Shown here: in pieces, positions 1-64,000 of the stretch
Numbering within the stretch: position 1 is the first letter of the stretch
How the letters are laid out: each line of letters starts with the position of its first letter
IMG/VR virus record: IMGVR_UViG_3300045988_023867
DNA length: 64,000 nt
DNA from: a virus
Reading direction: 5' to 3' (one strand)
Notes under the pieces: generated by a model
What the model saw: the letters and a program-made list of their open reading frames with translations, nothing else
The model's database searches: none
Told to the model about the DNA's origin: nothing
Translations under genes and position numbers: made by a program

Positions 1-174
1 AATGTAGAACTTATTTGTGATGGATTTGCAGATATAGTAAAAGAACAGATGGATTCTGTTAGACAAAAAATAAATGATAAACTTCGTTGGATTGCAGAAG
101 ATAATCATGGTTCTAAATCTTATGAAGATATGACCAAAGAAGAACTTATCGCCGAACTAAAGAAACAGAAATGA
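1..174 (+). CDS. Hypothetical protein, 3' end only (5' end lies outside the window)
   Basis: Open frame from position 1 to the TGA at 172-174, same strand as the downstream module. Not in the ORF track because it lacks a start codon. Confidence 0.3.
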   Translation, partial: NVELICDGFADIVKEQMDSVRQKINDKLRWIAEDNHGSKSYEDMTKEELIAELKKQK

Positions 175-253
175 TTTTTCTTATCCATAATAATATAGTT
201 TTGTTTTGACATTAACTTAGCGAAGTTAAGTTGTAGTATTGTGTTTATTTTAT

Positions 254-341
254 TTGTCTGTTGTTACATGGTATTGTCTGTGAAGATATTACCATTTCGT
301 GTTATAGATTTCTGATATTAATAGTCTTGTCTGTGAAGATA
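254..341 (+). promoter_or_regulatory. Direct repeats TTGTCTGTGAAGATA (274-288 and 327-341) plus partial copy TTGTCTGT (254-261) in the non-coding leader before the first early gene
   Basis: Two exact 15-mers 53 bp apart. The palindrome TTAACTT-AGCG-AAGTTAA at 213-230 lies upstream. Confidence 0.4.
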
Positions 342-503
342 GGACTATTGCTTTAAATTCACATACTGATGATGGACGAAATGAAGTCCGAAACTATAAT
401 ATATTATAGTCTATGTGTGAAACAATTTTTAAACTCGATTTTGGTTTTAATATGCCCAATAGTGCTTGTGAAAGTATTATTGGGCTTTGTTGTTTAGAAC
501 TTA

Positions 504-815
504 TTGTTAAACTTAATATATAAATTTATTATGGATAATATTGAAGAAGTAATGATGTCTTCTATTGAAGAACAATTTATCGCTGATAATGCTAAATATA
601 AAATAGGTGATTATGTTCATTCTTTTATAGAAGATAAGGTTATTGTTGGCAGAGTTGAAGATATAGTTGTTGGACATTGTAGTCAAGAAGAAGATAAGAT
701 ACTTTATCGTATAGACGATGGATTTGGTGGTAAGATTCTGATTGGTGAAATACTACTCGCTCCGGCATACAATGTAAGCGAGAATGTGCATTATTTGTCC
801 TCTATTGAATTTTAA
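504..815 (+). CDS. Hypothetical early protein
   Basis: 103-aa ORF, first gene after the upstream non-coding region. No recognisable motif. Confidence 0.4.
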   Translation: MLNLIYKFIMDNIEEVMMSSIEEQFIADNAKYKIGDYVHSFIEDKVIVGRVEDIVVGHCSQEEDKILYRIDDGFGGKILIGEILLAPAYNVSENVHYLSSIEF

Positions 816-852
816 TATTCAATATGATAAACTGTATCATTTTTGATAATCG

Positions 853-878
853 TTCAACTGTGAGCCTTAAAATAAGTC
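853..878 (+). promoter_or_regulatory. Conserved upstream motif TTCAACTGTGAGCCTTAAAATAAGTC (candidate promoter), 24 nt before the ATG at 902; a TATATAAT box follows
   Basis: Near-identical to the site at 16161-16186. The same GAGCCTTAAAAT core recurs upstream of three - strand genes. Confidence 0.5.
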
Positions 879-901
879 GAATTATATAATATTAAATAAT
901 T

Positions 902-1459
902 ATGGATGGAGTTGCTAAACGTGAACTTACAGAAGTTGAAATGATTCTTGGTAAAGGAATGTTATACGATAGTTCTGGATTAACTGAATTGGTTAATATG
1001 TATTATCTTCGTTATGGAATTATAGTAGAAGTTGTTTGGTATCCTAACTTAAAGAAATGGTTGCCTAATGTTAGAACCATAGCTTATACTCCTAAAGAAG
1101 TTGGAAATAAAAAACTTGTAAAGAATATTAGAGCTATTAGTGTTTTATATAAATCTTATTTTACAGAATATTTTAGCGATGCTTTACAAGTAGCTTTAAA
1201 TATCGCTGAATTATATGTAGTAAAAAGGTTTATCTATTGGAATGATTCATATATACTTAGTCTTATTAAATCTAATTCTGTTTATGAAGATATAATAGGT
1301 TTATTGGATAAAGTTGATAATTATGATATATATAAAGGTTTATATGATAGAGTTTTTGACGAAATCAATAAAGATTATATTACTGGTAGTATTTTATATT
1401 GTTTAACCAATCATATCAAAGAACATGGCTGGGAAAAGACCTATAATGAGATATTCTGA
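902..1459 (+). CDS. Hypothetical protein
   Basis: 185-aa ORF, preceded by the conserved GTGAGCCTTAAAAT motif at 860-873. Confidence 0.5.
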   Translation: MDGVAKRELTEVEMILGKGMLYDSSGLTELVNMYYLRYGIIVEVVWYPNLKKWLPNVRTIAYTPKEVGNKKLVKNIRAISVLYKSYFTEYFSDALQVALNIAELYVVKRFIYWNDSYILSLIKSNSVYEDIIGLLDKVDNYDIYKGLYDRVFDEINKDYITGSILYCLTNHIKEHGWEKTYNEIF

Positions 1460-1982
1460 TAATGTCAATAGTGTTCATGTATATGATGTTGTTAGAATTA
1501 AGCGAGGTTATTTTAAAGATAAACTTGCTATTTGTGTTTGGGTAGATTTTGCTAAACGAGAACTAAAACTTAAAGTTATTGATAATGGTATTGATATTAC
1601 TCTTCATAAGAATAGTGTTGATTTCTGTTATCATAATACTAAGACTGCTGCTAAACAATGGTTTGAAGTTATAGAACATAACTGTGCTAAGAATGCAAAA
1701 AATTGGTCGGATATTAAATATATCAAAGAACATTGGAATGATTTGTTAGCTAAGAATAGTTATACTGCTAGAGCTATTGCTAAAATTGCTGAAGTTCATA
1801 GAAGAAATGATAATGACTATTTAGAATGGCTTGAATATTATAGTAAACCTCTAGATATTATATTCGTTTATGATGACTTTGATTTTTGTTGTAAACTTAT
1901 AGAAGATTTATCATTATGTGAATCTAAACATTTTAGAGACGATATTATTAAAAAAATATATGATGTTATATGGAAACAGTGA
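1425..1982 (+). CDS. Hypothetical protein
   Basis: 185-aa ORF overlapping the previous gene by 35 nt. Confidence 0.5.
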   Translation: MAGKRPIMRYSDNVNSVHVYDVVRIKRGYFKDKLAICVWVDFAKRELKLKVIDNGIDITLHKNSVDFCYHNTKTAAKQWFEVIEHNCAKNAKNWSDIKYIKEHWNDLLAKNSYTARAIAKIAEVHRRNDNDYLEWLEYYSKPLDIIFVYDDFDFCCKLIEDLSLCESKHFRDDIIKKIYDVIWKQ

Positions 1983-2227
1983 TTTGGGTTATAGTTCTTC
2001 TTATTGGATTGTTGATTGTCGATGTTATTGTGCTAAAACAACGTGTAAGTAAATTACAAGAACAACTTAATGAAGCTCTAAAGAATCAAGTTAATCTTAG
2101 ACAACAGGTTCTTAATCTTGCTGATAATGTTCTTAAAAGTGCTGAACATATAAAGACTTTAACTGATAATGTTAAGAGAATTGTTGATGTGGTTCATGAA
2201 CATATTAATATTAGTGACGATAAATGA
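1970..2227 (+). CDS. Hypothetical small protein, N-terminal TM helix plus coiled coil
   Basis: The 85-aa ORF opens with a hydrophobic stretch VIWVIVLLIGLLIVDVIVL, followed by a heptad-like Q/L/N-rich segment. Confidence 0.4.
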   Translation: METVIWVIVLLIGLLIVDVIVLKQRVSKLQEQLNEALKNQVNLRQQVLNLADNVLKSAEHIKTLTDNVKRIVDVVHEHINISDDK

Positions 2228-2247
2228 GTCGGTATAGATTATATTCA

Positions 2248-2296
2248 TGTCCATCCTCTACGGGGGGCGGGAGGAACGAAGTTCCGACCTTTGGCT
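2248..2296 (+). repeat. GC-rich element, extended form: core CATCCTCTACGGGGGG, then GCGGGAGG, then hairpin GGAAC-GAA-GTTCC, then CGACC
   Basis: Intergenic, directly after the stop of ORF 1970-2227. Shares its core with at least 15 other sites. Confidence 0.85.
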
Positions 2297-2512
2297 TAAT
2301 AATTTAAATAGATATTATTATGACAGATATTATATTTTTTACTATATGTTTATTATTAATTGTAGCTATTCATATTATAGAAGAACTACATCTTATTAAA
2401 TTTATAACTCTTAATAGAGCTATTATTGCTGATTGTGTTATAGTTATTATATACTTACTGATATTTACTTTTATGATGTGAATTTATTAATTTTTTAAAT
2501 GTTATGTAAAAT

Positions 2513-2836
2513 ATGGGAAAATATGATGAAGTAACAGTAGTTAGAGAATTGTGTAAAAATCCAGCTGTAACTATCAACGATAAAGTGATTAGTGTTATTA
2601 AAGATACTAATCTTATTGGTAACAGTTTTTGGGGAAGAATTGACTTTCTTACTAAATACTGTGGTTATACACTTATACAAGTGGATTTGGACGAACAACG
2701 AGCTGCTAAGATTGCTGAACAAGAAGCAAGAAAAGCCGCTAAAGCTGCTGCTAGAGCTGAAAAACGTAAGAGTAAAGTAGATATTATCAGCTCTGTTAAA
2801 TCTAGTCTTTCTAAGAATAAATTTAATAGAAAATAA
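2513..2836 (+). CDS. Hypothetical protein with Lys/Ala-rich basic C-terminus
   Basis: 107-aa ORF. Overlapping alternative frames 2495-2722(-), 2592-2780(+) and 2665-2919(-) are judged spurious. Confidence 0.45.
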   Translation: MGKYDEVTVVRELCKNPAVTINDKVISVIKDTNLIGNSFWGRIDFLTKYCGYTLIQVDLDEQRAAKIAEQEARKAAKAAARAEKRKSKVDIISSVKSSLSKNKFNRK

Positions 2837-2842
2837 TATGTT

Positions 2843-3316
2843 ATGCCTACGTTTAAAGTGTCTTTTGGTTCAAGTGCTAAATCTAAAAGACAAAGAGTAA
2901 GTAGCAAATATGTTGTCATAGAGACTAAATGCGATGGTGAAATTATAATTGATAAACAAGGAGTATATAGAGTAAAGTATAAAGGACAAATATATCCTAT
3001 TACTACTGAATCTTATGAAACTAAACACAAAAGGGTTATATATGCTAGATGGTTAGATAAATATGGTCATAGAATTAAAATAATTCGTGATAAAGATAGT
3101 CGTAAAGCTACTAACATTAAATTCTATTGTGCTATTGCTCCTGGTTTATTAGTTCGTGGTAAGATTGTTAAAACAGCTTTTAGTCCTATTATGTTCCACG
3201 TAGTTATGTGTTATAATATAGCAGACGTTGAAGGTATGGCTTTATCTCTTCGTGATTGGAGAGAATATGAAGAAAAAGTTAAGAATGGAGAACTTGATAT
3301 TGAAAACGAACTATGA
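2843..3316 (+). CDS. Hypothetical protein
   Basis: 157-aa ORF. Its stop overlaps the helicase start in an ATGA arrangement. Confidence 0.5.
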   Translation: MPTFKVSFGSSAKSKRQRVSSKYVVIETKCDGEIIIDKQGVYRVKYKGQIYPITTESYETKHKRVIYARWLDKYGHRIKIIRDKDSRKATNIKFYCAIAPGLLVRGKIVKTAFSPIMFHVVMCYNIADVEGMALSLRDWREYEEKVKNGELDIENEL

Positions 3317-4767
3317 ATGTATATGGTGAACCTAAACAAGATAATGTTACGTTTACCAAAGACCAAGCAAATGCAGTTGATGATTTAATTGGATTTATAG
3401 CTGCTAAATGGGATGATAAGAATTATATTCATGCTCTTGTCGGAGCTGGCGGAGTTGGAAAGACTTTTGTTATTAAGTATGTTATACAGAATTGTAAATT
3501 CAGTTCTAGTGTAATTGTCTGTGCTGCTCCAACACATAAAGCTTGTAGAGTTCTTAGTAAAGCTATTAACGGAAAAGCGGTTGAAACTATTCAATCTACT
3601 TTTGGTTTCAGACTTGATGTAGATATTGAAAACTTTGACCCTGAGAATCCAGCTTTTAATCCTATTGGTAAAGTAAAACTATTAGAGAAAGAAGTTAGAC
3701 TTCTTATTATAGATGAAGCTTCTATGCTCAATTCTAAACTAGTGAATTACATTAACAATTTCTGTCGCAAACGACAAATAAAAGTTATCTACGTTGGTGA
3801 TGGAGCACAATTACCGCCTGTTAATGAGAAAACTAGTAGAGCATTTACTATTGCTACTAAGACTAATGTATTAAAAGAAGTTGTGAGACAAGGAGATAAT
3901 AATCCTATCACATATCTTCTTGAACTACTTCGGTCTGATATTGCTAATAAACGTTATGATATGCTTTCTTATATAAGTAATCCTAAACATAAAAGTGCTT
4001 ATAATGAATTTGGATGTGGATATACTGTTTGTAGTCCTTCTGAATTTGATTATCATATAGAACAAGCATTTACTGATGAAGAATATTCTAGGAATGTAAA
4101 TAAGTATAAAGTTATTGCATATACTAATGCTAAAGTTACAACTTGGAATAATTATATTCGTAAAGCTATTGTTAAAGGAGCTGAGAAAAGTATTATTACT
4201 AGAAATGACTTAATAATGTCATATTCTACTATTGTTGATGATTTTAATGATACTATTATACAGAATAGTGATGAATATATTATATATGATATAGCTGATT
4301 TTCAAGACCCTATTCATGATTTCAAATGTTTTATGGTTAAATTTCAAGCTATTAATGGAGGTAAGATTACACAACCTCTATGTATTATTGACCATAATGA
4401 TAAATTCACTATTCAATCTTATTTTAATAAACTTAATAATCTAATTAATGATGCTAAATCTGCTACAAGTGTTACTAGAGCTGGTAAATGGAAAGAGTAT
4501 TTCAAATTTAAACGGAAATATCTATTAGCTAATAATATACTTAATCCTTATGGTAAAGTACTTTTTAGTAGAGATATTGATTACGGATTTGCTATAACTT
4601 CTCATAGAGCTCAAGGTTCGACTTATAATACAGTTTTCGTAGATGTTAATGATATGGTATATGATAAGTATGGACATCCTTATACTAATCAAGATGAACT
4701 TCTACGTAGATTGTATGTTGCTTGCAGTAGACCATCAACAGAATTATTCTTGTGCTATGGAAGATAA
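3313..4767 (+). CDS. SF1 DNA helicase, Dda/RecD-like
   Basis: Walker A is GAGGVGKT and Walker B is LLIIDEASML. Motif III is YVGDGAQLPPV, and the C-terminal helicase motif is ITSHRAQGSTYNTVFVD. Confidence 0.75.
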   Translation: MNVYGEPKQDNVTFTKDQANAVDDLIGFIAAKWDDKNYIHALVGAGGVGKTFVIKYVIQNCKFSSSVIVCAAPTHKACRVLSKAINGKAVETIQSTFGFRLDVDIENFDPENPAFNPIGKVKLLEKEVRLLIIDEASMLNSKLVNYINNFCRKRQIKVIYVGDGAQLPPVNEKTSRAFTIATKTNVLKEVVRQGDNNPITYLLELLRSDIANKRYDMLSYISNPKHKSAYNEFGCGYTVCSPSEFDYHIEQAFTDEEYSRNVNKYKVIAYTNAKVTTWNNYIRKAIVKGAEKSIITRNDLIMSYSTIVDDFNDTIIQNSDEYIIYDIADFQDPIHDFKCFMVKFQAINGGKITQPLCIIDHNDKFTIQSYFNKLNNLINDAKSATSVTRAGKWKEYFKFKRKYLLANNILNPYGKVLFSRDIDYGFAITSHRAQGSTYNTVFVDVNDMVYDKYGHPYTNQDELLRRLYVACSRPSTELFLCYGR

Positions 4768-5065
4768 AGATAATAAAGCTCGTAAATTCGCTATTAAATA
4801 TAAAGGTAAATCTTGCGAATTTATAAGACCAAATGATAATAGAGAAAAAGGACGTGTTGTAGGATATAATACGAGAAATGGTCTTATTATTGTTAGAGTT
4901 CATAAAAATTTTGGATGGCGTAGAATAGATGAGCCGGAAGATATTTTTGTTTATACAAGATTTAATCTAGATAAATATTTGTTCTATTATGTACATCCTG
5001 ATAACATTATTATAAATGAACAAAACGTGCGAAAATTGTCCAGCAAGACTTCTAAACGAAAATGA
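4757..5065 (+). CDS. Hypothetical protein
   Basis: Internal ATG of track ORF 4643-5065, lying just past the helicase stop. 103 aa. Confidence 0.3.
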   Translation: MEDKDNKARKFAIKYKGKSCEFIRPNDNREKGRVVGYNTRNGLIIVRVHKNFGWRRIDEPEDIFVYTRFNLDKYLFYYVHPDNIIINEQNVRKLSSKTSKRK

Positions 5066-5510
5066 AGTTATATCTAATAATATAGGTAATGTTTATTCTA
5101 AAGTTTTATACGTGTTTCCACGTTATGATGAAGAAGCAATCAAGGACTTAAAAGAAATATATAGTCTTGCTACTGGAAGAAACTTTGAAGAAGAATGTTA
5201 TCTTACCTATGCTGTTAGATGTAATACTAGTTCTAAATATAATTGTTGGGATGATGCGGTTGTAAAGTGCAGTCATTTATTCTTTAAAGATTGGATTAAA
5301 ACATCTTATGAACATACAATAGTGTTTGGAGATGCTTATAAACTTTTCTTTAGAGATAAACCTGATTTTACTCATCATAGAGTTAATATCTGTGGTATTA
5401 ATCGTACTATACATTTATATGGCTCTCTTGGAATAAAGCATTATAATGCTGATAAATATAAAGTATTAAAAGACTTACTTGTCAAAGAACTTAGTGCTTA
5501 TAATATATGA
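5016..5510 (+). CDS. Hypothetical Cys-rich protein, possibly a degenerate family-4 UDG-like fold
   Basis: N-terminal CENCP motif with further conserved Cys and His. Sits immediately upstream of the DNA polymerase. Any UDG resemblance is weak. Confidence 0.4.
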   Translation: MNKTCENCPARLLNENEVISNNIGNVYSKVLYVFPRYDEEAIKDLKEIYSLATGRNFEEECYLTYAVRCNTSSKYNCWDDAVVKCSHLFFKDWIKTSYEHTIVFGDAYKLFFRDKPDFTHHRVNICGINRTIHLYGSLGIKHYNADKYKVLKDLLVKELSAYNI

Positions 5511-5522
5511 AATATATAAGAA

Positions 5523-7880
5523 GTGATTGATTGTAGAGCTGCGGACGTTGAAGTACTTCCAAATTTTTATTCTATTACTTTTATTAGTCTTAATGATTAT
5601 CTGAAAGTATTTGCAGATTGTGTTAATGATAAAGGTAAACCTATACCATTAGTTCAAAAACTGACTGTTGCTGAAATTAAACGTAGACTTGATACTGTTA
5701 AGTGTGATGCGTTTTATATTACAGATAAAGACGATAGTCAATTATTGAGTTTAGTTGGTTATCTTAATGCGATGCGTAATAAAGGAATTAATGTTTATAC
5801 TTATAATGGACTTAGCTATGATAATCTTATGATAGCTGGGTTTCTTATGAATGTTAATTACTATGATAATACTAAGGACTTAATAAAGTATCTATATAAT
5901 CTTAGTAAAAAGATTATTTCTCTACAAGAAGATAAGGAACAACTATATAATGATTTTCAGATTAATACTGTTAAACGTTTTAAACTTCCTTATATTGGTA
6001 TTGATGTTATGCGAATATTCGCTCTTAATAAAGCTGGTGTTAGAATTGATAAAGATACAGGAGAACGAAAAGCTACTCCTAAAGGTCTTAAACAAACTTC
6101 TATAAATCTTCAATGGTTTGAATTACTAGAATATGAACTTCCTCCTATTTGTGACAAAGATGTAGAACTTTATTATGATAATCTATTATATAAAGGACTA
6201 CCTCCTGACAAAGTTAATAAACTTGTTGACAAGTGGGATAGATATATATTAGATGAATATATTCCACCTATGATGCATTATAATAAAAATGATGTATTTA
6301 TTGTATGTGAAATTGTTCGTCTTAATCCGGAAGAAATTAGGTCTAGATATTCTGTTAGTAGTGTATATAAAGTTGACCTTCTTAACAGTAGTCGTAGTAA
6401 TATGGCTGATAAACTGTTTGAGAAATTCTATTCAGAACGAAGCGGTCTACCACCTGAAAAATGGAAAGGTAAAAAGACTGAAAGAACTGCTATGAAACTT
6501 AGTCGTGTTATATTTGATAATATCGAATTTAAAACACCTCAACTTAAAAGTTTTCTTGATAGAATTAAAAAGAAAGTTCTTTATAGAGTTAATAAAGAAG
6601 AATTTAATGAGATTCTAACTATTGGAGATACTACTTATAGTATGGGAACTGGTGGGCTTCATAGTCAAGATATTCCTATGGAAATATGGAGTACTAGTGA
6701 TTATGGATGTAATGGTGTTATACCTTGTCCATCTCCTACGGGGGAACTTCAAAAAGCAGAACCGTTTACTTTAGTACATTGGGACATTAATTCAATGTAT
6801 CCGTCAATCATGAGTTCTTATTGGATATATCCAGAACATATGATTAAATCGGTATTTGTAGGATTGATAACGTGGATGAAAGATACACGAGTTACTGTTA
6901 AACATAGTTTAGAAGAAATTATAGATGGAGTTCCTAGAGAAGTTCTAGCGTTAGTGCTAAAGATTGTGATAAATTCTATATATGGTAAGCTTGGATTCGA
7001 AAAAGGAGATTTGTATGACAGATTAGCTGTATTGAAAGTAACGATAAATGGACAATTATTAATCTTAATGTTGATAGAGGAATTAGTACAGAACCATATC
7101 AAAGTTGTTAGTGCTAATACTGATGGTCTTATGGTTAAGATTAAAGATAGTCAATGGGACGTGTTTAACGAAATTGCAAGTAGATGGGAACAAAGGTCTA
7201 AGTTGAAGGCGGATGCCGACATCGTACATTGCTTGATAGCTAGGGACGTAAATTGCTATATAGCCCAATTCCGCACTAAGAAAGGTTTAAAGCTTGAATA
7301 TAAAGGAGCTTTAAATCCTCTTATGTATGCTGTTGACTTACAAAAAGGTTATGATATGCCTATTGTTGCACAAGCAGTTAGTAACTATTTTCTTGAACAT
7401 AAACCTGTAATGGAAACATTACGTAATGCTACTAATATTCTTGACTTTTGTAAAACTCAAAACGTTGGACGACAATTTCATGTAGAACAAACGTTTGTTA
7501 ATAATCAGCAAGTTCAAAGAGTTGTATGTCAAAGATATGTTAGATTTTATGTATCTAATACAGGTTGTATAGTTGAGAAAGTTCATAACGATACTGCATC
7601 TCGTTCTCGTATGGCTGCTGGTTCAGTTGTTACTGTTATTAATACTCTTGATGATATGGATATTTCATTGCGGAACATAAATTATAAGTATTATTACGAA
7701 GAAGCGATGAAGATTATTAATCCTATTAAACTAGGAATTAGTCCTAAAGGTAAAGGACGTACTCGTATTAAGAAAGCCTATGGGCAATTTAATAGTCTTT
7801 TTGATGATTCCGCATTTGAAGATGTCGAAGAAGATAATATTGAATTAGATGATTATGAAGACACTGGATTTGATGTATGA
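5523..7880 (+). CDS. Family B DNA polymerase with 3'-5' proofreading exonuclease
   Basis: Exo I is DVEVL, Exo II is YNGLSYDNL, Exo III is YNKND. Pol motif A is DINSMYPSI, motif B is KIVINSIYGKLGF, and the motif C region is SANTDGL. GTG start. Carries an in-frame GC-rich element at 6723-6750. Confidence 0.85.
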   Translation: MIDCRAADVEVLPNFYSITFISLNDYLKVFADCVNDKGKPIPLVQKLTVAEIKRRLDTVKCDAFYITDKDDSQLLSLVGYLNAMRNKGINVYTYNGLSYDNLMIAGFLMNVNYYDNTKDLIKYLYNLSKKIISLQEDKEQLYNDFQINTVKRFKLPYIGIDVMRIFALNKAGVRIDKDTGERKATPKGLKQTSINLQWFELLEYELPPICDKDVELYYDNLLYKGLPPDKVNKLVDKWDRYILDEYIPPMMHYNKNDVFIVCEIVRLNPEEIRSRYSVSSVYKVDLLNSSRSNMADKLFEKFYSERSGLPPEKWKGKKTERTAMKLSRVIFDNIEFKTPQLKSFLDRIKKKVLYRVNKEEFNEILTIGDTTYSMGTGGLHSQDIPMEIWSTSDYGCNGVIPCPSPTGELQKAEPFTLVHWDINSMYPSIMSSYWIYPEHMIKSVFVGLITWMKDTRVTVKHSLEEIIDGVPREVLALVLKIVINSIYGKLGFEKGDLYDRLAVLKVTINGQLLILMLIEELVQNHIKVVSANTDGLMVKIKDSQWDVFNEIASRWEQRSKLKADADIVHCLIARDVNCYIAQFRTKKGLKLEYKGALNPLMYAVDLQKGYDMPIVAQAVSNYFLEHKPVMETLRNATNILDFCKTQNVGRQFHVEQTFVNNQQVQRVVCQRYVRFYVSNTGCIVEKVHNDTASRSRMAAGSVVTVINTLDDMDISLRNINYKYYYEEAMKIINPIKLGISPKGKGRTRIKKAYGQFNSLFDDSAFEDVEEDNIELDDYEDTGFDV
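6723..6750 (+). repeat. GC-rich element copy, forward orientation, inside the DNA polymerase gene
   Basis: TTGTCCATCTCCTACGGGGGAACTTC, translated in frame as CPSPTGELQ just upstream of Pol motif A. Confidence 0.85.
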
Positions 7881-9240
7881 TAAATTAGCTGATAAATGGG
7901 GTATTGATAACCGTGGCAATGGAACTGTGCATTGCATTAAACCTATGGAATATACCAAACTTATTATGGTTATTCTTAAACGAATGCAAGCTAAGAATCC
8001 TGACTTAAAAGTATTTATAGCTGTTGATAGTTATTATACAAGAAAGAATATTGTTGATACTCTTAAAGAAAATAATATAAATCAAGACCATATTACTATA
8101 TTAAGTGAAACTTATATTAATGCTAAGTATAGATATACATATAATCTTGCTATTTTTGTTGGTCTTGAACGTTATAGTCTGTATGTTAATTGTGTAGGAA
8201 CTACTTCTGATTTTCATCTGTTTATTATAACTAAAGATGTTATTAAGACTGATGATTTAGCAGAAATATACAAACATTATCCTGCTGTAAATACAGAACT
8301 TAGTGCCAATGATTTAAATGCTGTTAATTTAAGTTCCCCCGTAGAGGAGAGAAGAGTAGGTTGTATATTGCCTACTGCTGATAAAGAACTGTATGATAAA
8401 TATACTGATTTTATAACTCAGTGTATGAATATATTTGGAGATTTTGATAATATCACTAAAGCTAGAATTGGAGATACCAAAGCTGGTATTAGTGGTACAG
8501 AATTTCGTAATCAATTAGCTTTAGATAATGGTTGGTCTCCTGAATTGGATATGACCATAGGATTTAATAGACAAGTTGATGAATGTTATAATCCTAATAT
8601 TCTATTAGATAAAGCTACTACTTGTTATGAGATTATGCGCAATAGAAGTAATCTCCTTACTGATAGTGATGCGAAACTGCCTATGATATTAAGTCTTGTT
8701 CTTGGAAATCCTGATAAACAAATAATGATTATATCTAAAAGAGGAGACTATGCTGCTAAAGTAACTAAATATTTAGAAGAATATGGAGTTGCTGTTGGAG
8801 ATTATCATGATTGTATTGAACCGAAACTTCTATTAGACGAAAACGGTATTCCGGTGACTTATAGCAAGAAAAGCCAAAAATGTGGGCAGCCTAGATACAT
8901 CAAATCTAAGGCTATTTCCAGCCTCAATGAGCGATTATTTCAAGAAGGACGATTAAAAGTATTATCCGTCAAAAATAGTTCGTCAGACGAGCTTAGAATC
9001 AATGTTGATATGTGGATAATTACAAGTCCTCTATGCGATGAAGTTACAGCTCTTAAATACCGTTTTAATAAGGTTATGTTTAACTCTACACCACATATTA
9101 TATATAAGGTATTCATGCAGGGAACTGTTGAAGAAACGAAGCTAATGCAGCTTAAACCGAATCATTATACTGATGTGATAACTACACTAAGTCAAGATAC
9201 AAATTTTGATGAAAATAATTGTGGAATTGTTTGCGGATAA
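7873..9240 (+). CDS. Hypothetical protein, with possible degenerate helicase C-terminal-like segment
   Basis: ORF starting at the ATG overlapping the polymerase stop (ATGTATGA). Contains the GC-rich element at 8332-8357, read as SSPVEERR. Confidence 0.5.
   Translation: MYDKLADKWGIDNRGNGTVHCIKPMEYTKLIMVILKRMQAKNPDLKVFIAVDSYYTRKNIVDTLKENNINQDHITILSETYINAKYRYTYNLAIFVGLERYSLYVNCVGTTSDFHLFIITKDVIKTDDLAEIYKHYPAVNTELSANDLNAVNLSSPVEERRVGCILPTADKELYDKYTDFITQCMNIFGDFDNITKARIGDTKAGISGTEFRNQLALDNGWSPELDMTIGFNRQVDECYNPNILLDKATTCYEIMRNRSNLLTDSDAKLPMILSLVLGNPDKQIMIISKRGDYAAKVTKYLEEYGVAVGDYHDCIEPKLLLDENGIPVTYSKKSQKCGQPRYIKSKAISSLNERLFQEGRLKVLSVKNSSSDELRINVDMWIITSPLCDEVTALKYRFNKVMFNSTPHIIYKVFMQGTVEETKLMQLKPNHYTDVITTLSQDTNFDENNCGIVCG
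8332..8357 (-). repeat. GC-rich element copy, reverse orientation
   Basis: GTTCCCCCGTAGAGGAGAGAAGAG, read in the host ORF as SSPVEERR. Confidence 0.8.
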
Positions 9241-9289
9241 TAAAAAGAGATTTATATTTGTGGTGTGAAAACAAACGGTCTTTGAATTA

Positions 9290-10243
9290 ATGGACGAGAA
9301 AGTAGAAGAACAAAAGAAAGAAGTTGCTACAAAAGAACATTCCGTTGTAGCAACAAGTAAAGATGTGAATACTCAACCTGTTGGAAATGTAGTTCATGCA
9401 TTGAATAGTATAAACCTTTTAGACCCAGCTCAATTAGAGAATGCTAAAGTGTTTATGTTACAGATAATGCGGAGTAAGAAAGGTGGTATTGCTAGTGTAG
9501 AAGATGGCTTAGCTGTTCTAATGAGAGCACAAGACCTTAATCTTCCATTTAGTACTTGCCTTGAACATATCCACGTTATAAATGGTAAAACAGGTATTGA
9601 TATTCACGTTATTAAATCGTTATTATCAAAGGCAGGACTAACATGGGAATGTACAAAAGATTATAGTCCTCTGTATGAATATACAGATGGTTTTAACGTT
9701 TATGTTGAAGATAAACTTCCTGACTATTGTATTAAATGCAATAATCGTAAAGAAGCAGAGAAGAGACAAGCAGAGAATAAAGATGATGATGTAGTTTATG
9801 TATATCCTACTCTTTATTTTAAAGATTTTAATGGCAATATATATAAGAGTTATCAATGGAATAATAAACTCTCTATTGCTATGAATCCTGCTCATGCTCA
9901 AGAACTTGCTAAACAAGGTCTTGTCCCTGTTTATCGAATACCTAATCAACCTGTTGATTATGTAACCGAATACGATATTTGTCGTGTAGTTCGTGGTAAG
10001 GAAGTTCATTCTATTGGTAGATTTAGTTTTAGTGAAGCTCAAGCTGCTGAAATGTTTGAGAAAGATACATATAAAAAGTATCCTCGAATACTTATCAGTC
10101 ATAGGGCATTTACTTATGCTGCTCGTGATATAGCTAGCGATATTCTATTTGGTGTGTATGAAACTACCGAACTCAAAATAGTTGCTGGCGCAGAGCTTAA
10201 CGATGCAGATATTATTGATATTGAAGCTCAAGAAGTAAAGTGA
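9290..10243 (+). CDS. Hypothetical protein, possibly a RecT-like single-strand annealing protein
   Basis: The segment GGIASVEDGLAVLMRAQDLNLPFSTCLEHIHVINGKTGI loosely resembles the RecT core. It sits beside the SSB-like gene. Weak call. Confidence 0.5.
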   Translation: MDEKVEEQKKEVATKEHSVVATSKDVNTQPVGNVVHALNSINLLDPAQLENAKVFMLQIMRSKKGGIASVEDGLAVLMRAQDLNLPFSTCLEHIHVINGKTGIDIHVIKSLLSKAGLTWECTKDYSPLYEYTDGFNVYVEDKLPDYCIKCNNRKEAEKRQAENKDDDVVYVYPTLYFKDFNGNIYKSYQWNNKLSIAMNPAHAQELAKQGLVPVYRIPNQPVDYVTEYDICRVVRGKEVHSIGRFSFSEAQAAEMFEKDTYKKYPRILISHRAFTYAARDIASDILFGVYETTELKIVAGAELNDADIIDIEAQEVK

Positions 10244-10297
10244 AATTAACGGGCTAATAAAGCTCATATTTATAAACAATTTAATCCATAAATTATT

Positions 10298-11116
10298 ATG
10301 AAAACTTTTGGAAAAATGTCTTTCGGTTTTAGTGCAGTTAATGCAGGTCAGAGAAATGTAAGTTATGAACCAGAACTTGTAGCAAATGCTGCTTTGGGCG
10401 GTTTCCGTATTACACCTCCTGTTTCTAAAGCACTTGGTTTGCAAGCCGGTGATAACATTATGTTTGTGACTACTGCTGACAATGTAGCAGAAGCTATTCG
10501 TAACAAAGTTCCTGAACTTGTTGAGTTCTGTACTGAAAACGGTCTTGATATTGATTCTCCGGAAGCCGCTATCGCTATTCATAGAGAATTTGATATGTGG
10601 GGTATTGCCAAAGGTATCCAGGAATTTGATGCAAAAGGTAATCCGAAAACTACTCGTGAACGTATGACGAAAGATGACAAGATGAAGTATGTAGAAGCAC
10701 ACTTCGAGGATTGCTTGGAATCTGCCCGTAACTCACAGAATGAAGAATTGGTTGCCGCTTTGAACCGTGAAGGAGCTACAGAAGAGGAACTGAAAGCTGT
10801 TCTTATGGAAGCTATTCAAGGTGACGAAATTCCGAAACGTAAAGGAAGCAAATCTGCAAATCCTGCCGGAACTACTGGTACAGGAGTTTCATTGACATTT
10901 ACTGACTCTAACGTTTGGATGCAGTTGAAGGCTCACATGGGAGACCGTGCTAAGACTATGAACTTAGTATTCTCTGTAAATCCAGAAGAACTTGCTGATG
11001 CAGAAATCTTCAATGGCTATGAAAATGTAGCTGTTAAAGTTGCTGTACTTGGCGAATCTCGTGAAGAAAAACCTGCTCGTGTTGGTGAAAAGAAGGCTGA
11101 ACAAGCTGCTGAATAA
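10298..11116 (+). CDS. Hypothetical abundant protein
   Basis: GC content and codon usage are noticeably higher than in neighbouring genes. Followed by a strong intrinsic terminator at 11155-11200. Confidence 0.6.
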   Translation: MKTFGKMSFGFSAVNAGQRNVSYEPELVANAALGGFRITPPVSKALGLQAGDNIMFVTTADNVAEAIRNKVPELVEFCTENGLDIDSPEAAIAIHREFDMWGIAKGIQEFDAKGNPKTTRERMTKDDKMKYVEAHFEDCLESARNSQNEELVAALNREGATEEELKAVLMEAIQGDEIPKRKGSKSANPAGTTGTGVSLTFTDSNVWMQLKAHMGDRAKTMNLVFSVNPEELADAEIFNGYENVAVKVAVLGESREEKPARVGEKKAEQAAE

Positions 11117-11154
11117 CTCGTCCGTTATTAGACATCCTTTTTTCATTTAATAAT

Positions 11155-11200
11155 GTAGAGCCGTACATGGAGTTAATCTAAGTGCGGCTCTCTTTTTATC
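11155..11200 (+). terminator. Intrinsic terminator (stem AGAGCCG/CGGCTCT followed by CTTTTTATC)
   Basis: Hairpin then T-run, 40 nt after the stop of ORF 10298-11116. Confidence 0.7.
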
Positions 11201-11234
11201 TATATATTTTATTAATCTTTTAAATTTAGTTGAA

Positions 11235-12221
11235 ATGAGTACTCAAACTAAAGAAGAACAAGAGAAAGTTAATGCAGGAAAACCTGTAAGTGCCAAACAA
11301 GAAGAAGCTCAACCTAAGAAAAAGCGTAGAGGTATTAGTAATGATACTCGTGCTGCTTCTCGTTTAAAGTTTGACGAACGTAGAGATGCTAAACCTAATG
11401 GTTTGTTCATTGGACATCTTGATAATGTAGAAATCAAATGGGTAACTCTTGGAGAAGAAGTTCAAGGTTTACAATCATTTGCTGGTTTGGCTATTCCTAT
11501 CCTTACTGTAACATTTGCAAGTAATGATGAAAATGAATCTGTTCGTCGTTATGTTACTCACCGTATGATGCCGGCTGAAAGTAATGCTCTTACTATCGTT
11601 GGTGGTGCAGAAGCTTGGAAAGTTGATTCTGTTCTTGGTTGGATGAAACATCTTATGGATGTATATATCCTTAAAGGTCGTCCTATGACTGAAGAAGAAG
11701 AAGATGCTTTATGCTTGCCGTTTGAAGATAGTGACGATGAAGGAAATTATGTTCCTGTTGAACCGCAAGTTGTTGTAGATGGTTGGAAGTCTATGTTCGA
11801 GAACTTTATCAAGATGATGAACAATGACGGTAAACCTGTTTATAAGAGTGCAACAGGAGGTATTCTTCCGATTTGGATTAAACTTCTTCGCTTCACTAAA
11901 GTTAAGAATGCTTGGCAACCTGTTGTTCGCGGCAAATCTACAATGGGTGATTTAGGATTTACTAACTTTGTTGGAGAAGGTTGTATTGAACTTTATAAAC
12001 AAAATGTTGCTCCGATGTTGAAAGTAGACCCTGCTAAGGAATCTATTGTATATCGTGAAACAAAAGTTGCTGCACCTACTATACCTGCTGCTGCACCTAT
12101 GATGGGTGGAACTATGCCTGGAGTTCAAATGGGTGGAGCAATGCCTGGAACTGCACCGACTGACTTTGCAGCTTCTCCTTTCGCTGCTGGCGGAAATCCT
12201 GCTGATGACCTACCATTCTAA
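11235..12221 (+). CDS. Putative single-stranded DNA-binding protein
   Basis: Gly/Met/Pro-rich flexible C-terminus ending in the acidic tail ADDLPF, of the same kind as the bacterial SSB DDDIPF tail. Codon usage is biased and the gene has its own terminator at 12250-12292. Confidence 0.5.
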   Translation: MSTQTKEEQEKVNAGKPVSAKQEEAQPKKKRRGISNDTRAASRLKFDERRDAKPNGLFIGHLDNVEIKWVTLGEEVQGLQSFAGLAIPILTVTFASNDENESVRRYVTHRMMPAESNALTIVGGAEAWKVDSVLGWMKHLMDVYILKGRPMTEEEEDALCLPFEDSDDEGNYVPVEPQVVVDGWKSMFENFIKMMNNDGKPVYKSATGGILPIWIKLLRFTKVKNAWQPVVRGKSTMGDLGFTNFVGEGCIELYKQNVAPMLKVDPAKESIVYRETKVAAPTIPAAAPMMGGTMPGVQMGGAMPGTAPTDFAASPFAAGGNPADDLPF

Positions 12222-12249
12222 GAAAAGTTAGTTAAATAATTGGATATAA

Positions 12250-12292
12250 AAGGGTGAGATACTATATTTGGTGTCTCACCCTTTTTTTTATT
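12250..12292 (+). terminator. Intrinsic terminator (stem AGGGTGAGA/TCTCACCCT followed by TTTTTTTTA)
   Basis: Hairpin then T8 after the SSB-like gene. Confidence 0.8.
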
Positions 12293-12319
12293 ATCCACAT
12301 TTAAGATGTTAAAACCAAT

Positions 12320-13516
12320 ATGAGAAGAACTGTAACTAACGGTAATCTTACTAAAGAATTTATACTTTCTAAAATAAGTCAAGTTAGCATTTTTAGTGCT
12401 TATACAGGTGTAGATACAGAAGTAATAGAAAACTGTATTAATACCGGAGAATTTATATCAAGTCCTTTTCGTGTTGATGAACATCCTAGTTTCGGTTTTA
12501 AATATGACAATCGTGGTAAGTTAAAAGCTAAAGATTTTGCTGGTTATTTTCATGGAGATTGTTTTGACGCTGCTGCATTAGTTATCAGCGAGATTATTCA
12601 TAAGAATGTTGATATATCTAATAAAGGTTGGTTTATATTTGTTCTTAAACATATTGCATATACTTTTAGAAATATAATATATGGTAAGGATAAAGACGAA
12701 AATATCGAAGGAATAATAGCCGAAGGAGTTAATGCTGCTAGAAATAGAAAACATATTATAGAATTTGTTCCTAGACAATGGAATAATTATGATAAAAACT
12801 ATTGGGGAAAGTTTCATATCCCTATTAGTTATCTTAATACTAATTTTGTTTATCCTGTTGATTACTTTTATATTAATAGAAAAGTTAATCCTGAACCTAA
12901 ATACTATTATGAGAATGATAGAAAGGATGTATGTTATGCTTATATGCTAGGACAAGATAAACGAGGAGTATATAATATTAAACTGTATTTTCCTAATAGA
13001 AAACATGGAACTGTTAGATTTATTACTAATAGTAATTGTTTAGAAGGATTACTCAATCTCGAACTTAGTGAATATGATTCTATTATTATAACTAAAAGTA
13101 CTAAAGATAGAATAAGTCTTAGAGCGTATTTAGATGCAATAGACTTGTCTATCCCCTACGGGGGAACAGCCCTGCGAACCATAGGTCTTGTTAATATACC
13201 TCATGAATCATATAAACTTAAACAAAATGAATACGATTGGTTACGAGCAAAATGTCCTAATGGACTTATATTGTCTTTAATGGATAATGATAATACGGGA
13301 TATCGTGAAGCTATTTGGTTAAGAAATAATTATAATATAATACCGTTATGTATTCCTAGAGAATATGAAGTTAAAGACTTTGCTGAATTACGTAGTAAAT
13401 ATTCAATCGAAACTATAAAAGAACTTATTAATCTATCATATAATTATATAGCAGATAATTATGCAGAAAACGAATTTTCTTGGGATACGGGAGAAAGCTA
13501 TCCTCAACCGTTTTAA
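12320..13516 (+). CDS. DnaG-like DNA primase (zinc-ribbon-like N-terminus plus TOPRIM)
   Basis: SPFRVDEHPSFGF...FHGDCFD aligns with the DnaG CPFHxExTPSF...CFGCG pattern, but most cysteines are replaced. The TOPRIM DxD motif is MDNDNTGYREA. A GC-rich element is inserted at 13145-13176, read as PYGGTA. Confidence 0.6.
   Translation: MRRTVTNGNLTKEFILSKISQVSIFSAYTGVDTEVIENCINTGEFISSPFRVDEHPSFGFKYDNRGKLKAKDFAGYFHGDCFDAAALVISEIIHKNVDISNKGWFIFVLKHIAYTFRNIIYGKDKDENIEGIIAEGVNAARNRKHIIEFVPRQWNNYDKNYWGKFHIPISYLNTNFVYPVDYFYINRKVNPEPKYYYENDRKDVCYAYMLGQDKRGVYNIKLYFPNRKHGTVRFITNSNCLEGLLNLELSEYDSIIITKSTKDRISLRAYLDAIDLSIPYGGTALRTIGLVNIPHESYKLKQNEYDWLRAKCPNGLILSLMDNDNTGYREAIWLRNNYNIIPLCIPREYEVKDFAELRSKYSIETIKELINLSYNYIADNYAENEFSWDTGESYPQPF
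13145..13176 (+). repeat. GC-rich element copy, forward, inside the primase gene
   Basis: TTGTCTATCCCCTACGGGGGAACAGCCCTGCG, read as SIPYGGTALR. Confidence 0.85.
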
Positions 13517-13892
13517 AGGTGTTACAGGTTATGAGTATGTAGTTATGCGTCCTATTACTAAAGAAATAGAGCATGAACTTGATACAGACGAAAAGGCTGT
13601 TTTACCTAATGGAGCTTCTATAAGTAGAAAATCTATTTATATTTATGGAGCTGTTGATGTTACAAATCCTGATGATATAGGAATTATCAAAAAGTTTAAC
13701 TTATTAGATGATTCTGATAAAGGAAATATAATTCCATCTGGATTTGATTATTTAGAAGGAGTTGCACACCACGATGGTATTATTAAATATAAACCTACTT
13801 GGGACGTTGTTGAATGGTTTAAATACAATCATTGTTTGATTGGTAAACCTGAACGTATTGTAATATTTCAATGTAGCAAATCATCATTATAA
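13461..13892 (+). CDS. Hypothetical protein
   Basis: 143-aa ORF overlapping the primase 3' end. An alternative in-frame start lies at 13545. Confidence 0.35.
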   Translation: MQKTNFLGIREKAILNRFKGVTGYEYVVMRPITKEIEHELDTDEKAVLPNGASISRKSIYIYGAVDVTNPDDIGIIKKFNLLDDSDKGNIIPSGFDYLEGVAHHDGIIKYKPTWDVVEWFKYNHCLIGKPERIVIFQCSKSSL

Positions 13893-14398
13893 TGGTAACA
13901 CTTGACGCGCAAGATATACGATTTGTTGAAGCACATATTAAACAATATGGTGGAATAGACAAAGCTATACAAGTTGTGCTAAAAGAACTTGATGCTACTT
14001 TAGTTCTTCCTGATGGTAGTCGACCTCGTCAAACTAATAGCTATGTTTGGCAAAGAAGTGATGCAGAATTTGCTTATCTTCTAAATAAAGCTATGGATAA
14101 TGGAATGACTAATGAAGAATATACTAAAGTTATGGAACAATATGGAGAGGTTTTAAAGAAAAATGAATTATATGAACTTGAGAATCCTCCTGTTGTTTAT
14201 AGTAAGAAGGTTCGTAGTAGTACTCGTAAAGTACGAGTTGATAAAGTTCAATCTATGTTTGATGGTGATATTCTTAAAGTAGGGGAAAAAGCTGTTAAAG
14301 CTAAACCTAAAAAAGAAACTGTTGCCGAACGTAAGGCTAGAATACTTAGTAATAAAGCTGTTACATTTGCATTTGGAAATTTTAAAGCTAAAAACTAA
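13892..14398 (+). CDS. Hypothetical protein
   Basis: 168-aa ORF with basic C-terminus. Its stop overlaps the next start (TAAATGG). Confidence 0.5.
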   Translation: MVTLDAQDIRFVEAHIKQYGGIDKAIQVVLKELDATLVLPDGSRPRQTNSYVWQRSDAEFAYLLNKAMDNGMTNEEYTKVMEQYGEVLKKNELYELENPPVVYSKKVRSSTRKVRVDKVQSMFDGDILKVGEKAVKAKPKKETVAERKARILSNKAVTFAFGNFKAKN

Positions 14399-15631
14399 AT
14401 GGAACAATGGTTATATAGAAAGAATAATAATGAAGTTCCTACACGGTGGAGAGCTGGAATTACCGATAATGGTTTAATTATTGAAGTTGAATATGGAATT
14501 GTCGGTAAAGCTAGTAGATTTGAAGCTTATAAAGTTACTCAAAAGAATGCCACTGCTGAACTTGAAAGTAGATATAGAGATAAACGTAAGACAGGATATA
14601 TGTCTATTGAAGACATTAAAGACGATGGTGATATTTTTCGTTCCCCCGTAGAGGATGGAGACATAAATAATCTCTATCAATATCTTGCCGCTTATCTACC
14701 AAAATATCGTACTAATGAAAATAATGGTGGACTATTACCAATGCTTGCCAAATCTTATACAGGTAAAGTATGGGATAAAGTTCCTGTTATGATTGGACAA
14801 TATAAGATTAATGGTCTTAGATGTTTTATTAGTGCTGAATATAACAATGGAGATATGTTTAAGCCTATAAAACTTAGATTTCAATCTCGTGAAGGTATTT
14901 ATTGGAGCACTCTTAGTAATCTTGAAGAATATCTTCTTACCGTCCTTCCTGAAGATTTAATTACAGCTATGATTGAAGAACAATGGTCGCTTGATGGTGA
15001 GATTTATCTTCCGGGATATACTGTAAATCAAATTAATCATTTTGTTAAAGACGCTAATTGTGTTGAAAATAAAGCTCTTCAATTTTGGTGTTACGATTTA
15101 GCTGTGCCAGAGATGAGTCAAAGTAATAGACTTGTTCTTATTGATAAATATCTTGATAATAGAATAACTAATTTTCATGATTATAAAGAACATCTTAATA
15201 ATGACAAACGTCTTATACGTCTACCTTCTATTTTTATAACAAACGATAATGAAGCTTTAAAATATAGAGATGAGTTTATTGGTCTTGGGTTTGAAGGACT
15301 TATTCTTCGTAATCCTTCTGCTGATTATCAATATGGTCGTAGACGTGTCGGTTATATGGAGAAGTTTAAATCTGCTACTGATGGTAAATTTCTTATAGTA
15401 GATATTTATAAAGAACCTAAGAGAGAATTACCTATTATTCTTTGTCAGAATGATGTAAATACTGCTAAATTTAAAACAAGACTTAGTGCTACTCATGAAT
15501 ATCAACAAATGATATTAAGAGATAAACATCTTTATATTGGAAAATATCTATTCGTTGAATTTGGAGAACGTAGTGGTGTTGAAAAAGTACCCTCTCATAT
15601 AAAGAAAACTCAAATAATACTTGATGAATAA
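14399..15631 (+). CDS. ATP-dependent DNA ligase-like nucleotidyltransferase
   Basis: Motif I is KINGLR, a KxDGxR variant. Motif III is SLDGEIYL, motif IV is FEGLILRNP, and motif V is EKFKS. A GC-rich element is inserted at 14641-14664, read as SPVEDGD. Confidence 0.6.
   Translation: MEQWLYRKNNNEVPTRWRAGITDNGLIIEVEYGIVGKASRFEAYKVTQKNATAELESRYRDKRKTGYMSIEDIKDDGDIFRSPVEDGDINNLYQYLAAYLPKYRTNENNGGLLPMLAKSYTGKVWDKVPVMIGQYKINGLRCFISAEYNNGDMFKPIKLRFQSREGIYWSTLSNLEEYLLTVLPEDLITAMIEEQWSLDGEIYLPGYTVNQINHFVKDANCVENKALQFWCYDLAVPEMSQSNRLVLIDKYLDNRITNFHDYKEHLNNDKRLIRLPSIFITNDNEALKYRDEFIGLGFEGLILRNPSADYQYGRRRVGYMEKFKSATDGKFLIVDIYKEPKRELPIILCQNDVNTAKFKTRLSATHEYQQMILRDKHLYIGKYLFVEFGERSGVEKVPSHIKKTQIILDE
14641..14664 (-). 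repeat. GC-rich element copy, reverse, inside the ligase gene
   Basis: TTCCCCCGTAGAGGATGGAGACAT, read as SPVEDGD. Confidence 0.85.
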
Positions 15632-15977
15632 TGTTAGATTAATATATAATATTATTAATACTACGGTTGATAAAGATAAACCGTATTATGTTGTTAAAGA
15701 TAATGTTATTTATATTAGAGATAAATCTCTATTTGATAATAAATATTATCTTGAAGCTGATTATTATAGTCCTACTGAAGGTCGTAAATTAATTATTATA
15801 CTTAGTAAAGAAAAGATTGATAATAATTGTCGTCAATGTAAAGTTGATAATTATGGTAGACTTAAAATAAGACCTGTTGCTCATAGAGAATATTTGCAAA
15901 CAGTTTATAGTAGAGATTCTAATATTCAATTTGTGTTAGATAGTATGAATGATGAATTTGTTGCTTATAGAATTTAA
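15621..15977 (+). CDS. Hypothetical protein
   Basis: 118-aa ORF, followed by a terminator-like hairpin at 16006-16058. Confidence 0.4.
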   Translation: MMNNVRLIYNIINTTVDKDKPYYVVKDNVIYIRDKSLFDNKYYLEADYYSPTEGRKLIIILSKEKIDNNCRQCKVDNYGRLKIRPVAHREYLQTVYSRDSNIQFVLDSMNDEFVAYRI

Positions 15978-16005
15978 TATATAGATGTTGGTTAGTGATT
16001 GAGTT

Positions 16006-16058
16006 GCGGAAGTAGTTGTAGATTTTGACGTCTATGACTGCTTCCGCTTTCTTGTTTT
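16006..16058 (+). terminator. Terminator-like hairpin (GCGGAAG...CTTCCGC followed by TTTCTTGTTTT)
   Basis: Lies 30 nt after ORF 15621-15977, inside a 240-bp non-coding region. Confidence 0.5.
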
Positions 16059-16160
16059 ATGCTGGCAAAATGTACTACGATGTGCCCGTAGATAGCATTC
16101 TTTTGCCCGTCATGGCATTCAACCCTATCAGCCAATGTCTTGTTAAGATTCTAATTTGCG

Positions 16161-16186
16161 TTCAATGGTGAGCCTTAAAATGAGTC
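16161..16186 (+). promoter_or_regulatory. Conserved upstream motif TTCAATGGTGAGCCTTAAAATGAGTC (candidate promoter) with downstream TATATAAT
   Basis: 24 of 26 positions identical to the 853-878 site. Lies 55 nt upstream of the first ATG of the kinase gene. Confidence 0.5.
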
Positions 16187-16240
16187 AAAAAATATATTAT
16201 TATATAATTTGGTATATTGTTATTATTGTTACATTTGCGA

Positions 16241-17050
16241 ATGCAATTAAACCTATTAGATATGATTAAAGATATTAAACCTATTATTGGTATAGCAGGT
16301 AAAGCTAAGTCTGGTAAAGATACTGTTGCTGGTATGATTGCATATATTATACGAGAAGGACTATTTAGAGCCGATTATAGGAATTGGAGTATACGTTTTG
16401 ATAAACCAGGAGTTACTAGAGAAATTGGCGCTATTATTCATTTTGCTGATTTTGTAAAAGATATTTGTTCTAGAGTATTTCTTATTAATAGAGAATATTT
16501 TGACAAAATTCTTTATAAAGAACAATTATGCTATCTTATGGATAATGGTAAGTTCGTTAAACTTAACGAAGTACCGAGCGATTATATAATTGCTAATCAT
16601 GCTATATTAAGTACTACTTCCATTGCTTCTCTACTTAAAGGTTATAACAATAAAGTTGCTATTAGCCTTAGAACTATGTTACAATATGTTGGAACAGAAC
16701 TTGGTAGAAATCAATTAGGAGACAATTGTTGGATTAATGCTACTATGTCTAATGCTGGTATAATACGTAATAGATTTGGATTTTGTACCATAGCTGACGT
16801 AAGATTTGCTAATGAATGTGACGCTATAAGAAAACAAAAAGGAGGATTTGTTATTGAAATTAAAAGACCTAATGACGACGAAATTAAACCTAAAGGTTCT
16901 GTTCATATTAGTGAATCTCTTGAAGGTATTAATCCAGATTTTGTTATTGATAATGATGGTAATAAGTTCAAGTTATTTCACCAAGTGTTGTCAGTATTAG
17001 ATAAGATAAATCAATCTTCTCATTCCCTACGGGGGAACAGCCCAAAGTAA
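16241..17050 (+). CDS. P-loop nucleotide kinase, dNMP-kinase-like
   Basis: Walker A is GIAGKAKSGKDT. The track ORF begins at a TTG at 16217; the first ATG is at 16241. The C-terminus is built from a GC-rich element, read as SLRGNSPK followed by the stop. Confidence 0.55.
   Translation: MQLNLLDMIKDIKPIIGIAGKAKSGKDTVAGMIAYIIREGLFRADYRNWSIRFDKPGVTREIGAIIHFADFVKDICSRVFLINREYFDKILYKEQLCYLMDNGKFVKLNEVPSDYIIANHAILSTTSIASLLKGYNNKVAISLRTMLQYVGTELGRNQLGDNCWINATMSNAGIIRNRFGFCTIADVRFANECDAIRKQKGGFVIEIKRPNDDEIKPKGSVHISESLEGINPDFVIDNDGNKFKLFHQVLSVLDKINQSSHSLRGNSPK
17015..17044 (+). repeat. GC-rich element copy, forward, forming the 3' end of the kinase gene
   Basis: TCTTCTCATTCCCTACGGGGGAACAGCCCA, read as SHSLRGNSPK followed by the stop. 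Confidence 0.85.
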
Positions 17051-17053
17051 TAT

Positions 17054-17332
17054 ATGGAATATGTTGTTATACGTCCGCCTGTTAAGAATACTACACATCC
17101 CGAAACTATGTTGGTTCATTATGTAGTAAGTAGAACTAGAATACGTAAAGTTATTGATGCTTATTTTAATGGAGAATTTGTAGTTAAAGATGAATATCCT
17201 CCATTGGGGGTATTTAAAGTTATTATTGGTAAACGTAAACCTAGAACTTTTGTTGAGGCGGTTCAATTAGCTAGATATAAAAATTACGAATATGAAAATA
17301 GTAAGACCAAAAGTAGAGGAATGGATTCCTAA
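17054..17332 (+). CDS. Hypothetical small protein
   Basis: 92-aa ORF overlapping the thyX start. Confidence 0.35.
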   Translation: MEYVVIRPPVKNTTHPETMLVHYVVSRTRIRKVIDAYFNGEFVVKDEYPPLGVFKVIIGKRKPRTFVEAVQLARYKNYEYENSKTKSRGMDS

Positions 17333-18227
17333 AGATAATGTTATCCATGTTGCTAGATGTGCAAGAGTTTGTTATGCTCTTAAAACTGGAAGAGATGATG
17401 GACAACTTTATGATGATTTAATAAAGTCTAAACATCTTAGTATGTTGAGACATGAATCTCATTATTTTATAATGAGTAAATTTACTTCTGCTGCTAAACA
17501 TATTATTGATAATTTTAAAGAATGTCCTTATATAGAATTTGAAGCTTATAAAGATAAACTTTATGTTGCTACTAATGGGCAATTTCTTTTTGAACGTCCG
17601 TCTATATGTACTGTCTTATACGAATACGAAGTTAGTAGAGAACATTTTGCTGAAATTGAAATAGGACATAAACTTATGAGATATACTTTTAATGTTATTA
17701 CACAAGTTAGTACATCTCGTGAATTGAATCGTGTTAGTCCTAATAATATCGCTGAACAGTCTACTCGTTATTGTAATTATTCTCGTGGTAGATTTGAAGG
17801 AGAATGTGCTATTTGTCAACCACATTGGTTTGATTGTATGCAAGAAGAAGTTGCTTATTATAAGTATGACTATGAAGGATATTGTCATTATATTAAGAAT
17901 GATGATGGAGAATGGCATCCTTATGATAACAGTCAAGTTGTACTATATAAATATAAACAACCAATGCTTCAACGTTATCTTCTTGATAACTATAAATCTT
18001 GTAAATCTTACCTTGACCAAATTGCAGATGGAATGGAACCTCAAGATGCTAGAGGAGAATTGCCTCTTGATTTAGCTACTGAAGTAGTATATACATATAG
18101 TGCACGTGAGTGGCAGCATATTATTGATTTAAGATATTTTGGTAAGACTGGCGCTCCACATCCAAATTGCGTTATTGTAACTAAACTTATAAAAGAACGA
18201 TTAGAAGAATTAGGATATGATTTTTGA
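17292..18227 (+). CDS. thyX: Flavin-dependent thymidylate synthase ThyX
   Basis: The ARCARVCY segment matches ThyX AARVS. KHLSMLRHESHYF matches the HETPFEH-type motif, and SxRY plus YSAREWQHIIDLR match the RHR/ARSLMNFLNLR region. At 311 aa it is longer than typical ThyX proteins. Confidence 0.7.
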   Translation: MKIVRPKVEEWIPKDNVIHVARCARVCYALKTGRDDGQLYDDLIKSKHLSMLRHESHYFIMSKFTSAAKHIIDNFKECPYIEFEAYKDKLYVATNGQFLFERPSICTVLYEYEVSREHFAEIEIGHKLMRYTFNVITQVSTSRELNRVSPNNIAEQSTRYCNYSRGRFEGECAICQPHWFDCMQEEVAYYKYDYEGYCHYIKNDDGEWHPYDNSQVVLYKYKQPMLQRYLLDNYKSCKSYLDQIADGMEPQDARGELPLDLATEVVYTYSAREWQHIIDLRYFGKTGAPHPNCVIVTKLIKERLEELGYDF

Positions 18228-18765
18228 CCCAAATTATAAAGAAATTGATATTAAAGGATATGAAGGTCTCTATAAGATTTCTAATAGAGGTGATGTTATA
18301 AGTTTATCTAAAAATAGTGGTTTTCTTAAACTTAAAGAACGTATTATAAAACCTACTATTAAACCTAAAGGTTATTTAGATGTAAAACTTACTAAAGATA
18401 AAAAGTCTAAACATTTTTATATTCATAGACTTGTTGCTGAACATTTTATTCCAAATCCTAATAATTATCCTCAAATAAATCATAAAGATAAAAATCCAAG
18501 TAATAATAATGTTTCTAATTTAGAATGGTGTGATAATTCTTATAATGTAAAATATAGTAATATACCTAAAAAACTTAGAGAATTAAGAGGAGATAAATTA
18601 GAAATTACTAATATAGAAACTAATGAAACCATTATTGCTAATTCTAAAAGAGAAGCTGCTGATATTATAAATGGTACTGATACTGGAATAATTTATGCTA
18701 TTAATAATAATACTTTATATAAAAGAAAATATAAAATTAAAATAATTTCTTATGGATGTAAATAA
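18217..18765 (+). CDS. HNH homing endonuclease with AP2/NUMOD-like DNA-binding domain
   Basis: YEGLYKISNRGDVISL, HRLVAEHFIPNP and NHKDKNPSNNNVSNLEWC are the classic HNH_3 motifs. The start overlaps the thyX stop by 11 nt. Confidence 0.8.
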   Translation: MIFDPNYKEIDIKGYEGLYKISNRGDVISLSKNSGFLKLKERIIKPTIKPKGYLDVKLTKDKKSKHFYIHRLVAEHFIPNPNNYPQINHKDKNPSNNNVSNLEWCDNSYNVKYSNIPKKLRELRGDKLEITNIETNETIIANSKREAADIINGTDTGIIYAINNNTLYKRKYKIKIISYGCK

Positions 18766-18800
18766 TGCTAAAATTATTGCTGGTATGATTAAAGATAAAC

Positions 18801-19061
18801 TTGAAGAACATGGATACGATTTTGGATGAGTATAGTATAGAAGGTAGAACTCTATTAGATGTTGATATTACCGAAGGAAAAGAAGTAGGTTATCAATTTA
18901 TATTTAATACTAAAACTGATGATAATAAAAGTTCTGTTAAACTTAAATTAGAAGTTGTTAATGTTGAACATAATCGATGTGAAGATTCTATTTGCCCTCT
19001 AAAAGAATATAGATGTGACGGTATAAACTGTAATGTTAAATTAGTAGAGATATTGAAATGA
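18801..19061 (+). CDS. Hypothetical small Cys-containing protein
   Basis: 86-aa ORF. The C-terminal half contains four Cys and one His. Confidence 0.35.
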   Translation: MKNMDTILDEYSIEGRTLLDVDITEGKEVGYQFIFNTKTDDNKSSVKLKLEVVNVEHNRCEDSICPLKEYRCDGINCNVKLVEILK

Positions 19062-19234
19062 AAGTAAGTCAGAATACTCGTTGTGCTTTTGGACTTCATA
19101 AATGTGAAGTTCTTAAACAAGAAGATATTAAAGATGTCTACGGTCATGTTATTGGAATAGCGATTATAAGTCGCTGTTCCAATTGTGGTAAGATTAAAAC
19201 GTCTTATGTATATACAGTTAATGGTAGACCTTAA
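19058..19234 (+). CDS. Hypothetical small zinc-ribbon protein
   Basis: 58-aa ORF below the track cutoff, found by eye. Contains CxxxxxC...CxxC. Its start overlaps the previous stop (TGAAATGA). Confidence 0.3.
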   Translation: MKVSQNTRCAFGLHKCEVLKQEDIKDVYGHVIGIAIISRCSNCGKIKTSYVYTVNGRP

Positions 19235-19246
19235 TAAATAAAATAT

Positions 19247-20053
19247 ATGGAAGATAATAAAAGACAAAGTTTATTTGCTATTAGTGCTGAACTTGAAAAT
19301 ATTTTCTTTGAGATTGAAGAAGCTGGTGGTGAAGTTACAGAAGAGATTCTTGCTAAACTTGCTATTACAGAAGAAAATTTAAAACAAAAGCTTGATGGTT
19401 ATCGTAAAGCTTATACAGCTATTAGTTTAGAAGCTGATGCTTGTAAGAAAGAAGAAGCTCGTATTGCTGCTATTCGTAAAACTAAAGAAAATAATGCTAA
19501 ACGTCTTAAGAATAGTATGTATGAAGCGGTTGTTGCTTATGGCGAAACAGGTAAATCCGGTAATAAAGTTATTAATCTTGTAGATAGTAAACTTTATACT
19601 AAGAAAACAGAAGTTGTTGTTATTAATGAAGATATTCTTCTTACGTTTAAAGATTTGGTATTTGACCAATTTAGAGAACTGTATAATAATGATATGCTTG
19701 ATATTAGCGATACTAATGTTGATTCTCTTGACCCACAAGGATTTATTGATGTTATTAATGCTAAGTTTAAAGCGGAATATTCTGAACGTGCTGAACGTAT
19801 GATAGAAGAATATGGCAGACTATTTGTTGTTGAAGACCTTATGCTTATTAATGTTAAGTTTGAGACTTCAATAGGTATTTATAGTTTACTTAGTAAATCT
19901 CATTTTTCTCTTATTAATGCGTTTTTTGATGAAGAACATATTTCTAATGTTGTTCCTGATGTTAATAAAACTGTAATTAAGAATATGCTTAAAGATGGTA
20001 TTCAAAGTTCTTTTGCTAATCTTGATTACAATGAAAGCTTAATTATTAAATAA
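19247..20053 (+). CDS. Hypothetical protein with N-terminal coiled coil
   Basis: 268-aa ORF. Confidence 0.5.
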   Translation: MEDNKRQSLFAISAELENIFFEIEEAGGEVTEEILAKLAITEENLKQKLDGYRKAYTAISLEADACKKEEARIAAIRKTKENNAKRLKNSMYEAVVAYGETGKSGNKVINLVDSKLYTKKTEVVVINEDILLTFKDLVFDQFRELYNNDMLDISDTNVDSLDPQGFIDVINAKFKAEYSERAERMIEEYGRLFVVEDLMLINVKFETSIGIYSLLSKSHFSLINAFFDEEHISNVVPDVNKTVIKNMLKDGIQSSFANLDYNESLIIK

Positions 20054-20181
20054 GATATTATTATGTTTGATGTTGAAGATAAGCTAGAAGCTATTATTAA
20101 ATATATAAGAGAAACTAGAGGAATTAACGATAGAGATAGAATTATTGATATTATTAAGGACTTATTAAATACGATGTAATT

Positions 20182-21252
20182 ATGAGTTATTATGTAGCTA
20201 AAGGAGTCCCCTGGCGATATAAAGGAGTAACGGATGTTACTGACTGTAAAACTTCAGAAGATGTTATAGCTAAAGCACATCTTGATTGGGAAGTTGATAA
20301 ATGCGAACTTTATGGTAAAATGTCTGTTAATATAAATAGTGATGAAGACTTGGATAAAGTTATCGAAGAGACAAAAGATTCTGATGCCCATCTACATGGA
20401 AAAGATATTTTCCGGATTTGTCCTAATGCTTATTCTACCTATCGTACTGATTATAATATTCCTCTTGGAGTTGTTAAGGGAAAATATACACCGGTTCAAA
20501 ATAAAGAAGCATTTAAGTTTTTTGATGATGCTATAGGTAGCGGACAAGCTTTATGGCAAACTGCTGGTAGTTTTGGAAATGGTGAACGTATTTTTGTTAG
20601 TGCTAAACTTCCTTCTAATATAATGGTTAAAGGAGACCCTGTTGAAAACTATTTAGTATTTACTAATAGTCATGATGGAACAGGAGGAGTTAAGATATTA
20701 TTTACACCTATTAGAGTTATATGTAGAAATACTCTAAATGCTGCTATTCGTACTGCTACTAATTATGTAAGTTTTAGACATACTGCTAGTGTACATTCTA
20801 ATATACAAATTGCTCATGAAATACTTGGTATTTGTAATACTAAACGTAAAGATTTAGAAGAAGCATATACTATACTTGCTAATATTAAAGTTACTGATGA
20901 AGACGTTATGAAGTATATTTGTGAGAATGTTCTAAATGAAACGGAAGAAGAAAATCTACTAAATACTGGACATTCTTACAAAGAACTTTGTTATCGTAGT
21001 AATGCGGCTTATGAAGATTCTCAAATATCTATGCGAAAACTTAATGTTATTAGTTCTACTTGGAACTATTATAATGAAGGAATTGGACAAAAAGATATTA
21101 TAGGAACTGCATGGGGAGCTGCTAATGCTATATCTGGATATTATTCCAATATTGATAATGCTGTTGGTGAAAAGAGATTTGATAGTCTCATATTTGGAGA
21201 TAAATCACGTAAAATTCAAACCGCTTTCGCCTTAGCAGATACATTTAGTTAA
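20182..21252 (+). CDS. Hypothetical protein, possibly a DUF932-like phage/plasmid protein
   Basis: 356-aa ORF. Family assignment is from memory only. Confidence 0.5.
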   Translation: MSYYVAKGVPWRYKGVTDVTDCKTSEDVIAKAHLDWEVDKCELYGKMSVNINSDEDLDKVIEETKDSDAHLHGKDIFRICPNAYSTYRTDYNIPLGVVKGKYTPVQNKEAFKFFDDAIGSGQALWQTAGSFGNGERIFVSAKLPSNIMVKGDPVENYLVFTNSHDGTGGVKILFTPIRVICRNTLNAAIRTATNYVSFRHTASVHSNIQIAHEILGICNTKRKDLEEAYTILANIKVTDEDVMKYICENVLNETEEENLLNTGHSYKELCYRSNAAYEDSQISMRKLNVISSTWNYYNEGIGQKDIIGTAWGAANAISGYYSNIDNAVGEKRFDSLIFGDKSRKIQTAFALADTFS

Positions 21253-21253
21253 T

Positions 21254-21592
21254 ATGAAGATAATATATAATAATCTTATACCATTTAAAGGTTATAAATG
21301 TATTAACCTATTTGGAATACTTTTTGCTAGAAAAGGAACTAGAATAGATGATATAACTATTAATCATGAATCTATTCATACTGCTCAACAGAGAGAATTA
21401 TTGTATATTATATTTTATATATTATATCTTGTTGAATATGTAATCAAATCTATTATTCTATTCCGTCATGCTTATAGAGATATTAGCTTTGAACAAGAAG
21501 CTTATTATCATGAAGAAGATATGGAGTATTTAAAGAATAGAAAACATTATGCTTGGATTAAATATTTATTCAAAACTTATAAACGAAAATAA
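21254..21592 (+). CDS. Hypothetical small membrane protein with HExxH motif
   Basis: The motif is NHESIHTAQ. Downstream lie a hydrophobic helix and a conserved Glu (EQEAYYHEED). Possibly a minimal metallopeptidase. Confidence 0.4.
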   Translation: MKIIYNNLIPFKGYKCINLFGILFARKGTRIDDITINHESIHTAQQRELLYIIFYILYLVEYVIKSIILFRHAYRDISFEQEAYYHEEDMEYLKNRKHYAWIKYLFKTYKRK

Positions 21593-21594
21593 CA

Positions 21595-22368
21595 ATGGGA
21601 AATTTAGCTAGAGCTATTGCAAATGCTATTGTGGCATATAAAGGAGGAAGCTATACTGTTGATACGTTAGCTGAACTTATAGACAAAGATATTAATAATG
21701 TTTCTGTTAAAGTATGGCGTGAAGATAAACGTATTCCGTTACCTAAATATGGTAAAGAAGGAGATGCTTGTTGTGACATTTATTGTAAATCTGTTGAATA
21801 CGATTCTGATAAAGACCGTTATATAGTTCATACAGGATTACATTTTGCTCTTCCTGATGAATATGAAATGGAACTTCGTCCTCGTAGTAGTAATACCAAA
21901 ACTGAATTTTATGTTCCTAATGCACCTGGAACTCTTGATTGGGGTTATCGTGGAGAACTTCTTATCATTTTCAAAGGACGTACTAATAAATATCTTGTAT
22001 CAGCATTTAAAGAACTTAAAGATACAGTTCGTTTTATGGTTGGTATTAAGAACCATTCATTAGATAAATGTTCACAAGATTTTGATAGAGTTTCTTGTGA
22101 ATTTCCTTACCGTCCTATGACTGATGATTTTGAAGGAGACCGTATTTGTCAATTACTTGTTCGTCGTAGAGAACAAATTACTTGGGAAGAAGTTGAAACT
22201 CTGGAAGAACTTGGAACTACTGAACGTGGAGAAGGAGGGTTTGGTTCTACTGGTGGTACTGGCGAAGCTAAAGTTGAAGAAACTACTACTACCGAAAATA
22301 CAGAATCTCAGGCTAATGAAGAACCTGCTAAAGTATCTGGAACTACACAAAATCGCTTTGCAAAATAA
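21595..22368 (+). CDS. dut: dUTP diphosphatase (trimeric dUTPase) with internal insertion and low-complexity C-terminal tail
   Basis: Motif I is GDACCDIY, motif II is RPRSSNT, motif III is GTLDWGYRGEL, motif IV is RICQLLV, and motif V is GGFGSTGG. About 60 aa lie between motifs III and IV where about 20 is typical. The C-terminus is T/E-rich. Confidence 0.8.
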   Translation: MGNLARAIANAIVAYKGGSYTVDTLAELIDKDINNVSVKVWREDKRIPLPKYGKEGDACCDIYCKSVEYDSDKDRYIVHTGLHFALPDEYEMELRPRSSNTKTEFYVPNAPGTLDWGYRGELLIIFKGRTNKYLVSAFKELKDTVRFMVGIKNHSLDKCSQDFDRVSCEFPYRPMTDDFEGDRICQLLVRRREQITWEEVETLEELGTTERGEGGFGSTGGTGEAKVEETTTTENTESQANEEPAKVSGTTQNRFAK

Positions 22369-22589
22369 TGCTTGGAGATAAACCTCTTATTGACCATACT
22401 TATATTCATACTCAAACTAAGAATGAATATAAAGTAGTTGAAATTGGTAAAATTAAATGTCCCGAAAGTGGTTATTGGTACGATGCAGTATTTTATGTTC
22501 GTGCCGATAATACTCCGGGATTTTATGGAAGAACTGTTCAAAGTTTTATGTCTAATTTTGAAGATACTGAAAATATAGTCGAAATATGA
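22368..22589 (+). CDS. Hypothetical protein
   Basis: 73-aa ORF. Confidence 0.4.
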   Translation: MLGDKPLIDHTYIHTQTKNEYKVVEIGKIKCPESGYWYDAVFYVRADNTPGFYGRTVQSFMSNFEDTENIVEI

Positions 22590-22858
22590 TAAGAATCACT
22601 TGCTATACCAAAAAGAATTGTGAAGCCTGTCATACGATGATTAGTATTATAGGTAATGCTGTTGCAGAAGTTAATGATGATTGTAATATTAATATTGTAA
22701 ATGTTGCTAATCTTCCACCAAATAAACTTGTGGAACTTAATGTTGAAGTATTTCCTACTACTATTATCGAAAAAGATAATAAGGAAATTACTAGATTAAA
22801 AGGAACTTTTCCTGAGAATTATATTATAGATATTATTTATAAACTTGAAAAAGAATAA
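22586..22858 (+). CDS. Glutaredoxin/thioredoxin-like protein, NrdH-like
   Basis: N-terminal CEAC (CxxC) motif after a beta-strand (ITCYTKKNCEACH). About 90 aa. Confidence 0.5.
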   Translation: MIRITCYTKKNCEACHTMISIIGNAVAEVNDDCNINIVNVANLPPNKLVELNVEVFPTTIIEKDNKEITRLKGTFPENYIIDIIYKLEKE

Positions 22859-22953
22859 GTAAGATAGTTATATAGTGAGAACGTGCTAATGTTCATAGTT
22901 AAAGTTATACAGAATGAGCCTATCGTTGTTATCAATGGTAGGCTTAATTATTT

Positions 22954-23110
22954 CATCTCATCATTCCCTTACGGGGCGCGGAGGCAACGCAGTTGCCGAC
23001 CTTAAAGTCAGAAGAATCTACAGATATTGTAGATATTGACGATTAAGATATTATTTAAGAATCGGTTGCTTCGCAACCTCAGCCCCCCGTAGAGGATATG
23101 AATGAGATAT
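22954..23110 (+). mobile_element. MITE-like composite: two GC-rich element ends in inverted orientation (imperfect TIRs of about 25 bp) flanking about 105 bp with two GC hairpins
   Basis: Left end is ATCTCATCATTCCCTTACGGGGCGCGGAGG followed by hairpin GGCAAC-GCA-GTTGCC. Right end is hairpin GGTTGC-TTC-GCAACC followed by CAGCCCCCCGTAGAGGATATGAATGAGATAT. Intergenic. Confidence 0.6.
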
Positions 23111-23138
23111 ATCACTAACCATTAATATAGATAAAAAT

Positions 23139-23384
23139 ATGAAAGATAAATATTATGATGATTATAAAGATATGCATGATGATTATGACGAATATAATCC
23201 ACAAGAATATATAGGTCGTCAACCTAATCGTGAAGTACCTAATGAGCCTGAAGGTATTGGTTGTTTGCCAGGTTTTATTATAGGAATTGTTATATTCGTT
23301 CTATGTTGTGCTGCTTTTAGAGCTTGTGAACGAAGTATTAAAGACCCTAATTCTAGTCAATACGAATACTCATTTTTAGATTAA
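23139..23384 (+). CDS. Hypothetical membrane protein, acidic N-terminus plus one TM helix
   Basis: D/E/Y-rich N-terminus. The TM helix is LPGFIIGIVIFVLCCAAF. Confidence 0.4.
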   Translation: MKDKYYDDYKDMHDDYDEYNPQEYIGRQPNREVPNEPEGIGCLPGFIIGIVIFVLCCAAFRACERSIKDPNSSQYEYSFLD

Positions 23385-23386
23385 CT

Positions 23387-23623
23387 ATGAAAAAGAAATT
23401 ATTGTGGCTAGAAAGACTAATATGTGAATACTTAGGTCATAATAGAGTTTATATAGTTGAACCAAGAACTAGAGTTAAAGGTAAGTCTAAAGGACGTGTA
23501 GGAAATGCTGTTATTAGTTTTAAAAGAAAAGGCGGTAAAGGAGGAAGTGTAAGAGTTGTTGATGGTGGTTATTATGTTTGTGCTCGTTGTGGAAAGAAAT
23601 TGACAAATTGGGAACGATTATAA
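23387..23623 (+). CDS. Hypothetical basic protein with CxxC
   Basis: K/R/G-rich, with CARCGKK near the C-terminus. Last + strand gene before the convergent terminator. Confidence 0.4.
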   Translation: MKKKLLWLERLICEYLGHNRVYIVEPRTRVKGKSKGRVGNAVISFKRKGGKGGSVRVVDGGYYVCARCGKKLTNWERL

Positions 23624-23633
23624 GGCTCTCTGT
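23618..23633 (-). promoter_or_regulatory. Orphan copy of the motif, rc = CAGAGAGCCTTATAAT, at the convergent module boundary
   Basis: Shares the extended GAACGATT(A/T)TAAGGCTCTCTG with the 37998 site. No - strand ORF lies downstream. Confidence 0.3.
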
Positions 23634-23728
23634 TGGATTTTCTAGTCTGATTAATATAGTTGTTCAGTTCAATAAAGAAAACGGCAAGGCGAGCCGGAAA
23701 ACCGCCAAAAAGCAATAGTTTAGTAATA

Positions 23729-23790
23729 GAAAAGCCCGTAGGCTAGAAGGATGACTGATTCCTTACTAGTTCTACGGGCTTCTTTTTTAT
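23729..23790. terminator. Bidirectional terminator between the convergent modules (stem AAGCCCGTAG/CTACGGGCTT with T-runs on both sides)
   Basis: 10-bp stem with a 30-nt loop. CTTTTTTATT follows on +, and TTTTCTATT follows on -. Confidence 0.7.
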
Positions 23791-23807
23791 TCGCAGTTAG
23801 ACCTGCT

Positions 23808-24386
23808 TTAATTATTGAACTTGCCAATAATATATTTTCTTAATTTAATTTCTCCTTTTTCATTCCTTTCAACTTTGACATTTCTATATTGTTTATTATA
23901 CATAGCAACAAATTTAATCATATTTCCTTTAAATAATCTATTATGATTTATAATATAAGTTGATTGAACATCTGTTATATCTAATAATGGTTCGTTACCA
24001 TTTTCTTTATAAGTAAGTTGCTTTAAAGCTTCTACTATTGTATCTTTGTTACAACATAAATCTCTAGCAGCATCTCCAATAGTGAATTTAACTATATTAC
24101 TATCGAACTCAATATGTTCCATTATATAATCAATTAAACAATGAGTATATTTTGTATAATAAACCCCTTTAACTTTAAAATAATTAAAATCTCTACAATA
24201 AAATCGTCTATCGCTAATGTTAGTATGAACATCTACTGTGTGATTAAGTACATCAATATCTACTACATTAGCATTAATTGTAGGTACAGGAAAACTACTA
24301 ATAGTAACTTTACTTCGTTCTTTTTCTTCTCGCTTAGTATCTTTCTTTGCAGATTCTTTAGCTGGTTTTAATATAAACTCTGGCAT
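23808..24386 (-). CDS. Hypothetical protein (last gene of the - strand module)
   Basis: 192-aa ORF. Confidence 0.5.
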   Translation of the reverse strand: MPEFILKPAKESAKKDTKREEKERSKVTISSFPVPTINANVVDIDVLNHTVDVHTNISDRRFYCRDFNYFKVKGVYYTKYTHCLIDYIMEHIEFDSNIVKFTIGDAARDLCCNKDTIVEALKQLTYKENGNEPLLDITDVQSTYIINHNRLFKGNMIKFVAMYNKQYRNVKVERNEKGEIKLRKYIIGKFNN

Positions 24387-24596
24387 ATCTTTATATGGTT
24401 ATTAGTTATTAGTTGAACAAATATACGAATAAGTCCGAACATATCGACTAATTTTAGTCTAAAGTATACGGAAATTTCCAAAAATTATACTTTTGTAATT
24501 ATCTGATTATCAATAAGTTAGAGTATAGCAGCAATTATCTTATATATACTATAAAAGTCTACGACCAGACTTATCATCCAATCATAGACCTTATAA

Positions 24597-27500
24597 TTAC
24601 TTCCCATTAACAATCCATTCAGCAATAGATTGAGTAGGAATAATACCAAGCATATTTTCAGTCAGTTTATAATACTTATTATTTTGGTCTAATTGCATTA
24701 TACGATTAATTCCACGATAAATAGGAATTTGTCTTTTAACATAAACGGCAAGTTTATTCTCACCTTTATACAGACCTGTGGTATAATTAGGATTAAATTC
24801 ATCTCCTTCAATTAGATACTTAGCAATAAATCCAAATGCAGACTGTACATCTTTGAATGATTGACCTAAAGCAACAGGACTTGACCAAAGTTTATCAAAT
24901 TCTGATACAGCACCAATATTATACATAATAGTTTCAGAAGATAAACGGTCTGCTTGATAAAGAGCAAGATTAGCTATAATCTTAGCTGTTTCATCGTCAT
25001 CGTCAGCGGCAAGTAATGCACAACTGGCAGCAATTCCGCCGAGTAGACCATAAGCAATACCTGTAAGTTCTCCTAAAGCTCTACGAATATTAGCTCGTTC
25101 AGCGTTTGACATTGTAGCATAATTAAATTTATAGTTTAAGAAAGTATCAATAAACGCTCTACAAACTTGTTGTACACCAGCAATAAATAGATTAGTGCCG
25201 TCTTCGTTAGCTTTAGCTTTAGCTCTATCAGTAAGTCCTCTAAATTCTGTTGTTGCAAAATCCCAAAGACTTACATAGAATCCACGTTCAATACTTTCTC
25301 TACTTTCATTATAATAACCATTTACACGGAAATGTTTAAGAGCTCCTGTATAAATATGTTTATGATATTGCATAAGTAGACTACCAAATACCCAAGTAGA
25401 TTCTATACGAGCACCACCTAATCTATCATACACACCATGAATCTTTTTATTAACTGATACAACTTTACCTTTAAATTTAGCAAGTTTACCTAAATCTACT
25501 AAACTATCATCTTTAAGTTTAGCATAACCATCTTGTAGTTCAAATTGGTCTATTAATCTAGGTTCAGATTCAAACTGTTTTTTAGCTTCTTTAGTAAGTT
25601 CATTTCTTACTTCTGCATATCTTAATCCATAAGACTTATCACTAAGACTACGTAAGAACTCTGTATTAACATCTTTCTTAAACCAAAGATAATCTTTAAG
25701 TCTATTCTTATCTTCTTTTATTCTATTGATAAACTTAGCATATAGTTCTTCAAGTTCAGCATTACCTTCGATAACTTTACGAAGTGCAACTTCTTCAAGC
25801 ATACGATTATAATTATGGAAATCTCCTATAACAACTTCTCCTTTTTGATTCTTATAAACTCTATTACTAAGCATCATAGAAAGCATAGCAGTATTCTGCA
25901 TAAAATGTTCACCAGCACTTTGTGGACTATAAGCAAAATCTCTCATCTTATTAATTATCTCAATACTATCAATAGATTTAGATGTTTCACGAATACCATT
26001 ATAGTCCACAACTCCCATGAGTTTAATTATCGCATCAGTAAGATTATCACTAGTATCTTTATTCATATTAGCAAGGAAATATGGAACTGCTTTAATATAA
26101 TATCCAAATTTAGCATTTTCCCAATCTTTATGATTGAAGTATTCTCCAGCATAACGTTCCATGAATATATTAGTAGAACCAGTTAATATATTACCAATAC
26201 CTCCTGTAATATTAAACATCATATATTTAGCACTAGCAATATTTTGTCCAACAGCAGCAAATTTATCCCATGTATTCTTACCTTTATATTCATCAAATAA
26301 GAAACGTTTAGACCAAGTTTCAATTAAATCAATAACTCTTTTAGGAGCTTGAGTTTTATAAACTTTTCTATCTTCTGTAGAATTTCTTCTATCAACTGCT
26401 AGATTATTAAATCCTGTAAGACGATAAGATTGAGCTTGTGTTCTCATGTATTCAAGAAGATAATAAAGGTCAAGCTTAGTTTGCGTTTTAGCATTAGCTT
26501 GAATAGCTCCTTTAATAAACTCTTCAAATACTGATTCATAATCTTTATCCATCAGTTTAACATCAAGCTGTCTATTATACTCAGCAGATTCTTCATTATG
26601 TTTCTTAATATCATCAACTCTAGCTTTATAATCTTCATCAGATTCAGTAAGACCTTGTTCCGGTATAGGTTCTATCTTTCTATAAGTCTTGTCCTTCAAC
26701 GAAGCTAATAACGGTATATTAGTTTCTCGGTCATATTCATAACCAATATTATCGCTAATATGTCTATCTGGGTCTAAACTTTGTCCAAATCCAATAGCAT
26801 TAAATGCGGCTTTAACAGTATTAGGGAACGATGATTCTGTCCTTCTCCTACGGGGGAACAGCCCTTTAGCAACGAATGACATAGCAGTATTATTCTCTTT
26901 AGTTAAATCATAAAGAGTATCTTGCATTAGCTTTCTTATTCGTCTTTCATATTCATTAGAATTATCAGTTCTATAATACTTAGCACTACCATTATAATTA
27001 TCAGTATATCTATTATAATTAGCATTAACTGTTTCAGAAAGTGGTTTACTTCTTGTATTATTATATGAAGCTACATAGTTTCTAGTATTACTAGTTTCGT
27101 CTTTAACTCTTATTGTAGTCCAAATACGAATTGGTTCCATCTTACCACTTAAAGGATTAAAGATATGATTTTTATCTTCAAATTCTTTAAGTTTGCCGTC
27201 TCTAATAGCTTGTTCACGTTCTTGCCAATAGTAACTTGTAGGAACAAATTCTATATTCTTATTTAAAAATTTAAGAGCTTTAGAACGTTTTTCATCAACA
27301 TAATCTTTATTAATAACATTACCATTATCGTCAAGTTTAGGAGTAACGTAACCGAATATATCGCTATTAGGTTCATTAGTATATCCTATAAAGATTCCAT
27401 TCTCATCATAATTCTTAGCATTAGCTACTGTTCTCCATGCAGTAAAGAACTCTTTACCTTTTTGTTTAGCAGCGTCTTCATCTAAATCATAAGTAATTTT

Positions 27501-30500
27501 ATCAGTATGGAATGACACTTCTTCTTTTAAGAACTTCTTAACTTTTTCATCTTTACGATGTAAACGTTTAACTTCATCAAGTCTATCATAAAGTTCACTA
27601 AGTTCTCGTATTTGTTCTATTGTCAAATCAGATAGTTTAATCTTACCTGTATTTGGATTAAGAGCGTCTTTAAGAATTGCATTAATCTCTTTTACAATAG
27701 TATTACGAGTTTTAGTAACTACTGTACTAGGAGTTGTAGTACTACTAAATCCAGCATAGAATTTCTTACTATATATTTGACTTATAGGAGCTTTATTACG
27801 AAGAAGTTTAACTTCTGCTGATTCTCCATCATTAGCACGATTAGCATATTGAGCTTCTTGCTCTTCTTTAATAGCTTTTACTTGTTTTTCATTAAATTGA
27901 CGACCATCAATAACTCCATAATTATCATAAGCATTTTCTGTATGTTGAACTATACTCTTGAATTGAGGATTCTTTTCTTCTTTGTTTCCATTAAGTGCAG
28001 CAAAAGCTTCATTAATTTCTGCCTGAAGTTTCTCATTAATTCTATAATAAGTATTTTCATTCAACCATTCAATAGCATTAGCATATTCATCTACTTGTAA
28101 CAATACATCTTCATTTTCTATTTGTCGTCCAGCACTATCAAAATGTTTATACTTATTAATAATACCAAGATAATGTTTTAAATCTTCTTCAAAACCTTCT
28201 CTAGTTTTACGTTCAAAGAATGCTTTTTTAATTCTACTAACTTCATCTACATATTTACGAAGATTAGAAGCTCTATTATAAGCGTCTTGTGGTTTCCATT
28301 CTCCTGTATTGAAATCAATAGTTTCTTGCATCTCTCTAATTTCAGAACTTAAACGTTTAATAGTAGCATTATCTTCTTCTGTACGATTACCTTTGAATAT
28401 TCTTAGTAACTTATTCCTTTCATCATTTAGTTTAAGATACTTAATATAATAATCAATATTATAATCAGTAAGCATAGAAGCTTCATTATCAGTTACTCTT
28501 TGATAATATTCAGAAACATATTTCTGTTCAGTATTAGCAAGATACCATAAGTCACGTTCATGTTTAGCTCTTAGATATTCTTTACTAAACTCTCCATATT
28601 TATCTTTAGCTTCTGCAATTTTAGCATTTAAACCATTCTTATCTTCTGTAAATTTATCAGTATGATTAGAAACAAATTTACCAGTTACAGGATTAATAAT
28701 ATTATTCCAATTAATCGTTTTACCAGCTTTAGCAGCTTCTGATTTAATACTAGCTAATTGTTTCTTATAGTTTTTTACATAATCATCTCCTTCAAATTTA
28801 AGTTTATCAAGTTTAGCTTTAGCTTCACGAAGAATGATTTGTACAATAGGATAACTAAGTTCTTGTGCATCTTGAAATAACCAATCAAGAACACTAGCAT
28901 CTTTAAGTATATAATTAGTTATATCAGAAAGTCCTTTATCAAAGTTAGGATTAGTACTAAGAGGTTTGAATATATTTTCTGCAACAATTTCAAATCCTTG
29001 CTTCAGTTTAGGATTATTCTTAATATTGTTAATAGTTTCTTGAATACCTTTAATATTACGTCTTGTAGCATCGTCTACATTATCAGTGGCTATTTCATTT
29101 ATTAACGGGAATGAATTACCAAATGTACTAGCTTGTAATATCAGACTTATATATTCATTACGTAATCCTTCATTGTTAGTAATAGCATTAATGGTATAAT
29201 CTGAAACTATATCATGTACTGTACCTTCTTCGTCAACTATAAAGTTATTAAGTTTACGTTCAAGTTCATGAGCTTTAGTTATATAAAATTCTGCTGAACG
29301 TTTAATAGTATCTTGTTTACGTTCTTCAATACTAGCAATACGTTGTTCTTCTACTCCATAATTAAGAATATCTTGATATGCAATAGAAGCACTTTCGTCA
29401 GAATTAATTCTAGCTCTAGTTTTAAGGTCTAATACAAATTGTTGAGCCAAATTACCAAGCTTAGATATATTAGTAGTTTCAATATCCATATCAATAGAAC
29501 TTGCGTGTTCTACATCTTCTATATCTTTTTCTACTTCAATCGTTTCACTTTTGATATAAGGAACAACAGTATAAATATTATCAGTAGATTGTACTCCATT
29601 ACGTTTAGCATTAGTTAATCCTTCAAGTTGTTCATCAGTAGATATTTTCTTATTAAGCTTAACTTGTTTACGAGTTATAATATAATCTCTAAGATTACCA
29701 TCATTATCCATTATAGTTTGAACAGCTCCTATATTCTTAGTACCAAATGCTTGTCTAAGAGTTTGACTTCCATTCCAAACCCAATAAACTTTAGTTCCAG
29801 GATTAGCAAACTTATCATTTATGCTACGAATAAAATTTCTAACTGATGCATCTTGTTCAGCAATAGTAGCAATAAAATTCCTATCAGTAGGGATTATAAT
29901 TTCTTTATCAACAGTAGGTTTTTTATATCTATAAGGTTCTATTCCTTCTTTAGTAAATAACTCATTCTTTTCTTCTGCAAGACGAGAGAATGGAGCTTGT
30001 CTTTCTTGACTAAGATTAATTATATCTTCATAATATCTACTAGAAGGATATTTATTATTTATAGGATTAGAACTAAATTCTCCATGTTCATTCTCTTCAA
30101 GATTGTTTAATGGAATAAGATATACTTGTTTATTATTACCTTCTTCATATAAACCAACTCTATATAAAGTAGAAACTTTTTTATTAACTATATTAATATA
30201 ATTAGTAGAAATAACTGTTTTAGTTCTACCATGTTTATCAGTAACATCCTTAACTATTCCTATCTCTTTAGCAAGTTCTGTATCTTTAACAGTACCAAGA
30301 TTAAAATAATACATCTTCTGACTATTAGGAAGATATGTAAGACTAGCTTTATTTTTATTATATCTTATTCTATAAGTAGGAATTTGTGGTATATTAGAAT
30401 GACTACGAATATAATCTTCGTAGATATTATCAGCAGCAAGTTCTTTATCATTTACAGAATTAACACCAAATCTGATACTATCAATAATTCCAGTACCTCC

Positions 30501-33500
30501 GTCTTCACGAGAAGTATATAAAGCGCTATTCTTAATAACTTTACTAACATTTCCTCTACGGAACTGATAGCCTTCTACAACAAAAGCATATTTAATAATG
30601 TCAATAGCAGTTAGTCTAATAATAGGATTAGTATTATTGAACGCTGCATCGAACATTTTATATATACTCTCCATGTCTTGTTGTTGGTCGTTAAAACGGA
30701 TTATTTGGCTACTTATTCCGCGTGTACGGAACTCAAATCCGTTAAACAGGTTGACGTTCAGTTCAGAAAAGATAGTTCGTTGTGAGCCAAGCAAATGGCT
30801 TTGTACGAAGTGTACCTTTTGAGCCGGAGTAAGTTTAGAGAAAGCATTAACTTCTTCTTGTGTAGGATTCGCAACATTATCTATATTAATATTATAGTTA
30901 ATATCATAACCAAATCCATAGATTCTCATTGTCTCATCCTCTACGGGGGAACGTCCCTCTGATTCTACTTTACTTGCAGTAAATATATCTACTGTAATAT
31001 TGCCATTTTTTTCAAGTTCAATAGGTTGTGATATAATAGCAGAATTGTTCTTATACATATATCCAAGAACATACTTCTTAAAATCATTATAAAGTTTCTC
31101 ATTAACACTTCCACTAATATAATTCTGAATACTATTGATAGCATTAACAAAATTATGAGATTCGGTTTCAAATAAACCTTTATTAATAAGAATGCTAGGA
31201 ACTGTACTATATCTCATGAATGCATCTAATGCAGGATAAGCACTTGGTTTTTCAGTTTCTGCTAAATATAATTCTGGCATAAATACTCCTGTTTCAGTAG
31301 CTTTAGTAATACCAGGATAAATAGCTTCTAATAATGGTTCTCCATTTACATTAATTCTATTAGCGTCGTCGCTATTAATAATAGTTCCTATATCATCAAT
31401 TACTTTACGTGTACTATATATAGTTTGTTTAGCTCCAAATTTATCAGGATTAAGTACTTTAACATGATTAGCTATAATACGACTATAATCATTAATATAA
31501 TTAAAGTTAAGTATGGCAGCTAAATCTATCAACATACTTGTTTCATCATATACACCACTATTTTGTGCTGCAAATCGTTCTTCAATAGTTGGAACATCTA
31601 TTGTAAATACAGAAGCATTATCTTTATTATCAAAACTAATAGTACTATTAGGATACATCTTAGCAAACTCTTCTCCATATTGTTGTTGAAGAGCAGTCAT
31701 AACTTCTGTAATATTATTGTTATCAGTAACTACTTCATTGCGTACTTTAACTCCTAAATCATGAGCTATACGTTTAATTGCTGTATGAATAGGATTATAA
31801 TTACCACGAACAAATACAGATTGAGATTCATAATAAGCCTCAACTATTCTACTAACACCCGGCTGACGAAGCCAAGCCATAGCTGTATAAGCATCACAAC
31901 CAATATCAAATAAAGTTTTAAATGCAGCAAACGTATATTCATTCTCATTCTTAATAGCTCCTTCTTTGATAGCATCTAGAATATGAGCAGTAGTATGAGA
32001 ACTTGCAACTGTAATATAATCACCTACTACGTTCTTATTGTTCTTACTATTTCCTATTCGATTATGATAGACTATGCCATCTTTGACAGGAAATGCCTGA
32101 GCAGCAATATCAAGATTAACTCTATTACCATATCTTACTCTAATAGGAACACTAAGTTCAGCTTTAGCAACATTGAATACAGAGTTACCTGTATCGCGAG
32201 CAACACTAAATGCTTTCAATGTAGCACCTCCCATAGCATTTCTATGGAATTGAATCTGGTCAAAAAGATTATAAACGTTTCTTTGTTTAGCACCAACAGC
32301 ATCAAGTTTATCAAGAGCTTTATTTGCAGCAGTAATATCATCAAAGTTACTACGAGCAAGATTCTCTTCGAGACTTGATTTATCATTCATGATAGCAATC
32401 ATACTATCAACGATACGATTGTTTCGAGCGCGACGGTTATTTTGGTCTTCAATAGGAAGCTGTTTAAATTCCTCATAAGTAGGTAATCCAAAAGCAACAG
32501 CACGTTCATTAATAATATCTCCGAATTTATCTCTTGATAATTCTTTAATATCATCTATTGTAAGACTATTAGCATTATCATTAATACGTCTGAACATATC
32601 TCTTTGTTCAGCAATAACGTCAGCTATTCTACTATACTTATCATAGAACTGTATAAATGCTGGATTATCTCCATATAGTCTACTATAAGTAGGCATAATA
32701 GAAAGGAGTCCACTAACTCTATCAGCAAACTTCAATTCTTTATTACGAAGAAAACCATCAACAATAGGTTTAAATTCATCAGGCAATTCATGATAAGTAT
32801 CACCCTCATCAAGAAGTTCTTTTACTCTCTTTTCAAGATAATCTTCTAAATCTTTATTACTCTTACGAATAACTTCAAAATATTTATCTTTAATAGATTG
32901 TTTAGTATCTCTATCTACTTGAAGCATATCTCGTGTTATACGTTCTTTATCAGAATTTCTAAGAACATGAGATACATATCTTCCATAAGTAGCAGCTTCA
33001 GCAGTACTATCGCTAAATTCTACTTTATGAATACGACCATCTTTACCAAGATAAGTCTCATAGGCAATACCATAAATAGAGTCAACGTCAAAGTCAGAAC
33101 CAGTCTGTGTTACCCATTCATCTGGAACTACAATAGTACTTCCCATCCATTCAGGTAGAAAACCTACAACTTTCATAACAGCCATAGACTGTTTACCCTC
33201 TGTTGGAATACGATAACCAATACATTTAAGAACTTCTTCATCAATATCTTCAATACGAATCTCTTTAACAAGATTACCATTTTCATCATATTGATTGAAC
33301 ATAGCTTTTGCCCATTTAGGAAGAAGTATTTCTACTTCTGAACCATCTTTATGATAGCCAAGTTCAACACGTTCGCCAGTATCAGTTTCAATAGTTTCAC
33401 CAGCTTTAAGTTGTTTACTCTTTTTAATAAGTCCATCAAGTCCAACACTAGTTATTTGTGCTCCATGCCATCCAGGAAGTTTTTGTCTTGTAATAAACTT

Positions 33501-36500
33501 ATTAAATTGACTTTGAGCAATACTTTCAATCTTACTTGAAACTATATTCATATAACTAGGCATAACAGGTCCTGCATCTTCATTCTTAACAGTAAGATAT
33601 TCAATAGTATTACTATCAAGTCCAAGACGAGCAGCTTCTATTAATGCTAGTTTATATATACGATTGTAATCAACTTTACCGTTATTGTCTCCTATAATAC
33701 GATAGTTTTTATCAAACTTAATACCATACTTATCCATAAGACTATTAAAGTCTTCACGAATATTAGCAACATAAGCTCTAATAAAGTTATTCTTATGACT
33801 AGCAACAGCAGCTTGACTATTATCAAGTATTTTTTTCATCACTTGAATACCTGCTTTATTCTGAGCATCAACCATATGTTGAGGAACATCTTGTTGTTTA
33901 TAAAGATACATATAACTAAATGGTTGTTTAACTTCTTTAGCTTTTTCTCTAAATACAGCAAGATTTTCAGGAGTTACAACTCCTTCATTATCCCAATAAG
34001 TAAGTACATCATAATTAGCAGCTTTACTTGTTTCTTGAGTATTAACTTGGTCAATATCATTTTCTATCATGAAATTAGCAAGTTCTCCCAAACTTGTTCC
34101 TTCAAGGAACTTAGGTACAAGAACAAACTCTGCATTCTTTATCTGACGTGGAAGATGTCTACCAAAACGTTTATTATAATAATGGTCATAGTAGAAGTTC
34201 TTCATTACTTGTATAAATCCTTGTAATTCATTAGGATTAATTTGATTAACGTCAGTAGTATTATCTGTTAGTTGTTCAATCAATCTAGCATACTTAGGAT
34301 ATTCTCCTAATATCTTTAATCTGCGAGCAGCTTCATATATAGTAATATAAGATTGAGCATCATTAATAGTAGTAGTTGTAGCACTAGTTTCTCCTTCACG
34401 GTCAGCAGGAACATAACCAAAACCTTCAGCAATTTCTTCTGCTTTAGCTTTATCTGTTCCAGCAGCTATAAGTTTATCATAAAGTATATTACGATTACTG
34501 CTAGGTCTAATACTATTCTTAACAGTAACAGCATTCCAACCAGTTCTAAGTGTTACAGGTTTACCATTAGGAAGAGTTAATACTTTATCTCCATTTATAA
34601 GTTGAGAACCTGCTATTTCATTAACAGATTGAGTAAATGGACTATCAACTCCTTGTGTAGATTTATAATTAGTTATAGAATAACTTGTTCCACCAGCTTG
34701 ACTTTCTTTAGCACGTTTAAGAAATGTTTGAGGATCTTTATAATACTTACTATTTCCTTCAAATAAATCATCAAAATTAGCAAAATGAATATAAGCATTA
34801 AGACCGTATTCTATAATTTCATTATCGCTAATACCTTCAAGAAATGAACCAAACTTATTATGAGTCTCGTTAACAAAATAAGTTTGATAAGTATCAATCC
34901 ACTTAGTAACTAATTGTTCAAGTTCTGATTCAACTCTTTCACTAAAACTGATAGTCGCAGACGCATTTGACGATTCTGAATATCCTGATAGATTAATTTC
35001 CCCCGTAGAGGATGTGGAGGACACTAATCTCTCAAGCTCTTCACCAATATTATAACCAACACTACTATCAAGTTTAGTAAATTTAAAAGCATTACCTGTT
35101 AGTTTATTTCCATCATAAACTCCTTTTTTAGGATTATAATGAAACCATTCAACAAGATGTTCTTTATCATTATGTTTTATATCTTCAAGAGCTTTATAAT
35201 AATCGAATATTTCTCCTTTAACGATATTCATAAACCCATTAAATAATGGATGCTTTTTATTTATAGAACGAGCTTCTGGATGATTAACTTTAAATTCTTC
35301 TCTAGCAATAGATTCTACTTCATTCGCATAAGCAGAAACATAATCGCTAAATACAGCTTGTCCATCATATTTAGCATTAGCTAAATAATAATTTCCTTTA
35401 CCGTCATCAGTAAATATTCCACTAAAGTAATGATATTGCCATCCTTCTTTTGAGTCATTAATGACATAAGCAATTCTTTGTTCAGTACCTACTTGTGCAT
35501 TTATATTAAGAAGTTTACCCGGACTTGTTTTAATAACTTCCGGAGTATTAGTAACAAGATTGATAACTTCTTCTACTGTAGCAGCTTGTGCATTAAGTTT
35601 AGTAAGTTGTTCGTTAGCAATATCTATATTAGCTACTTTAATAAATTCTTTTTTTCTATCTTTTACATAAGTATTCATAGCTTTAGTATCATATTGCCAT
35701 AAATCATAAGCATGATACTTAGGCATACTTATTGCAAAATTCTTAGGAGCGTCTGACGGTATTCTCATCAAAAATGGAGCAGTTTCTATTTCTTGTCCAT
35801 TAGCTGTTATAGTATTATATTTTTTATAAGTTTGAAGTTTCTTATGATAAGCATAAAGTCCTACTAAATAATAGTCCCCATCAGACATTTTAGTATAATC
35901 AGTATTAGTTCCTGATTGTTGATTGCTAACTCCATTAAGTAAATAAGGAGCTATAATCTTTTCTGCATAAGGACTAAGTTCATAATCTCCATTAGGTTTT
36001 TGTCTGAATAAACCTACTATACCTTGTTCTGGATTATCAATAAGAATATTACTATAAGCATATTCTGTAGAACGAAGTTTCTCTTTAACCCAATTATTAA
36101 GAATTTCTCTATCTCCACATATCTTAGCAATATTAGTAATGAAGTTATTATATATAACATCACTATTAAGATTACCAGCAGTATTTCTAGAATTAAGTTC
36201 AGCTTTAGATAAAGTATAAGGTTCAATCGCTAATGCTATATTACCTAATGCTTCTTCTGAACCTACAAGATATTCTCCATCAAATTTAGGTAGTTCAAGT
36301 TCTATATATTTAGCATTTGGAACTTGTGCAGCAAGTGCTTGACGATAAGCATTTAATCTACGTCTATTTTCTGCTTGTACTTCTCTATATTTTAAATCTC
36401 TACTTTCTTTTTCAGCAAGACTTTTCTTAGCAGCACTATTTACTTTTTGAGCATAACTTAATAATCTATATAGATTATCTTTTCTATGAGTTTCTGAATC

Positions 36501-37961
36501 TCTATTGTGACGTTCTATATAGTTATCAATAGCTAAATCGTTCATACTAGGAAAATATGTTTTGTATATATCTTTAAGTTCCATAACTAATGAATCAAAT
36601 TTAATAGCATTTTCTTCACTAGCTTTCTGAGAAACATTAGAACGTCTAGCTAATTTAATTTTAGAAGTCTTAGTAGTATCTCCTAATTTCTTAATCTTTT
36701 CTTCTAATTCATCTAACAATCCTTCTATATAAATATTATCATTCTGTATAGAACTACCTTTTAAATCATTTCTAAGATTAAAGTATAGTTTACGTACAGG
36801 ATTATTAGAAGTATTACTTTGAATAGATTTAATAGTACCAAAACCATCAATGCTTATTTCAAGTTTATCAATAGTAAACTTATTTAAATCAGTATATATC
36901 TTATTGGCAAAATCTGGTTTAGCTCTCATATCATCAGCTAATTTAATAAAAGAAGCAAATTCTCTTTTATTATTAGCCACAGCTTCTATAGCATCAATAA
37001 AATCATTAATAGATTTAAATCCTCCAAGATTACCTATAATATTAGATAACTCTATAACACATTCTTGATATGTGTGACAAGTAGGAACTCCAAGAGGATT
37101 ACTACGGTCTACATCATAAGCTCCATTTTCATGTTTCTGAGTACTATTAAGTCTTTGTAAGCCATTAAAGTATTGTCTTACATCATTACTTACGTGTTCT
37201 GTATAGTTAGAAATATTAGAACCAAAATCCCATTGTTTAGTACTAAGGTCTACTTCATCGGATTGTTCTACATCAGATATAATATCTTCTGTATTATCAG
37301 ACATAAGACTTATTTTAAAAGCTTCATCTGCAAAATCAGTATTACGTCCTAAAGAAGCTATTTTACTATTACAGAATACATCATTCCAAAAATCTGGGTC
37401 ACCAAGAGCACTTTGAACTAAATCTTTAAAATTACGTTCTTGGTCAGTTCCATTCTCTTCAATAGCATAATAGGCAGCTTCGATATTATTTATATCAAAA
37501 CTGCCATACTGATTAGCTTTAGCTATAAGTTGTTTTTTAAGAGCATTCTTAGTAGTAGCTATAAGACTAGTAATATAATTATCTTTAGGTTTATTATTAG
37601 AAGCACTAAGTCTATAATCAATATTACTAATAATATCAGCACAATATTGTGTTGCAGTATCAAACGCAGCTTGACTACGAAAAGCATACATTCCACTATT
37701 AGCATTTACTTTAGAAGTGTTATTAACATTAAAGAAGTTTCTATTACGATAATCTTTAATAAGTCTACGAAGAGTATTCTTATTAATACTTTCAAGATTA
37801 TCCGTATTAGCAACTGAATCTTCTCTACAAAACTGAAGGAATCCATCAGTCTTTAATAGAGTTCCAAGTCTATAACAATTGGCAGCATTGTTATATTCTA
37901 GTTCCTTAACTATATCATTTACTTTAGGAACTTCATGAAATACAATAGAACATCCGTCCAT
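24597..37961 (-). CDS. Giant virion protein (4454 aa) containing a DxDxD RNA-polymerase-like motif; candidate packaged RNAP polyprotein
   Basis: Uninterrupted 13.4-kb ORF. TGSDFDVDS at about residues 1620-1628 (nt 33081-33095) is a DxDxD motif of the kind found in two-barrel RNAP catalytic sites, as in virion RNAPs of crAss-like phages. Contains three GC-rich elements in frame. Confidence 0.8.
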   Translation of the reverse strand: MDGCSIVFHEVPKVNDIVKELEYNNAANCYRLGTLLKTDGFLQFCREDSVANTDNLESINKNTLRRLIKDYRNRNFFNVNNTSKVNANSGMYAFRSQAAFDTATQYCADIISNIDYRLSASNNKPKDNYITSLIATTKNALKKQLIAKANQYGSFDINNIEAAYYAIEENGTDQERNFKDLVQSALGDPDFWNDVFCNSKIASLGRNTDFADEAFKISLMSDNTEDIISDVEQSDEVDLSTKQWDFGSNISNYTEHVSNDVRQYFNGLQRLNSTQKHENGAYDVDRSNPLGVPTCHTYQECVIELSNIIGNLGGFKSINDFIDAIEAVANNKREFASFIKLADDMRAKPDFANKIYTDLNKFTIDKLEISIDGFGTIKSIQSNTSNNPVRKLYFNLRNDLKGSSIQNDNIYIEGLLDELEEKIKKLGDTTKTSKIKLARRSNVSQKASEENAIKFDSLVMELKDIYKTYFPSMNDLAIDNYIERHNRDSETHRKDNLYRLLSYAQKVNSAAKKSLAEKESRDLKYREVQAENRRRLNAYRQALAAQVPNAKYIELELPKFDGEYLVGSEEALGNIALAIEPYTLSKAELNSRNTAGNLNSDVIYNNFITNIAKICGDREILNNWVKEKLRSTEYAYSNILIDNPEQGIVGLFRQKPNGDYELSPYAEKIIAPYLLNGVSNQQSGTNTDYTKMSDGDYYLVGLYAYHKKLQTYKKYNTITANGQEIETAPFLMRIPSDAPKNFAISMPKYHAYDLWQYDTKAMNTYVKDRKKEFIKVANIDIANEQLTKLNAQAATVEEVINLVTNTPEVIKTSPGKLLNINAQVGTEQRIAYVINDSKEGWQYHYFSGIFTDDGKGNYYLANAKYDGQAVFSDYVSAYANEVESIAREEFKVNHPEARSINKKHPLFNGFMNIVKGEIFDYYKALEDIKHNDKEHLVEWFHYNPKKGVYDGNKLTGNAFKFTKLDSSVGYNIGEELERLVSSTSSTGEINLSGYSESSNASATISFSERVESELEQLVTKWIDTYQTYFVNETHNKFGSFLEGISDNEIIEYGLNAYIHFANFDDLFEGNSKYYKDPQTFLKRAKESQAGGTSYSITNYKSTQGVDSPFTQSVNEIAGSQLINGDKVLTLPNGKPVTLRTGWNAVTVKNSIRPSSNRNILYDKLIAAGTDKAKAEEIAEGFGYVPADREGETSATTTTINDAQSYITIYEAARRLKILGEYPKYARLIEQLTDNTTDVNQINPNELQGFIQVMKNFYYDHYYNKRFGRHLPRQIKNAEFVLVPKFLEGTSLGELANFMIENDIDQVNTQETSKAANYDVLTYWDNEGVVTPENLAVFREKAKEVKQPFSYMYLYKQQDVPQHMVDAQNKAGIQVMKKILDNSQAAVASHKNNFIRAYVANIREDFNSLMDKYGIKFDKNYRIIGDNNGKVDYNRIYKLALIEAARLGLDSNTIEYLTVKNEDAGPVMPSYMNIVSSKIESIAQSQFNKFITRQKLPGWHGAQITSVGLDGLIKKSKQLKAGETIETDTGERVELGYHKDGSEVEILLPKWAKAMFNQYDENGNLVKEIRIEDIDEEVLKCIGYRIPTEGKQSMAVMKVVGFLPEWMGSTIVVPDEWVTQTGSDFDVDSIYGIAYETYLGKDGRIHKVEFSDSTAEAATYGRYVSHVLRNSDKERITRDMLQVDRDTKQSIKDKYFEVIRKSNKDLEDYLEKRVKELLDEGDTYHELPDEFKPIVDGFLRNKELKFADRVSGLLSIMPTYSRLYGDNPAFIQFYDKYSRIADVIAEQRDMFRRINDNANSLTIDDIKELSRDKFGDIINERAVAFGLPTYEEFKQLPIEDQNNRRARNNRIVDSMIAIMNDKSSLEENLARSNFDDITAANKALDKLDAVGAKQRNVYNLFDQIQFHRNAMGGATLKAFSVARDTGNSVFNVAKAELSVPIRVRYGNRVNLDIAAQAFPVKDGIVYHNRIGNSKNNKNVVGDYITVASSHTTAHILDAIKEGAIKNENEYTFAAFKTLFDIGCDAYTAMAWLRQPGVSRIVEAYYESQSVFVRGNYNPIHTAIKRIAHDLGVKVRNEVVTDNNNITEVMTALQQQYGEEFAKMYPNSTISFDNKDNASVFTIDVPTIEERFAAQNSGVYDETSMLIDLAAILNFNYINDYSRIIANHVKVLNPDKFGAKQTIYSTRKVIDDIGTIINSDDANRINVNGEPLLEAIYPGITKATETGVFMPELYLAETEKPSAYPALDAFMRYSTVPSILINKGLFETESHNFVNAINSIQNYISGSVNEKLYNDFKKYVLGYMYKNNSAIISQPIELEKNGNITVDIFTASKVESEGRSPVEDETMRIYGFGYDINYNINIDNVANPTQEEVNAFSKLTPAQKVHFVQSHLLGSQRTIFSELNVNLFNGFEFRTRGISSQIIRFNDQQQDMESIYKMFDAAFNNTNPIIRLTAIDIIKYAFVVEGYQFRRGNVSKVIKNSALYTSREDGGTGIIDSIRFGVNSVNDKELAADNIYEDYIRSHSNIPQIPTYRIRYNKNKASLTYLPNSQKMYYFNLGTVKDTELAKEIGIVKDVTDKHGRTKTVISTNYINIVNKKVSTLYRVGLYEEGNNKQVYLIPLNNLEENEHGEFSSNPINNKYPSSRYYEDIINLSQERQAPFSRLAEEKNELFTKEGIEPYRYKKPTVDKEIIIPTDRNFIATIAEQDASVRNFIRSINDKFANPGTKVYWVWNGSQTLRQAFGTKNIGAVQTIMDNDGNLRDYIITRKQVKLNKKISTDEQLEGLTNAKRNGVQSTDNIYTVVPYIKSETIEVEKDIEDVEHASSIDMDIETTNISKLGNLAQQFVLDLKTRARINSDESASIAYQDILNYGVEEQRIASIEERKQDTIKRSAEFYITKAHELERKLNNFIVDEEGTVHDIVSDYTINAITNNEGLRNEYISLILQASTFGNSFPLINEIATDNVDDATRRNIKGIQETINNIKNNPKLKQGFEIVAENIFKPLSTNPNFDKGLSDITNYILKDASVLDWLFQDAQELSYPIVQIILREAKAKLDKLKFEGDDYVKNYKKQLASIKSEAAKAGKTINWNNIINPVTGKFVSNHTDKFTEDKNGLNAKIAEAKDKYGEFSKEYLRAKHERDLWYLANTEQKYVSEYYQRVTDNEASMLTDYNIDYYIKYLKLNDERNKLLRIFKGNRTEEDNATIKRLSSEIREMQETIDFNTGEWKPQDAYNRASNLRKYVDEVSRIKKAFFERKTREGFEEDLKHYLGIINKYKHFDSAGRQIENEDVLLQVDEYANAIEWLNENTYYRINEKLQAEINEAFAALNGNKEEKNPQFKSIVQHTENAYDNYGVIDGRQFNEKQVKAIKEEQEAQYANRANDGESAEVKLLRNKAPISQIYSKKFYAGFSSTTTPSTVVTKTRNTIVKEINAILKDALNPNTGKIKLSDLTIEQIRELSELYDRLDEVKRLHRKDEKVKKFLKEEVSFHTDKITYDLDEDAAKQKGKEFFTAWRTVANAKNYDENGIFIGYTNEPNSDIFGYVTPKLDDNGNVINKDYVDEKRSKALKFLNKNIEFVPTSYYWQEREQAIRDGKLKEFEDKNHIFNPLSGKMEPIRIWTTIRVKDETSNTRNYVASYNNTRSKPLSETVNANYNRYTDNYNGSAKYYRTDNSNEYERRIRKLMQDTLYDLTKENNTAMSFVAKGLFPRRRRTESSFPNTVKAAFNAIGFGQSLDPDRHISDNIGYEYDRETNIPLLASLKDKTYRKIEPIPEQGLTESDEDYKARVDDIKKHNEESAEYNRQLDVKLMDKDYESVFEEFIKGAIQANAKTQTKLDLYYLLEYMRTQAQSYRLTGFNNLAVDRRNSTEDRKVYKTQAPKRVIDLIETWSKRFLFDEYKGKNTWDKFAAVGQNIASAKYMMFNITGGIGNILTGSTNIFMERYAGEYFNHKDWENAKFGYYIKAVPYFLANMNKDTSDNLTDAIIKLMGVVDYNGIRETSKSIDSIEIINKMRDFAYSPQSAGEHFMQNTAMLSMMLSNRVYKNQKGEVVIGDFHNYNRMLEEVALRKVIEGNAELEELYAKFINRIKEDKNRLKDYLWFKKDVNTEFLRSLSDKSYGLRYAEVRNELTKEAKKQFESEPRLIDQFELQDGYAKLKDDSLVDLGKLAKFKGKVVSVNKKIHGVYDRLGGARIESTWVFGSLLMQYHKHIYTGALKHFRVNGYYNESRESIERGFYVSLWDFATTEFRGLTDRAKAKANEDGTNLFIAGVQQVCRAFIDTFLNYKFNYATMSNAERANIRRALGELTGIAYGLLGGIAASCALLAADDDDETAKIIANLALYQADRLSSETIMYNIGAVSEFDKLWSSPVALGQSFKDVQSAFGFIAKYLIEGDEFNPNYTTGLYKGENKLAVYVKRQIPIYRGINRIMQLDQNNKYYKLTENMLGIIPTQSIAEWIVNGK
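26837..26865 (+). repeat. GC-rich element copy, forward on + (gene is on -)
   Basis: CTGTCCTTCTCCTACGGGGGAACAGCCCT, read in the giant ORF as KGLFPRRRRTE. Confidence 0.85.
30929..30957 (+). repeat. GC-rich element copy, forward on +
   Basis: TTGTCTCATCCTCTACGGGGGAACGTCCC, read in the giant ORF as EGRSPVEDET. Confidence 0.85.
34995..35024 (-). repeat. GC-rich element copy, reverse on +
   Basis: ATTTCCCCCGTAGAGGATGTGGAGGACAC, read in the giant ORF as SSTSSTGEIN. Confidence 0.85.
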
Positions 37962-37997
37962 ATAATTATCTTTATGAGAACGTCCGACAGATGAACG

Positions 37998-38013
37998 ATT
38001 TTAAGGCTCTCTG
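37998..38013 (-). promoter_or_regulatory. Conserved motif, rc = CAGAGAGCCTTAAAAT, about 37 nt upstream of the giant ORF start
   Basis: Lies in the 82-bp gap between the 1970-aa ORF and the giant ORF. Confidence 0.45.
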
Positions 38014-38043
38014 CCGAACTTTCTCGGTTAAGTCTTTACTCTT

Positions 38044-41000
38044 TTATTTGCAATAAATTTGCGTGTCACCAGCAGCCAAAGAACTATCAAATTCAGTGCG
38101 TTCAGCCATCGAAAGTCCGGCACGAACGGAAGCCATATTTGGGACTATAATATCTTCACCTGCAATATCTATTGAACTAAACATATCACTAATATCTACA
38201 TCAAGTCCCATAGTATCATCTGCTTGTTGAGATGCTTCAGCGGCTGTAATATCTTGTTCATTAATAATAGTTTCTATTGACTGAGTAGGTTCTTCTACTT
38301 GTTTATCAGCATTATCTTGAATAAGTTTTTCTTCAACACTTTTTATATCTTTGAACTTCTTACCGAACGCTCTAAGTTCTTGAGCTAATAGAGTATTATC
38401 TTTAATCTTATTGAATCCAAATAATTCTCTAATAAGTTCTATAACTTTTTGCCATAGATTTGGTCGTTTAACATCAGCAGATATTTCTTTTGTACTACTA
38501 ATATTATTAAGAGCTTCATTAAGAACATTATTTGTTAGACTTTCAACAATAAACTCTTCAAGCATATAGTTATAATCTTGATTAGGAAAACTAGCTGGGT
38601 CAACTACTTTACGAAGTTGAGCTATATAATTATCTTTATCGTATAGATTATCTTGTATATGTTTGGCAAATTCAGGATAAGCATCAGGATTATTAAGAGC
38701 ATCAATAAATCTATCACGAATAGTAGTCATTTCATCTATAAAAGATTGTGATTGCATGATACCATTATCATATATACGTTTATGAAGTTGTTCATGAACT
38801 AAAGTTCTAACAGCTTTATATTGACTACCTCTAGCTAAATCGAAATATGATTTTAATAAAGTAACTTTACCTGTACCTGTATTATAAACAGCAAAATCAG
38901 TTTCATTATTATCAGTAACAATATCTACATTGGTGGGTATTAATTCTTCTAGAATAATTCTACTAGCGGAATCTGCAAAATCAGGAGCAATAGCTTTTAT
39001 TAAAGATTTTGTATTAACATCTTCTTGATTTCCATGTTGTTCAATAGCAGTAATAGATGATTGTCTAGCTGTCTCCTCATCCCCTACGGGGCGCAGCACT
39101 TCGTATTCTATCCGCACCTTTTGTTTAGCGGAATTATCTTTAGGATTTGGTCTAAAGTTACTTTCTACATTACCAATCTTAGTTTTACCTAATTTTATTT
39201 TGCCAGTATTATTTTTAATAATATAATCCAAATAATTCTCATAAGTAACAGAAGTATCTCCAAATGTTATAGTTAATTGACCATTATCTTCATGTTTAAC
39301 ATAACGATTTTTATCTCTATTCATTGGAATATCATAACTCATACTATATGTAGAACCTGTAAGAAGTTTATCAATAATATCTGTTAATTCTGTTTCTAAT
39401 GAACCTCCCCAACCAGTTCTTCCAAGTCCAGCACCGCTTGTCATAGTTGGATTAAGTGTAATACCTGTTCCTTCTTCTGTACTATTATTTTTATATTTAA
39501 ATATAGTAAGCATTGGAATATTACTTCCAGCCGGAGCTATAATAATACGATTATCATATTCTACACAATTAACGCCATTAACAAAATTCTTAACTCCGAA
39601 TATATCCATTAATCTATTTTTTAGTTCTTCAAATGATATATTATTCATTTGTCGGTCTTTAATAGAATTAATGATTTCGTTTCTAATAGCAGCTCCTAAT
39701 TGACTATTAATATCAAATCCTTGTGGAATTACTTTAGCATAAAAAGGTTCATTTGTTCCATTAGGTACAATAACTAGTAAGTTAGTATTATTAAAGCCAG
39801 CTTTGACTCTTACAGTTCCATTAACTGTATCTCTAATTTCTCCATCAGCGGCTACTATACCTAAATGAATATCATTATAATTAAATCCTACAATAGCTTT
39901 ATTAATAGCTTGAGGTTCAGCATTTATATCAAATATCGCTTCTCCTCTACTAACATATTTAACAGTAACTTTAGCATTATCTATATTATTATCAATATTA
40001 TCAATCATCTTATAGTTATTATATTGTTTAGCAATAAATTCACCATAAGATATATAATTATCATTAAGGTTATCACTTACTTTATAAAGATATATATTAC
40101 CTATATTACGAAGTAATTTTGTACCTACTTCATTATTCTTATTTTTGTTTTTAAGTAAAGGTAATACTAAATCGGATAAAGAATTATTCCATAGATTGTT
40201 AATATCTTCATCAGTAAGTTTATTAAGTCTTGCTTTATAAATAAGGTCTATAAATTGCTTAGCTTCATCGCTAATTTCTCCATTCTCCGGATTCAGTCTA
40301 TCAAACAATTCATCAAGACTACTACTATAACCATCTTCTGTATATCTTACTTCATAAGACCAAAACTCATTACTAAATATATATCCATCGTTATCAGAAG
40401 TCTTTCGCATTTTCTTATTAAATCCTATTTTTACAGGAATATCAACTCCTCCATAATTAACTGTTGACCAAAACGAAATACCTTTAGGTTCATGTCTAAC
40501 TTCTAATTCTTGACCAACTTGTAAACTAGCTAAAGCTTCTTCTCCTTGTTTATTCTCTGTATAGATACCTATATTATTATCTAATTCAGGGTCTTCACGT
40601 TCTTGGTCTTGAACTAGTTCCATTAGTTTTTCTCTGTCTAAAGTTAAATCTCTAGGAGAAATATTAATAAGATTCTCATCAGTTCCTAATAGAAGATATG
40701 TTCTTAATTCATCATATAACTTATTAACAGTCTCAAATGTAGCATTACTTTCCTTAATTGCAAATCTCATAAGACTTATTATATTAAAATAGTCTTTGCC
40801 ATTTACCGATAGAATATTATTGTTAGCTTTATATATATCTATCAGATTACGAAAGTATTCTGCTTTATCTGATTCTTCATCAGTAACTATCTTTGATATA
40901 ACAAAATCTATACTACTAGAATGCTCATCAGCATTCATTTCTTGAATACTCTTATATATGTAATTTACACTACTAAGTTCTTTTGGAAGTATATCATCGA

Positions 41001-43956
41001 TTATATCAGCATCAAATCCTTCATTTATAAGTTCATTTTTGATAACAGCATATTGTTCATCATAAGACATATTGACTAATTCCTCATCTGTATTCTTTAA
41101 GAACTTATCTAATACATAAGCATTTATTTCAGAACTAGCATTAAATTGTTTTTCTTGAATAGCTTCTTGTTGTGCAAGAACAGATTCTATTTCTTTATCA
41201 GCACTATCTTCTTCGACACCTCTAACAATTTCTGGGGGTGCTTGTTGAGGTTCCCCCGTAGGGGATGGAGAGATTGCATCATCTTTACCTTGTTTCTGTT
41301 CTTCTTCAATAGGAGCTTCTTGTTTAACTTGTGCAACAGGCGGAACTTGTTCTACTGGTTTATTATTAACAGTAGCTACAGGTTGTTGTCCTTTTTGCCT
41401 TGCTTTTAATCTAGCGTGCCTACTTATAACATCAGTGATAGGTTCTGACGATTCATCGAACATATTAATATTCTTAACTATATCATCAAGTTCCTTTTTA
41501 ATATTATCGTTTAGTTCTGCATCTTTATTTCCAGCTAAATAATCAAGAACTGTATCAATATCGTTTGATTCAAAAGCATTATCTAATCTTTTAATATTAT
41601 CTTTAAGAGCTTCATCTTTAACAGTTCTATATTCGTTTTCTATATATTTAGCTCTATCTCTAATCTGTTGATTAGTTTCTGCAACATCACTATCTATTAG
41701 AGTTTTTCTTCGTTCAGCCATACTACGACCAATAACAGCAGTGGCTATATTTTTATCTATATTACCAAGTTCTTGAAGAGCAGTATTATTTCTATTTTCA
41801 TTATATAAAGCATTAAATTCAGTTTCATTAGTAGTATTAGCAGATTTAACAAATGCTTGTTTCTTCTTATTTATTTTACGAGCAATATGGTCATGCTCAA
41901 ACTTAGTAATAGTTTTAGCTTTAAGATTATCATCATTAACTTTAAGTTGTTGATTAAGATAATTAAGTTCTTGAGCAATTCCTTCTAATTGAACAGCTCT
42001 ATTTAATTCATCAACTCTAGTTTTAGTATTAACATCAGATATATCATTAAGAGATTTATTATATTCATCAGTATATTTATTTATTATATTTTGTTCATTT
42101 CTAGAAGCTAATTTATTATATGTATTTTCTTTAGCTATTTGACTAGCTATATTAGCATCTTTAGCATCATTATTTATTGCTTTATTAAGCTCTGTTTCAT
42201 AAGTCTCAGATACTTCATTCATTTTAGCAATAATATTAGTCATGAATTGTTTAGATTGTCCTTGTTCAATAGCTCCTGATTTATCCATATATTGAGCTAT
42301 GTCTTCTGACATAAGGAAGTCTTTTAGCAAATCATAATTACTTTTGTCAATAGCATTAATAGTTAAATCTGTAATAAGTTTCTCAGTAGCATTTTGTTTT
42401 AATGCTTCTTTTTCAGTTTCGTTTACTTCTTCATAAACATTATTACCATCAACATCTTGAACTATATTACCTTCATCATTAATAACAGGACTATTAGGAT
42501 TATATCCTTCATTTAATATAGCCATATCATTAATATATTTATCTAATATACTAGCTCTAGTATCTATTTCAGCTTTACGACTTTCTGTTAGAATATCTTT
42601 ATTTTTAGATATATATTTAGCGTATTGTTTATTAGCAGCACTACCTATACCTTGAAAAGCTACTCCTCCAAGCCATCCCCAAAACGATTGTTCCCACATT
42701 TGAGGGTCTTTAAGATAATCAGTATAAGTACGAGATTCATGTGCATCATTAAGCATTTCTCGTCCTTTATCAACTCCTGCTTGTTGTTGTATATATTGCC
42801 ATCCTTCTTCAAATCCTTCACTTCCTTCACGAACAATATTAAGAAGACTTTCTTTATCAGGAACTCGTAGATATTTCTTAATACCAGTAGGAGCTTGTAT
42901 TTCTCTACCAACTAATCTAGCAGCAGCTTGTTCATTAGCTTCTCTTAAAGTTCTATTAGTAGCTATATTTCTAGCACCTTTCCAAATATTTCTTAATCCT
43001 TTAAGCTGAAACGCGTCTAATAACATAAGCCACATATCGTTCTTAAAAGTATCATCAGCAGATTCTCCTGATACATATTTAGCAATTTCATCATCACTAA
43101 GTCCACGAAGTTTAGGATTAGCATTATATAAAGTTTCTCTATCAGATTCTGACATAGAAGCTAATCTTTCTTTAGCTTCATCATAAACTTGTGTATAAGT
43201 ATCTCTAGCTTCTATATAGTTTTCAGCAACTCTACTAGCAGCGGCAGTTCCCATAATATCACTACCAACTTCTACCATTTTACCAAAAGTATTTGGTCTA
43301 CCAAATGGTTTACCTGCTACTTTACCTATACCACGAGCTAATCGTCCAAGACCTGCAATTTTACCTAATTTAGCGACAGCAGTTCCAGGTATTAAAAGAC
43401 TTAATGTACTAGCTATACTTACAGCATTACCAAGCCACCATCCACTGTCACTAAAATCAAAGTTTTCATTAGGGTTTTCTCTATATATTTCAAGTCTTTC
43501 ACGAATAGCATCTTGCCATTCTGCAAGTTGAGAACTAACAGGATTAGTATAATCATCGTCAGTAACTCCTATAAGTTGTCCAGCTGCATCAACTAAATCA
43601 CTAAATCCACGAAGAGTACCAAGTACAACTTCAGAACCAACCGCTTGTCCAACGAATCTACCGGTTTGTTCAAGTACTCCTTGATTCTCTGCACGTTCTT
43701 TATTAAGTTCTTCTTCAGTATCATAAGGATTAACATAAGTATCATAAGGAGTATATTTATCTACATCATATTGATTAAGATTATATATACCTCTTGCTAA
43801 TGTACGTCCTAAAACAGAACGTCCCGCATCACTTGTAGAAGTGGCGGGATTGAAATCTGTTATAGTAGGGGGCTGTAATGCCCCCTTTTTAGTCTTAGGA
43901 TTATAGTCAGGATTTCTTCTAACGTTTCCTTCTTGCGCAAACTTTAGTATATCCAT
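38044..43956 (-). CDS. Large virion protein (1970 aa) with long coiled-coil region and a C-terminal HExxH motif
   Basis: Long Q/E/K/N-rich heptad region in the middle. VHEQLH at about residue 1721 (nt 38782-38796). Two GC-rich elements in frame. Confidence 0.75.
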   Translation of the reverse strand: MDILKFAQEGNVRRNPDYNPKTKKGALQPPTITDFNPATSTSDAGRSVLGRTLARGIYNLNQYDVDKYTPYDTYVNPYDTEEELNKERAENQGVLEQTGRFVGQAVGSEVVLGTLRGFSDLVDAAGQLIGVTDDDYTNPVSSQLAEWQDAIRERLEIYRENPNENFDFSDSGWWLGNAVSIASTLSLLIPGTAVAKLGKIAGLGRLARGIGKVAGKPFGRPNTFGKMVEVGSDIMGTAAASRVAENYIEARDTYTQVYDEAKERLASMSESDRETLYNANPKLRGLSDDEIAKYVSGESADDTFKNDMWLMLLDAFQLKGLRNIWKGARNIATNRTLREANEQAAARLVGREIQAPTGIKKYLRVPDKESLLNIVREGSEGFEEGWQYIQQQAGVDKGREMLNDAHESRTYTDYLKDPQMWEQSFWGWLGGVAFQGIGSAANKQYAKYISKNKDILTESRKAEIDTRASILDKYINDMAILNEGYNPNSPVINDEGNIVQDVDGNNVYEEVNETEKEALKQNATEKLITDLTINAIDKSNYDLLKDFLMSEDIAQYMDKSGAIEQGQSKQFMTNIIAKMNEVSETYETELNKAINNDAKDANIASQIAKENTYNKLASRNEQNIINKYTDEYNKSLNDISDVNTKTRVDELNRAVQLEGIAQELNYLNQQLKVNDDNLKAKTITKFEHDHIARKINKKKQAFVKSANTTNETEFNALYNENRNNTALQELGNIDKNIATAVIGRSMAERRKTLIDSDVAETNQQIRDRAKYIENEYRTVKDEALKDNIKRLDNAFESNDIDTVLDYLAGNKDAELNDNIKKELDDIVKNINMFDESSEPITDVISRHARLKARQKGQQPVATVNNKPVEQVPPVAQVKQEAPIEEEQKQGKDDAISPSPTGEPQQAPPEIVRGVEEDSADKEIESVLAQQEAIQEKQFNASSEINAYVLDKFLKNTDEELVNMSYDEQYAVIKNELINEGFDADIIDDILPKELSSVNYIYKSIQEMNADEHSSSIDFVISKIVTDEESDKAEYFRNLIDIYKANNNILSVNGKDYFNIISLMRFAIKESNATFETVNKLYDELRTYLLLGTDENLINISPRDLTLDREKLMELVQDQEREDPELDNNIGIYTENKQGEEALASLQVGQELEVRHEPKGISFWSTVNYGGVDIPVKIGFNKKMRKTSDNDGYIFSNEFWSYEVRYTEDGYSSSLDELFDRLNPENGEISDEAKQFIDLIYKARLNKLTDEDINNLWNNSLSDLVLPLLKNKNKNNEVGTKLLRNIGNIYLYKVSDNLNDNYISYGEFIAKQYNNYKMIDNIDNNIDNAKVTVKYVSRGEAIFDINAEPQAINKAIVGFNYNDIHLGIVAADGEIRDTVNGTVRVKAGFNNTNLLVIVPNGTNEPFYAKVIPQGFDINSQLGAAIRNEIINSIKDRQMNNISFEELKNRLMDIFGVKNFVNGVNCVEYDNRIIIAPAGSNIPMLTIFKYKNNSTEEGTGITLNPTMTSGAGLGRTGWGGSLETELTDIIDKLLTGSTYSMSYDIPMNRDKNRYVKHEDNGQLTITFGDTSVTYENYLDYIIKNNTGKIKLGKTKIGNVESNFRPNPKDNSAKQKVRIEYEVLRPVGDEETARQSSITAIEQHGNQEDVNTKSLIKAIAPDFADSASRIILEELIPTNVDIVTDNNETDFAVYNTGTGKVTLLKSYFDLARGSQYKAVRTLVHEQLHKRIYDNGIMQSQSFIDEMTTIRDRFIDALNNPDAYPEFAKHIQDNLYDKDNYIAQLRKVVDPASFPNQDYNYMLEEFIVESLTNNVLNEALNNISSTKEISADVKRPNLWQKVIELIRELFGFNKIKDNTLLAQELRAFGKKFKDIKSVEEKLIQDNADKQVEEPTQSIETIINEQDITAAEASQQADDTMGLDVDISDMFSSIDIAGEDIIVPNMASVRAGLSMAERTEFDSSLAAGDTQIYCK
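39071..39100 (+). repeat. GC-rich element copy, forward on +, CGGGGCGC variant
   Basis: GTCTCCTCATCCCCTACGGGGCGCAGCACT, read in the 1970-aa ORF as VLRPVGDEET. Confidence 0.8.
41249..41275 (-). repeat. GC-rich element copy, reverse on +
   Basis: GGTTCCCCCGTAGGGGATGGAGAGATT, read in the 1970-aa ORF as ISPSPTGEPQ. Confidence 0.85.
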
Positions 43957-43957
43957 A

Positions 43958-46600
43958 TTATTGTCCCATTATATTGTTAATTAATTGTTGGTAATAATAA
44001 GCAATTATATTCTGATTACCGGCAGCTCCTGTAATATTTGCTAAATTAATAGCTGTTTTTTCAGCAATAGCTTCGATTGCTTCTTTTCTAACATTAGCTC
44101 CTGTTTGATATAAATTATAAATATCATTCCATTGATAATAAGTATCTCTTAAATCAACTGCTGTTTGAGGAGATACAGAACCTAAAGAACGATTATTAGT
44201 TTTATCATAAACATTAAATCCTTCACCAGTAGGTATCATAGTTATCTTATCAATATTAGCAAAAGCGGAAGCATTAGTTAGATTAATATTACGTCCAGCA
44301 GCTCCATATATATTTATATCTTTCTTAGCTTTAAATGTTGTATCATTATTCCAACTTTCAACTATTGCGCTATCAAATCCTCCAGGAGCATAAAGAGTAA
44401 TTGGTTCTCTTTTAAGTTTTCCTTCATTATCATAAGTTCCTAATATAGTAATTTGAGGACTCCATTCTCCTGTTTTAAAATCTTGAACAGCTACTATTTC
44501 TAAATCATTTTCTTTAGCACTTCTAATAATAGCAGTAAGTTCTTTACGGTCTTCACTATCAATAGGTTCAAACATATTATTATCTCCAACTCGTAGAGCA
44601 CCTGTTTGAGTAAGGTCTATATTACGTATAGCCTTCATAGCTTGGTCTTTAGCTACTTTATATTGATTAGTAAATTCTGATGATTTAATAGCACCTGTTT
44701 GTAATTGAAATACTAATTCAGCAGCATTAGGTGTAGGTTCAGTAACAACTTGCTGACCAACTTGAAGTTTTCCACCTTTAAGAAGGTCATCGTTTTTACT
44801 TTTAAGTCTATTATCGACAAAATCTATTAAATCTCCAAATACTATTCTATTTTGAGACTTAGCACTACCTACTAACATATTGTCTTGTACGTCTCTACCT
44901 GTTACTGGGATTTCATCACCATTAGTTCCTACTTGAACTACATTATTTCCCCAATAAGAATTTACTGTACCTTTTAAATCATTCCATAGAGCTCCAAATA
45001 TATTAGTATTTTGAGAAATACCTTCTCTTGAAGCTTTAGCAAAACTATATAAACTTCTATTATAATCTCTTGACAATTCAGCATATTTCTTACCATTTTT
45101 AGTACCAAATGTTATACCTAAAGACTTTGCTTTATTTTCACCACCAATAGAAGCTATAAATCCGTCAAACGAATCGTCCGATGTAAAATATTGTCTAATA
45201 GCTTGTGAACTACCGAATATATTATTTACAGCTTTACTATATTGTTTAGCGTATTTATTATCTTTAGGTAAATCACTCATACTAATTATAGCATTATAAG
45301 CGTCAAATGCTTCTGCTGTATCAGGTTCTTGTCCTTCTTTCAACCCATTAAGATAATCTTGAGCATCGTCTATAATTTCAAGATTACCTAAAGCTCTATA
45401 TTGTTCCATAGGGTCTTTTATATTATCTTTAATGAGTTGTTTTATATCATTACTAGTCTTACCATCTAGATTAAAATCAAGATTAGGATTAGACGCTTTA
45501 AGTAAATCAGCAATACTTTGTTTATTAGTACTAATTTCTGCTTGTGCAGTAGATGGAACAAAATTATCAATTCTTATAGGATTTGTAGTAGTAGTAAGTA
45601 TATCAGAATAACCAGCTCTATTACTAGCTCCTCCACTTCCAGCAGCAGCTTGCTGTCTAGCTAATGCTAATTGAGCTTTCCAAGCTTCTCCATATGTAGT
45701 GTTAGAAGTTTGATTATAATAAGTAGCTGCTTTATAAAATGGGTCTATTCTTTTATTAAGATACTCTTCGGGAGTTAAAAGAATACCATCTTTATTAGTT
45801 ATATCAGGATTATTGCCACCACTCTTATCATATTTCCATTTAGCAATTTTATAATCTTGGTCAAGACTAGCTTTAGCTCCAGGAGTATTTTCAATTACAG
45901 CAGCAACAGCAGCAGCTAATTTATCTTTACTAAGTCTTTCCCATTTATTAGTAGCAGATGAATAAATCTCACCTGTAACTGATTTAGTAATATCATTAGT
46001 AACTTTACCTTGAGAATCAAGCCATCTAGTTTGACTACCTCCACCAGATTCTTTAGCAGCCCATTGAAGAGCTTTATCTAGTAATTGGCTCATAGGAACT
46101 GTACTAACTTCTTGTACAGCAGGATTCCATTTACTACCTCCAATAATATTACCTTTACTATCAGTTATATCTTTATAATTATAAGTATTTTGTTCTTTAA
46201 AATAAGCCTTATAATCTTCAGGAATATCAGTACGTTTTTCAAGATTATCAATATACTTCTTATAATCTTGTTGAGCACGAAGTCTACCAATCATACCAGA
46301 ATTAGACATTATAGAACCATTTTCACGAATAACATCGTCTAAAGCTCCATAAGCATTTCCATAAGTACTATTATTAGTAATTGCACTCTTTATTTTATTC
46401 ACTTGTTGTTGTCTCCATTCATCTTCTGCTTCATTTAAATCAAGCTTAGCAAGTTCTGCCTCCACAGCGGAGGCAGTATCTATTGCTTTAAGATGTCCTT
46501 GTTCAAGTGTATCATAAGCCTGTCCTAATTTCTCCAAATCAATTGGATTAACAACAGGTCTAAACACAGGATTAAATTCTTGTATAGGCATATTTATCAA
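43958..46600 (-). CDS. Large hypothetical virion protein (880 aa)
   Basis: Long ORF tightly packed with its neighbours. Confidence 0.7.
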   Translation of the reverse strand: MINMPIQEFNPVFRPVVNPIDLEKLGQAYDTLEQGHLKAIDTASAVEAELAKLDLNEAEDEWRQQQVNKIKSAITNNSTYGNAYGALDDVIRENGSIMSNSGMIGRLRAQQDYKKYIDNLEKRTDIPEDYKAYFKEQNTYNYKDITDSKGNIIGGSKWNPAVQEVSTVPMSQLLDKALQWAAKESGGGSQTRWLDSQGKVTNDITKSVTGEIYSSATNKWERLSKDKLAAAVAAVIENTPGAKASLDQDYKIAKWKYDKSGGNNPDITNKDGILLTPEEYLNKRIDPFYKAATYYNQTSNTTYGEAWKAQLALARQQAAAGSGGASNRAGYSDILTTTTNPIRIDNFVPSTAQAEISTNKQSIADLLKASNPNLDFNLDGKTSNDIKQLIKDNIKDPMEQYRALGNLEIIDDAQDYLNGLKEGQEPDTAEAFDAYNAIISMSDLPKDNKYAKQYSKAVNNIFGSSQAIRQYFTSDDSFDGFIASIGGENKAKSLGITFGTKNGKKYAELSRDYNRSLYSFAKASREGISQNTNIFGALWNDLKGTVNSYWGNNVVQVGTNGDEIPVTGRDVQDNMLVGSAKSQNRIVFGDLIDFVDNRLKSKNDDLLKGGKLQVGQQVVTEPTPNAAELVFQLQTGAIKSSEFTNQYKVAKDQAMKAIRNIDLTQTGALRVGDNNMFEPIDSEDRKELTAIIRSAKENDLEIVAVQDFKTGEWSPQITILGTYDNEGKLKREPITLYAPGGFDSAIVESWNNDTTFKAKKDINIYGAAGRNINLTNASAFANIDKITMIPTGEGFNVYDKTNNRSLGSVSPQTAVDLRDTYYQWNDIYNLYQTGANVRKEAIEAIAEKTAINLANITGAAGNQNIIAYYYQQLINNIMGQ

Positions 46601-46602
46601 TA

Positions 46603-49083
46603 TTAAATTGTAACACCTTTATCTCTAAATAATCTTTTATCTGTATTAGGATGTGTAGCATCATAAATACCAAGAGTATTATTATAATTTCTACGATTTT
46701 CAATACGACTAAGCATATCTTGAAGTCCAGCATTAATACCACTAAACATATTATTAAGAGAACTAGCTTTTTGTTCTCTAATAGCGTTTCTAAATTGAGT
46801 AGTACGATTTCTCCAATCATTATAAGCAGCAGTATTTCTACTTCCAACTCTTTGCCTATTTAATCTATCTTGATTAATAAGCTGAGTTTCTATATTTTCT
46901 TTTTGACCATAAAGATTATTTTTAGCGTATTGTCCAGCATTACGTAATCTTTGTTTTCTTTGAAGAGCTACTCGACTACTAGCTGTATTAGCAGTAATAT
47001 CGTCCATACTTCTACGAGTATTCTCATTAATCTCGCTTATTTGAGGTCTTATATTAAAATGGGTTTTCATAGCAGCAGGGACTTCATACATAGGTTCACT
47101 AGGAGCTTCCATATTATTAAATGATTTGCGAGTATTTATAGCACTAGCAATACTTCCTCCTATATTACCTGCAAGACCTATAATATCATTAGTATCTAAT
47201 TTATCAAATAAAGCAAGTCGTTTACGAGGAGATTCAATTACATCAGGAACTCCTGTATTAGTACTAGCTCCTTCAATAGTACGTGGTTCTATTCTAGTAG
47301 GGGTTTGAGCACCTCTAGTATTAATACCTTGAATCATTGTGTTTAAATCTGCAAATTTAGGTGCAGGTTTAGTTGGTTCAGCAGGTTTAGCAGCAGGCTT
47401 AGATTTACTCTTTCCACTTCCCCTACGGGGGGCTGTTACTTTGGTCTGCTTAGTCGTCGTAGTTGTCTGAACTGGTTGTTCAACTTTAGTACTTCTAGTA
47501 GTAACAGTTTTAGGTTTACTTTCTATTTTATCAGGAGTATATTGTGGACGTTCTAGCATATCTCTAAAGTCAGTTCTTGCTCCTTTAGCATCTCTACGAG
47601 CAGCGGCTTCAACATCTTTATCTGTCCCACTGCCAATAGGTTTAGCAGCATTACGTCCTGTAACTTTATATTGTTTTCCTTTATATTCGAAAGTATCTCC
47701 TATTTTATATTTGGTAGTATCAATTCTAAAGTCATAGTCTTTACCAACGGCTGCTTTTTCTCGTTCCCCCGTAGAGGATGGAGAGATAACTAGACCTGAT
47801 TTGACATTACCATTAACTGTTACAACTCTACCTCCTACTTTTTTTTTACGATTAAATATTCCTCTACCGTATTCAATCATATCATTAAATCCAGCAGAAA
47901 GTATATCACCAACTTCATTACTGCCACTTTTACCATAAATAACTTCTTCATTATTATCAATATAACCAATTCTACCTGGTTTGTCATTAATAGGACTTCT
48001 ACGTTTAACAGGACTTACAGTATTACTTTCTACTCTAACTGTATGTTCTTGAATAGGTTTTGATTTAGAAGGAACATATCTATTAGATTCTAATTGATTA
48101 ATTAGTCTACTATTAACTCTAGGAGCAGTAACTTTAACTTCAGGAAGATTATTAGAAGTTATGCTACTTCTAGTACTTGTTTGTTGATTAGTTTTAGGTT
48201 TTGAAGAACCAGCTACTTGTGTTCCATATTGTTTACCATTCCAAGTAAATTCACTAAGACCTTGTTTTCTAGCAGCAGCAAAAGCACTATTAAATGATTG
48301 TCTTTTAGTCTTAGGTTTAGCAGTAGAAGTATTATATTTAGCATTAGTTCTTTCAATAGCGGTTCTATTACTTGGAGTAACAGGTAAATTACCATAAACA
48401 TTATTCATTGACAATGTAGGTAGATTAAGATTACGTCCTTGATATTGAGGATTAGTTCTTGCATTTCTAAGAGCTTTAATAGTCTTAGCTTCTTCTCTAC
48501 CATAATAATCTCCGGCAAGAGTAGGATAATCTTCTCTTATACCTCCCATACGTTTCTTTTTCAAATCTGGATATTTTTTATAAACTTTAGCTTTAACATC
48601 AGAACGACCATGAAGTCCAGCAAGACGCAAAGCATCTACTGCGTCTGCTCTAGTAGGTATTGGATAACTTCTTCCACCACCAGCAAAATCTTTTTTATTA
48701 ATACTAGGATATGGTTTCTTACTTGAACCATAATCTTTATTTCTACTTAATCCTCCCATACGTTTCTTTTTAGTACCATCATCATTAATACCATTTACTT
48801 CTTTAAATCTTTCTTGAGCATTAAATACTTTAGCAGGATTAGCGCCACCCATTACAAGTTTAGCAGGACTATTACCATTAAGAATAGGTTGAGCACTAAA
48901 TACTTTTAAACCATTAGAATCTGTTTGAACAACTTCTCCGTCTTCAACTTCAAGTCCTGTTCTAGGATTCTTACCAATATCTATACCGCCAGCTTCATGT
49001 TTTCTACCTGACATATAGTATAGATTACCTTTTATATTAGTGGCACGTCCACCACGAACTATATTAGGTTCATATCTAGTCAT
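46603..49083 (-). CDS. Large basic hypothetical virion protein (826 aa) with duplicated KKKRMGG motif
   Basis: Lys/Arg/Gly-rich. The 20-nt exact direct repeat CCTCCCATACGTTTCTTTTT at 48542-48561 and 48752-48771 encodes the duplicated peptide. Two GC-rich elements in frame. Confidence 0.7.
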   Translation of the reverse strand: MTRYEPNIVRGGRATNIKGNLYYMSGRKHEAGGIDIGKNPRTGLEVEDGEVVQTDSNGLKVFSAQPILNGNSPAKLVMGGANPAKVFNAQERFKEVNGINDDGTKKKRMGGLSRNKDYGSSKKPYPSINKKDFAGGGRSYPIPTRADAVDALRLAGLHGRSDVKAKVYKKYPDLKKKRMGGIREDYPTLAGDYYGREEAKTIKALRNARTNPQYQGRNLNLPTLSMNNVYGNLPVTPSNRTAIERTNAKYNTSTAKPKTKRQSFNSAFAAARKQGLSEFTWNGKQYGTQVAGSSKPKTNQQTSTRSSITSNNLPEVKVTAPRVNSRLINQLESNRYVPSKSKPIQEHTVRVESNTVSPVKRRSPINDKPGRIGYIDNNEEVIYGKSGSNEVGDILSAGFNDMIEYGRGIFNRKKKVGGRVVTVNGNVKSGLVISPSSTGEREKAAVGKDYDFRIDTTKYKIGDTFEYKGKQYKVTGRNAAKPIGSGTDKDVEAAARRDAKGARTDFRDMLERPQYTPDKIESKPKTVTTRSTKVEQPVQTTTTTKQTKVTAPRRGSGKSKSKPAAKPAEPTKPAPKFADLNTMIQGINTRGAQTPTRIEPRTIEGASTNTGVPDVIESPRKRLALFDKLDTNDIIGLAGNIGGSIASAINTRKSFNNMEAPSEPMYEVPAAMKTHFNIRPQISEINENTRRSMDDITANTASSRVALQRKQRLRNAGQYAKNNLYGQKENIETQLINQDRLNRQRVGSRNTAAYNDWRNRTTQFRNAIREQKASSLNNMFSGINAGLQDMLSRIENRRNYNNTLGIYDATHPNTDKRLFRDKGVTI
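47413..47440 (+). repeat. GC-rich element copy, forward on +
   Basis: TCCACTTCCCCTACGGGGGGCTGTTAC, read in the 826-aa ORF as VTAPRRGSGK. Confidence 0.8.
47763..47788 (-). repeat. GC-rich element copy, reverse on +
   Basis: GTTCCCCCGTAGAGGATGGAGAGATA, read in the 826-aa ORF as ISPSSTGERE. Confidence 0.85.
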
Positions 49084-49120
49084 AATTATATATTATTATA
49101 TGAAATAGACAAAACTAGCC

Positions 49121-49136
49121 ATTTTAAAGCTCTCTG
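49121..49136 (-). promoter_or_regulatory. Conserved motif variant, rc = CAGAGAGCTTTAAAAT, 38 nt upstream of the start of ORF 46603-49083, followed by TATATAAT
   Basis: Lies in the 139-bp gap upstream of the 826-aa gene. Confidence 0.4.
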
Positions 49137-49222
49137 TCAAACGATTATCAAAATCAATACTAATTATCACAACCTATATCAAAATTCAACAGCGAGTAAA
49201 TAAACATGGTCTACGTTAATGT

Positions 49223-49840
49223 TTACTTCCGTTTTTGTCCTCCACACGCCATTCGGCATACTGATTTACGACCACCATAACGTTTAATTGGTTGTAGAGT
49301 TGTAGGAAGATTTAAATCAGAATTAGCATTAATTCCATTAATAGGAATAGGTTTAGTAAGATTATCTTTACGTTGTTCAGCAATACGTTTAGCATTATGT
49401 TTTGCTAATCCTTTTCCTATCGTTTGTCCTATTACATTTCCAGTTTGTGCAATTTCTGGACTTTCAGTTACAGCACTAACTATATTAGCAGCTCCACTAA
49501 TAGCGCTACCGATAATTTCTCCTACTCCACCAATAGCTTTTTTATTTCTATTCTTATATTTTTTATTTTTAGCAATACCGCCATATCTCATATATTGTTC
49601 CATAAAATTATCTTGTATTTCTTCTTGACCTTCAAGTCCAGCATTAAGAGCTTCAATACTCTTATAGGTTTCTTCATTACGCTTAATTGCTTTTTGACGA
49701 GCAGCTTCTCGTCTAGCGGCTCTTTTTCTTTTACGCGCTCCTATAATTCCTCCAGCTATACTAGTAGCCGCTCCAATAATAGCGCCAATAAAAGCTTTTT
49801 TTCTAGGTTTATATTTATTATTTTTCATCATTAATGACAT
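49223..49840 (-). CDS. Hypothetical basic protein with glycine-zipper membrane segments
   Basis: GAIIGAATSIAGGIIGA and GGVGEIIGSAISGAANIV are GxxxG-type zippers flanked by R/K-rich stretches. The antisense ORF 49424-49834 is rejected. Confidence 0.55.
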   Translation of the reverse strand: MSLMMKNNKYKPRKKAFIGAIIGAATSIAGGIIGARKRKRAARREAARQKAIKRNEETYKSIEALNAGLEGQEEIQDNFMEQYMRYGGIAKNKKYKNRNKKAIGGVGEIIGSAISGAANIVSAVTESPEIAQTGNVIGQTIGKGLAKHNAKRIAEQRKDNLTKPIPINGINANSDLNLPTTLQPIKRYGGRKSVCRMACGGQKRK

Positions 49841-52800
49841 TCTATATTGTTTACGCTTATTCTTTTATCATTACTATAAAATATAAATCTTATAACAAAA
49901 TATTTACCAACCACAAGCGCATCATTAAGACTTTTTGTAGTTATAAATTTAGTATCAGGATGTAGTTTACCATTACCTCTAATTATAGGATTTTTGGTAT
50001 CTATGTTAGCAATCTTATTTCTAAACCAATTGAATATCCAACTTCCATATTTATAATAAGGATGTTTATAATCTTTCATTGTCTTCTTTGGAACACTAAT
50101 ATCTATATAATCACTATAACAGCAATTAGTATAAATAAGAAGTCTAAGCCCACTATAATTATCGTCAGTAGCTTTATTAACAGAATATGATATATAATTA
50201 AGTACTTTATCTATATTATCATTGTTAAATACAACATCAACAAAAGAACAAGGTTTTCCTTCAATAGTAAGTTCTGTTTTAAATATATTAATATTGTCAT
50301 CTATAATATTGGTATAATCTCCAAATTTATCTAAATTAAATTTATCAACAGAAGATTCTATAATTTGATTATTAATAAAATAAGAATTATTCTTAGTATT
50401 AAAGCAATCATCATACCAATAACTATGAGTACTTAACCAATATTTACCATTAAAACTATAACTTATAGCAAAATGTTTAGTTTCATTATCAATTTTAGCT
50501 TTACCTAAACATATCATTCTTTCATTACGCTCATCTATAGCAAAATTTATATCAACAATATCATGTTTAAATAAGTTCTTAAATCCAGGAGTAATTTCAT
50601 CAAGATTATTTTCATCAAATCTATAAAGTTTATGAGCGTCACTATCATAAAAAATATAACCATAATTGCTACAAACAAATTGATTAACTTTTTGAATACC
50701 AGCATATCCTCTAGTACTAGTAAACATTTCAACATAATCTATATCAAAAGCATCAGGAATTACTAATTGAACATCTTTATCTTCTGTTCTCATACTCGAA
50801 TCTCTATTGAATACAAACATAGAATGTTCGCAATGAGCAATAAGATAACCGCCAACTCCAATAATATTTATAATAGCTCCTTTATTTTCAGTTATAATTT
50901 TATATTGTTCCGGTCTAAATTTTCTCCATTTATTTTCTACGGACTCATTAGTTATAATATCACTACGACGAATAACTTTATCATAATAATCTATGAAATT
51001 AGCATAATAGTCTTTATCAAAATTAGAAATAAGTTTATCAGCATAATCATAAAAATTAGGTTTAAGTTCATATATATCATTAAGCATAGTATAATACACA
51101 TGAGTAACTAATTCTGTATATATATGAGCAGTATCAGAATCAGTACCTTTAAAACCATAATATTTAGATATAGGTTTAGATTTAATATTCTTAGCAAAAG
51201 TAGGATATAAAGAATAACTATTCATTCTTACTCCAACAGTAGGACAATGTAAAAACTTAGAAGTACTATAATCCTCTTTAGGGAAATCTTCTGTATATAC
51301 TCTTCCATCGTTTGTTTTAGCAGAAGGATGAACTTCATCATAATTAACTCCCCAATAGTTCATATCAAACACTTGATTACTTACCTTATAATAATCATAG
51401 TTATAATTATATCCTTCATAACCATATTCATATTTTTTATTAGGTTCATAATCTACATATTTAATATATCCAAGACTGATAAGTTCTTTATTCTTTCTTA
51501 GGTATATATTATCTACTATATTAAGTAATAATCCGAAAGTTAATTGTTTTTTCCATTGATTTATAGTATTATATAACCTAATAGCGTTAGTAGTATTTAC
51601 AGCTAAAATTCCTTGTCTACCTCTATTATTAGATAAATCATTAGGAGCATATACATTTATAGATTTTATAGAAGATATATAATTAGTTCCTACAGTACGA
51701 CTATTTCCTGTATCAACACTATAATAAGAATCATTAAATATATCGTTCCAATTAGTATTAAAATCTTCTTGTTTTTCTATAAATAATATATTTCCAGATA
51801 CTTTCTTTACTAAATCAAATTCGGGATAATAAAGTCTTACTTCACTAATATCTTGTTCATAACCGCCAGCATTAGCATTAAGTCCTCCTGTTAAAGGAGT
51901 TACTATACATTCGCCTGTAAGTATAGGTTCTGATTTTTCATAACTTATAAAATAACCTACAAACTCTTCGTACATAGGTATATTATCAAACACAAATTTA
52001 AATCCTTTATTATATTGCGTAGTAATATAATTGCCTAAAATGCTACCTCTAAATAGTTTATCTCCGTTAGTATTTTTGTATAAAGCAATACCATTATTGT
52101 TATATTCGGGAAATACATTACAAAATCTAACATCAGCCACATCATCAAATACTCTAACAACAGGATGAGCGTCAGTAGTATCTATTGTAGTATATTTAGT
52201 AAGCAATTCTGTATATCTTTTCTTTACATCAGCGATTTTAGTATCTTCATTAACTTCATAATTAAGTTCTATAGTAGTCTCATTATCATTAGCTGTTCCT
52301 AATTTAATAGTCTTATTATATGTCATATTATTAGATATACGAATACCATCTGTATAAGAACCGTTAGGATAAACATAATGTATAAATAAATTATAAACAG
52401 CATTATTAATAGCTTGTTTAGTAACATCTCCATAAAAATTTAATTCTTCTCCACCACCACTACTATCACTGACTTCATTTATAGGAGCATTATATACGGG
52501 GTATGTAACATCTATAGTAGGTTGTGTAGTATCTTTAGCATTTACTCTAATATTAAATTTTTCATCAGTATAAGGTAATAATATTTCTACACTCATTAAA
52601 TTATCTGCATCTATAACTTTTAATAAATAAGCGGCATAATTATCAGTATTATCAATTCTTATTGTTTTGTCTTTTACAAAACTTATATATAATTGTCCTA
52701 CTTGTCCTTCGTCAAAAACTGGGTCAGACCAACTTCCTGCACTAATTCTATAAGTAGAACCATCGTCTGTTTTTCTATCATAAGTATTATTAAACCAATC

Positions 52801-55185
52801 CTTAAAAGGAATCATTATAGCAAAATCTTTATCTACTTTTATAACATTATCTTCAGTTACTCTATTTCTAAAACCTACTACTTTAGGTTTTACATCAATA
52901 ATGCTAAATTTATCAGAAGAACCATGATGATAAATAGATAAATTATAAGAAAGATTAGGGTCAAAATCATTTTCATTCGGTTCTCTATCTTCCGTCCATT
53001 CATAACTAGTTCCAAAACTCTTATCAAAATCTTCTACTGTTTTATTATAATTAGGTATAGTAACAGGAAGTATACTAATAAGTTCGCCAACATTAAAAGT
53101 AAATTGTTCTCCACTAGTTGGTATAATAGTTACTTCATCGTCTATATAAGCATATTCTGTACCTTGACTATAACTTCCTTGATTAACAGCTGTAGCACAA
53201 AGTTGTAAACGTTTTAAACTACAATTATACATAACTCTTACAGAAGACCTTAAAGATGCGGCATTAGAATAAGAATCTAAATATATAGCGTCTTTATTAG
53301 TTGGTTCAGCAGCTCCATCTTTAAGTGTATATTGGTATTTATATTTTCTAGTAGAACCAGGATATTTAGCTTCTAAATATTTATCTATAAAGAAATTAGT
53401 ATAATAAAGGAACAAATAAGATTTTGATACATAATTATAATCAAGTCTATATCCATTTACAGAACCTGAAATACTAGATTCTACCAATCTAAATATTCCA
53501 TTATATACAGTTTTAATAGTACCTCCATATACATCGTTAAATTCTGTAGTAAGATATATACGTAAATTTTTAGCTACATCCGGATATTTATTAGCTTCAG
53601 TAAATTTAATATTAGGTTCACAAAACCATGATTGAGATACTTCATTGTCTCCTGGTTCAACTTTATAAAGTTCTTCTATAATAAAATCGTTTGAAGTATA
53701 TACTTTTCCGGCAAGTTTAAAATTATCTTTTCCTGAACTTCCATGACTATACGAAAATTTAGATATTATACCATTATCGCTATTTTGTACAATAAGATAA
53801 TAAGCATCACGGTATTCTTCAGTCACATAAGGTATTCCTTTTATTTCTTCATCAATATCATATAAAATAGAATTAAATATTATATTAATATCGAACATTA
53901 ATTGTCCTTTACCAAGAGTTCCTGTGGATACGGTATCATCGCTATAAAACCATTTAGTGACTTCTTTGTAACTTCCGTCACTTAAATATATTTTAGCTCT
54001 TAATTTAATTACATATTTAGAACCAAATAAAACTTCTGTTACTAATTGACTATCGCCTACAGGAGCATAAGTACTAGCTATACTACTTCGTTTATTAATA
54101 TTATTTCTTACTAATAAAGGTGATGGTTCGTTCTTTAAAGGAACTGCTCTTACTATTATATCACTAACATCTATTTTACTTACAACAGTATTAGGATTTT
54201 CTTCTTTATAATTAGCAATATATAATCTATTATTATAGTTACATAGAGTTTTTACATTATAAACATTAAAAAATGTACTAGTTAAATCGTCTAATGTAAA
54301 ATCTCCACTAGTATCAGTATTACTTATAGTAACTCTTTTATTTTTTATACCATAATCATTAGTATTAAATATTTTTATTTCGCTAGAAGTAGTATTAACT
54401 ATATATCCTATTTGATAATGAGTATAAGATAATGTCTTATCATTTATATCAATACCTAATATAATATTTTTACTTATTTTTTCAACATCATTATTAACAT
54501 TGTCCGTAATAGTATAATTACGAGGACTAAATCCTAATCCGTCTCCGTCATTAACATTGTAAACATATCGTTCTACTGTAATATTGTAAGAATCATCAAA
54601 TAATATAATAGGATAACCAATTTTATACCAAGCAGTATACTGTTCTCCTTTTTTAAATCTTATAAAAAAATTATATACTCCACGATACATATTTGCACCA
54701 TTAACAGTACTATAATTTATAAGATTAAATTGAGGAATTTCTGGATTAAGAGTATATTTATTATCTGATTCACCTAGTACATATTCAGGTTTACTAAGAT
54801 TTATAATTTTTAAAGGGACATCATGGTCAGTATTTAACTCTGTAATACTAATAATAAGTTCTTTATTTATATTATAAGTATATGCTCCTATAACATTACC
54901 ACCTTCCCATTTCCAATTAGTATTAACTTCTATATTTTCTTTAGAACTTTCTTTACATCTAAAAATTCTATTAAAACTAGTAAATATTATAAATTCATCA
55001 GAACAAGCTATATATCCTACAACTTTTTCATTAGGATTATCTAGTATAAAATACTTTTCAATAGAATTTTCGTTCAATACTCCATCATTAGTATTGTTGG
55101 CTACTATATTACTAGCGTGAGCTATATCTCCTGTATCTAAAAATTCTATATCAGTATCTATATTAAGTTTTTTGTTTATCTCCAT
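49831..55185 (-). CDS. Very large N/Y/T-rich protein (1784 aa), tail fibre or receptor-binding-like
   Basis: Composition typical of phage tail fibres and spikes. Preceded by the promoter-like motif at 55197-55212. Confidence 0.7.
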   Translation of the reverse strand: MEINKKLNIDTDIEFLDTGDIAHASNIVANNTNDGVLNENSIEKYFILDNPNEKVVGYIACSDEFIIFTSFNRIFRCKESSKENIEVNTNWKWEGGNVIGAYTYNINKELIISITELNTDHDVPLKIINLSKPEYVLGESDNKYTLNPEIPQFNLINYSTVNGANMYRGVYNFFIRFKKGEQYTAWYKIGYPIILFDDSYNITVERYVYNVNDGDGLGFSPRNYTITDNVNNDVEKISKNIILGIDINDKTLSYTHYQIGYIVNTTSSEIKIFNTNDYGIKNKRVTISNTDTSGDFTLDDLTSTFFNVYNVKTLCNYNNRLYIANYKEENPNTVVSKIDVSDIIVRAVPLKNEPSPLLVRNNINKRSSIASTYAPVGDSQLVTEVLFGSKYVIKLRAKIYLSDGSYKEVTKWFYSDDTVSTGTLGKGQLMFDINIIFNSILYDIDEEIKGIPYVTEEYRDAYYLIVQNSDNGIISKFSYSHGSSGKDNFKLAGKVYTSNDFIIEELYKVEPGDNEVSQSWFCEPNIKFTEANKYPDVAKNLRIYLTTEFNDVYGGTIKTVYNGIFRLVESSISGSVNGYRLDYNYVSKSYLFLYYTNFFIDKYLEAKYPGSTRKYKYQYTLKDGAAEPTNKDAIYLDSYSNAASLRSSVRVMYNCSLKRLQLCATAVNQGSYSQGTEYAYIDDEVTIIPTSGEQFTFNVGELISILPVTIPNYNKTVEDFDKSFGTSYEWTEDREPNENDFDPNLSYNLSIYHHGSSDKFSIIDVKPKVVGFRNRVTEDNVIKVDKDFAIMIPFKDWFNNTYDRKTDDGSTYRISAGSWSDPVFDEGQVGQLYISFVKDKTIRIDNTDNYAAYLLKVIDADNLMSVEILLPYTDEKFNIRVNAKDTTQPTIDVTYPVYNAPINEVSDSSGGGEELNFYGDVTKQAINNAVYNLFIHYVYPNGSYTDGIRISNNMTYNKTIKLGTANDNETTIELNYEVNEDTKIADVKKRYTELLTKYTTIDTTDAHPVVRVFDDVADVRFCNVFPEYNNNGIALYKNTNGDKLFRGSILGNYITTQYNKGFKFVFDNIPMYEEFVGYFISYEKSEPILTGECIVTPLTGGLNANAGGYEQDISEVRLYYPEFDLVKKVSGNILFIEKQEDFNTNWNDIFNDSYYSVDTGNSRTVGTNYISSIKSINVYAPNDLSNNRGRQGILAVNTTNAIRLYNTINQWKKQLTFGLLLNIVDNIYLRKNKELISLGYIKYVDYEPNKKYEYGYEGYNYNYDYYKVSNQVFDMNYWGVNYDEVHPSAKTNDGRVYTEDFPKEDYSTSKFLHCPTVGVRMNSYSLYPTFAKNIKSKPISKYYGFKGTDSDTAHIYTELVTHVYYTMLNDIYELKPNFYDYADKLISNFDKDYYANFIDYYDKVIRRSDIITNESVENKWRKFRPEQYKIITENKGAIINIIGVGGYLIAHCEHSMFVFNRDSSMRTEDKDVQLVIPDAFDIDYVEMFTSTRGYAGIQKVNQFVCSNYGYIFYDSDAHKLYRFDENNLDEITPGFKNLFKHDIVDINFAIDERNERMICLGKAKIDNETKHFAISYSFNGKYWLSTHSYWYDDCFNTKNNSYFINNQIIESSVDKFNLDKFGDYTNIIDDNINIFKTELTIEGKPCSFVDVVFNNDNIDKVLNYISYSVNKATDDNYSGLRLLIYTNCCYSDYIDISVPKKTMKDYKHPYYKYGSWIFNWFRNKIANIDTKNPIIRGNGKLHPDTKFITTKSLNDALVVGKYFVIRFIFYSNDKRISVNNIECH

Positions 55186-55196
55186 AACGATTGACT

Positions 55197-55212
55197 TATT
55201 TTAAGCCCTCAC
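55197..55212 (-). promoter_or_regulatory. Conserved motif variant, rc = TGTGAGGGCTTAAAATAAGTC, ending 12 nt before the ATG of ORF 49831-55185
   Basis: Matches the + strand sites, including the flanking TGTGAG and AAGTC. Confidence 0.45.
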
Positions 55213-55400
55213 AGGCGATTATTTTGACTTAATCTGATTAATTATATGATATGAAAATTATCTCTACGCAGAGGTCAGGAAAACCATATCTACGAGCCTC
55301 ATTTTCATCATTTCGGTTACTCGAATCCATTCTTACAGATAAGCCATAAATACCATTAACTGTAACAATATCTATTATATCTTCCATAACAACTTCTCAT

Positions 55401-56261
55401 TTATTTCGGAAAAGTATAATTATAGAAATAACTACGCCAAGCATCACCATCTTTATCCCCTGATTCAGCTTGCCAATCAATAATAACTCCAGCTTTAGCT
55501 TTATTCTTTAATTGTTCCCATTGATAATAAGGATTAGTTCCATATTGACTAGCTCCAAGATTAAACACAGGATGTTTCATACCACGACATAACATCTTAT
55601 ACATACAGTAATATCCAATAGCTTCAATTAATATATAATTGTTAGGAATAACAGGAATATCACATTTATAATATTCACTATATTCAGTTTCAATTTCATT
55701 GGATATAATATCTATATATTTAGCATCAAAGTTAATCTCTATTGTATGGTCATCAATAAGGACATAACCTCTATCTTCACATCCTCTACGGGGGGCGGAA
55801 TAAAGCTCCTCAACAACAGTTGCTTGTTTTGTAACATCAGGAGTATTATTATGTATAGCTAAACTTCCATAAGTTTCTTTACCATTATAACCAGTATCAA
55901 CTATTGACATAGTATTCGACAATTCTAATGACTTGTCGGGCTGTTCCCCCGTAGGAGATGGAGAAGAACAACTACCACATCGAACCGATATAACATCAAC
56001 TTCACATCCATTATCATCATATACTTTAAGTCCTTTTGTACTAAATGGACAAGCAGTTCTAGCAATATTATTAATAACTTCTAATCGACGTTTCTTAGGA
56101 ACTACTCTAAGAACATCTAATTGTCCCATAGCATCTATAGTCCACGATATAACTCTAGGTATCCAATCGCTACCATCTGGATTAAAATCGTTGTCTATTT
56201 TTGCTATTATCTTTTCTACTGAAATAGTATTATTGTTTTGCATAATCAATAGTATTATCAA
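55401..56261 (-). CDS. Hypothetical virion protein
   Basis: 286-aa ORF containing two GC-rich elements in opposite orientations, read as APRRGCEDRG and SPSPTGEQP. Confidence 0.6.
   Translation of the reverse strand: MIILLIMQNNNTISVEKIIAKIDNDFNPDGSDWIPRVISWTIDAMGQLDVLRVVPKKRRLEVINNIARTACPFSTKGLKVYDDNGCEVDVISVRCGSCSSPSPTGEQPDKSLELSNTMSIVDTGYNGKETYGSLAIHNNTPDVTKQATVVEELYSAPRRGCEDRGYVLIDDHTIEINFDAKYIDIISNEIETEYSEYYKCDIPVIPNNYILIEAIGYYCMYKMLCRGMKHPVFNLGASQYGTNPYYQWEQLKNKAKAGVIIDWQAESGDKDGDAWRSYFYNYTFPK
55775..55803 (+). repeat. GC-rich element copy, forward on +
   Basis: CTTCACATCCTCTACGGGGGGCGGAATAA, read in ORF 55401-56261 as YSAPRRGCED. Confidence 0.85.
55938..55969 (-). repeat. GC-rich element copy, reverse on +
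   Basis: GGGCTGTTCCCCCGTAGGAGATGGAGAAGAAC, read in ORF 55401-56261 as SSPSPTGEQP. Confidence 0.85.
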
Positions 56262-56772
56262 GTATTACTTTACTATCAACAGTTAATTCTATATTATCAG
56301 TTTTATGAATGATTGTATAAGCTTTAATAAAATCTTCAATATCTCCTCTAAATATAATATTGTGATTAACTATATAAACATTATTTATTGTACTTCTACG
56401 TATAATATTATATTCTTCTAATTTATCTATTAAATAATTTAACTCTATATCAGAAGTACTAATTTCTTTAATATCATTATTATTAAAATCTAATATAATC
56501 TTGTTACTATTTATTGTAACATTATTTATAATATATAGTAGTAATTTAGATAAACGATTAAATTTATTATCTGATATGATTTTAAATACAATATCGTTTA
56601 TTATAAGTTTTGGTTCATTCTCTTTATATCTATTCACCAAAGACATCTTAATAGATTCTTTTTCAACAACATTATCAATAATTCTTTCAGAATATATATA
56701 AAAAGGAGTAATAAGAATCTTATTACGAAGTTTCTTATCTCTTTCTTCTATTTTAAAATTTATATTTTCCAT
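56230..56772 (-). CDS. Hypothetical protein
   Basis: 180-aa ORF. Confidence 0.5.
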   Translation of the reverse strand: MENINFKIEERDKKLRNKILITPFYIYSERIIDNVVEKESIKMSLVNRYKENEPKLIINDIVFKIISDNKFNRLSKLLLYIINNVTINSNKIILDFNNNDIKEISTSDIELNYLIDKLEEYNIIRRSTINNVYIVNHNIIFRGDIEDFIKAYTIIHKTDNIELTVDSKVILDNTIDYAKQ

Positions 56773-56782
56773 AATATATTAA

Positions 56783-57745
56783 TTAAAATCTCTTTCTATT
56801 CTTACTATTATGTGCTCCACGTTGATATTTCTTTTGGTCAACATTTCTAATATAATTTAAATAAGCACCTTTATCTACTAGAGTATATAATTTAAGTTTT
56901 GTTCTAAGGTCTGCTTTAATACTATATACTTCTTTTTTATCTTTTATTTCAGCAGCATTTTGTTCATGACTCTTACCTCTAAGTTGTAGACTATAATATT
57001 CAGTATGTTCAAAATCAAGATTCTGATGTGCCACATATTGATTATTAACAATATCTATATTATAAAAACTAGTATCTTCTTGATAAACAACATATGGAAC
57101 TCCATCATATTTAAGCCCACGAAGTTTATATATTTCAGCTTCTTCTTTATTATAAGGTTTCTTACCTTCAGCAATAAGTTTTTCTTTAGCAAGAGCTGTT
57201 TTTCTATGGTCTATTCGTTTACGTTTATTATCTTTTGGGTCATGAGTCCAACGATTTATCATTAAGTCTCCTAGACCATTACCATAAGCATAAGCATAAC
57301 CTTCTAAGCAACATTTATGAACTCCATATTGATAGAATTTAGCAACATAATCTCTATATTGTTTGAATGTAAGTTCTGAACGTTTTTTAGCAAGTCTAAT
57401 ATAAGTATTAAGAGCATTAATCTTTCTAAGTATATTACAGTACTTTACTATTTGCATTAGCATTATACGTTCTTCACCAGCTTTATATTCTTCTAGTTTA
57501 TCATAAACTTTATTTATAAGAAGTCTTTTAGGATTATATATACCATCTATCCATTCTTGTCCATACTCTACAAGTTTAATTCCTAAAGAATTAGCAATAT
57601 AAGTTATGTTAGAAAGCAAATACTGTTTTAATGAATCTCTCATTTTAACAGCTACATTATGATTTTCTTTAAATCTTTCTATATCACTATTAGCATCTTC
57701 TATATACTTTTCATAATAGTGATGGATGTCTATATCTGGAACCAT
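56783..57745 (-). CDS. Hypothetical protein
   Basis: 320-aa ORF. Confidence 0.6.
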   Translation of the reverse strand: MVPDIDIHHYYEKYIEDANSDIERFKENHNVAVKMRDSLKQYLLSNITYIANSLGIKLVEYGQEWIDGIYNPKRLLINKVYDKLEEYKAGEERIMLMQIVKYCNILRKINALNTYIRLAKKRSELTFKQYRDYVAKFYQYGVHKCCLEGYAYAYGNGLGDLMINRWTHDPKDNKRKRIDHRKTALAKEKLIAEGKKPYNKEEAEIYKLRGLKYDGVPYVVYQEDTSFYNIDIVNNQYVAHQNLDFEHTEYYSLQLRGKSHEQNAAEIKDKKEVYSIKADLRTKLKLYTLVDKGAYLNYIRNVDQKKYQRGAHNSKNRKRF

Positions 57746-57751
57746 AAGTTA

Positions 57752-58462
57752 TTAACGATTTAATAAATTATCAGTAGGAACTTCATTAGTCTCTCTAGGA
57801 ACTTGAAGAAGATTACGTTTAAAAATAATATCTTTTATAGAACCTATCATATCTTCAGGAAGAAGAAATTCATTATCATCAAAATCATCTTCATTATCAA
57901 CAGTACGTTCTGAATTATCTACTTTACTCTCATTAGTTTCTATTTCAATAATATGAGGTAATTCAAATACAGATTCTACTACAATAGCATTAATAGTTTT
58001 AAACCATTCACAAGCATTTTCTTTAGTAAAGAAATATAGATATTCATTTATATAATCATAGCAAGGAATATTACACATACCAACTAAATGAGTATAGAAT
58101 CTAGCACTAGCTTCTTTAGCAAAAGGAATTTCTATATTATCATAACCGGCAGTACGAATACTTTGAAAAGGTAGATTATTAGTAAGTCTAACAGGACGAG
58201 GAAGTTTTTGTTTACTTCGTTTAATAGGACGAATATTATATTCAACACTATTATGAAAATCTCCATCAGGAACATCAATAATACTTATCTTAACTCGTTG
58301 TTGTAATCCCTTATCAACATAATGATTATTTTCATAACCGTGTCTAATAAGTTCATTACGAGTATGGATAATAGCATATTTAATATTCCGTCTTAATGGA
58401 ATATTGTTAGGTTGCCCAACTGCATGAGCAATTTCAGAAATCAATTGATTAATTGATGCCAT
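57752..58462 (-). CDS. Hypothetical protein
   Basis: 236-aa ORF. Confidence 0.6.
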   Translation of the reverse strand: MASINQLISEIAHAVGQPNNIPLRRNIKYAIIHTRNELIRHGYENNHYVDKGLQQRVKISIIDVPDGDFHNSVEYNIRPIKRSKQKLPRPVRLTNNLPFQSIRTAGYDNIEIPFAKEASARFYTHLVGMCNIPCYDYINEYLYFFTKENACEWFKTINAIVVESVFELPHIIEIETNESKVDNSERTVDNEDDFDDNEFLLPEDMIGSIKDIIFKRNLLQVPRETNEVPTDNLLNR

Positions 58463-58565
58463 AACCAGTAATAACTTTAGTATTAATATCTATATCGACA
58501 AATATACCTTTTTAATTATTATCTCCAACACTTTCACGAAAATTTATAATTGATTAAAATGAAGA

Positions 58566-58612
58566 AAGCGGTAGCCCGTTATCACAACGAACTACCGCTT
58601 CTCCTTTTATAT
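58566..58612 (-). terminator. Terminator hairpin (AAGCGGTAG/CTACCGCTT) after ORF 58624-59130
   Basis: 9-bp stem. The - strand reading is followed by TCTTCATTTT. Confidence 0.55.
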
Positions 58613-58623
58613 GAAAACCTTTG

Positions 58624-59130
58624 TCAAATGTTCTTGAAATAATTCCATACTTTGCCGCTACCAGCGTCTTCATCTTCAAACCAGAAGTTAATCGCAGAAT
58701 GAATTATCTTTTCATCTAATTGTTCTTCTGTTAGATTAGGAAACCATTGTTTGTACATACGAATATAATCATGATATTGAGCGTTAACTGCAACATAAAC
58801 ATCCCAACAAGTTATTTCACGATTAATATTACGAACGTGTTTATCATAAATAGCTTTAGCATCTTCAACAGTAAATATTTGTCCACGACAAACTACTCCG
58901 TTAGCTTTAGTATGATACATATTACTAACTTGATACATAGCATATGTTTCATCAAAATGTTCACCTTTTACACATTCATGAAACTCTTTCATTGCATTCC
59001 AAAATGTATCTTTATCATGAGCTTCTACATGGTCAAATACTTTATGAAAACCTGCAATACCTTTTGCTAGGTCAGCTTGTGGTATAGTATTAATACTATA
59101 TCCGGCAATTATATCTTTAAAATGATACAT
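58624..59130 (-). CDS. Hypothetical protein
   Basis: 168-aa ORF, followed on the - strand by a terminator hairpin at 58566-58600. Confidence 0.55.
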   Translation of the reverse strand: MYHFKDIIAGYSINTIPQADLAKGIAGFHKVFDHVEAHDKDTFWNAMKEFHECVKGEHFDETYAMYQVSNMYHTKANGVVCRGQIFTVEDAKAIYDKHVRNINREITCWDVYVAVNAQYHDYIRMYKQWFPNLTEEQLDEKIIHSAINFWFEDEDAGSGKVWNYFKNI

Positions 59131-59131
59131 A

Positions 59132-59506
59132 TTATTTGGCTATTAAAGTTTCTTTTAAAGTCTTAATATCGTCAGTATCAAATTCTACTACTTTGTTTAT
59201 AACAGGAATATTCATACGAACTTTACCATTGCCAATCTCAACTCCTCCAAGAACTTCAGGATATTTCTTAACTTGAGCAACGAGAAGATTATCTACAGTT
59301 TCGCTCATAATTCCTTCAACATCAATCATACCATTTTCGTCTTGTACTAATTTTAACAATGAATCTAATTTAGCAAGATTGTTATTAACTGCTCTAGCAA
59401 TAAATGGACGAGTTATAAGAACTAGAGGATTAGTACTTGACATTTCAGATAGTTTAGTATCTACAAAACCAACTATTTTATCTATAATAACTTTTCTTTC
59501 AACCAT
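59132..59506 (-). CDS. Hypothetical protein
   Basis: 124-aa ORF. Confidence 0.5.
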   Translation of the reverse strand: MVERKVIIDKIVGFVDTKLSEMSSTNPLVLITRPFIARAVNNNLAKLDSLLKLVQDENGMIDVEGIMSETVDNLLVAQVKKYPEVLGGVEIGNGKVRMNIPVINKVVEFDTDDIKTLKETLIAK

Positions 59507-59509
59507 GAC

Positions 59510-60007
59510 TTATTTTCCGTTTATAGTTTTAATAAATTCAGCATAAGTAAGATTAGGATTAGCTTGTGTCGCTATTTGGAACTTCTTAAATAGTTCTGCT
59601 TCTTTATTAGCTTCTTCTATAATCTTATTCTTCTTTTCTTTTATATTCTTTAATTGCTTATCTAGCAATTCTTTTCCACGAGGAGTATTAGCAACTTTAC
59701 CTTTAACGGAATTGATAAGTTCTTGTTGTATCATAAACTGTAATTCTTGTTCAATACTAACATAAGTTTCATCTTGTGCAAGAATTTGTTTTTGGTCATT
59801 AGTCAAAGCAGCAACTTCTTTATCTATTTCAGACCATACATCAACTTGTGGTTGAGGCTTAATAGGTTGTTGTGTAAATTGTTGCTTTAAAGCATTTAGT
59901 CGTTCTATTTCTTGACTTATATTATCATAGAATTGTTCGGGCGACGTAACTCTTGACGTTAAAAGTGGGTCGCCTTGTCCTAGATTAAATTGATATTGAG
60001 GTGTCAT
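59510..60007 (-). CDS. Hypothetical coiled-coil protein
   Basis: 165-aa Q/E/K-rich ORF. Confidence 0.5.
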   Translation of the reverse strand: MTPQYQFNLGQGDPLLTSRVTSPEQFYDNISQEIERLNALKQQFTQQPIKPQPQVDVWSEIDKEVAALTNDQKQILAQDETYVSIEQELQFMIQQELINSVKGKVANTPRGKELLDKQLKNIKEKKNKIIEEANKEAELFKKFQIATQANPNLTYAEFIKTINGK

Positions 60008-60037
60008 AACTAAAGGAGTTTTAATTGGTTATAAACA

Positions 60038-60070
60038 ATAAGAAGTAGGAGGTGGTTCTCCTACTTCTAA
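60038..60070 (-). terminator. Terminator hairpin (GAAGTAGGAG/CTCCTACTTC) after ORF 60092-60790
   Basis: 10-bp stem. The - strand reading is followed by TTATTGTTTAT. Confidence 0.6.
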
Positions 60071-60091
60071 ATCAATAACAGAATTTACTTA

Positions 60092-60790
60092 TTAAGCAGT
60101 TGGTGCAGTCGCTGTTGAGGTACAAGCACAAGGATTATAGCTACCATAACCTGTAACAACAGGAGTATTCGGTAATACAACCTCACCACTAATCATGCGG
60201 CAAGTTCTACGCCACAAGTTAAAGTCTGCATGGTCAGCAACTCTCTGAATATCGCACTGAATAAGTTTATCCTGATAAGGACGAGTAGCTTTCAATACAG
60301 CAACTTCTGTACGAAGAGCACCAATTTCTCCGGCAAGTTCATCTTTGCTATCACGTGAATATTTGTACAGGTCAAACGCATCTTGATTATGTTTAGCATT
60401 GATTACATCAAAACCGCTACGCATTGCAGAATAAATGCCAAACATTTCTTGATTAATAACCTGGCGGTCATTGAAACGTTGTCCTTGTTCATTGTACACG
60501 TGTTGCCACATAGCATTAGTTAATGCAACCATATCTTCACATTCTTTACGTTCAAGATATTGTTCATTTGAACTAATAGCTACTTCAGCAGCAGTAGCTG
60601 CTCCACAATTCCGACCAAACAAGCCGCAATTATTAAGCCCGCCATTAAGCAACCATAAAGCAGTACCAGCAATACCAAGCCCCAAAGCTGTGCCAGCAAC
60701 TCCCTTAGAAGCATATTCTTTTTCCTCTTTCTTAGTTCCGTCATTGACTTGAACGAAGCTTTTACCATCCGTTTCTTCTACGAATCTCAT
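60092..60790 (-). CDS. Hypothetical membrane-anchored protein
   Basis: TM segment GVAGTALGLGIAGTALWLL near the N-terminus. Followed by a terminator at 60042-60067. Confidence 0.5.
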   Translation of the reverse strand: MRFVEETDGKSFVQVNDGTKKEEKEYASKGVAGTALGLGIAGTALWLLNGGLNNCGLFGRNCGAATAAEVAISSNEQYLERKECEDMVALTNAMWQHVYNEQGQRFNDRQVINQEMFGIYSAMRSGFDVINAKHNQDAFDLYKYSRDSKDELAGEIGALRTEVAVLKATRPYQDKLIQCDIQRVADHADFNLWRRTCRMISGEVVLPNTPVVTGYGSYNPCACTSTATAPTA

Positions 60791-60867
60791 AATCTTCTAG
60801 TTTTAAAATTGTTAATAAATCTGTTACTTGTAATCGACTACGAAGCAAAGGTCGGAAACGGACAAAA

Positions 60868-60908
60868 GAAAAGGCACACTTACAGAATTAACTGCAAGTA
60901 TGCCTTGT
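60868..60908 (-). terminator. Terminator hairpin (AAGGCACACTT/AAGTATGCCTT) after ORF 60948-61319
   Basis: 11-bp stem with one mismatch. The - strand reading is followed by TTCTTTTGT. Confidence 0.55.
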
Positions 60909-60947
60909 TCAATTAGTTATCTTAAATACTCAATACCAATCAGTACA

Positions 60948-61319
60948 TCATAAGCCTTTTCTACTGCTGTATTTCCGTACCTTATTCATGGTAGCTTCAT
61001 CAAAATCTTTAGGACTCCAACTAAGTTCTTTGAATCCTACTTCTTTATGACCAGGAGGTATTATACCTAGTTTAACATAAGTATCAAAAGTACTAGGACT
61101 ACAATGTAATATCTTCTCACAAGCATAAGTTTTACTTATTCTTTTAATACCTCTATTAAGTTTAGTAAGGTCATCTATAATAGCATTAAGTTCCTCTTCG
61201 GTATGATTACTATTACCTGCGTCTATATTCTTTATAGCTTCTTCAAGTAATCCTCTTAGTAATCTAATCTTTACGTTCATCATTTCTCTTAATTTCTTTA
61301 ACATGACTTCTAGCAGCAA
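60948..61319 (-). CDS. Hypothetical protein
   Basis: 123-aa ORF, followed by a terminator at 60871-60905. Confidence 0.45.
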   Translation of the reverse strand: MLLEVMLKKLREMMNVKIRLLRGLLEEAIKNIDAGNSNHTEEELNAIIDDLTKLNRGIKRISKTYACEKILHCSPSTFDTYVKLGIIPPGHKEVGFKELSWSPKDFDEATMNKVRKYSSRKGL

Positions 61320-61644
61320 GTAGTATAAATATTCCAGCTATAACATAATAACTACTAAGTAATTCAATGTCTGTTACAGGTATATGAAATACTTTATCAA
61401 TAGTTGCTATTATAATATTTATAAGATTTGCTGTTATAATATGTCTATGCCAATTACAAAATCCAAAAGTGAAACTACAAACATAAAGCATAGATATATT
61501 CACTATTGAATTTCCTAAAAGAAAGTCTCCAATATAGTCAAATTCAATATTAATATCATACGTATATAAACTATTGTTTATTAACATACCAATCAATTGT
61601 ATGATTGGTATGTATTTGATTGTTAAAACAAACAGTCTTTTCAT
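61264..61644 (-). CDS. Hypothetical multi-pass membrane protein, holin-like
   Basis: Three predicted TM helices in 126 aa. Confidence 0.45.
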   Translation of the reverse strand: MKRLFVLTIKYIPIIQLIGMLINNSLYTYDINIEFDYIGDFLLGNSIVNISMLYVCSFTFGFCNWHRHIITANLINIIIATIDKVFHIPVTDIELLSSYYVIAGIFILLAARSHVKEIKRNDERKD

Positions 61645-61712
61645 TACTTTGTTTTAGTCGGTTTCTTAGGTCCTGTAGTTCCTACACCTTTAGTCGGTCT
61701 ACCTTTAGCCAT
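61644..61712 (-). CDS. Possible 22-aa highly basic peptide (MAKGRPTKGVGTTGPKKPTKTK)
   Basis: Short ORF found by eye in the gap between two membrane-protein genes. Its stop overlaps the downstream ATG (TAATG). Confidence 0.2.
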   Translation of the reverse strand: MAKGRPTKGVGTTGPKKPTKTK

Positions 61713-61732
61713 AACTTTTGTAGTTTAATTTG

Positions 61733-62059
61733 TTAATTCATATAATCATCTATCTGTTTATAACCAATACCTAACTTTATAAAGATTGGTCTCATTATCC
61801 AACTCCAAAACACAGGAGCAAGAATAGCAGAATTAAGTAATGTAATTTTGTTATCATAATTTAATATAACATATATAGTACTAACTACTATAATAGATAT
61901 AATTAATATTAGTCGTTTAGTCCAAGTAGGGACTTTAGCATCACCATTAACATAATCTATAATCTTTATTATTATATATGTTAGTACATTGACTATAAAC
62001 ATATAAGCGAAATCAAAATTATTAATTATCTTATCAATTACAACATCTAAGTAGTTCAT
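61733..62059 (-). CDS. Hypothetical multi-pass membrane protein, holin-like
   Basis: Three hydrophobic helices in 108 aa. Confidence 0.45.
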   Translation of the reverse strand: MNYLDVVIDKIINNFDFAYMFIVNVLTYIIIKIIDYVNGDAKVPTWTKRLILIISIIVVSTIYVILNYDNKITLLNSAILAPVFWSWIMRPIFIKLGIGYKQIDDYMN

Positions 62060-62112
62060 TTTCTAGTAATTTAGAATATTTAACATATAACACTTATAGC
62101 AAAATCTAATTA

Positions 62113-62421
62113 TTAAAGCGTATCATCTTCTTGTTTCCAATTATCATTTTGAAGTAAGTCTTCAAGTTCTTTACCACTATAAACAGGAAATGGACAAACA
62201 TATTCTGGAGCTTCTATAGGTTCTCCTGTTTCATCAAGAGTCATAGGAATACTAGCAAGTTGTTCTTCAATTTCTTCCTTAAACAGCGCCTTATAGTTAT
62301 CCAACTTCATAAGTACTTTACCACCTTTCGGACTTCTACGAGGGGCTAAATGCAATTCTTCAATTCGTTCAGGCAAAGCAGTCTCTAGCTTTGCTACTGT
62401 AAGTTCTACATAATCAATCAT
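62113..62421 (-). CDS. Hypothetical acidic protein
   Basis: 102-aa ORF. Start overlaps the upstream gene's stop. Confidence 0.45.
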   Translation of the reverse strand: MIDYVELTVAKLETALPERIEELHLAPRRSPKGGKVLMKLDNYKALFKEEIEEQLASIPMTLDETGEPIEAPEYVCPFPVYSGKELEDLLQNDNWKQEDDTL

Positions 62422-63959
62422 AATTCTTTTTTCTTAAATATTGGGTTAGTTATATCAATTAATTCATCTTTCTCAAACAAGTTCTTTAGCATATTAATAG
62501 ATAGTCGGTCTATGGTCTTGGTGTAGAACATGAGCTTATAGAATACGACTTTTCTATACAACTCTCTAAGTCTTCCAATTGCTAATCCTGCGCTATCAAC
62601 TCCAGAACCTTTGGTTATGACATTTCCATTATAACTAGTAGGAGTAGCCCAACTAATTTTAGATTCTTCTAATGGAATAACATTCTGATATTGGAATGAA
62701 ATAACATAATTACTACTCCAATAGCATTCCATTACAAGAGAGTTTACATTATTGTCTCCATTTATTGCATTACCTTTTACTAGGAAAGTTTGATTATTAA
62801 CTAATGCACTTTCAGGAAATTCTCTCTTAGCAATAACCGTAAAATCAGTCACAGCAGGAATAACAGTATTAATGGCATGGTCTTCTACTCCATCTAATAG
62901 TAAGCCGTTATCATCTGTATATCCACTCTCACTATTATAAGCAACATTCTTAACCTCTAGTGCATTAGCAACGTCTTTACTTACTTGGTCAGCAATAAGA
63001 TTCCTATCTGTATCAGTATTCTTCTTACCATAAGCATCCCAATAATATTCAGGTCTCTCTACATAACCACCTTCAATACCTACAATATCATTAAACTCCT
63101 TTATTTCTTCTTCATTAGGCACATCGGGGAAGAGCATAAAATCAAAGAGAGCCATTTGAGCATAAAACGCATTACATTTTGCATTGCTTCCAATTACTGG
63201 AGAAACAGTATTATCGTTATTAGAATTGCTATTAGTTATAGTTATATTATGAGTTATATCTTTTAATTGCGATCCTTTAACAGATGTATTTAATACTCCA
63301 TCAATATAAGTTTCCCCGTCATTCCTAGAACTATAAGCAATAGAGTCTTCATTATTGAAATTAGGAATATATATAGCGAAGCTATTAGGGTTATTATCCC
63401 CCCTTCTTTGGTCATACAGCATTAAAGCATCCTTATTCCAATTTACTTTCATCAACATACACTTACCACCATGCTTAATAGTAGGGATAGTAATATGGTC
63501 ATTCACCCCATCAAGACAGAATGAGCCTTCATATTGTCCTATCTGTTGGATAGTAATATCACAATCTCCAATTACAGAACCGTCTAATGAAGTTATCATA
63601 AATCCATACCATCCAGCTACTAAATCGACAGATATTTCATTAACTCCATTGACCAATTCTTTCATAATAGATCCGGCATTATTAAAAGTACATTTCATAT
63701 CAGATGTAAGACCTGTGATATTAACTTTAAAGTTAGATTTATCACCTGTATTGGCAGTAGTATTAGGTTCAAATAATGCTTGATTTGGATTGTACTGTCC
63801 TTTTAAACTAGTTATATGAAGACTACTATCTGTAATAGTACTAGTAATCCCACTCTTTGAAATCCTCCAAGTATTCCAATTATATACATATCTATTAGCT
63901 CCACTCATTTCCGCATAAGCAGAGTTGTTGATTATCCCATGATTCCCTTTACCTGTCAA
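62418..63959 (-). CDS. N/S/T/G-rich protein (513 aa), tail fibre or receptor-binding-like
   Basis: Composition typical of receptor-binding proteins. Confidence 0.6.
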   Translation of the reverse strand: MTGKGNHGIINNSAYAEMSGANRYVYNWNTWRISKSGITSTITDSSLHITSLKGQYNPNQALFEPNTTANTGDKSNFKVNITGLTSDMKCTFNNAGSIMKELVNGVNEISVDLVAGWYGFMITSLDGSVIGDCDITIQQIGQYEGSFCLDGVNDHITIPTIKHGGKCMLMKVNWNKDALMLYDQRRGDNNPNSFAIYIPNFNNEDSIAYSSRNDGETYIDGVLNTSVKGSQLKDITHNITITNSNSNNDNTVSPVIGSNAKCNAFYAQMALFDFMLFPDVPNEEEIKEFNDIVGIEGGYVERPEYYWDAYGKKNTDTDRNLIADQVSKDVANALEVKNVAYNSESGYTDDNGLLLDGVEDHAINTVIPAVTDFTVIAKREFPESALVNNQTFLVKGNAINGDNNVNSLVMECYWSSNYVISFQYQNVIPLEESKISWATPTSYNGNVITKGSGVDSAGLAIGRLRELYRKVVFYKLMFYTKTIDRLSINMLKNLFEKDELIDITNPIFKKKEL

Positions 63960-64000
63960 GTCCGGAATGTAGCCTAGTATCTTGTAGCTAGAATTTGGAA

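What the first reader, a model, noticed from the sequence alone, without database searches (positions are those of the whole stretch)
853..55213. Conserved GAGCCTTAAAAT-type motif upstream of genes on both strands: candidate phage promoter
Six sites share a 14-20-nt core. Two subfamilies exist: TGTGAGCCTTAAAATAAGTC at 853, 16161 and (rc) 55197, and CAGAGAGCCTTAAAATCGTTC at (rc) 37998, 23618 and (variant) 49121. Five lie 12-55 nt upstream of a start codon in the coding orientation: ORF 902, the kinase gene, the giant ORF, the 826-aa ORF and the 1784-aa ORF. Several are followed by TATATAAT. The motif does not look like the Bacteroidetes sigma-A -7/-33 consensus. It occurs before genes of both modules, so it may be the promoter for the phage's own RNA polymerase. 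Alternatively it may be a middle/late regulatory site.
Basis: seen in the sequence. Interest (0 to 1): 0.65.

Follow-up and report, generated by a model that had tools for sequence, protein, structure and literature searches.

The report
Conserved promoter-like module in crAssphage relatives
The repeated GAGCCTTAAAAT sequence is real, and it is the nearly unchanging core of a roughly 110-base module that sits in front of gene blocks in one family of crAss-like gut phages; it is most likely a phage-specific transcription start signal unlike the host's own promoters.

Summary
All six sites exist. GAGCCTTAAAAT occurs 5 times at ≤1 mismatch against 0.6 expected, and a sixth copy carries a 1-nt insertion. 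All six lie in the 5.8% of the window that is non-coding, and five point at a start codon.

The window is a crAss-like phage of the family Intestiviridae. The 12-mer is the 3' core of a ~110-nt intergenic module. Profile scans find that module at 6 places in prototypical crAssphage (two of them weak or degenerate) and at 3-4 in ΦcrAss002. All are intergenic, and 13 of 15 are co-oriented with the next gene. There are no hits in phi14:2 or ΦcrAss001 (Steigviridae), and no copy of the 18-mer on any Bacteroidales chromosome among the species-representative genomes scanned.

Three window sites are positional orthologues of crAssphage sites, although the flanking proteins are only 31-52% identical.

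The motif is not a host sigma-A promoter; TATATTTG boxes occur separately. It is not the phi14:2 middle promoter, an Rfam RNA or a conserved RNA structure.

Best reading: a phage-lineage-specific promoter (about 0.5). Which polymerase reads it is unresolved. The main rival is a transcribed leader signal downstream of a promoter in the upstream part of the module. No transcription start data exist, so function is inferred.

The parts
780..880 (+). Site A: full module; core GAGCCTTAAAAT at 862-873. It lies upstream of ORF 902-1459 and of the gp10 homologue at 1425-1982.
   Evidence: Full-module HMM E=4.9e-18, core HMM E=5.4e-7. Positional orthologue of the crAssphage module upstream of gp10.
16082..16188 (+). 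Site B: full module; core at 16170-16181. It lies upstream of the dNMP kinase gene.
   Evidence: HMM E=2.7e-16 (full) and 3.8e-7 (core). Kinase identified. Orthologous to the crAssphage module upstream of gp26. A sigma-A-like box TACATTTG at 16230-16237 lies between the core and ATG 16262.
16006..16047 (+). Terminator-like hairpin (18 pairs plus a T-run) 123 nt upstream of core B.
   Evidence: This gives the order terminator, then module, then gene.
23612..23703 (-). Site C: partial module; core GAGCCTTATAAT at 23617-23628. It is an orphan copy at the convergent junction and points antisense into + strand ORFs 23387-23623 and 23139-23384.
   Evidence: HMM E=5.6e-5 (full) and 3.5e-4 (core). No - strand ORF follows. 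The same kind of position, past the 3' end of the RNAP module, recurs in L006/L021 and L017/L092.
23734..23779 (-). Terminator-like hairpin GCCCGTAG...CTACGGGC followed by TTTTC, after the RepL-like gene and upstream of site C.
   Evidence: Sequence; coordinates.
37991..38026 (-). Site D: core only, at 37998-38009, 36 nt upstream of the 4454-aa virion RNAP homologue.
   Evidence: Core HMM E=1.8e-6; the full HMM matches only model positions 75-109. The upstream blocks of the module are absent.
37976..38025 (-). Hairpin enclosing core D: a 16-position interrupted stem whose loop holds the core.
   Evidence: -24.6 kcal/mol, z=-5.05 on the coding strand; -14.2 kcal/mol, z=-0.53 on the other strand. 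The two G-U pairs become Watson-Crick in relative L026.
49117..49221 (-). Site E: full module; core GAGCTTTAAAAT at 49121-49132. It lies upstream of the 826-aa gp47 homologue.
   Evidence: HMM E=4.8e-14 (full) and 3.4e-5 (core). Orthologous to the crAssphage module upstream of gp47.
55191..55298 (-). Site F: full module; core GAGGGCTTAAAAT at 55198-55210, 12 nt upstream of the 1784-aa gp49 homologue.
   Evidence: HMM E=1.4e-9 (full) and 0.024 (core, because of the 1-nt insertion). Sequence.

Best explanation
GAGCCTTAAAAT followed by nnGTCA is the core of a promoter class specific to the Intestiviridae lineage of crAss-like phages. It stands at the head of multi-gene blocks in the replication, RNAP/cargo and, in ΦcrAss002, capsid modules. 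It often follows an intrinsic terminator. It usually carries about 100 nt of weakly conserved upstream sequence at fixed spacing (ATGATTAAT at -38, TTGAATTTT at about -58, TTTTGCC at about -70, CGTAGA at about -90).

Inferred mechanism: a phage-encoded reader binds the asymmetric GAGCC segment. The AT-rich TTAAAAT melts, and RNA starts a few bases downstream, near the conserved (G/A)nGTCA. The upstream blocks act as accessory binding or bending sites.

Shown: the motif's existence, enrichment, exclusively intergenic location, orientation bias, conservation, taxonomic range, lack of a conserved RNA fold and lack of a sigma-A match. Inferred: that transcription initiates there, and who reads the motif.
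For: - Enrichment: 5 matches against 0.6 expected.
- Location: all 16 profile hits in the window, crAssphage and ΦcrAss002 are intergenic. For the window alone P is about 4e-8.
- Orientation: 13 of 15 oriented hits point at the next gene. The motif is strongly asymmetric.
- Conservation: the core is invariant at positional orthologues (gp10, kinase, gp47), while the flanking proteins are 31-52% identical.
- Context: terminator-like hairpins lie upstream of B and C and of crAssphage gp26, giving the order terminator, module, gene.
- Information content is contiguous over about 18 bp, as in phage-RNAP promoters such as those of P23-45.
- No consensus RNA structure on either strand. Five of the six sites have no significant fold.
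- Host-type TATATTTG boxes occur elsewhere in the same genomes, so this is a second class of site.
- Range: absent from ΦcrAss001, which also infects Bacteroides, and from phi14:2. The 18-mer had no hit on any Bacteroidales chromosome in the species-representative genome set. This points to a reader encoded by the phage lineage.
- The same genome nests a sigma-A -7 box in a terminator loop at 12252-12281. That offers a precedent for core D sitting inside a hairpin.
Against: - No transcription start data exist for any Intestiviridae phage in the papers searched.
- Two to three copies have no co-oriented gene: window C, crAssphage 86.2 kb and L007.
- At site D, and at the kinase site of Carjivirus, the core lies in the loop of a sense-strand hairpin. 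That suggests the core is itself transcribed there.
- An upstream conserved region of about 100 nt is long for a promoter.
- The motif is invariant although the virion RNAP homologues are only about 31% identical. This is awkward if that enzyme reads the sequence directly.
- In phi14:2 the transcripts made by the virion RNAP showed no common upstream motif.
Confidence: 0.5

Rival explanations
1. The core is a transcribed leader signal, and the real promoter lies in the upstream blocks of the module (TTGAAT... about 16 nt ...GATTAAT, with a start about 20 nt before GAGCC). The signal would be read on the nascent RNA or on the non-template strand. It would make the polymerase processive or paused before long operons, in the manner of boxA/nut or ops/JUMPStart elements.
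For: - The core is oriented with transcription and lies in 5' leaders 12-150 nt before start codons.
- Site D has the core without the upstream blocks, inside an operon just before a 13-kb gene. crAssphage gp10 has the upstream blocks without the core.
- Sense-strand-only hairpins with G-U pairs enclose the core at D (z=-5.05) and at the Carjivirus kinase site (95% of cells paired against 20-55% in the slid controls). This implies the core is in RNA there.
- There is a loose resemblance to boxA, GCTCTTTAACAA (from my own knowledge; one search says Bacteroidetes boxA matches the E. coli consensus).
Against: - The upstream blocks are much less conserved than the core and match neither the sigma-A -33/-7 elements nor any known promoter.
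- The match to boxA needs indels and misses its key CTCTTT. There is no match to ops, GGCGGTAGnnTG.
- Hairpins are absent at 5 of the 6 window sites.
- Covariation at the kinase hairpin is not significant: 333 of 500 shuffles did as well.
- No NusG-like or N-like phage protein was identified.
Confidence: 0.2
2. The core is the operator of a phage master regulator. That regulator would sit on the promoters of many operons, like the dispersed asymmetric C1 operators of phage-plasmid P1. This would fit the proposed phage-plasmid lifestyle of crAssphage.
For: - A few highly conserved asymmetric sites per genome stand at the heads of operons of all modules.
- A degenerate inverted copy of the core (GAGGGCAAAAGAAT) lies about 75 bp upstream. 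The module partly matches its own reverse complement, for example crAssphage 5120-5041 at E=3e-6.
- Orphan and antisense copies are tolerated.
- crAssphage carries RepL genes and is reported to be a phage-plasmid.
Against: - No recognisable promoter sits at a fixed register with the motif.
- The orientation bias of 13 of 15 is not expected for a pure repressor site.
- No candidate repressor was found among the small conserved ORFs.
Confidence: 0.12
3. The module is an RNA-level element (a processing site, stabiliser or small structured RNA), or a selfish MITE-like intergenic repeat with no role in transcription.
For: - The copies are intergenic and multi-copy, and the module has partial dyad symmetry.
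- The left edge of the module resembles the GC-rich CYCTACGGGGS repeat family.
- The copy in the portal-side gap has opposite orientations in crAssphage and ΦcrAss002.
Against: - No Rfam hit and no consensus fold on either strand.
- The orphan copies lie behind terminators or on the untranscribed strand, where an RNA element would not be made.
- Positional orthology across genera, and an invariant core beside diverged flanks, argue for selected function rather than recent mobility.
Confidence: 0.08

Closest known systems
[quoted passage not shown]
   Same: A contiguous, nearly invariant motif of about 18 bp occurs a few times per genome. It is intergenic, co-oriented with genes, unlike host promoters, and restricted to one phage lineage.
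   Different: No start sites and no polymerase assignment are known here. There is an extra ~100 nt of upstream conservation. The motif stays invariant although the candidate polymerase has diverged to about 31% identity.
phi14:2 / beta-crAss 'middle' promoters (Drobysheva et al., bioRxiv 10.1101/2020.03.07.982082)
   Same: They stand before the same kinds of genes: the RNAP block, the gene formerly annotated as 'IHF', and the gap next to the portal gene. They are intergenic and in the sense orientation.
   Different: Those promoters read TTGnnn ... TAnnTTTGTA, which is the host sigma-A type transcribed by host RNAP. They share no sequence with GAGCCTTAAAAT, and the profile finds nothing in phi14:2 or ΦcrAss001.
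Bacteroidetes sigma-A promoter (-33 TTTG / -7 TAnnTTTG)
   Same: Both are found upstream of genes in the same genomes.
   Different: The sequence is different. Bona fide-looking TATATTTG boxes occur at other gaps, and even between site B and the kinase start.
ops/JUMPStart and boxA/nut leader elements
   Same: A conserved, orientation-specific 12-mer lies in the leaders of long operons.
   Different: There is no convincing sequence match, no identified NusG-like or N-like partner, and no demonstrated upstream promoter.
Coliphage N4 virion-RNAP hairpin promoters
   Same: Both phages eject a giant virion RNAP with the DNA. At site D the core lies in a hairpin.
   Different: Five of the six sites have no hairpin. 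The loop at D is 18 nt, not 3.

Membership tests
Bacteroidetes sigma-A promoter | -7 element TAnnTTTG about 7 nt upstream of the start | tested here: not met
   The core and its flanks contain no TAnnTTTG on either strand. TATATTTG/TACATTTG boxes occur at separate places: 9253, 12263, 16230, 24418 and 58499.
Bacteroidetes sigma-A promoter | -33 element TTTG 19-21 bp upstream of the -7 element | tested here: not met
   The TTTG in the TTTTGCC block has no -7 partner at that spacing (inspection).
phi14:2-type crAss middle promoter | Tripartite motif with -35-like and -10-like blocks, as upstream of g070, g075, g108 and g110 | tested here: not met
   Those upstream regions read TTGAC/TTTGCA ... 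TAnnTTTGTA. The core and module HMMs find nothing in phi14:2 (best E 0.76) or ΦcrAss001 (best E 0.5).
Phage-RNAP promoter (contiguous conserved motif) | Lineage-specific contiguous motif, intergenic and co-oriented with genes | tested here: met
   16 of 16 hits are intergenic and 13 of 15 are co-oriented. Information content peaks over about 18 contiguous bp.
Phage-RNAP promoter (contiguous conserved motif) | Primary transcript 5' ends at a fixed distance from the motif | not testable with these tools
   No transcription start data were found for any Intestiviridae phage in the papers searched.
Phage-RNAP promoter (contiguous conserved motif) | Specific initiation by the phage polymerase in vitro, or rifampicin-resistant transcription | not testable with these tools
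   This needs biochemistry. The only indirect clue is that the RNAP homologues are about 31% identical while the motif is invariant.
N4-type hairpin promoter | Short conserved hairpin at every site | tested here: not met
   z-scores are 0.02, -0.95, 0.14, -0.27 and -1.16 at five sites. Only D folds significantly, at z=-5.05.
boxA / ops leader signal | Sequence match to boxA GCTCTTTAACAA or ops GGCGGTAGnnTG | tested here: not met
   By-eye alignment needs indels and misses CTCTTT. The consensus sequences are from my own knowledge; one search says only that Bacteroidetes boxA resembles that of E. coli.
boxA / ops leader signal | Lies within the transcript, downstream of a promoter | tested here: inconclusive
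   Sense-strand hairpins at D and at the Carjivirus kinase site suggest the core is transcribed there. No promoter was identified in the upstream blocks.
Structured non-coding RNA | Conserved secondary structure or an Rfam match | tested here: not met
   No Rfam hit at gathering score. RNAalifold gives an empty consensus on both strands of a 20-sequence alignment.
Intrinsic terminator | GC-rich hairpin followed by a U-run at the site | tested here: not met
   No significant hairpin at 5 of 6 sites and no T-run after D. True terminator-like hairpins lie upstream of the modules.
Dispersed asymmetric operator (P1 C1-like) | Specific binding of a phage repressor | not testable with these tools
   Only the dispersed, asymmetric layout could be checked. 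No candidate regulator was found.

The most novel reading that the evidence does not exclude
The module is the promoter of the crAss-type virion RNA polymerase. This is the RNAi-polymerase-like two-barrel enzyme ejected with the DNA, and no promoter has been defined for it in any crAss-like phage. If so, it would show that in Intestiviridae this enzyme, or newly made copies of it, drives both the replication operons and the virion-protein operons.
Probability: 0.2. Interest if true: 0.8.

Novelty: new variant of a known kind. Interest (0 to 1): 0.58.

Why it matters
crAssphage and its relatives are the most abundant phages of the human gut, yet how Intestiviridae genes are transcribed is unknown. 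The only experimental model, phi14:2, belongs to another family, and no promoter was found there for the virion polymerase.

This module gives a short, invariant, lineage-specific signal at the heads of operons. It is also present in ΦcrAss002, which can be cultured. That turns 'what reads crAssphage promoters, and when' into a direct experiment. It also gives annotators a marker for operon starts and gives engineers a candidate phage-dependent expression signal in Bacteroides.

Tried and rejected
- **Chance.** Rejected by the shuffle test and by the intergenic statistics.
- **Host sigma-A promoter or phi14:2 middle promoter.** I extracted the mapped phi14:2 promoter regions. They are of the TTTG/TAnnTTTG type and unrelated to this motif.
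- **Known RNA family.** No Rfam hit.
- **Conserved RNA fold of the 110-nt module.** RNAalifold gives no structure on either strand.
- **Hairpin as a family feature.** Only site D folds significantly. The Carjivirus kinase-site hairpin is real (95% of cells paired), but its covariation is not significant.
- **Sigma-54 (-24/-12).** The GG-to-GC spacing is 2 nt too short, and TGGC is present in only a few sites (inspection).
- **ECF-type AAC...CGTC.** The would-be -35 element is not conserved and the conserved part would be the spacer.
- **IHF site.** No WATCAANNNNTTR consensus is present. The gene annotated 'IHF' is in fact crAss tail ring protein 2.
- **Conserved leader peptide in the left part of the module (MILLPxxEF).** It has a start codon only in Carjivirus.
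- **TATATAAT as part of the motif.** It is a common octamer and is not conserved at related sites.
- **Loci L014, L048, L064 and L104 from the collection scan.** These are chance matches inside a coding gene of an unrelated tailed phage.
- **Use of the motif by the host.** The 18-mer occurs 7 times in 596 Gbp of species-representative genomes. Five are mis-binned crAssphage contigs and two are chance matches.
- **Literature.** No paper held in the library contains the motif in a crAss context, and none reports Intestiviridae transcription start sites.

Full report
**Observation.** GAGCCTTAAAAT at ≤1 mismatch occurs 5 times in the window against 0.60 expected; none of 100 shuffles reached 5. 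The sites are A 862(+), B 16170(+), C 23617(-), D 37998(-) and E 49121(-). A sixth copy, F at 55198-55210(-), reads GAGGGCTTAAAAT and has a 1-nt insertion. At 2-3 mismatches only scattered, unrelated matches appear. All six sites lie in the 5.8% of the window not covered by ORFs (P about 4e-8). Five sit 12-37 nt before the start codon of a co-oriented ORF. The trailing TATATAAT is a common octamer, with 41 copies against 30.5 expected.

**Source of the window.** It is a crAss-like phage of the family Intestiviridae. Conserved stretches are about 74% identical at the nucleotide level to Carjivirus communis, the prototypical crAssphage. Gene order is shared. The 4454-aa ORF corresponds to gp44, the virion RNAP homologue. 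ORF 38044 corresponds to gp45, 43958 to gp46, 46603 to gp47, 49831 to gp49, 1425 to gp10, and 16217 to the dNMP kinase gp26. ORF 23808 corresponds to the RepL-like gp43 but is inverted. Protein identities range from about 28% to 66%.

**The 12-mer is the core of a larger module.** I aligned the window sites with sites in crAssphage and in IMG/VR contigs recovered by a pattern scan. This shows a ~110-nt intergenic module with blocks at fixed spacing:
- C(G/A)TAGA at about -90
- TTTTGCC at about -70
- TTGAATTTT at about -58
- ATGATTAAT at -38
- cGT at -12
- GAGCCTTAAAAT at position 0
- (G/A)nGTCA directly after it

Information content is concentrated in the 12-mer plus GTCA. Site D has only the core. 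The crAssphage copy upstream of gp10 has the upstream blocks, but its core is replaced by a sequence that is the reverse complement of the left arm.

**Profile scans.** nhmmer profiles of the core (42 nt) and of the module (110 nt) gave these results.

| Genome | Hits |
|---|---|
| Window | Exactly the six sites |
| crAssphage | Upstream of gp26, gp38, gp47 and gp10; a weak hit upstream of gp56; one antisense copy in the portal/gp75 gap |
| ΦcrAss002 (another Intestiviridae subfamily, cultured) | Upstream of gp26, gp11 and gp52; a palindromic remnant in a hairpin between the two RNAP genes |
| phi14:2 | None (best E 0.76) |
| ΦcrAss001 (Steigviridae, Bacteroides host) | None (best E 0.5) |

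All 16 hits are intergenic, and 13 of 15 oriented hits point at the next gene. Window sites A, B and E are positional orthologues of the crAssphage gp10, gp26 and gp47 modules, although the neighbouring proteins are only 31-52% identical. The exact 18-mer GAGCCTTAAAATGCGTCA occurs only 7 times in 596 Gbp of species-representative bacterial genomes. Five of these are crAssphage contigs mis-binned into MAGs and two are chance matches. None is on a Bacteroidales chromosome.

**What it is not.**
- It is not a host sigma-A promoter, because it has no TAnnTTTG or TTTG elements. Good TATATTTG/TACATTTG boxes occur at other gaps (9253, 12263, 24418, 58499) and between site B and the kinase start at 16230. 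crAssphage has the same arrangement upstream of gp26.
- It is not the experimentally mapped phi14:2 middle promoter. I read that promoter from the genome as TTGnnn...TAnnTTTGTA.
- It is not an Rfam family.
- It is not a conserved RNA structure. RNAalifold gives nothing on either strand.
- Five of the six sites fold no better than shuffled sequence.
- Sigma-54, ECF and IHF consensus sequences do not fit (inspection).

**Context that favours a promoter.** Terminator-like hairpins precede the modules. One lies at 16006-16047 before B and one at 23734-23779 before C. A third follows gp25, before the crAssphage gp26 module. Many related sites show the end of a G-rich stem plus a T-run about 100-115 nt upstream. 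The motif is strongly asymmetric and contiguous, and it contains an AT-rich heptamer. It occurs a few times per genome at the heads of long gene blocks. This is the pattern of promoters of phage-encoded polymerases, for example the two two-barrel RNAPs of P23-45.

**Observations that complicate this reading.**
1. *Orphan copies.* Window site C lies behind the terminator-like hairpin that follows the RepL-like gene. It points antisense into the last two + strand ORFs, and no - strand ORF follows it. Equivalent copies, just past the 3' end of the RNAP gene and facing the convergent module, occur in two other lineages, L006/L021 and L017/L092. In L017/L092 a GC-rich inverted-repeat hairpin follows about 80 nt downstream. 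A promoter there would make antisense or small RNAs.
2. *Flipped orientation.* The module in the gap next to the portal gene is antisense and degenerate in crAssphage but in the sense orientation in ΦcrAss002.
3. *Hairpins around the core.* At D the core sits in the loop of a hairpin of -24.6 kcal/mol. The hairpin is significant only on the coding strand (z=-5.05, against -0.53 on the other strand). Its two G-U pairs become Watson-Crick in a relative. At the Carjivirus kinase site a 10-bp stem encloses the core. There 95% of cells are paired, against 20-55% in the slid controls, but covariation is not significant. These hairpins imply that the core is transcribed at those two sites. That fits read-through from the upstream gene; the same genome nests a sigma-A -7 box in the loop of the terminator-like hairpin at 12252-12281. 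It also fits the rival idea below.

**Which polymerase.** This is not resolved.
- For a reader encoded by the phage lineage: the motif is restricted to Intestiviridae. It is absent from ΦcrAss001, which infects the same host genus, and the 18-mer was not found on any Bacteroidales chromosome.
- Against direct reading by the virion RNAP: that protein is among the least conserved, at about 31% identity, while the motif is invariant. In phi14:2 the early transcripts made by the virion RNAP had no common upstream motif, and its middle and late genes use the host RNAP.
- The motif precedes replication genes, RNAP/cargo genes and, in ΦcrAss002, capsid-module genes, so it does not map onto one temporal class of the phi14:2 scheme.
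- Pfam scans of ten window ORFs, mostly small conserved ones, gave no DNA-binding candidate. The gene long annotated as 'IHF' is tail ring protein 2.

**Verdict.** The most likely explanation is a promoter class specific to Intestiviridae crAss-like phages (about 0.5). The rivals are:
- a leader-embedded processivity or regulatory signal downstream of a promoter in the upstream blocks (about 0.2)
- a dispersed operator of a master regulator (about 0.12)
- an RNA-level or selfish repeat (about 0.08)

I found no description of this motif in the papers searched. It is a new variant of a known kind of element. It can be tested directly in ΦcrAss002.

Noticed in passing
window 2256, 8336, 13154, 14643, 17025, 22967, 23084, 30939, 35000, 39082, 41253, 47421, 47766, 55784: The GC-rich element CYCTACGGGGS (extended form about TCTCTCCATCCTCTACGGGGGAAC) has 13 exact copies against 0.00 expected. 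Ten lie inside long ORFs, on either strand relative to the gene, and do not interrupt them. In intergenic DNA it forms inverted pairs (22967/23084 here; many in crAssphage; one at the junction in L017/L092) that look like bidirectional terminator hairpins. The left edge of the promoter-like module, C(G/A)TAGAyATG, resembles its reverse complement. Unexplained.
   Followed up: partly
window about 269-294, 321-348 and 454-485 (+): Three long hairpins have conserved apical sequences GTCTGTGAAGAT or GCTTGTGAAAGT, which can be read as YYT-GTGA-ARR with a GNRA tetraloop. They lie in the non-coding stretch 172-503, upstream of site A. The same family occurs 4 times upstream of crAssphage gp09 and once after its portal gene. 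They may be terminators or stabilisers, or part of an abundant early non-coding RNA like the one reported for phi14:2.
   Followed up: partly
window 12252-12281 (+): The terminator-like hairpin GGGTGAGATAC-TATATTTG-GTGTCTCACCC, followed by T8, carries a sigma-A-type -7 box in its loop. This looks like a terminator and a promoter nested together.
   Followed up: no
window 16230-16264 (+): A sigma-A-like box TACATTTG lies between site B and the kinase gene. The kinase probably starts at ATG 16262, not at TTG 16217. crAssphage gp26 has the same tandem arrangement, with the module followed by TATATTTG.
   Followed up: partly
window 23808-24386 (-): The RepL-like gene, homologous to crAssphage gp43, is on the opposite strand compared with crAssphage. 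It has its own TATATTTG box at 24418-24425.
   Followed up: no
window 57752-58462 (-): The gene whose homologues are annotated 'IHF subunit' in crAssphage and ΦcrAss002 matches Pfam CrAss_Ring_2, tail ring protein 2 (E=6.7e-54). The IHF label is outdated.
   Followed up: yes
L131-L135 (genome contigs): crAssphage contigs carrying the full module are filed under MAGs labelled Mycoplasma, Clostridiales and Clostridia, and under a Chitinophaga silvisoli isolate assembly. These are probably binning errors or contamination.
   Followed up: no
crAssphage (L123/L124) 85943-86284 and ΦcrAss002 (L125) 9548-9918: The module in the gap next to the portal gene is antisense and degenerate in crAssphage, where a TATATTTG box serves gp75. 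It is in the sense orientation in ΦcrAss002. This suggests an inversion followed by promoter replacement.
   Followed up: partly

Follow-up and report, generated by a model that had tools for sequence, protein, structure and literature searches.

The DUS of Neisseria and the USS of Pasteurellaceae are short sequences with a core of ~10–12 nt and a weaker flank, present in many copies and in both orientations. The spacing of USS is reportedly remarkably even, a result attributed to Karlin et al. Inverted pairs of these sequences between genes can fold as terminators, dialects distinguish lineages, and the sequences originate by point mutation. Within coding regions they are accommodated as peptides that the protein tolerates, preferentially in poorly conserved segments (PMC2817400). 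Chi sites, which are shorter (5–8 nt), belong to the host genome and are biased to one strand of the replichore; they are over-represented, orientation-dependent, species- or lineage-specific, needed at intervals and fitted into genes through the choice of codons, and they evolve together with the enzyme that recognizes them. At the ssi or primosome assembly sites (G4 ori-c, the phiX174 n' site, plasmid ssi/pas), strand-specific GC-rich hairpins of 50–100 nt, in non-coding DNA and single or few per replicon, keep their fold in SSB-coated single-stranded DNA, where they bring in primase or a helicase loader. Rickettsia palindromic elements, yeast mitochondrial GC clusters and MITEs are short and GC-rich and lie in genes of AT-rich genomes without breaking the frame; they show presence/absence polymorphism, a defined length, often target duplications, and decay after insertion. 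Among phages, the stoperators of Cluster A mycobacteriophages, which bind repressor and are oriented with transcription, and the repeats of Cluster O phages form sets of dozens of dispersed short sites, some of which lie inside genes or at gene ends. The 17-bp repeats of Cluster O are palindromic and intergenic (PMC4351075).

We have examined a repeat family in a 64,000-nt stretch of viral DNA (IMG/VR record IMGVR_UViG_3300045988_023867; referred to below as the window), for which we found no description in the literature and which appears to be undescribed. The original prediction was that GC-rich repeats are dispersed non-randomly through this DNA in both orientations, and the 17 coordinates listed for them are all correct. 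The family is real and far above chance: the pattern Y-C-C-Y-C-TAC-GGGGG has 17 copies against 0 expected, a weight-matrix scan of the window gave 17 copies where shuffled sequences gave none, and 17 of the 18 occurrences of TACGGGG lie in the same pyrimidine-rich context. The k-mer count that had been proposed likewise showed strong enrichment over chance, with 11 matches to CTACGGGGGAAC at no more than one mismatch (0.02 expected) and 11 to a 15-mer at no more than two (0 expected). The 17 copies do not all share one core as had been thought, since only 11 carry CTACGGGGGAAC and the other six end in GGGGGGC or GGGGCGC. Ten copies are forward and 7 reverse, not 8 of each as first counted. The GC content of the window agrees with the earlier value of ~30%. 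We also confirmed that 14 of the 17 copies lie inside long ORFs and read through without a stop, 7 of them in sense and 7 in antisense; the peptides encoded at intragenic copies are SPSPTGE/SSTGE, PYGG, LRGN, SPVED and PRRG. The individual copies, located by the T of TAC, are as follows.

T at 2259, plus strand, span 2246..2289: intergenic long form, TCCATCCTC-TAC-GGGGGG, then hairpin GGAAC-GAA-GTTCC, then GACC
T at 6737, plus strand, span 6724..6747: PolB, sense, SPSPTGE, in a variable loop just before polymerase motif A
T at 8343, minus strand, span 8333..8356: SNF2-type ATPase gene, antisense, SSPVEE
T at 13157, plus strand, span 13144..13167: DnaG-family primase gene, sense, IPYGGT
T at 14650, minus strand, span 14640..14663: ATP-dependent DNA ligase gene, antisense, SPVEDG, on the N-terminal side of the adenylation domain
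T at 17028, plus strand, span 17015..17038: 3' end of the dNMP kinase ORF, sense, SLRGNSPK then stop
T at 22970, plus strand, span 22957..23001: intergenic long form, left member of a convergent pair, CCCT-TAC-GGGGCGC, hairpin GGCAAC-GCA-GTTGCC, then GACC
T at 23091, minus strand, span 23061..23104: intergenic long form, right member of the convergent pair, CCTC-TAC-GGGGGGC, hairpin GGTTGC-GAA-GCAACC
T at 26849, plus strand, span 26836..26859: giant RNA polymerase ORF (24597-37961, minus strand), antisense, FPRRRR
T at 30942, plus strand, span 30929..30952: giant RNA polymerase ORF, antisense, SPVEDE
T at 35007, minus strand, span 34997..35020: giant RNA polymerase ORF, sense, SSTGE, variant ending GGGGGAAA
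T at 39085, plus strand, span 39072..39095: 1970-aa ORF, antisense, RPVGDE, GGGGCGC type
T at 41260, minus strand, span 41250..41273: 1970-aa ORF, sense, SPSPTGE
T at 47424, plus strand, span 47411..47434: 826-aa ORF, antisense, APRRGS, GGGGGGC type
T at 47773, minus strand, span 47763..47786: 826-aa ORF, sense, SPSSTGE
T at 55787, plus strand, span 55774..55797: tail ring/tail tubular ORF (55401-56261, minus strand), antisense, APRRGC
T at 55953, minus strand, span 55943..55966: tail ring/tail tubular ORF (55401-56261), sense, SPSPTGE

The ORF at 7873, which had been listed as containing a copy and does contain one, can now be named as an SNF2-type ATPase by the annotation of cr11_1 and CrAssphage ZA; the 1970-aa ORF is an RNA-polymerase-associated protein fused to a zincin protease, and ORF 55401-56261 encodes a tail ring or tail tubular protein.

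The repeats had been described as elements of ~30 bp, but they are not discrete units of that length. The conserved unit in the window is a 13-nt core, T-C-Y-Y-C-TAC-GGGGG, with a weaker, lineage-specific flank of ~22–24 nt. Across the relatives the universal form of the core is five pyrimidines, TAY, GGG(G) and a purine, of which TCCYC-TAC-GGGGG, continuing as AAC or GC, is the version in the window; the left arm is almost exclusively C or T and the right arm invariant G. The footprint of conservation coincides exactly with the 13-nt core; the adjoining flanks are more variable than background, and the codons beside the copies are hypervariable. The 3' flank differs by lineage and is homogenized within lineages, in places through non-synonymous changes.

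We measured persistence of the sites in PolB-anchored loci, which were picked without regard to the motif. At the PolB site the DNA motif stands in the same frame in 60 of 77 loci, the remainder being mostly alignments that do not reach the site, and S-[SP]-T-G is present in all of the 120 PolB homologs listed. The motif occupies the orthologous position in the SNF2 ATPase gene in 72 of 75 loci, in the ligase gene in 61 of 66, and in the primase gene in 65 of 68, where it is read in two frames, as LYGG in 45 and as PLRG in 20. These four sites, at which the rare codons ACG and GGG are fixed, are kept in almost every relative that has PolB, even where PolB identity is as low as 48%. At the kinase site of several other genera the motif falls just after the stop codon, and the ORF of the window lineage runs through it. 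The tail-protein site at 55787, which reads PRRG in some genomes, is common to ZA (in a PRGG frame) and cr11_1 (in a different, PVED frame), that at 55953 is also found in cr11_1, and the 47773 site of the 826-aa ORF is at the orthologous position in ZA. In cr11_1 no motif stands opposite the 30942 site of the giant RNA polymerase, where the two sequences differ by 2 aa in length. These comparisons show that the motif is maintained by purifying selection on the DNA itself at positions kept across genera, and it is the codons, reading frames and ORF ends that shift around it. The proposal that selection does not act on the peptides is borne out; at the primase site the nucleotides are kept while the frame changes. 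Nor are the segments ordinary conserved protein sequence, since the frame changes and the flanking codons are hypervariable.

The original prediction likened the repeats to Rickettsia palindromic elements or yeast mitochondrial GC clusters, that is, to a mobile mini-element (MITE-like in more general terms) that inserts in frame and spreads through the genome. Dispersal of GC-rich copies through an AT-rich genome, in both orientations and several frames, would suit such an element, as would the location of many copies in indel-rich variable loops, and homogenization of the flanks within lineages could reflect copying from a master. We nevertheless rejected it for want of empty sites, target duplications and a discrete insert; the reading is largely refuted and retains hardly any probability, except that the oldest sites may have an ancient insertional origin. 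No motif-containing indel was seen in any alignment of relatives at 80–98% identity, so the 9–11-aa segments are not the presence/absence polymorphisms that had been anticipated, and no empty sites were found either in motif-selected or in PolB-anchored loci. Among 243 instances the motif was missing only from a few partners with ≤72% identity and, in one case each, through a point variant and an 11-nt deletion, and the window sites from 2259 to 17028 are common to 7 PolB-anchored relatives wherever the alignment covers them. At the copies we found no target-site duplications, duplicated flanks or terminal repeats. With no insert, the suggestion that the element length is a multiple of 3 is void. 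Filled and empty pairs between genera differ by substitutions and by 0 to +1 codon, not by an insertion of 24–30 nt (FLRG/ILNG, LLLYGETGKSG/VVAYGETGKSG and SSTGE/NDGV are examples), and new copies are, by this comparison, formed by point substitution where the protein tolerates the peptide (SSTGG, PVED, LYGG, PLRG or PRRG). Relics of insertion would be expected to decay neutrally, whereas here the core remains intact to 48% PolB identity and is better conserved than the surrounding codons, which change along with the frame. Even spacing on each strand, described below, is also not expected from insertion. A 1,023-nt group I intron in PolB, which is a real mobile element, is polymorphic among the same relatives. 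No transposase was found in the annotations of ZA, cr11_1 and crAss002, and a relationship to REP elements, which are extragenic palindromes with a GTAG head and an associated Y1 (RAYT) transposase gene, did not hold up: the C-rich strand does contain GTAG, but the majority of copies lie inside genes.

Complete genomes carry 29–36 copies of the motif: 31 in ZA, 29 in the cultured phage crAss002, and 35 or 36 in cr11_1 by weight-matrix and pattern scan, respectively. Most of the 78 PolB-anchored relatives have 2–4.5 copies per 10 kb. Among the genomes sampled from other families the motif was absent from crAss001 (Steigviridae) and two Suoliviridae sequences; it looks to be a nucleotide-level signal specific to Intestiviridae. 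The genome of crAss001 is annotated with a replicative DNA helicase, which we take to be DnaB-like; the correlation of family with replisome type covers three families and partial genomes. As a separate observation, crAss001 carries a different dispersed motif, CTCC-N4-GGAG, a hint that the principle may extend across Crassvirales.

Within each orientation the copies are roughly 5–8 kb apart and maximum gaps are small. The coefficient of variation of per-orientation spacing was 0.25–0.53 against ~0.9 expected (P ≤ 0.006 in 8 of 8 tests, on four genomes that are not fully independent because they have orthologous sites in common). Neighbouring copies alternate in orientation above chance (combined P ~0.002), and some form close inverted pairs. 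Selection against direct repeats that lie near one another might contribute to the evenness, but does not explain the small maximum gaps. Since the copies of each orientation are separately more even than chance, the motif would seem to be read strand-specifically. In strong over-representation, presence in both orientations, tolerated frames placed in poorly conserved segments of coding regions, lineage dialects, origin by point mutation, inverted intergenic pairs foldable as terminators, and even spacing, the motif parallels DUS and USS. It differs from them in its lower density (~1 per 3 kb), in evenness that holds per strand, in the hairpin extensions of some copies, and in belonging to a phage without uptake machinery, so that its reader must be another; we know of no uptake system in a lytic or plasmid-like phage. 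The likeness is one of population-genomic behaviour only, and not of class membership.

Most copies are predicted to form a core hairpin with a Y:G stem of 4–5 bp and a TAC(G) loop. No Watson-Crick covariation was seen beyond its inner Y:G pairs, the GGGCAAGCTAC dialect can form only ~3 bp, and the crAss002 dialect would require several G.T wobbles; for these reasons the core hairpin is only putative, and plain sequence recognition on duplex or tracked DNA fits equally well. The add-on hairpins of the long forms behave differently, with compensatory stem changes among orthologs of the 2259 copy (GGAAC/GTTCC, GGGAC/GTCCC, GGCAC/GTGCC). Extra hairpins of the long forms have GCGAAGC-type loops, which according to Hirao et al. 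reportedly make exceptionally stable DNA mini-hairpins; mini-hairpins of this type also occur in the G4 and phiX174 origins, a feature the long forms therefore share with ssi-type origins.

On balance, we consider it somewhat more probable than its negation that the repeats are an ancient, functional, cis-acting nucleotide signal of Intestiviridae and not inserted DNA, with a putative function in replication or recombination. A more specific statement, to which we give slightly less than even chances, is that they form a genome-wide, strand-specific "punctuation" of ~13 nt, placed every 5–8 kb per strand and read by the phage replication/recombination machinery as a priming/loading signal or as a Chi-like self tag, which would dictate amino acids of PolB, primase, ligase, virion RNA polymerase and tail proteins and come in co-evolving dialects. 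The putative function that we favour, tentatively and as a possibility well short of probable, is single-strand initiation or primosome loading. The candidate reader would belong to the replication-recombination module of Intestiviridae (PolB, SF1 helicase, SNF2 ATPase, a stand-alone DnaG-like primase, two SSBs and RecT) and would meet the signal on single-stranded or tracked DNA while moving in either direction. The G-rich strand might form a small GC hairpin, accessible amid SSB-coated AT-rich DNA and reinforced at some copies by an adjoining, very stable C(GNA)G or GNRA hairpin, and would recruit primase or helicase in a family that appears to be without a DnaB-type partner; the lineage-specific 3' flank could then reflect co-evolution with that factor. 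The pyrimidine-only left arm opposite invariant G and the add-on hairpins point to single strands. Compared with known ssi, the motif consists of ~30 short copies in coding DNA on both strands, and its role in priming is only putative. Against priming, 5–8 kb per strand is long for Okazaki priming, and known primases need only trinucleotides.

A different putative use of the same strand-specific signal is self-marking in the manner of Chi, in which a tracking helicase-nuclease, either host AddAB/RecBCD or a phage SF1 helicase with a PD-(D/E)XK nuclease, reads one orientation and then either stops or gives up degradation in favour of recombination. We regard this as unlikely, while giving it real weight. 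With copies in both directions every few kb, phage DNA would be protected whichever end the enzyme enters, and motif-less host DNA would be degraded, which agrees with the even per-orientation spacing, the small maximum gaps, the alternating orientation and the close inverted pairs. As with Chi, the distribution along the genome is orientation-dependent, and the motif is over-represented, embedded in coding sequence by codon choice and lineage-specific; a parallel co-evolution with its reading enzyme can be drawn. The family specificity fits too, as Intestiviridae encode the SF1 helicase, the PD-(D/E)XK nuclease and RecT, and no hairpin is needed, which suits the GGGC dialect. The motif, however, is longer than known Chi sites (11–13 nt plus flanks), phage-specific, balanced between strands and often accompanied by hairpins, and a RecBCD/AddAB link is only putative; the adjoining hairpins with their compensatory changes would have no role, these phages encode a Gam-like nuclease inhibitor, and crAss001, which also infects Bacteroides, is without the motif. 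One genome-collection scan with CATCCTCTACGGGG gave, among the matches listed (at least 120), only single, chance-like ones in unrelated taxa; the extended motif was not repeated in any bacterial contig among them, which is weak evidence, since the matches listed need not be all. Duplex binding sites for a phage protein, such as a virion IHF/HU-like protein or a global regulator that organizes, condenses or packages the genome or regulates transcription as stoperators do, seem improbable to us. A recognized length of ~20 nt, dialects and ~30 sites covering the whole genome would fit, and no covariation calls for folding; evenness per orientation, though, is not expected of an architectural site that is blind to orientation, and the arm composition and add-on hairpins noted above again suggest single strands. 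Unlike stoperators and the Cluster O repeats, with which it shares its numerous dispersed sites, the motif is mostly intragenic, evenly spaced per strand and oriented independently of transcription. Of the earlier alternative of a duplex-DNA recognition site, the idea of a recognition signal stands, and strand-specific reading of single-stranded or tracked DNA is favoured over the duplex.

The same independence of transcription, with sense and antisense copies about equal in four genomes, upholds the view that the repeats are not a conventional transcription signal, and bears on the two readings to which we assign very little probability. An element acting in RNA, with a C(UACG)G-type hairpin as stabilizer, processing site, pause signal or terminator, could draw on the tolerated G.U wobbles, on a loop and closing pair that match the stable UNCG tetraloop class, and on intergenic inverted pairs that fold as long terminator-like hairpins (−27 kcal/mol for ZA 23902/23929). 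Yet the SNF2 and ligase copies, which are deeply conserved, are antisense, sense copies stand mid-gene in essential genes such as PolB, and a search of the whole window against Rfam 15 gave no match at gathering thresholds, with only chance-level matches around the long forms. It is more doubtful still that the motif is an initiation or cleavage site for another enzyme, be it an N4-like hairpin promoter or pause site of the injected giant RNA polymerase or a nickase target (as for T5- or phiKMV-like nicks) that possibly starts strand-displacement synthesis. A strand-specific conserved sequence of 13–20 nt with dialects is what phage RNA-polymerase promoters look like, the G-run after TAC resembles a +1 GGG start, and both ZA and crAss002 have HNH endonuclease genes. 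In addition, phi14:2 gp66 can use denatured DNA as a template for transcription, with early promoters that are still unknown (bioRxiv 10.1101/2020.03.07.982082). The copies, however, are not placed upstream of genes and oriented with them, half would drive antisense transcription within genes, and crAss001 has the same type of polymerase yet is without the motif. Known phage nick systems, moreover, mark one strand only.

If the favoured reading of the repeats as a strand-specific signal for replication or recombination is true, Intestiviridae, a family of dominant gut phages to which the most abundant one in humans belongs, has a cis-acting code overlaid on its protein-coding sequence. Such a code would point to an unrecognized step in crAss-like replication or recombination: perhaps the way in which priming or loading works in a PolB replisome that has no DnaB-type helicase, or the way in which phage DNA is distinguished from host DNA. 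The idea lends itself to direct testing, since crAss002 and Carjivirus communis are both in culture. Short GC-rich in-frame repeats inside genes are, by this example, not necessarily selfish insertions. The signal would also account for the odd peptides that recur in essential proteins (SSTGG, PVED, LYGG) and for the rare codons fixed there, would supply a simple sequence marker or "dialect" character for classification of Intestiviridae, and would caution against naive codon optimization or recoding when these phages are engineered.

When the window was searched for CTACGGGGGAAC with up to one mismatch, 11 matches were obtained as against 0.02 expected from shuffled sequences, and the 15-mer core with up to 2 mismatches likewise gave 11 against an expectation of 0. 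Of the 18 occurrences of the string TACGGGG, 17 lie within a common context, one at each of the coordinates listed in the original prediction, whose central observation of a dispersed repeat family, with k-mer counts far above the shuffle expectation, is confirmed here with corrections. An information profile of the 17 copies showed conservation from about -13 to +10 around TAC, and their consensus is YNTNYCCATCCYC-TAC-GGGGG; the next bases are AAC in 11 copies (AAA in one of them), and the remaining 6 have GC after GGGGG, or CGC after a run of four Gs. Both orientations are used, as predicted, but an even division into 8 forward and 8 reverse copies was not reproduced, since we counted 10 forward and 7 reverse. 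Fourteen copies do lie inside long ORFs, 7 sense and 7 antisense, and encode the peptides SPSPTGE/SSTGE, PYGG, LRGN, SPVED or PRRG. The window derives from a crAss-like phage of about 30% GC, and Pfam confirmed its SF1 helicase, PolB, ligase, dNMP kinase and tail ring protein genes, while the SNF2 ATPase, DnaG-family primase and RNA polymerase were identified via the annotation of cr11_1 and CrAssphage ZA (ZA). The intergenic copies, named like the others by the position of the T in TAC, are as follows.

Intergenic copies in the window, each of which has a second hairpin after it, looped by GAA or GCA
2259
22970
23091

These copies had been interpreted as in-frame mobile mini-elements. That interpretation is not supported: in all alignments of the window to 120 listed motif-selected loci and to 78 loci anchored on PolB, we saw no motif-bearing indel, empty site or duplication. 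Alignments to relatives at 80–98% identity contained no indel with the motif, every window site was motif-bearing in every aligned relative, and seven close relatives retrieved through PolB, with the motif ignored in the choice, shared all sites wherever the alignments reach. An apparent extra site in loci L174 and L177 turned out to be a false hit of the relaxed pattern. When orthologous positions with and without the motif are compared across genera, the differences are substitutions and the length hardly changes, as in WN-SSTGE-LTE versus WN-NDGV-LTD (one codon more in the filled form), VPFLRGVSP versus QPILNGNSP (no change), LLLYGETGKSGNK versus VVAYGETGKSGNK within a conserved nucleotide-binding loop (no change) and LPVED versus LPIED (no change). 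Neither target-site duplications nor the fixed element length that had been suggested could be seen; the relatives are collinear, without inversion between inverted copies as in a shufflon; and a search for second hairpins behaving as separately inserted, polymorphic units gave no clean case.

The same set of loci does contain a real mobile element. At 95% identity to the window, L157 has a 1,023-nt insertion (L157:11269-12291) that splits PolB exactly within its motif A (HWDIN|SMYPS) and is also carried by L176, L177, L179-L188 and L204. With stop codons in the PolB frame and a GIY-YIG-type ORF, the insertion is a group I intron that encodes a homing endonuclease. The window is without this intron; the matching point is at about 6788, inside PolB (5523-7880), and the insertion point lies about 45 nt downstream of the PolB copy of the motif. 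As judged from these sequence comparisons, active mobile DNA appears to be excluded as an explanation of the motif.

Scanning of viral contigs for TCCYCTACGGGGGAAC gave, among the matches listed, mostly contigs of crAss size (85–94 kb), many of them 80–98% identical to the window. A corresponding scan of a genome collection for a bacterial or host repeat gave, among the matches listed, chance singletons only.

Copies of the motif per genome, by weight-matrix or pattern scan
Window, Intestiviridae: 17 copies in 64 kb
CrAssphage ZA, Carjivirus, the prototypic crAssphage type: 31 copies
cr11_1, Delmidovirus: 35-36 copies
crAss002, Churivirinae, cultured: 29 copies
crAss001, Steigviridae: 0 copies in 100 kb
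cr1_1 and cr50_1, Suoliviridae: no copies in 50 kb each
Shuffled window, control: 0 copies

Most of the 78 PolB-anchored loci, which were retrieved through the PolB gene only and span 48–98% identity, carry 2–4.5 copies per 10 kb. The motif is a property of the family Intestiviridae and not of the window genome alone. Since the few PolB loci that seemed to be motif-less carry a variant, TCCCTC-TAC-GGGCAAGCTAC, the universal core reduces to pyrimidine5-TAY-GGG(G)-purine. What follows on the 3' side depends on the lineage, being GGGGGAAC in that of the window, GGGGGGTCTAC or GGGGAGTATA in Carjivirus and GGGGGGTCTC in Delmidovirus; the crAss002 dialect is CTCCTT-TAY followed by GGGGGAA. In L165, L166, L173 and L179, whose PolB is 52–58% identical, nearly all copies have changed their 3' halves in concert to TAC-GGGCAAGCTAC, with a second CTAC exactly 11 nt past the first and hairpin potential down to about 3 bp; this lineage may be useful for finding the factor that reads the signal. 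Another example of homogenisation is the primase site, which reads GGGGGGTC in the relatives at 80% identity versus GGGGGAAC in the window, and in places the homogenisation has proceeded via non-synonymous changes. Such dialects speak in favour of a trans-acting reader that co-evolves with the motif, or of conversion from a template.

A different repeat was noticed in crAss001 (MH675552), in which the dispersed 10-mer CCTTCTGGAG is over-represented, with 12 occurrences in 100 kb versus about 0.06 expected by a rough base-composition estimate. Its copies lie in both orientations, several having the shape of a CTCC-N4-GGAG mini-hairpin, and the related CCATCAGGAG and CTTCCTGAGC recur too. This 10-mer may be an analogous signal in Steigviridae.

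Comparison of orthologous sites indicated that selection acts on the nucleotides. At the motif point of PolB, in an otherwise hypervariable loop just before motif A, S-[SP]-T-G is present in 120 of the 120 listed homologs, down to 57% identity. The DNA motif itself was found at this site (sense) in 60 of 77 loci, most misses being partial alignments, at the SNF2 ATPase site (antisense) in 72 of 75, at the primase site (sense) in 65 of 68 and at the ligase site (antisense) in 61 of 66, and the codons ACG and GGG, which are rare at 30% GC, are fixed at these four replication-module sites. Conservation at the peptide level was considered and rejected: five different peptides are encoded, both orientations occur, and the frame differs at orthologous sites. 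The same DNA at the same place in primase is read as LYGG in 45 loci and as PLRG in 20, and the tail-protein site gives PRRG/PRGG in the window and ZA versus PVED in cr11_1. In several genera the motif at the dNMP-kinase site lies just past the stop codon; in the window lineage the ORF (16217-17050) is extended through it to end ...SSHSLRGNSPK*, and relative to Carjivirus the protein has a C-terminal extension of about 11 aa. The mismatch profile of 229 orthologous pairs at ≤92% identity delimits a footprint of exactly 13 nt (T-C-Y-Y-C TAC GGGGG), and variability in the adjoining flanks exceeds that of the general background. What is conserved is the motif, and proteins accommodate it in loops, linkers and termini.

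On its G-rich strand the core could form a hairpin of 4–5 bp with a TAC or TACG loop, predicted in most copies; read as RNA, the TACG form would be of the C(UACG)G class. In matches anchored on TACGGG, of which roughly 10% are due to chance, the five upstream positions are about 88–90% pyrimidine and the next three downstream are mostly purine, a bias that is expected if G pairs with C or T. Covariation beyond the inner pairs was not seen, the outer positions giving none, and compensatory changes do not appear in the core because the Gs of the right arm never vary. For this reason, and because only about 3 bp are possible in the GGGC dialect, the core hairpin stays a plausible prediction.

In the long forms a copy adjoins a second hairpin, and these additional hairpins are real structures, to judge by compensatory changes. 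In orthologs of the 2259 copy, GGAAC/GTTCC is replaced by GGGAC/GTCCC and by GGCAC/GTGCC. Loops in these hairpins are C(GNA)G or GNRA, and several long forms contain GCGAAGC or pentamer arrays, (NAGCG)n. As a DNA mini-hairpin, d(GCGAAGC) is exceptionally stable; it was first noticed in single-stranded DNA phage origins. ZA and crAss002, representing two subfamilies, have the 20-mer AGCGGAGCGAAGCGGAGCGG in common at apparently non-orthologous sites.

Long-form extensions composed of (NAGCG)n pentamer arrays and GCGAAGC mini-hairpins, some of them inside ORFs
ZA (MK238400): 28308, 45088, 94412, 96609
crAss002 (MN917146): 4214, 47844, 86218

No match to Rfam families or tRNA-like elements was found. 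The core does resemble helix 14 of 16S rRNA, in the 341F primer region ACTCCTACGGGAGGCAGCAG (hairpin CUCC-UACG-GGAG), and copy 39085 (window 39078-39098), CCTACGGGGCGCAGCACT, matches that helix at 15 of 18 positions; the likeness is probably a coincidence of the stable UACG hairpin.

Copies are spread evenly along the genome. With pairs less than 600 bp apart merged, the coefficient of variation of the spacing is 0.45–0.50 versus about 0.95 for random placement, and for each orientation alone, unmerged, it is 0.25–0.53, with maximum gaps of only 8–14 kb. Evenness per orientation was significant in 8 of 8 tests (P ≤ 0.006; both strands of the window, ZA, cr11_1 and crAss002), tests that are partly dependent in that the genomes share orthologous sites, and the pattern is consistent across two subfamilies. 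Neighbouring copies alternate in orientation above chance (combined P ~0.002), close inverted pairs are frequent between genes, and motif orientation is independent of the direction of transcription.

Two further repeats of the window were seen.

Other repeats in the window
851-901 and 16159-16209, direct copies, 84% identical, of a repeat of about 50–80 nt, CGTTCAAyNGTGAGCCTTAAAATRAGTC...TATAATATTAAATAATT (families D8, D16, I1), directly upstream of ORFs 902 and 16217
49121-49203, inverted copy of the same repeat, directly upstream of minus-strand ORF 49083
23727-23790, long GC-rich inverted repeat, AAAAGCCCGTAG...CTACGGGCTTCTTTT, between convergent plus- and minus-strand gene blocks

The repeat of about 50–80 nt is probably a shared promoter or regulatory region. 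The long inverted repeat is shaped like a bidirectional intrinsic terminator, and CTACGGG and CCCGTAG occur in its stem.

Purifying selection on the nucleotides, persistence of position, birth by substitution, dialects, strand-specific evenness and restriction to one family together point to a functional cis-acting signal with a directional reading on both strands; a recognition site, the second possibility raised in the original prediction, is closer to this evidence than a mobile element. Such a signal could serve replication or recombination, processes that run along the genome both ways. The motif co-occurs with a module of PolB, a Pif1/RecD-like SF1 helicase, SNF2 ATPase, a stand-alone DnaG-like primase, two SSBs, RecT and ligase; in crAss001, which has no copy of the motif, the annotation lists a replicative DNA helicase and a bacterial-type primase, and the motif is absent from the sampled Suoliviridae. 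Two-way traversal and this co-occurrence lead us to favour, tentatively, a single-strand initiation or loading signal: on AT-rich DNA covered by SSB, GC-rich mini-hairpins might stay conspicuous and draw the primase or helicase to the strand that happens to be exposed.

Nearly as good, and somewhat unlikely in its own right, is a Chi-like signal that would tag phage DNA as self for a tracking helicase-nuclease, for which no hairpin is needed. Lesser alternatives are architectural duplex-binding sites, sites for a nickase or RNA polymerase, a domesticated ancient mobile element and RNA hairpins, the last disfavoured by the equal numbers of sense and antisense copies. Ordinary promoters and terminators are ruled out by orientation and intragenic position. 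A G-rich run with a GAA-loop hairpin does resemble the IMH and hairpin of a DGR target, a reading set aside because the sites number about 30 and fall in essential genes, and because the annotation shows no reverse transcriptase.

Among known systems, the closest parallel in genomic behaviour is with DNA uptake sequences, which share over-representation, both orientations, inverted intergenic pairs, dialects and even spacing, and which, like the motif, are accommodated in tolerated frames and variable protein regions (PMC2817400). Chi sites, as orientation-dependent, co-evolving signals, come next, and the ssi/pas signals of single-stranded DNA phages and plasmids are closest in proposed mechanism. 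When the tests that define them are applied, the motif does not behave as RPE-, MITE- or GC-cluster-type elements, REP/RAYT elements, or phage promoters and stoperators. Literature searches, which included the sequence itself and the phi14:2 RNA polymerase, C. communis and P23-45 work and lay mostly outside subscription journals, found no description of the motif, and an earlier mention is possible. The motif belongs among the dispersed genomic signal sequences; it sits in a very prominent phage family, and it is testable in culture.

Follow-up and report, generated by a model that had tools for sequence, protein, structure and literature searches.

A conserved dispersed motif in Intestiviridae genomes and its copy in a surface loop of the family B DNA polymerase

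The polymerase gene and the GC-rich segment ahead of motif A

The window analyzed here, a 64,000-nucleotide stretch of DNA from a crAss-like phage, carries on its plus strand a gene (5523..7880) for a family B DNA polymerase (PolB) of 785 amino acids, the orthologue of p-crAssphage gp16. The ORF is a family B polymerase with a proofreading signature: it matches Pfam PF00136 (E=1.5e-7), its AF2 model retrieves Pol alpha and archaeal PolB structures with Foldseek (E ∼1e-12), its Exo I–III-like residues D8/E10, N95/Y99/D100 and Y253/D257 show no or almost no variation, and the NTDG at residues 532–535 is invariant among aligned homologues. In a profile search, IVHADIASYYPSI of the window PolB aligned with motif A of KOD, and motif A here reads D421-INSMYPS (6783..6806, plus strand).

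Shortly upstream of motif A, and in frame with the gene, lies the 19-mer CCATCTCCTACGGGGGAAC (6729..6747, plus strand), which is read in the sense direction as P-S-P-T-G-E within the protein segment ...NGVIPCPSPTGELQKAEPFTLVHWDINSMYPS... and has a GC content of 63% in a genome of 30% GC. The last residue of this peptide, E408, is 13 residues ahead of the motif A aspartate D421, in accordance with a preliminary description of the sequence that had noticed a GC-rich segment at this place and had suggested that it occupies a loop. The structural model agrees on the second point as well. Residues 390–414 (6690..6764, plus strand) form a variable surface loop between the strand at 386–389 and the motif A strand at 415–422; AF2 models the loop as coil, with pLDDT below 50 at residues 406–410, and its length is hypervariable among PolB homologues.

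Comparison with polymerases that do not have the segment supports an insertion. We drew an unbiased sample of PolB genes from IMG/VR by picking loci on protein patterns only, which gave 62 distinct loops, 30 of them short and without the motif. The loop is also absent from the more distant Intestiviridae orthologues of Rudgehvirus and Wotdevirus, so that the ancestral PolB would have lacked it and the loop represents an insertion, with a variable length of 14–36 residues. The long loops in the same sample are otherwise hypervariable, but 28 of the 32 carry the motif YYCYC-TAC-GGG read as S-T-G. In all 28 of these the Thr codon is ACG, which has a background share of ∼8% among Thr codons, and the Gly codon is nearly always GGG. 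An alignment of 55 PolBs shows no variation at T406 and G407 of the hypervariable loop, and [SP][SP]TG is kept in 110 of 120 PolB homologue clusters. The orthologous PolB segments are related in nucleotide sequence; equivalent segments made of unrelated nucleotides, which the preliminary description had considered as a sign of an ancestral peptide, were not what we found.

A mobile insertion beside motif A does exist in this clade, as two relatives of the window (L254 and L300) have motif A split after N423 by a group I intron of 1,023 bp that carries a GIY-YIG gene (RF00028, 51.1 bits), 15 codons downstream of the GC-rich element. The window PolB has no intron. The element resembles such an intron with its homing endonuclease in its location only; unlike the intron it is 19–26 nt long, is translated and not spliced, encodes nothing of its own, and lies 15 codons upstream of the intron site. 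An intein or group I intron is thus ruled out as the identity of the element, which is short, in frame and uninterrupted.

A motif family dispersed over the window

The region 6723-6750 is almost certainly one member of a conserved dispersed motif family, as the preliminary description had anticipated in calling the PolB segment a copy of a repeated GC-rich element. The window holds 16 copies of the motif, on both strands, in all three sense frames and in both stop-free antisense frames, with two copies lying between genes. The 19-mer CCATCTCCTACGGGGGAAC has nine matches in the window at up to three mismatches and none in 100 shuffles, while CTACGGGGG occurs 15 times against an expectation of 0.019; strand use is eight plus to seven minus. 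A PWM scan found 16 sites of at least 30.8 bits and none between 12 and 30.8, and in 20 shuffles nothing exceeded 12 bits. The window consensus, tctCCATCYYC-TAC-GGGGGAAC(a)gccc, is ∼19–26 nt long and opens with a pyrimidine tract, which is followed by TAC, a run of G and a tail specific to the lineage.

Five copies apart from that in PolB are read in the sense direction. They lie in a primase-like gene that is the gp21 orthologue (IPYGGT; 13149..13167, plus strand; same site and frame in Carjivirus), in the virion RNA polymerase gene (TSSTGE; 34997..35015, minus strand), in the 1970-aa gene that is the gp45 orthologue (SPSPTGE; 41250..41268, minus strand; orthologous copies in Carjivirus and Whopevirus), in a gp47-like gene (SPSSTGE; 47763..47781, minus strand) and in a tail-tubular-like gene (SPSPTGE; 55943..55961, minus strand). 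A further copy, HSLRGN (17020..17038, plus strand), sits at the C-terminal end of a dNMP-kinase-like gene and coincides with a 12-residue extension relative to its orthologues. The preliminary description had reported the peptide in four other proteins, which is approximately right, with SPSPTGE at 41260 and 55953, SPSSTGE at 47773 and TSSTGE at 35007, though the peptide is not identical in all of them. The copies that it had missed are those read in other frames (IPYGGT, HSLRGN), those in antisense (SPVEDG, PRRG) and those between genes.

Seven copies are antisense to the gene in which they lie: SPVEER in an SNF2-like ATPase gene (8333..8351, minus strand; orthologous copies in Carjivirus and Whopevirus), SPVEDG at residue 83 of the DNA ligase gene (14640..14658, minus strand; same site in Carjivirus and Whopevirus), FPRRRR (26841..26859, plus strand) and SPVEDE (30934..30952, plus strand; at an indel relative to orthologues) in the 4454-aa virion RNA polymerase gene, a degenerate copy, CATCCCCTACGGGGCGC, that was found only by the PWM scan in the 1970-aa gene (39077..39095, plus strand), APRRGS in the gp47-like gene (47416..47434, plus strand) and APRRGC in the tail-tubular-like gene (55779..55797, plus strand). 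The last two belong to a GGGGGGC subtype, and each forms a convergent pair with the sense copy of the same gene, the same pairs being present in Carjivirus.

The two intergenic copies are of the GGGGGGC subtype as well. One (2251..2269, plus strand) precedes the hairpin GGAAC-GAA-GTTCC, for which relatives have compensatory changes, and the other (23081..23099, minus strand), in a strand-switch region, is followed by the hairpin GGTTGC-GAA-GCAACC. By eye, an AGTGA(A/T) box is apparent upstream of some intergenic copies.

Variants, stability and orientation across Intestiviridae

We found related motif families in each of the three sampled Intestiviridae subfamilies, including Whopevirus, Rudgehvirus, Wotdevirus and crAss002, with 15–30 copies per genome, a density of ∼0.2–0.3 per kb. 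Six genomes have six variants, and within each lineage the copies change in concert: apart from the window form, we found ..GGGGGGTC in Carjivirus, ..TACGGGCCAG in Whopevirus, ..TACAGGGGAgtTTACAkCAAT in Rudgehvirus, ..TACGGGGGAGGTC in Wotdevirus and ..TA[CT]GGGGGAA in crAss002. At least nine sites are orthologous between the window and Carjivirus, in the same orientation and frame, with each copy matching the variant of its own genome. The PolB site behaves in the same way, since in Carjivirus (p-crAssphage), Delmidovirus and Whopevirus the motif fills the corresponding position of PolB in the variant proper to each lineage, and that position is occupied in L001–L004 and in every window-clade relative or locus. 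For this reason the PolB copy is very probably ancient.

At the nucleotide level the motif is more conserved than its surroundings. In flank-anchored alignments, positions -1 to +9 differ at 1% compared with 8.3% in the flanks, and in the Carjivirus population the motif differs at 2.3% compared with 8.7%, figures that carry an ascertainment bias from loci fetched by motif pattern, which the protein-picked PolB sample and the GGGGGGC-subtype sites partly cure. The GGGGGGC-subtype copies are equally conserved although they fall outside the retrieval pattern. The fixed codons of the PolB loop (Thr as ACG and Gly mostly as GGG), together with the same sequence in other frames and strands, point to a constraint at the DNA level. 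It is the DNA sequence that is conserved, and the short loop peptide appears to be a by-product.

The positions of the copies are stable among close relatives. When every motif of relatives with 80–98% identity was mapped back to the window, all 54 mappable sites coincided with window sites, all 15 alignable window sites were occupied, and neither a novel nor an empty site was seen among these relatives. This absence of presence/absence polymorphism speaks against an active element of the MITE or GC-cluster kind that inserted recently. At greater distances, some lineage-specific copies do coincide with insertions of 6–12 residues, such as six additional residues (about one motif length) at the N-terminus of the Whopevirus ligase and 12 at the C-terminus of the window dNMP-kinase, while others, such as the SNF2 site, lie at positions where the length is unchanged. 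No target-site duplication was seen at the motif insertions.

The motif shows little preference for transcriptional direction, with 60 sense to 44 antisense copies over the six genomes, but neighbouring copies do follow a rule: all 19 that lie within 600 bp of one another are inverted. Close pairs are about as frequent as the density predicts, and their uniform inversion may therefore be due simply to close direct repeats being unstable. Intergenic copies occur as inverted pairs or palindromes, with the inverted pairs forming perfect 19-bp palindromes, or beside stable GNA-loop hairpins. Two other patterns were set aside: orientations seemed to alternate along the window (12 runs, 8.5 expected), but Carjivirus did not show this, and BLAST block ends, considered as candidate recombination breakpoints, were locus ends.

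The orientation counts and the mostly intragenic location speak against a transcription signal such as a promoter, terminator or stoperator, and scans for sigma-70 promoters and intrinsic terminators around the intergenic copies returned chance-level results. ARAGORN found no tRNA or tmRNA in the window. A host-derived repeat (Bacteroidales REP-like, or a CRISPR repeat mimic) is likewise not supported, as a scan of 185,579 GTDB species genomes, made with the exact Carjivirus 19-mer only, found no copy in host genomes. It gave 38 hits, of which 34 are misbinned p-crAssphage contigs (93–99% identity), and the remaining four, one apiece in high-GC genomes, match the count that chance alone would give.

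Possible roles of the motif

The reading that we favour, and hold to be somewhat better than an even proposition, is that the motif acts in cis at the nucleotide level, probably as a site recognized by a protein, that its variants are specific to lineages and that the PolB peptide is a passenger. Taken separately, that the peptide is a passenger in its loop is likely, while that the motif is functional, as a putative protein-recognition site, is a guess we would put a little short of even. An ancestor of the Crudevirinae long-loop clade would have acquired the PolB copy, by entry or by origin in place, in the surface loop ahead of the motif A strand, and the copy would have been retained from then on, translated as the passenger peptide x-S/P-T-G-x in a loop that is predicted to be disordered. 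The motif itself may be a cis-acting recognition site for a sequence-specific protein that co-evolves with it, which would account for variants that differ by lineage and for orthologous sites that change in parallel, and it may act regardless of the direction of transcription, like a genome signature tag. Candidate processes that it may serve are the initiation of replication or recombination, the marking of self DNA and the organization of the genome. Two points count against a recognition site: lineage-specific copies are often found at insertions of 6–12 residues, as expected of a mobile or copy-paste repeat, and gene conversion without any function can also give parallel change of all copies in a lineage.

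Known systems offer partial parallels. The uptake sequences of Neisseria (DUS) and Pasteurellaceae (USS) are short asymmetric motifs with many copies, equally on both strands, mostly intragenic and in all frames; they lie in poorly conserved protein segments, have lineage 'dialects', keep their positions between related genomes and form intergenic inverted pairs. The crAss motif shows the marks of such a dispersed genome signature, being over-represented, equally frequent on both strands and present within genes in all frames, with lineage-specific variants at conserved positions, and it shares the stable positions and the inverted intergenic pairs. Unlike DUS and USS, it belongs to a virulent phage and not to a competent bacterium, it is longer at ∼19–26 nt, its density is ∼0.2–0.3 per kb, it is not linked to any known uptake machinery or receptor, and its reader is putative. 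The motif also resembles the stoperators of cluster A mycobacteriophages and the promoters of the T7 group, where tens of near-identical asymmetric sites, some of them intragenic, occur per genome and the consensus differs between related phages with parallel change at orthologous positions. Those sites are oriented with transcription, unlike the crAss motif with its 60:44 ratio, and we know of no repressor or dedicated polymerase specificity for it.

Less likely, though to be taken seriously, is a selfish or neutral short dispersed repeat that spread into tolerant loops by template switching or RecT-mediated annealing, became uniform through gene conversion (molecular drive) and has no function for the phage. 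This would fit the confinement of GC-rich copies in a 30% GC genome to variable, indel-rich loops, the clean small insertions at lineage-specific copies in the Whopevirus ligase (+6) and the window dNMP-kinase (+12), the concerted change within each lineage, and the RecT and PD-(D/E)XK nuclease that these phages encode. Yeast mitochondrial GC clusters and Rickettsia palindromic elements are comparable in that they are short GC-rich elements of AT-rich genomes that yield in-frame loop peptides, and lineage-specific crAss copies at small insertions recall them. In contrast to those elements, the crAss motif measures ∼20 nt against 30–150, is only weakly palindromic, lacks insertion polymorphism and has a core that is conserved over genus-level divergence instead of decaying. 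A repeat of this kind would also have to account for the absence of presence/absence polymorphism among relatives of 80–98% identity, for at least nine sites that are stable across genera and for a core that is four to eight times more conserved than its flanks. In addition, a tract of 19–26 nt is very short for efficient ectopic conversion, and the motif can be lost, as the long PolB loops without it demonstrate, but this is rare (4 of 32).

It is improbable that the motif works as a single-stranded hairpin, TCYYC-TAC-GGGGGA, in DNA or RNA, whether to let the virion RNA polymerase initiate there, in the manner of the N4 hairpin promoter, or as a priming or ssDNA initiation signal. The 5′ arm in the window clade changes only between C and T opposite an invariant G run, which fits G-T/G-U wobble pairing; the intergenic copies adjoin GNA-triloop hairpins with compensatory changes, their inverted pairs form the perfect 19-bp palindromes, and intergenic copies in crAss002 adjoin GAGCGAAGCG modules. 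The virion RNA polymerase of phi14:2 transcribes ssDNA efficiently and dsDNA poorly, no common motif was found upstream of its early transcripts, and its middle promoters are sigma-70-like (bioRxiv 10.1101/2020.03.07.982082). The predicted fold of the motif is weak, however, at -1.5 to -5.1 kcal/mol (z +0.5 to -2.1) and no better than shuffled sequences across nine DNA folds (seven copies on either strand and two longer intergenic segments). Within the motif the C and T changes are one-sided, and compensatory changes are found only in the hairpin adjoining the intergenic copies. The 5′ arm in Carjivirus retains its T residues with ∼98% conservation even though pairing would be better with C, which argues for sequence readout over folding. 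Moreover, the copies differ from early promoters in being found within late genes and in either orientation, the whole window has no Rfam hit at the gathering threshold, and the over-represented crAss001 motif YCTTCTGGAG cannot fold.

A function of the S/P-T-G peptide in the polymerase, with the nucleotide similarity secondary, is very improbable: the invariance of T406/G407 and the frequent retention of [SP][SP]TG would suit it, but the codons are fixed as rare ACG and GGG, the same nucleotides recur in other frames, in antisense and between genes, half of the distinct PolBs sampled have no such loop at all, and the segment is modelled as disordered. The co-option for polymerase function that had been proposed from the sequence alone likewise finds no evidence, as the conservation is at the codon level and common to copies in other frames and strands. 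The other initial proposal, a recent foreign insertion into PolB, can hardly be right, for while the GC content of the segment, 63%, stands out from the 30% of the genome and the loop is missing from some orthologues, the same site is filled in four genera and in all close relatives, and the exact 19-mer scan did not find the motif in host genomes.

Literature searches with the motif string and for crAss repeats, promoters and hairpins found nothing relevant and no description of the motif in the literature that could be searched, which counts as no more than absence of evidence; the only motifs mentioned in a PacBio crAssphage paper are methylation motifs applied to host prediction. The crAss-like phages dominate the human gut virome, and Intestiviridae include the most abundant human gut virus. 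To our knowledge, almost nothing is known of their cis-acting DNA signals. A motif of ∼20 nt that persists at the same sites in different genera, in all frames and on either strand, and that has a separate variant per lineage, represents a substantial sequence constraint that overrides coding preferences even in the replicative polymerase. It is usable as a lineage marker, and it accounts for the curious conserved islands STG, PVEDG and PRRG of hypervariable loops, which without it would pass for protein motifs. If a protein reads the motif, a further step of crAss biology would open directly to experiment, since crAss002 and Rudgehvirus jaberico can be cultured. More tentatively, and as a possibility we rate well below an even chance, Intestiviridae may mark their genomes, essential genes included, with a lineage-specific signature read by a putative co-evolving phage protein, an analogue of uptake-sequence or Chi-type self-recognition, or the copies may be dispersed entry sites for an ssDNA-preferring virion RNA polymerase or primase. 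In that case, gut crAss phages would fall by variant into compatibility groups for recombination or co-infection.

The polymerase copy and its motif family

The family B DNA polymerase (PolB) is encoded by an ORF at 5523..7880 that matches Pfam PF00136, keeps Exo I-III-like residues, and has an AF2 model (pLDDT 84.8) whose structural matches are Pol alpha and archaeal PolB. Profile alignment sets KOD motif A against PolB 'IVHADIASYYPSI'. The protein reads ...IPCPSPTGELQKAEPFTLVHWDINSMYPS... around a GC-rich segment, where the 19-mer CCATCTCCTACGGGGGAAC (6729-6747) lies 13 residues before D421. In the AF2 model, residues 390-414 are coil flanked by strands 386-389 and 415-422, the latter carrying D421, and pLDDT is <50 at residues 406-410, in accordance with the preliminary description, which had suggested that the segment occupies a loop.

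The dispersed repeat is real and includes the PolB copy, as had been proposed: the 19-mer has 9 matches in the window at ≤3 mismatches versus 0 in shuffles, YACGGGGG is present in 15 copies, and CTACGGGGG occurs 15 times versus 0.019 expected. A PWM scan returned 16 sites at ≥30.8 bits and none between 12 and 30.8 bits, while shuffles gave none above 12 bits. Copies in the window have the consensus tctCCATCYYC-TAC-GGGGGAAC(a)gccc; four of them form a subtype ending in GGGGGGC. This is a nucleotide motif rather than a peptide motif. Copies are used on both strands (8+/7-), independently of transcription direction; 14 of 16 lie inside long ORFs and two are intergenic. Sense copies are translated in three frames (PS[PS]TGE, IPYGGT, HSLRGN) and antisense copies occupy both stop-free frames (SPVEDG, PRRG).

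Age and constraint of the polymerase copy

The window (GC ~30%, strand switch near 24 kb) has the gene order of p-crAssphage: helicase, UDG, PolB, SNF2 ATPase, RecT, primase-like and ligase, then, on the opposite strand, the gene for a 4454-aa virion RNA polymerase together with structural genes. Its PolB gene shares ~70% nucleotide identity with Carjivirus communis and other Intestiviridae/Crudevirinae, and relatives at 80-98% identity are present in IMG/VR. The motif occupies the same position in orthologous polymerases, in each lineage's own variant: CCA TCC TCC ACG GGG GGT in p-crAssphage, TCC TCT ACG GGG GGT in Delmidovirus cr110_1, and CTT TAC GGG GGA, in a different frame, in Whopevirus. 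The entire loop is absent from Rudgehvirus and Wotdevirus PolB. The segment is thus an insertion relative to deeper ancestors, though not the recent one that had been suggested as one option, since the site is filled in orthologues and no polymorphism was found among relatives; co-option for polymerase function found no support.

Across PolB homologue clusters (57-98% identity), [SP][SP]TG is kept in 110 of 120, with T406 and G407 invariant and the rest of the loop hypervariable. A second PolB sample was picked via protein patterns alone and is unbiased for the motif. Among its 62 distinct loops, 30 are short (30-31 residues) and motif-free, while YYCYC-TAC-GGG occurs in 28 of the 32 long ones (44-66 residues), translated S-T-G without exception and with Thr encoded by ACG in 28/28, against a ~8% share for ACG among the Thr codons of these genes. 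These comparisons indicate that the insertion dates back to an ancestor of the long-loop (Crudevirinae) clade and that the constraint on the PolB copy acts on DNA.

In this clade, the truly mobile element at the motif A spot is a group I intron, which carries a GIY-YIG gene. In two relatives, L254 (IMGVR_UViG_3300045988_025338, 4270-5292) and L300, whose PolBs are 95% and 81% identical to that of the window, a 1,023-bp insertion splits PolB exactly inside motif A (HWDIN | SMYPS), corresponding to window 6791/6792. The insertion matches Rfam RF00028 (51.1 bits; gathering score 50) and contains a homing endonuclease ORF (Pfam PF01541, 3e-8); the window PolB is without it. Insertions of ~1 kb also occur at other positions in more distant PolBs (loci L293, L294, L296, L299, L306, L307, L309, L312, L315, cr3_1 and cr271_1).

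Conservation and distribution of the family

At least nine window sites have Carjivirus orthologues with identical orientation and frame, in the genes for PolB, SNF2 ATPase, primase-like, ligase, gp45-like, gp47-like (two) and tail-tubular-like (two) proteins, and Whopevirus also has several of them. Since every orthologous copy is its own genome's variant, copies have changed in concert. In the 80-98% relatives, all 54 mappable motifs lie at known window sites. In flank-anchored alignments, substitution is ~1% at motif positions -1..+9 versus 8.3% in flanks, with solely C<->T changes in the 5' arm, and the Carjivirus population differs by 2.3% in motifs versus 8.7% in flanks; the loci behind both comparisons were retrieved by motif pattern, an ascertainment bias that is partly offset by the protein-pattern PolB sample and by the GGGGGGC-subtype sites, which fall outside the retrieval pattern and are conserved nonetheless.

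Related families occur in all three sampled Intestiviridae subfamilies: Carjivirus (16-19 copies), cr110_1 (16), cr11_1 (13), Whopevirus (~21), Rudgehvirus jaberico (~28), Wotdevirus (~21) and crAss002 (~29). The TAC-GGGG family was not found in bases 1-50000 of crAss001 (Steigviridae; L316, MH675552). In that stretch YCTTCTGGAG is over-represented, at 14 copies across both strands (observed/expected 27); the word includes CTGGAG, a type IIS/IIG recognition word. When 185,579 species genomes were scanned for the exact Carjivirus 19-mer, the only matches were misbinned crAssphage contigs and four hits at chance level. Contigs resembling p-crAssphage (93-99% identity) sit in unrelated bacterial assemblies or MAGs (loci L191, L198, L199, L202, L205), carriers including Chitinophaga silvisoli NZ_QTJV01 and MAGs labelled Clostridia, Mycoplasma and 'bacterium'; their presence in GTDB representative genomes looks like contamination or misbinning. 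We found no mention of the motif in the searchable literature.

Arrangement of copies and possible role

Neighbouring copies ≤600 bp apart are inverted in 19 of 19 cases across six genomes, with none direct. Density alone predicts about 18 close pairs, of which around half should be direct. The crAss002 intergenic pairs are perfect 19-bp palindromes. The bias may point to paired function, or just as well to selection against close direct repeats, which are prone to deletion, in a RecT-encoding phage. Two convergent pairs, in the gp47-like gene (47416-47781, 349 bp apart) and the tail-tubular-like gene (55779-55961, 166 bp apart), are conserved in Carjivirus; each sits within one gene, bracketing a highly variable protein segment, and its antisense copy belongs to the GGGGGGC subtype.

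A TCYYC-TAC-GGGGGA hairpin is possible from the motif but is weak and no better than shuffles, and Carjivirus keeps T where pairing would favour C. Small GNA-triloop hairpins directly follow some copies, at window 2270-2285 (GGAAC-GAA-GTTCC) and 23056-23075 (GGTTGC-GAA-GCAACC), and crAss002 (L235/L236) has GAGCGAAGCG modules near 4225, 47855 and 86200. Relatives show compensatory changes for the hairpin at window 2259+ (GGGAC/GTCCC, GGCAC-GTA-GTGCC), and these adjoining hairpins may be a second module of a composite element. By eye, an AGTGA(A/T)-like word was noticed preceding the pyrimidine tract by ~17 nt at several intergenic copies (window 23117-23122; Rudgehvirus jaberico, L231/L232, at 12119, 23883, 55431, 85907, 86019 and 90262).

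Rfam and tRNA scans gave no matches, and promoter and terminator scans around the intergenic copies gave none above chance. The main rival explanation is a repeat without function whose uniformity is maintained through gene conversion; it is favoured by the 6-12-residue insertions that often coincide with lineage-specific copies, and disfavoured by the lack of polymorphism among relatives and by conservation over the long term. Given a crisp asymmetric site, lineage variants, stable positions and indifference to frame and strand, the pattern fits best with a DNA site recognised by a putative co-evolving protein, whose closest analogues would be uptake sequences, stoperators and phage promoters.

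Follow-up and report, generated by a model that had tools for sequence, protein, structure and literature searches.

The unit at positions 22954–23110 of a 64,000-nucleotide viral DNA (IMG/VR record IMGVR_UViG_3300045988_023867, the whole of which is called the window) is, with a high degree of confidence, a dyad-symmetric doublet of an old DNA signal that is conserved at the nucleotide level in the Intestiviridae crAss-like phages; it is not a transposon, and its arms are made up of a core and a hairpin module. That this conserved doublet also acts as an initiation signal in single-stranded DNA is a broader statement that, taken as a whole, we put forward tentatively, our confidence in it falling somewhat short of even. 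The kind of element concerned is already known, interspersed DNA signals and ssi-type hairpins being its precedents; a dispersed, partly intragenic and dialect-bearing family of this kind in a phage lineage appears to be previously undescribed, and a literature search that included the motif strings found no description of this family.

The window belongs to an AT-rich (30% GC) crAss-like phage genome having the gene order of Carjivirus communis, the prototype crAssphage, and encoding a 4454-aa virion-RNA-polymerase-like (vRNAP) ORF. The unit occupies part of the 280-nt intergenic gap (22859–23138) found 3′ of a thioredoxin-like gene (Pfam PF00085, E 3.8e-5), and the coordinates, arms and two GC hairpins recorded in the initial annotation were all confirmed (Table 1). 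The imperfect terminal inverted repeats of ~25 bp described there are present and extend further: in a gapped alignment the module 22953–23012 and the reverse complement of 23052–23112 agree at 41 of 60 columns, a figure that covers the inner hairpins too, the inverted symmetry thus reaching ~55 nt per side. An ungapped repeat finder overlooked the pair because the two arms differ by indels. The left arm fits the family consensus tCTCCATCCYCTACGGGGG, and its sole change in five relatives is one G-to-A substitution 3′ of the G-run; likewise, the variation of hairpin 1 among relatives is confined to its loop (GCA to GTA). Hairpin 3 contains the exact mini-hairpin word GCGAAGC, located 16 nt 3′ of the core at 23090 on the same strand.

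Table 1. Positions of the 157-nt unit, its parts and the related features of the window
Feature	Position	Strand	Description
Left arm	22955–22978	+	ATCTCATCATTCCCTTACGGGGCG; family core copy with pyrimidine-rich head and TACGGGG at 22970–22976
Right arm	23083–23110	−	reverse complement ATATCTCATTCATATCCTCTACGGGGGG; family core copy, 2 mismatches to the 16-nt core
Hairpin 1	22983–22997	+	GGCAAC-GCA-GTTGCC; 6-bp stem, G-N-A triloop closed by C-G; in left extended module
AT-rich spacer	22998–23063		66 nt; contains the central hairpin and three AGATATT words
Central hairpin	23016–23034		ATCTACA-GATAT-TGTAGAT; within the AT-rich spacer; absent from the initial annotation
Hairpin 3	23064–23078	−	GGTTGC-TTC-GCAACC, read on the − strand as GGTTGC-GAA-GCAACC; in right extended module
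Leader block	22877–22954	+	conserved; includes a terminator-like hairpin (22915–22946), then a T-rich tail
Single extended module	2236–2290	+	core and GGAAC-GAA-GTTCC hairpin, 32 nt 3′ of the stop of ORF 1970–2227; crAssphage counterpart 6027
Inverted pair 47425+/47772−	47416–47781		inside ORF 46603–49083; crAssphage counterparts 50977+/51411−
Inverted pair 55788+/55952−	55779–55961		inside the tail-tubular gene, adjoining RepL-like ORF 56230–56772; crAssphage counterparts 58520+/58732−
RepL-like gene	23808–24386	−	~700 nt from the composite; tblastn to crAssphage gp43 (annotated ‘RepL’), 33% identity, E 1e-11
Second RepL-like ORF	56230–56772	−	E 1e-9 to crAssphage gp43; between tail-tubular and IHF-like genes, ~300 nt from the 55788/55952 pair

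In the relatives the leader block (from GAGAAC) is found behind three different upstream genes, and it therefore travels with the unit. The 157-nt form is one allele of this locus: five relatives keep the long allele, and in three others the conserved leader is followed, at this position, by a minimal doublet of 46 nt. The relatives that have the 157-nt form have it at the orthologous locus only.

The core of the family, TCC-YY-YAYGGGG, occurs 17 times in the window (10 copies on the + and 7 on the − strand) with the consensus tCTCCATCCYCTACGGGGGAAC(AGCCC), and CCTTACGGGG, allowing at most one mismatch, is found 6 times against 0.26 expected. The short copies said by the initial annotation to lie inside genes are real: 14 of the 17 are within long ORFs that remain open, seven of them in the sense and seven in the antisense orientation, and they are read in all three sense frames (SPSPTGE, IPYGGT, SLRGN) as well as in both stop-free antisense frames (SPVEDGE, PRRG). 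The use of five reading frames, together with the presence of copies in intergenic DNA, indicates that what is conserved is the nucleotide sequence and not a peptide, and rules out a protein motif. In this family a DNA signal takes precedence over coding for protein at dozens of positions, one set of 16 bases being retained in different frames. A diversity-generating retroelement, a group I/II intron remnant and a CRISPR repeat were also considered and rejected, there being no reverse transcriptase, the ORFs being open and no array being present; as regards host mimicry, a scan of 596 Gb of genome contigs for a 16-mer gave scattered single matches, as chance predicts, and speaks neither for nor against it.

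The distribution of the family outside the window shows that it is shared by several genera. The exact 18-mer is present in 14 IMG/VR contigs that are 85–98% identical to the window, and in crAssphage and crAss002, two reference phages from other genera, a related word is repeated more often than any other GC-rich 10-mer. In crAssphage (BK010471) there are 33 copies of CCATCCTC[T/C]ACGGGG[G/A]GT, 15 on the + and 18 on the − strand, which fall into two subfamilies, TACGGGGGGTC and CACGGGGAGTA; comparison with the annotation places 11 coding copies in sense and 10 in antisense. The cultured crAss002 has 28 copies of CTCCTYTAYGGGGGAA. On the other hand, the family motif was not found in the first 50 kb of crAss001 (Steigviridae), and the family is therefore not universal in Crassvirales. 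The commonest GC-rich 10-mer there is CCTTCTGGAG, with 7 copies in 45.7 kb (8662–47140 of crAss001), and a looser scan yields ~15 related sites on both strands, some of which fit a small hairpin, CTCC-TTCT-GGAG.

The age of the copies can be judged from their positions. In a protein-guided alignment eleven copies of the window are matched by one of crAssphage at the corresponding site; these sites lie in the genes for DNA polymerase, SNF2 ATPase, primase and ligase, two each in the gp45-like, gp47-like and tail-tubular genes, the eleventh being the module at 2260 (6027 in crAssphage). Over the eleven orthologous sites the 16-nt core of the window is 86% identical to that of crAssphage, as opposed to 44% and 35% in the two flanks. 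At least three of the copy neighbourhoods (SNF2, primase and vRNAP) are shared by crAss002 as well; the primase-gene copy is read in crAss002 in a different frame (PLRGN vs IPYGGT), and the vRNAP-gene copy of the window lies 16–20 codons away from that of crAssphage or crAss002. Judged from the sequence, the latter case is one of local turnover that keeps one copy in the neighbourhood. The copies at aligned sites across lineages are thus old and fixed in place and are not recent insertions; furthermore, those present only in the window substitute for an equal length of sequence and add no length.

Among close relatives TACGGGGGAA is the least variable part, with 1.1% divergence vs ~5% in the flanks, and the pyrimidine-rich head varies by C/T changes (9%). 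Between two Carjivirus strains the short-term constraint is weak (core 2.6% vs flanks 3.3%), and the copy at 68500 of BK010471 has decayed in strain ZA (L189) through several substitutions and a 9-nt deletion. In the same two strains the first base of YACG shows a T/C flip in 6 of the 66 copy-by-strain comparisons afforded by the 33 copies, which is ~3 times the background.

These data bear directly on the proposal that the unit is a MITE-like composite representing the full-length form or progenitor of the short copies. Its descriptive part stands, the unit consisting of two inverted ends of the same family, each with a GC hairpin; its identification as a MITE does not. A true MITE accompanied by solo ends, that is a non-autonomous cut-and-paste element served in trans by a transposase, would account for the imperfect terminal inverted repeats, for the small size (157 nt) and for the related short copies found elsewhere. 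However, of five MITE hallmarks, the inverted repeats are present and target-site duplication, multiple full-length copies and empty sites are lacking. Indeed, no target-site duplication is seen at the borders of the unit, whose flanks (...TTATTTC before it and ATATCAC... after it) contain no direct repeat; the window holds no second full-length unit, and what recurs elsewhere in it is the ~45-nt end module alone, at 2236–2290. At the 17 loci compared among relatives that are 85–98% identical, the copies never coincide with an indel of 12 nt or more, so that there are no empty sites and no presence/absence polymorphism. No transposase is annotated in crAssphage or crAss002, nor was one found by a Pfam scan that covered 10 ORFs of the window. 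Since, in addition, the copies are orthologous across genera, leave the ORFs intact and add no length, a MITE is extremely improbable and the role of progenitor is not upheld.

The arms of the unit belong to what may be called the extended form of the module, in which the linear core (pyrimidine-rich head and YAYGGGG) is followed, 11–24 nt 3′ on the same strand, by a short and very stable hairpin of the C-GNA-G/GCGNAGC type, with a stem of 5–6 bp and a 3-base loop. The three module stems of the window differ from one another and yet all pair (GGCAAC/GTTGCC, GGTTGC/GCAACC and GGAAC/GTTCC). Covariation, by which the initial annotation proposed to assess the structure, was found in part: there are compensatory changes in the module 2236–2290, whose stem becomes GGAGC/GCTCC in relatives L020 and L015, and in the leader stem, where AGCCTA/TAGGCT is replaced by AGTCTA/TAGACT in L058, L059 and L061, but the central hairpin is left without such support because a G-to-A change in relative L057 breaks one of its pairs. 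In crAssphage and crAss002 the extensions consist of arrays of overlapping GCGNAGC words, e.g., GAGCGTAGCGAAGCGGAGCG. Of the GCGNAGC words, 9 out of 10 in crAssphage, 6 out of 10 in crAss002 and 2 out of 5 in the window follow a core at a distance of 5–60 nt on its 3′ side and share its strand, the expected number being 0.1 in crAssphage and 0.1 or less in each of the three genomes; most copies of the family have no mini-hairpin.

Directly 3′ of the 2260 module there is a possible small ORF for a membrane protein (MTDIIFFTICLLLIVA...; ~2319–2483, + strand), which falls below the 70-aa cut-off of the ORF list. The left arm of the short allele in L058 (1893–1913), TTCTCCTACGGGCGGCAGAGC, resembles the 338–358 region of 16S rRNA (ACTCCTACGGGAGGCAGCAGT), a likeness that we take to be probably due to chance.

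The propensity of the unit to fold is pronounced. The + strand folds with −60 kcal/mol as RNA (z −6.2) and with −31.4 kcal/mol as DNA (z −5.95), the − strand with −65.5 kcal/mol as RNA (z −7.2), and in each of these three runs none of 200 shuffles folded as well as the unit. The strong RNA folding of both strands would suit an element acting at the RNA level, be it a 157-nt structured small RNA or a bidirectional terminator, insulator or mRNA-stabilising hairpin, of which the dispersed copies would be the RNA hairpins C-Y-Y-C[UACG]G-G-G-G. Such a role would also fit the 5′ arm of the small hairpin, which varies only by C/T opposite an invariant G and is therefore G-U compatible, the frequent location of intergenic copies ~20–30 nt past stop codons and the terminator-like hairpin directly upstream of the unit. 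Nevertheless, in half of the cases a coding copy runs antisense to the mRNA, the loop varies (TACG, CACG, TATG), the stem of crAssphage subfamily B has a C-A mismatch and the central hairpin is broken in L057. Nor did Rfam 15 yield a covariance-model match at gathering score in the window, the segment 22800–23250 giving nothing but noise (E ≥0.9) at E values up to 10; no T-run (U-tract in RNA) follows the unit on its 3′ side, the sole terminator-like site being the separate hairpin of the leader. Furthermore, a G-N-A triloop with a closing C-G pair characterises hairpins of DNA and not those of RNA (PMC13037366). Taken together, these properties make a function at the RNA level very unlikely. 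No tRNA or tmRNA genes were found in the window. A promoter for the host RNA polymerase was likewise rejected, since TAnnTTTG is absent from 22860–23140 and is not enriched in the window, a sigma-70 scan gave no clear excess (11 found vs 7.9 ± 2.5 in shuffles) and the family has copies on both strands within genes.

The copies are arranged with some regularity. Their spacing is more even than random in crAssphage (CV 0.46 vs 0.82, P=2.5e-4) as well as in the window (P=0.011) and in crAss002 (P=0.024); strand counts are balanced, and in these three genomes all 16 pairs of neighbours lying within 1 kb of each other are inverted and none is direct (P=3e-5), all neighbours together comprising 54 of opposite and 21 of the same orientation. 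The absence of close direct pairs could be due simply to deletions that removed direct repeats. The 3′ extension of the core at orthologous sites is specific to the lineage, the window having GAAC(AGCCC) and crAssphage GGTCTAC or AGTATAGC, a circumstance that calls either for concerted change or for co-evolution with whatever reads the signal.

A layout of this kind is reminiscent of the uptake sequences of competent bacteria, USS in Pasteurellaceae and DUS in Neisseriaceae, for which even spacing, both orientations, coding as well as intergenic location and dyad pairs have been listed (PMC2817400). The family may accordingly be regarded as a recognition tag spread over the whole genome in the manner of uptake sequences or Chi, i.e., an orientation-dependent word read by a DNA-processing machine that would serve recombination, packaging or a nuclease sparing ‘self’ DNA; the word would accumulate by selection or by molecular drive (mutation and recombination), the intergenic inverted pairs being a by-product that may also act as hairpins. 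In fact, the phage family has even spacing, balanced orientations and dyad pairs in intergenic DNA, its coding copies occupy several frames at poorly conserved protein positions and, like the non-palindromic USS and DUS, its copies arise in place and not by insertion (PMC2817400); its lineage dialects, too, have a counterpart in those of DUS and USS (cf. PMC3630211). On the other hand, USS and DUS occur in competent bacteria endowed with an uptake receptor, uptake being a process that the phage does not have, and these phages have no known biased process. With its 16–25 nt, the part of the phage word that is conserved far exceeds Chi (5–8 nt) and the DUS/USS cores (9–12 nt) in length, some copies carry hairpins and the tight link with the GCGNAGC hairpins is left unexplained by a tag, which we consider unlikely. 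The link with recombination breakpoints that such a function might entail is weak in the window lineage, where 5 of 58 identity change-points lie within 60 nt of a copy (P=0.045), three of them within 10 nt, and is absent in the two Carjivirus strains (1 of 44 vs 1.75 expected), so that a recombination hotspot is held to be unsupported. In relative L038, identity is ~99% up to the copy at 26850 and then ~80% until ~31.1 kb (26600–31100 of the window having been compared), the divergent stretch being a mosaic segment inside the vRNAP gene that starts at a family copy.

The same features can also be read as those of selfish DNA. REPs are extragenic palindromes with GTAG at their 5′ foot, in the ori elements of yeast mitochondria AT-rich DNA is enclosed by inverted GC clusters, much as in the composite, and the yeast GC clusters and the Rickettsia palindromic elements (RPE) leave insertion footprints and decay as neutral DNA does. 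A selfish GC-rich mini-repeat family of one of these kinds would have spread in ancient times, would be tolerated in permissive protein loops and would be kept uniform by gene conversion or by a transposase-like factor, the composite being then a REPIN-like doublet. This would agree with the existence of GC-rich islands in a 30% GC genome, which the yeast clusters and the RPE share (some of the latter lying moreover in frame within genes at orthologous positions), with the two crAssphage subfamilies, the variable 3′ extensions and the in-frame residence in coding regions, and with gain and loss between lineages, including the copy that decayed in strain ZA. As in REP/BIME/REPIN, furthermore, the phage repeats are short and GC-rich, often form inverted doublets after genes, every close pair being inverted, and contain the GTAG/CTAC word. 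Nevertheless, the phage family is mostly intragenic and its GTAG lies, on the relevant strand, 3′ and not 5′ of the hairpin; no RAYT, transposase or reverse transcriptase is found among the annotated genes of crAssphage and crAss002; and neither empty sites nor target duplications nor other insertion footprints are seen. Unlike in the yeast clusters and the RPE, conservation is far higher in the phage core than in the flanks, and the core survives where these are saturated (86% vs ~40%), a result for which within-genome conversion would be insufficient unless there were a conserved reader, and both the even spacing and the local turnover that keeps a copy point to use. A selfish origin is thus decidedly unlikely; should it prove correct, this would be a rare intragenic repeat family in a virus.

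The reading that we favour sees the modules as initiation signals for RNA synthesis on single-stranded DNA, a mechanism that, taken alone and argued by analogy, is possible but more doubtful than probable. It is preferred because of the mini-hairpin precedents, of the inverted repeats used by RepB′ and of the restriction of a crAss-like vRNAP to single-stranded DNA. Mini-hairpins of the GCGNAGC type are unusually stable in DNA and occur at the start site of the G4 primase, at ssiA of RSF1010 and in the promoter of the N4 vRNAP (reviewed in PMC13037366), and the RSF1010 primase RepB′ starts on two inverted 40-nt repeats in oriV (PMC8567376). The phi14:2 vRNAP, which comes from a crAss-like phage, accepts as template only DNA that is single-stranded or denatured; this enzyme has no known early-promoter motif, and the early transcripts of phi14:2 showed no shared upstream motif.

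According to the mechanism proposed, the modules would act in single-stranded DNA as start signals for an enzyme that initiates RNA synthesis, the candidates being the phage DnaG-like primase and the virion RNA polymerase. In the doublet the AT-rich spacer would melt, or else the palindrome would be extruded as a cruciform, whereupon each strand would present core and hairpin in the same 5′-to-3′ order and synthesis could start on both strands in opposite directions, as it does at the two inverted 40-nt signals ssiA and ssiB in oriV of RSF1010. The shorter single copies, found on either strand at fairly regular distances, would serve as secondary places of starting or re-starting for the same factor, with which the lineage-specific 3′ extensions would have co-evolved.

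The proximity of the composite to a RepL-like gene makes it a candidate origin or bidirectional start site. An inverted doublet lies within ~300–700 nt of both RepL-like genes of the window and of both those of crAssphage, and in crAssphage the doublets have AT-rich centres and are upstream of the two RepL genes. Pfam gave no match at E<0.01 for the RepL-like gene nearest the composite, whose product (23808–24386) may be regarded as a candidate trans-acting partner of the unit. The second RepL-like ORF is found where crAssphage has none, and RepL-like genes therefore seem to be mobile within these genomes. The geometry of the doublets varies, being convergent in the window and divergent in crAssphage and crAss002, where, in the latter, the spacer is just 13 nt long.

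A known system that is close to the unit in its layout is oriV of RSF1010 (IncQ), in which ssiA and ssiB are likewise two modules of ~40 nt, inverted and on opposite strands, each with conserved single-stranded bases beside a hairpin, and are likewise situated beside AT-rich DNA and near an initiator gene; the mini-hairpin word of ssiA is CCGAAGG, those of the phage modules being GCGAAGC, CGCAG and CGAAG. Unlike the phages, which have 17–33 copies per genome, most of them hairpin-less and many intragenic, RSF1010 has one pair per replicon. To our knowledge, no RepB′-type primase exists in these crAss-like phages. The G4 and N4 sites are also comparable, both being hairpins of single-stranded DNA with stems of 5–7 bp and 3-base purine-rich loops of the GCGNAGC type (GCGAAAGC in G4, GCGGAGC in N4), and both direct the start of RNA synthesis on single-stranded DNA (PMC13037366). 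N4 differs in having three promoters, all on the template strand upstream of early genes, whereas the crAss copies are on both strands and inside late genes; moreover, the vRNAP of crAss phages has two barrels and no relationship to the polymerases of the N4/T7 type.

When the unit is compared with either type of site, what is found corresponds to an ssi, in that a stable hairpin of the mini-hairpin type stands beside conserved single-stranded bases. As for a promoter of the N4 type, the right arm is on the template strand 29–75 nt before the ATG at 23139 and the left arm is on the other strand, and the 2260 module and its crAssphage counterpart at 6027 are on the non-template strand for the genes that follow, a misfit with such a promoter at that place. 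The conservation at the DNA level, the constraint, the dialects, the layout, the covarying hairpins, the doublets close to RepL genes and the phi14:2 vRNAP were counted in favour of initiation signals; the mixed geometry of the doublets, the many intragenic copies without a hairpin and the weak short-term constraint in Carjivirus were counted against them, as were the length of the recognition sequence, 18–25 nt being long for a primase, the lack of a common motif upstream of the phi14:2 early transcripts, the possible deletion of direct repeats and the RepL-like assignment, with its 33% identity to an annotated gene and no Pfam match. A further extension of the favoured reading is that Intestiviridae genomes carry a genome-wide set of ~20–35 strand-specific signals in single-stranded DNA, each a conserved core that may or may not have a GCGNAGC mini-hairpin, whose dialects co-evolve with the enzyme and which set the starts of replication priming or of vRNAP transcription, doublets being origins or early promoters; this we regard as rather speculative and as considerably less likely than not. 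If such a set of initiation signals is real, it would be a dispersed and partly intragenic system that has no described counterpart in phages and that operates, among others, in the most abundant virus of the human gut.

The practical value of the family lies in the concrete sites that it offers for probing how replication or early transcription starts in the cultivable crAss002, in view of its being dispersed, conserved and strand-specific, of its having the hairpin type of primases and of the N4 virion polymerase and of its forming inverted pairs beside RepL-like genes. The word and its dialects furthermore provide a simple marker system for classifying these phages.

Tandem N-AGCG pentamers are found in extended copies of crAssphage (L063; 28190–28212 and 44920–44950) and of crAss002 (L054; near 86218), where they form overlapping GCGTAGC/GCGAAGC/GCGGAGC words, one of the arrays lying within the gp45 coding region. 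The words AGCGG and GAAGCGG contained in these arrays are equal to the Chi words of Bacillus and Staphylococcus, which may be a coincidence. Finally, a 98-kb contig labelled as an uncultured Clostridia MAG (L127, CAUWBF010000007.1) has three matches to the motif within 8 kb and a phage-like length; it probably stems from a crAss-like phage that ended up in the bin of a bacterial MAG.
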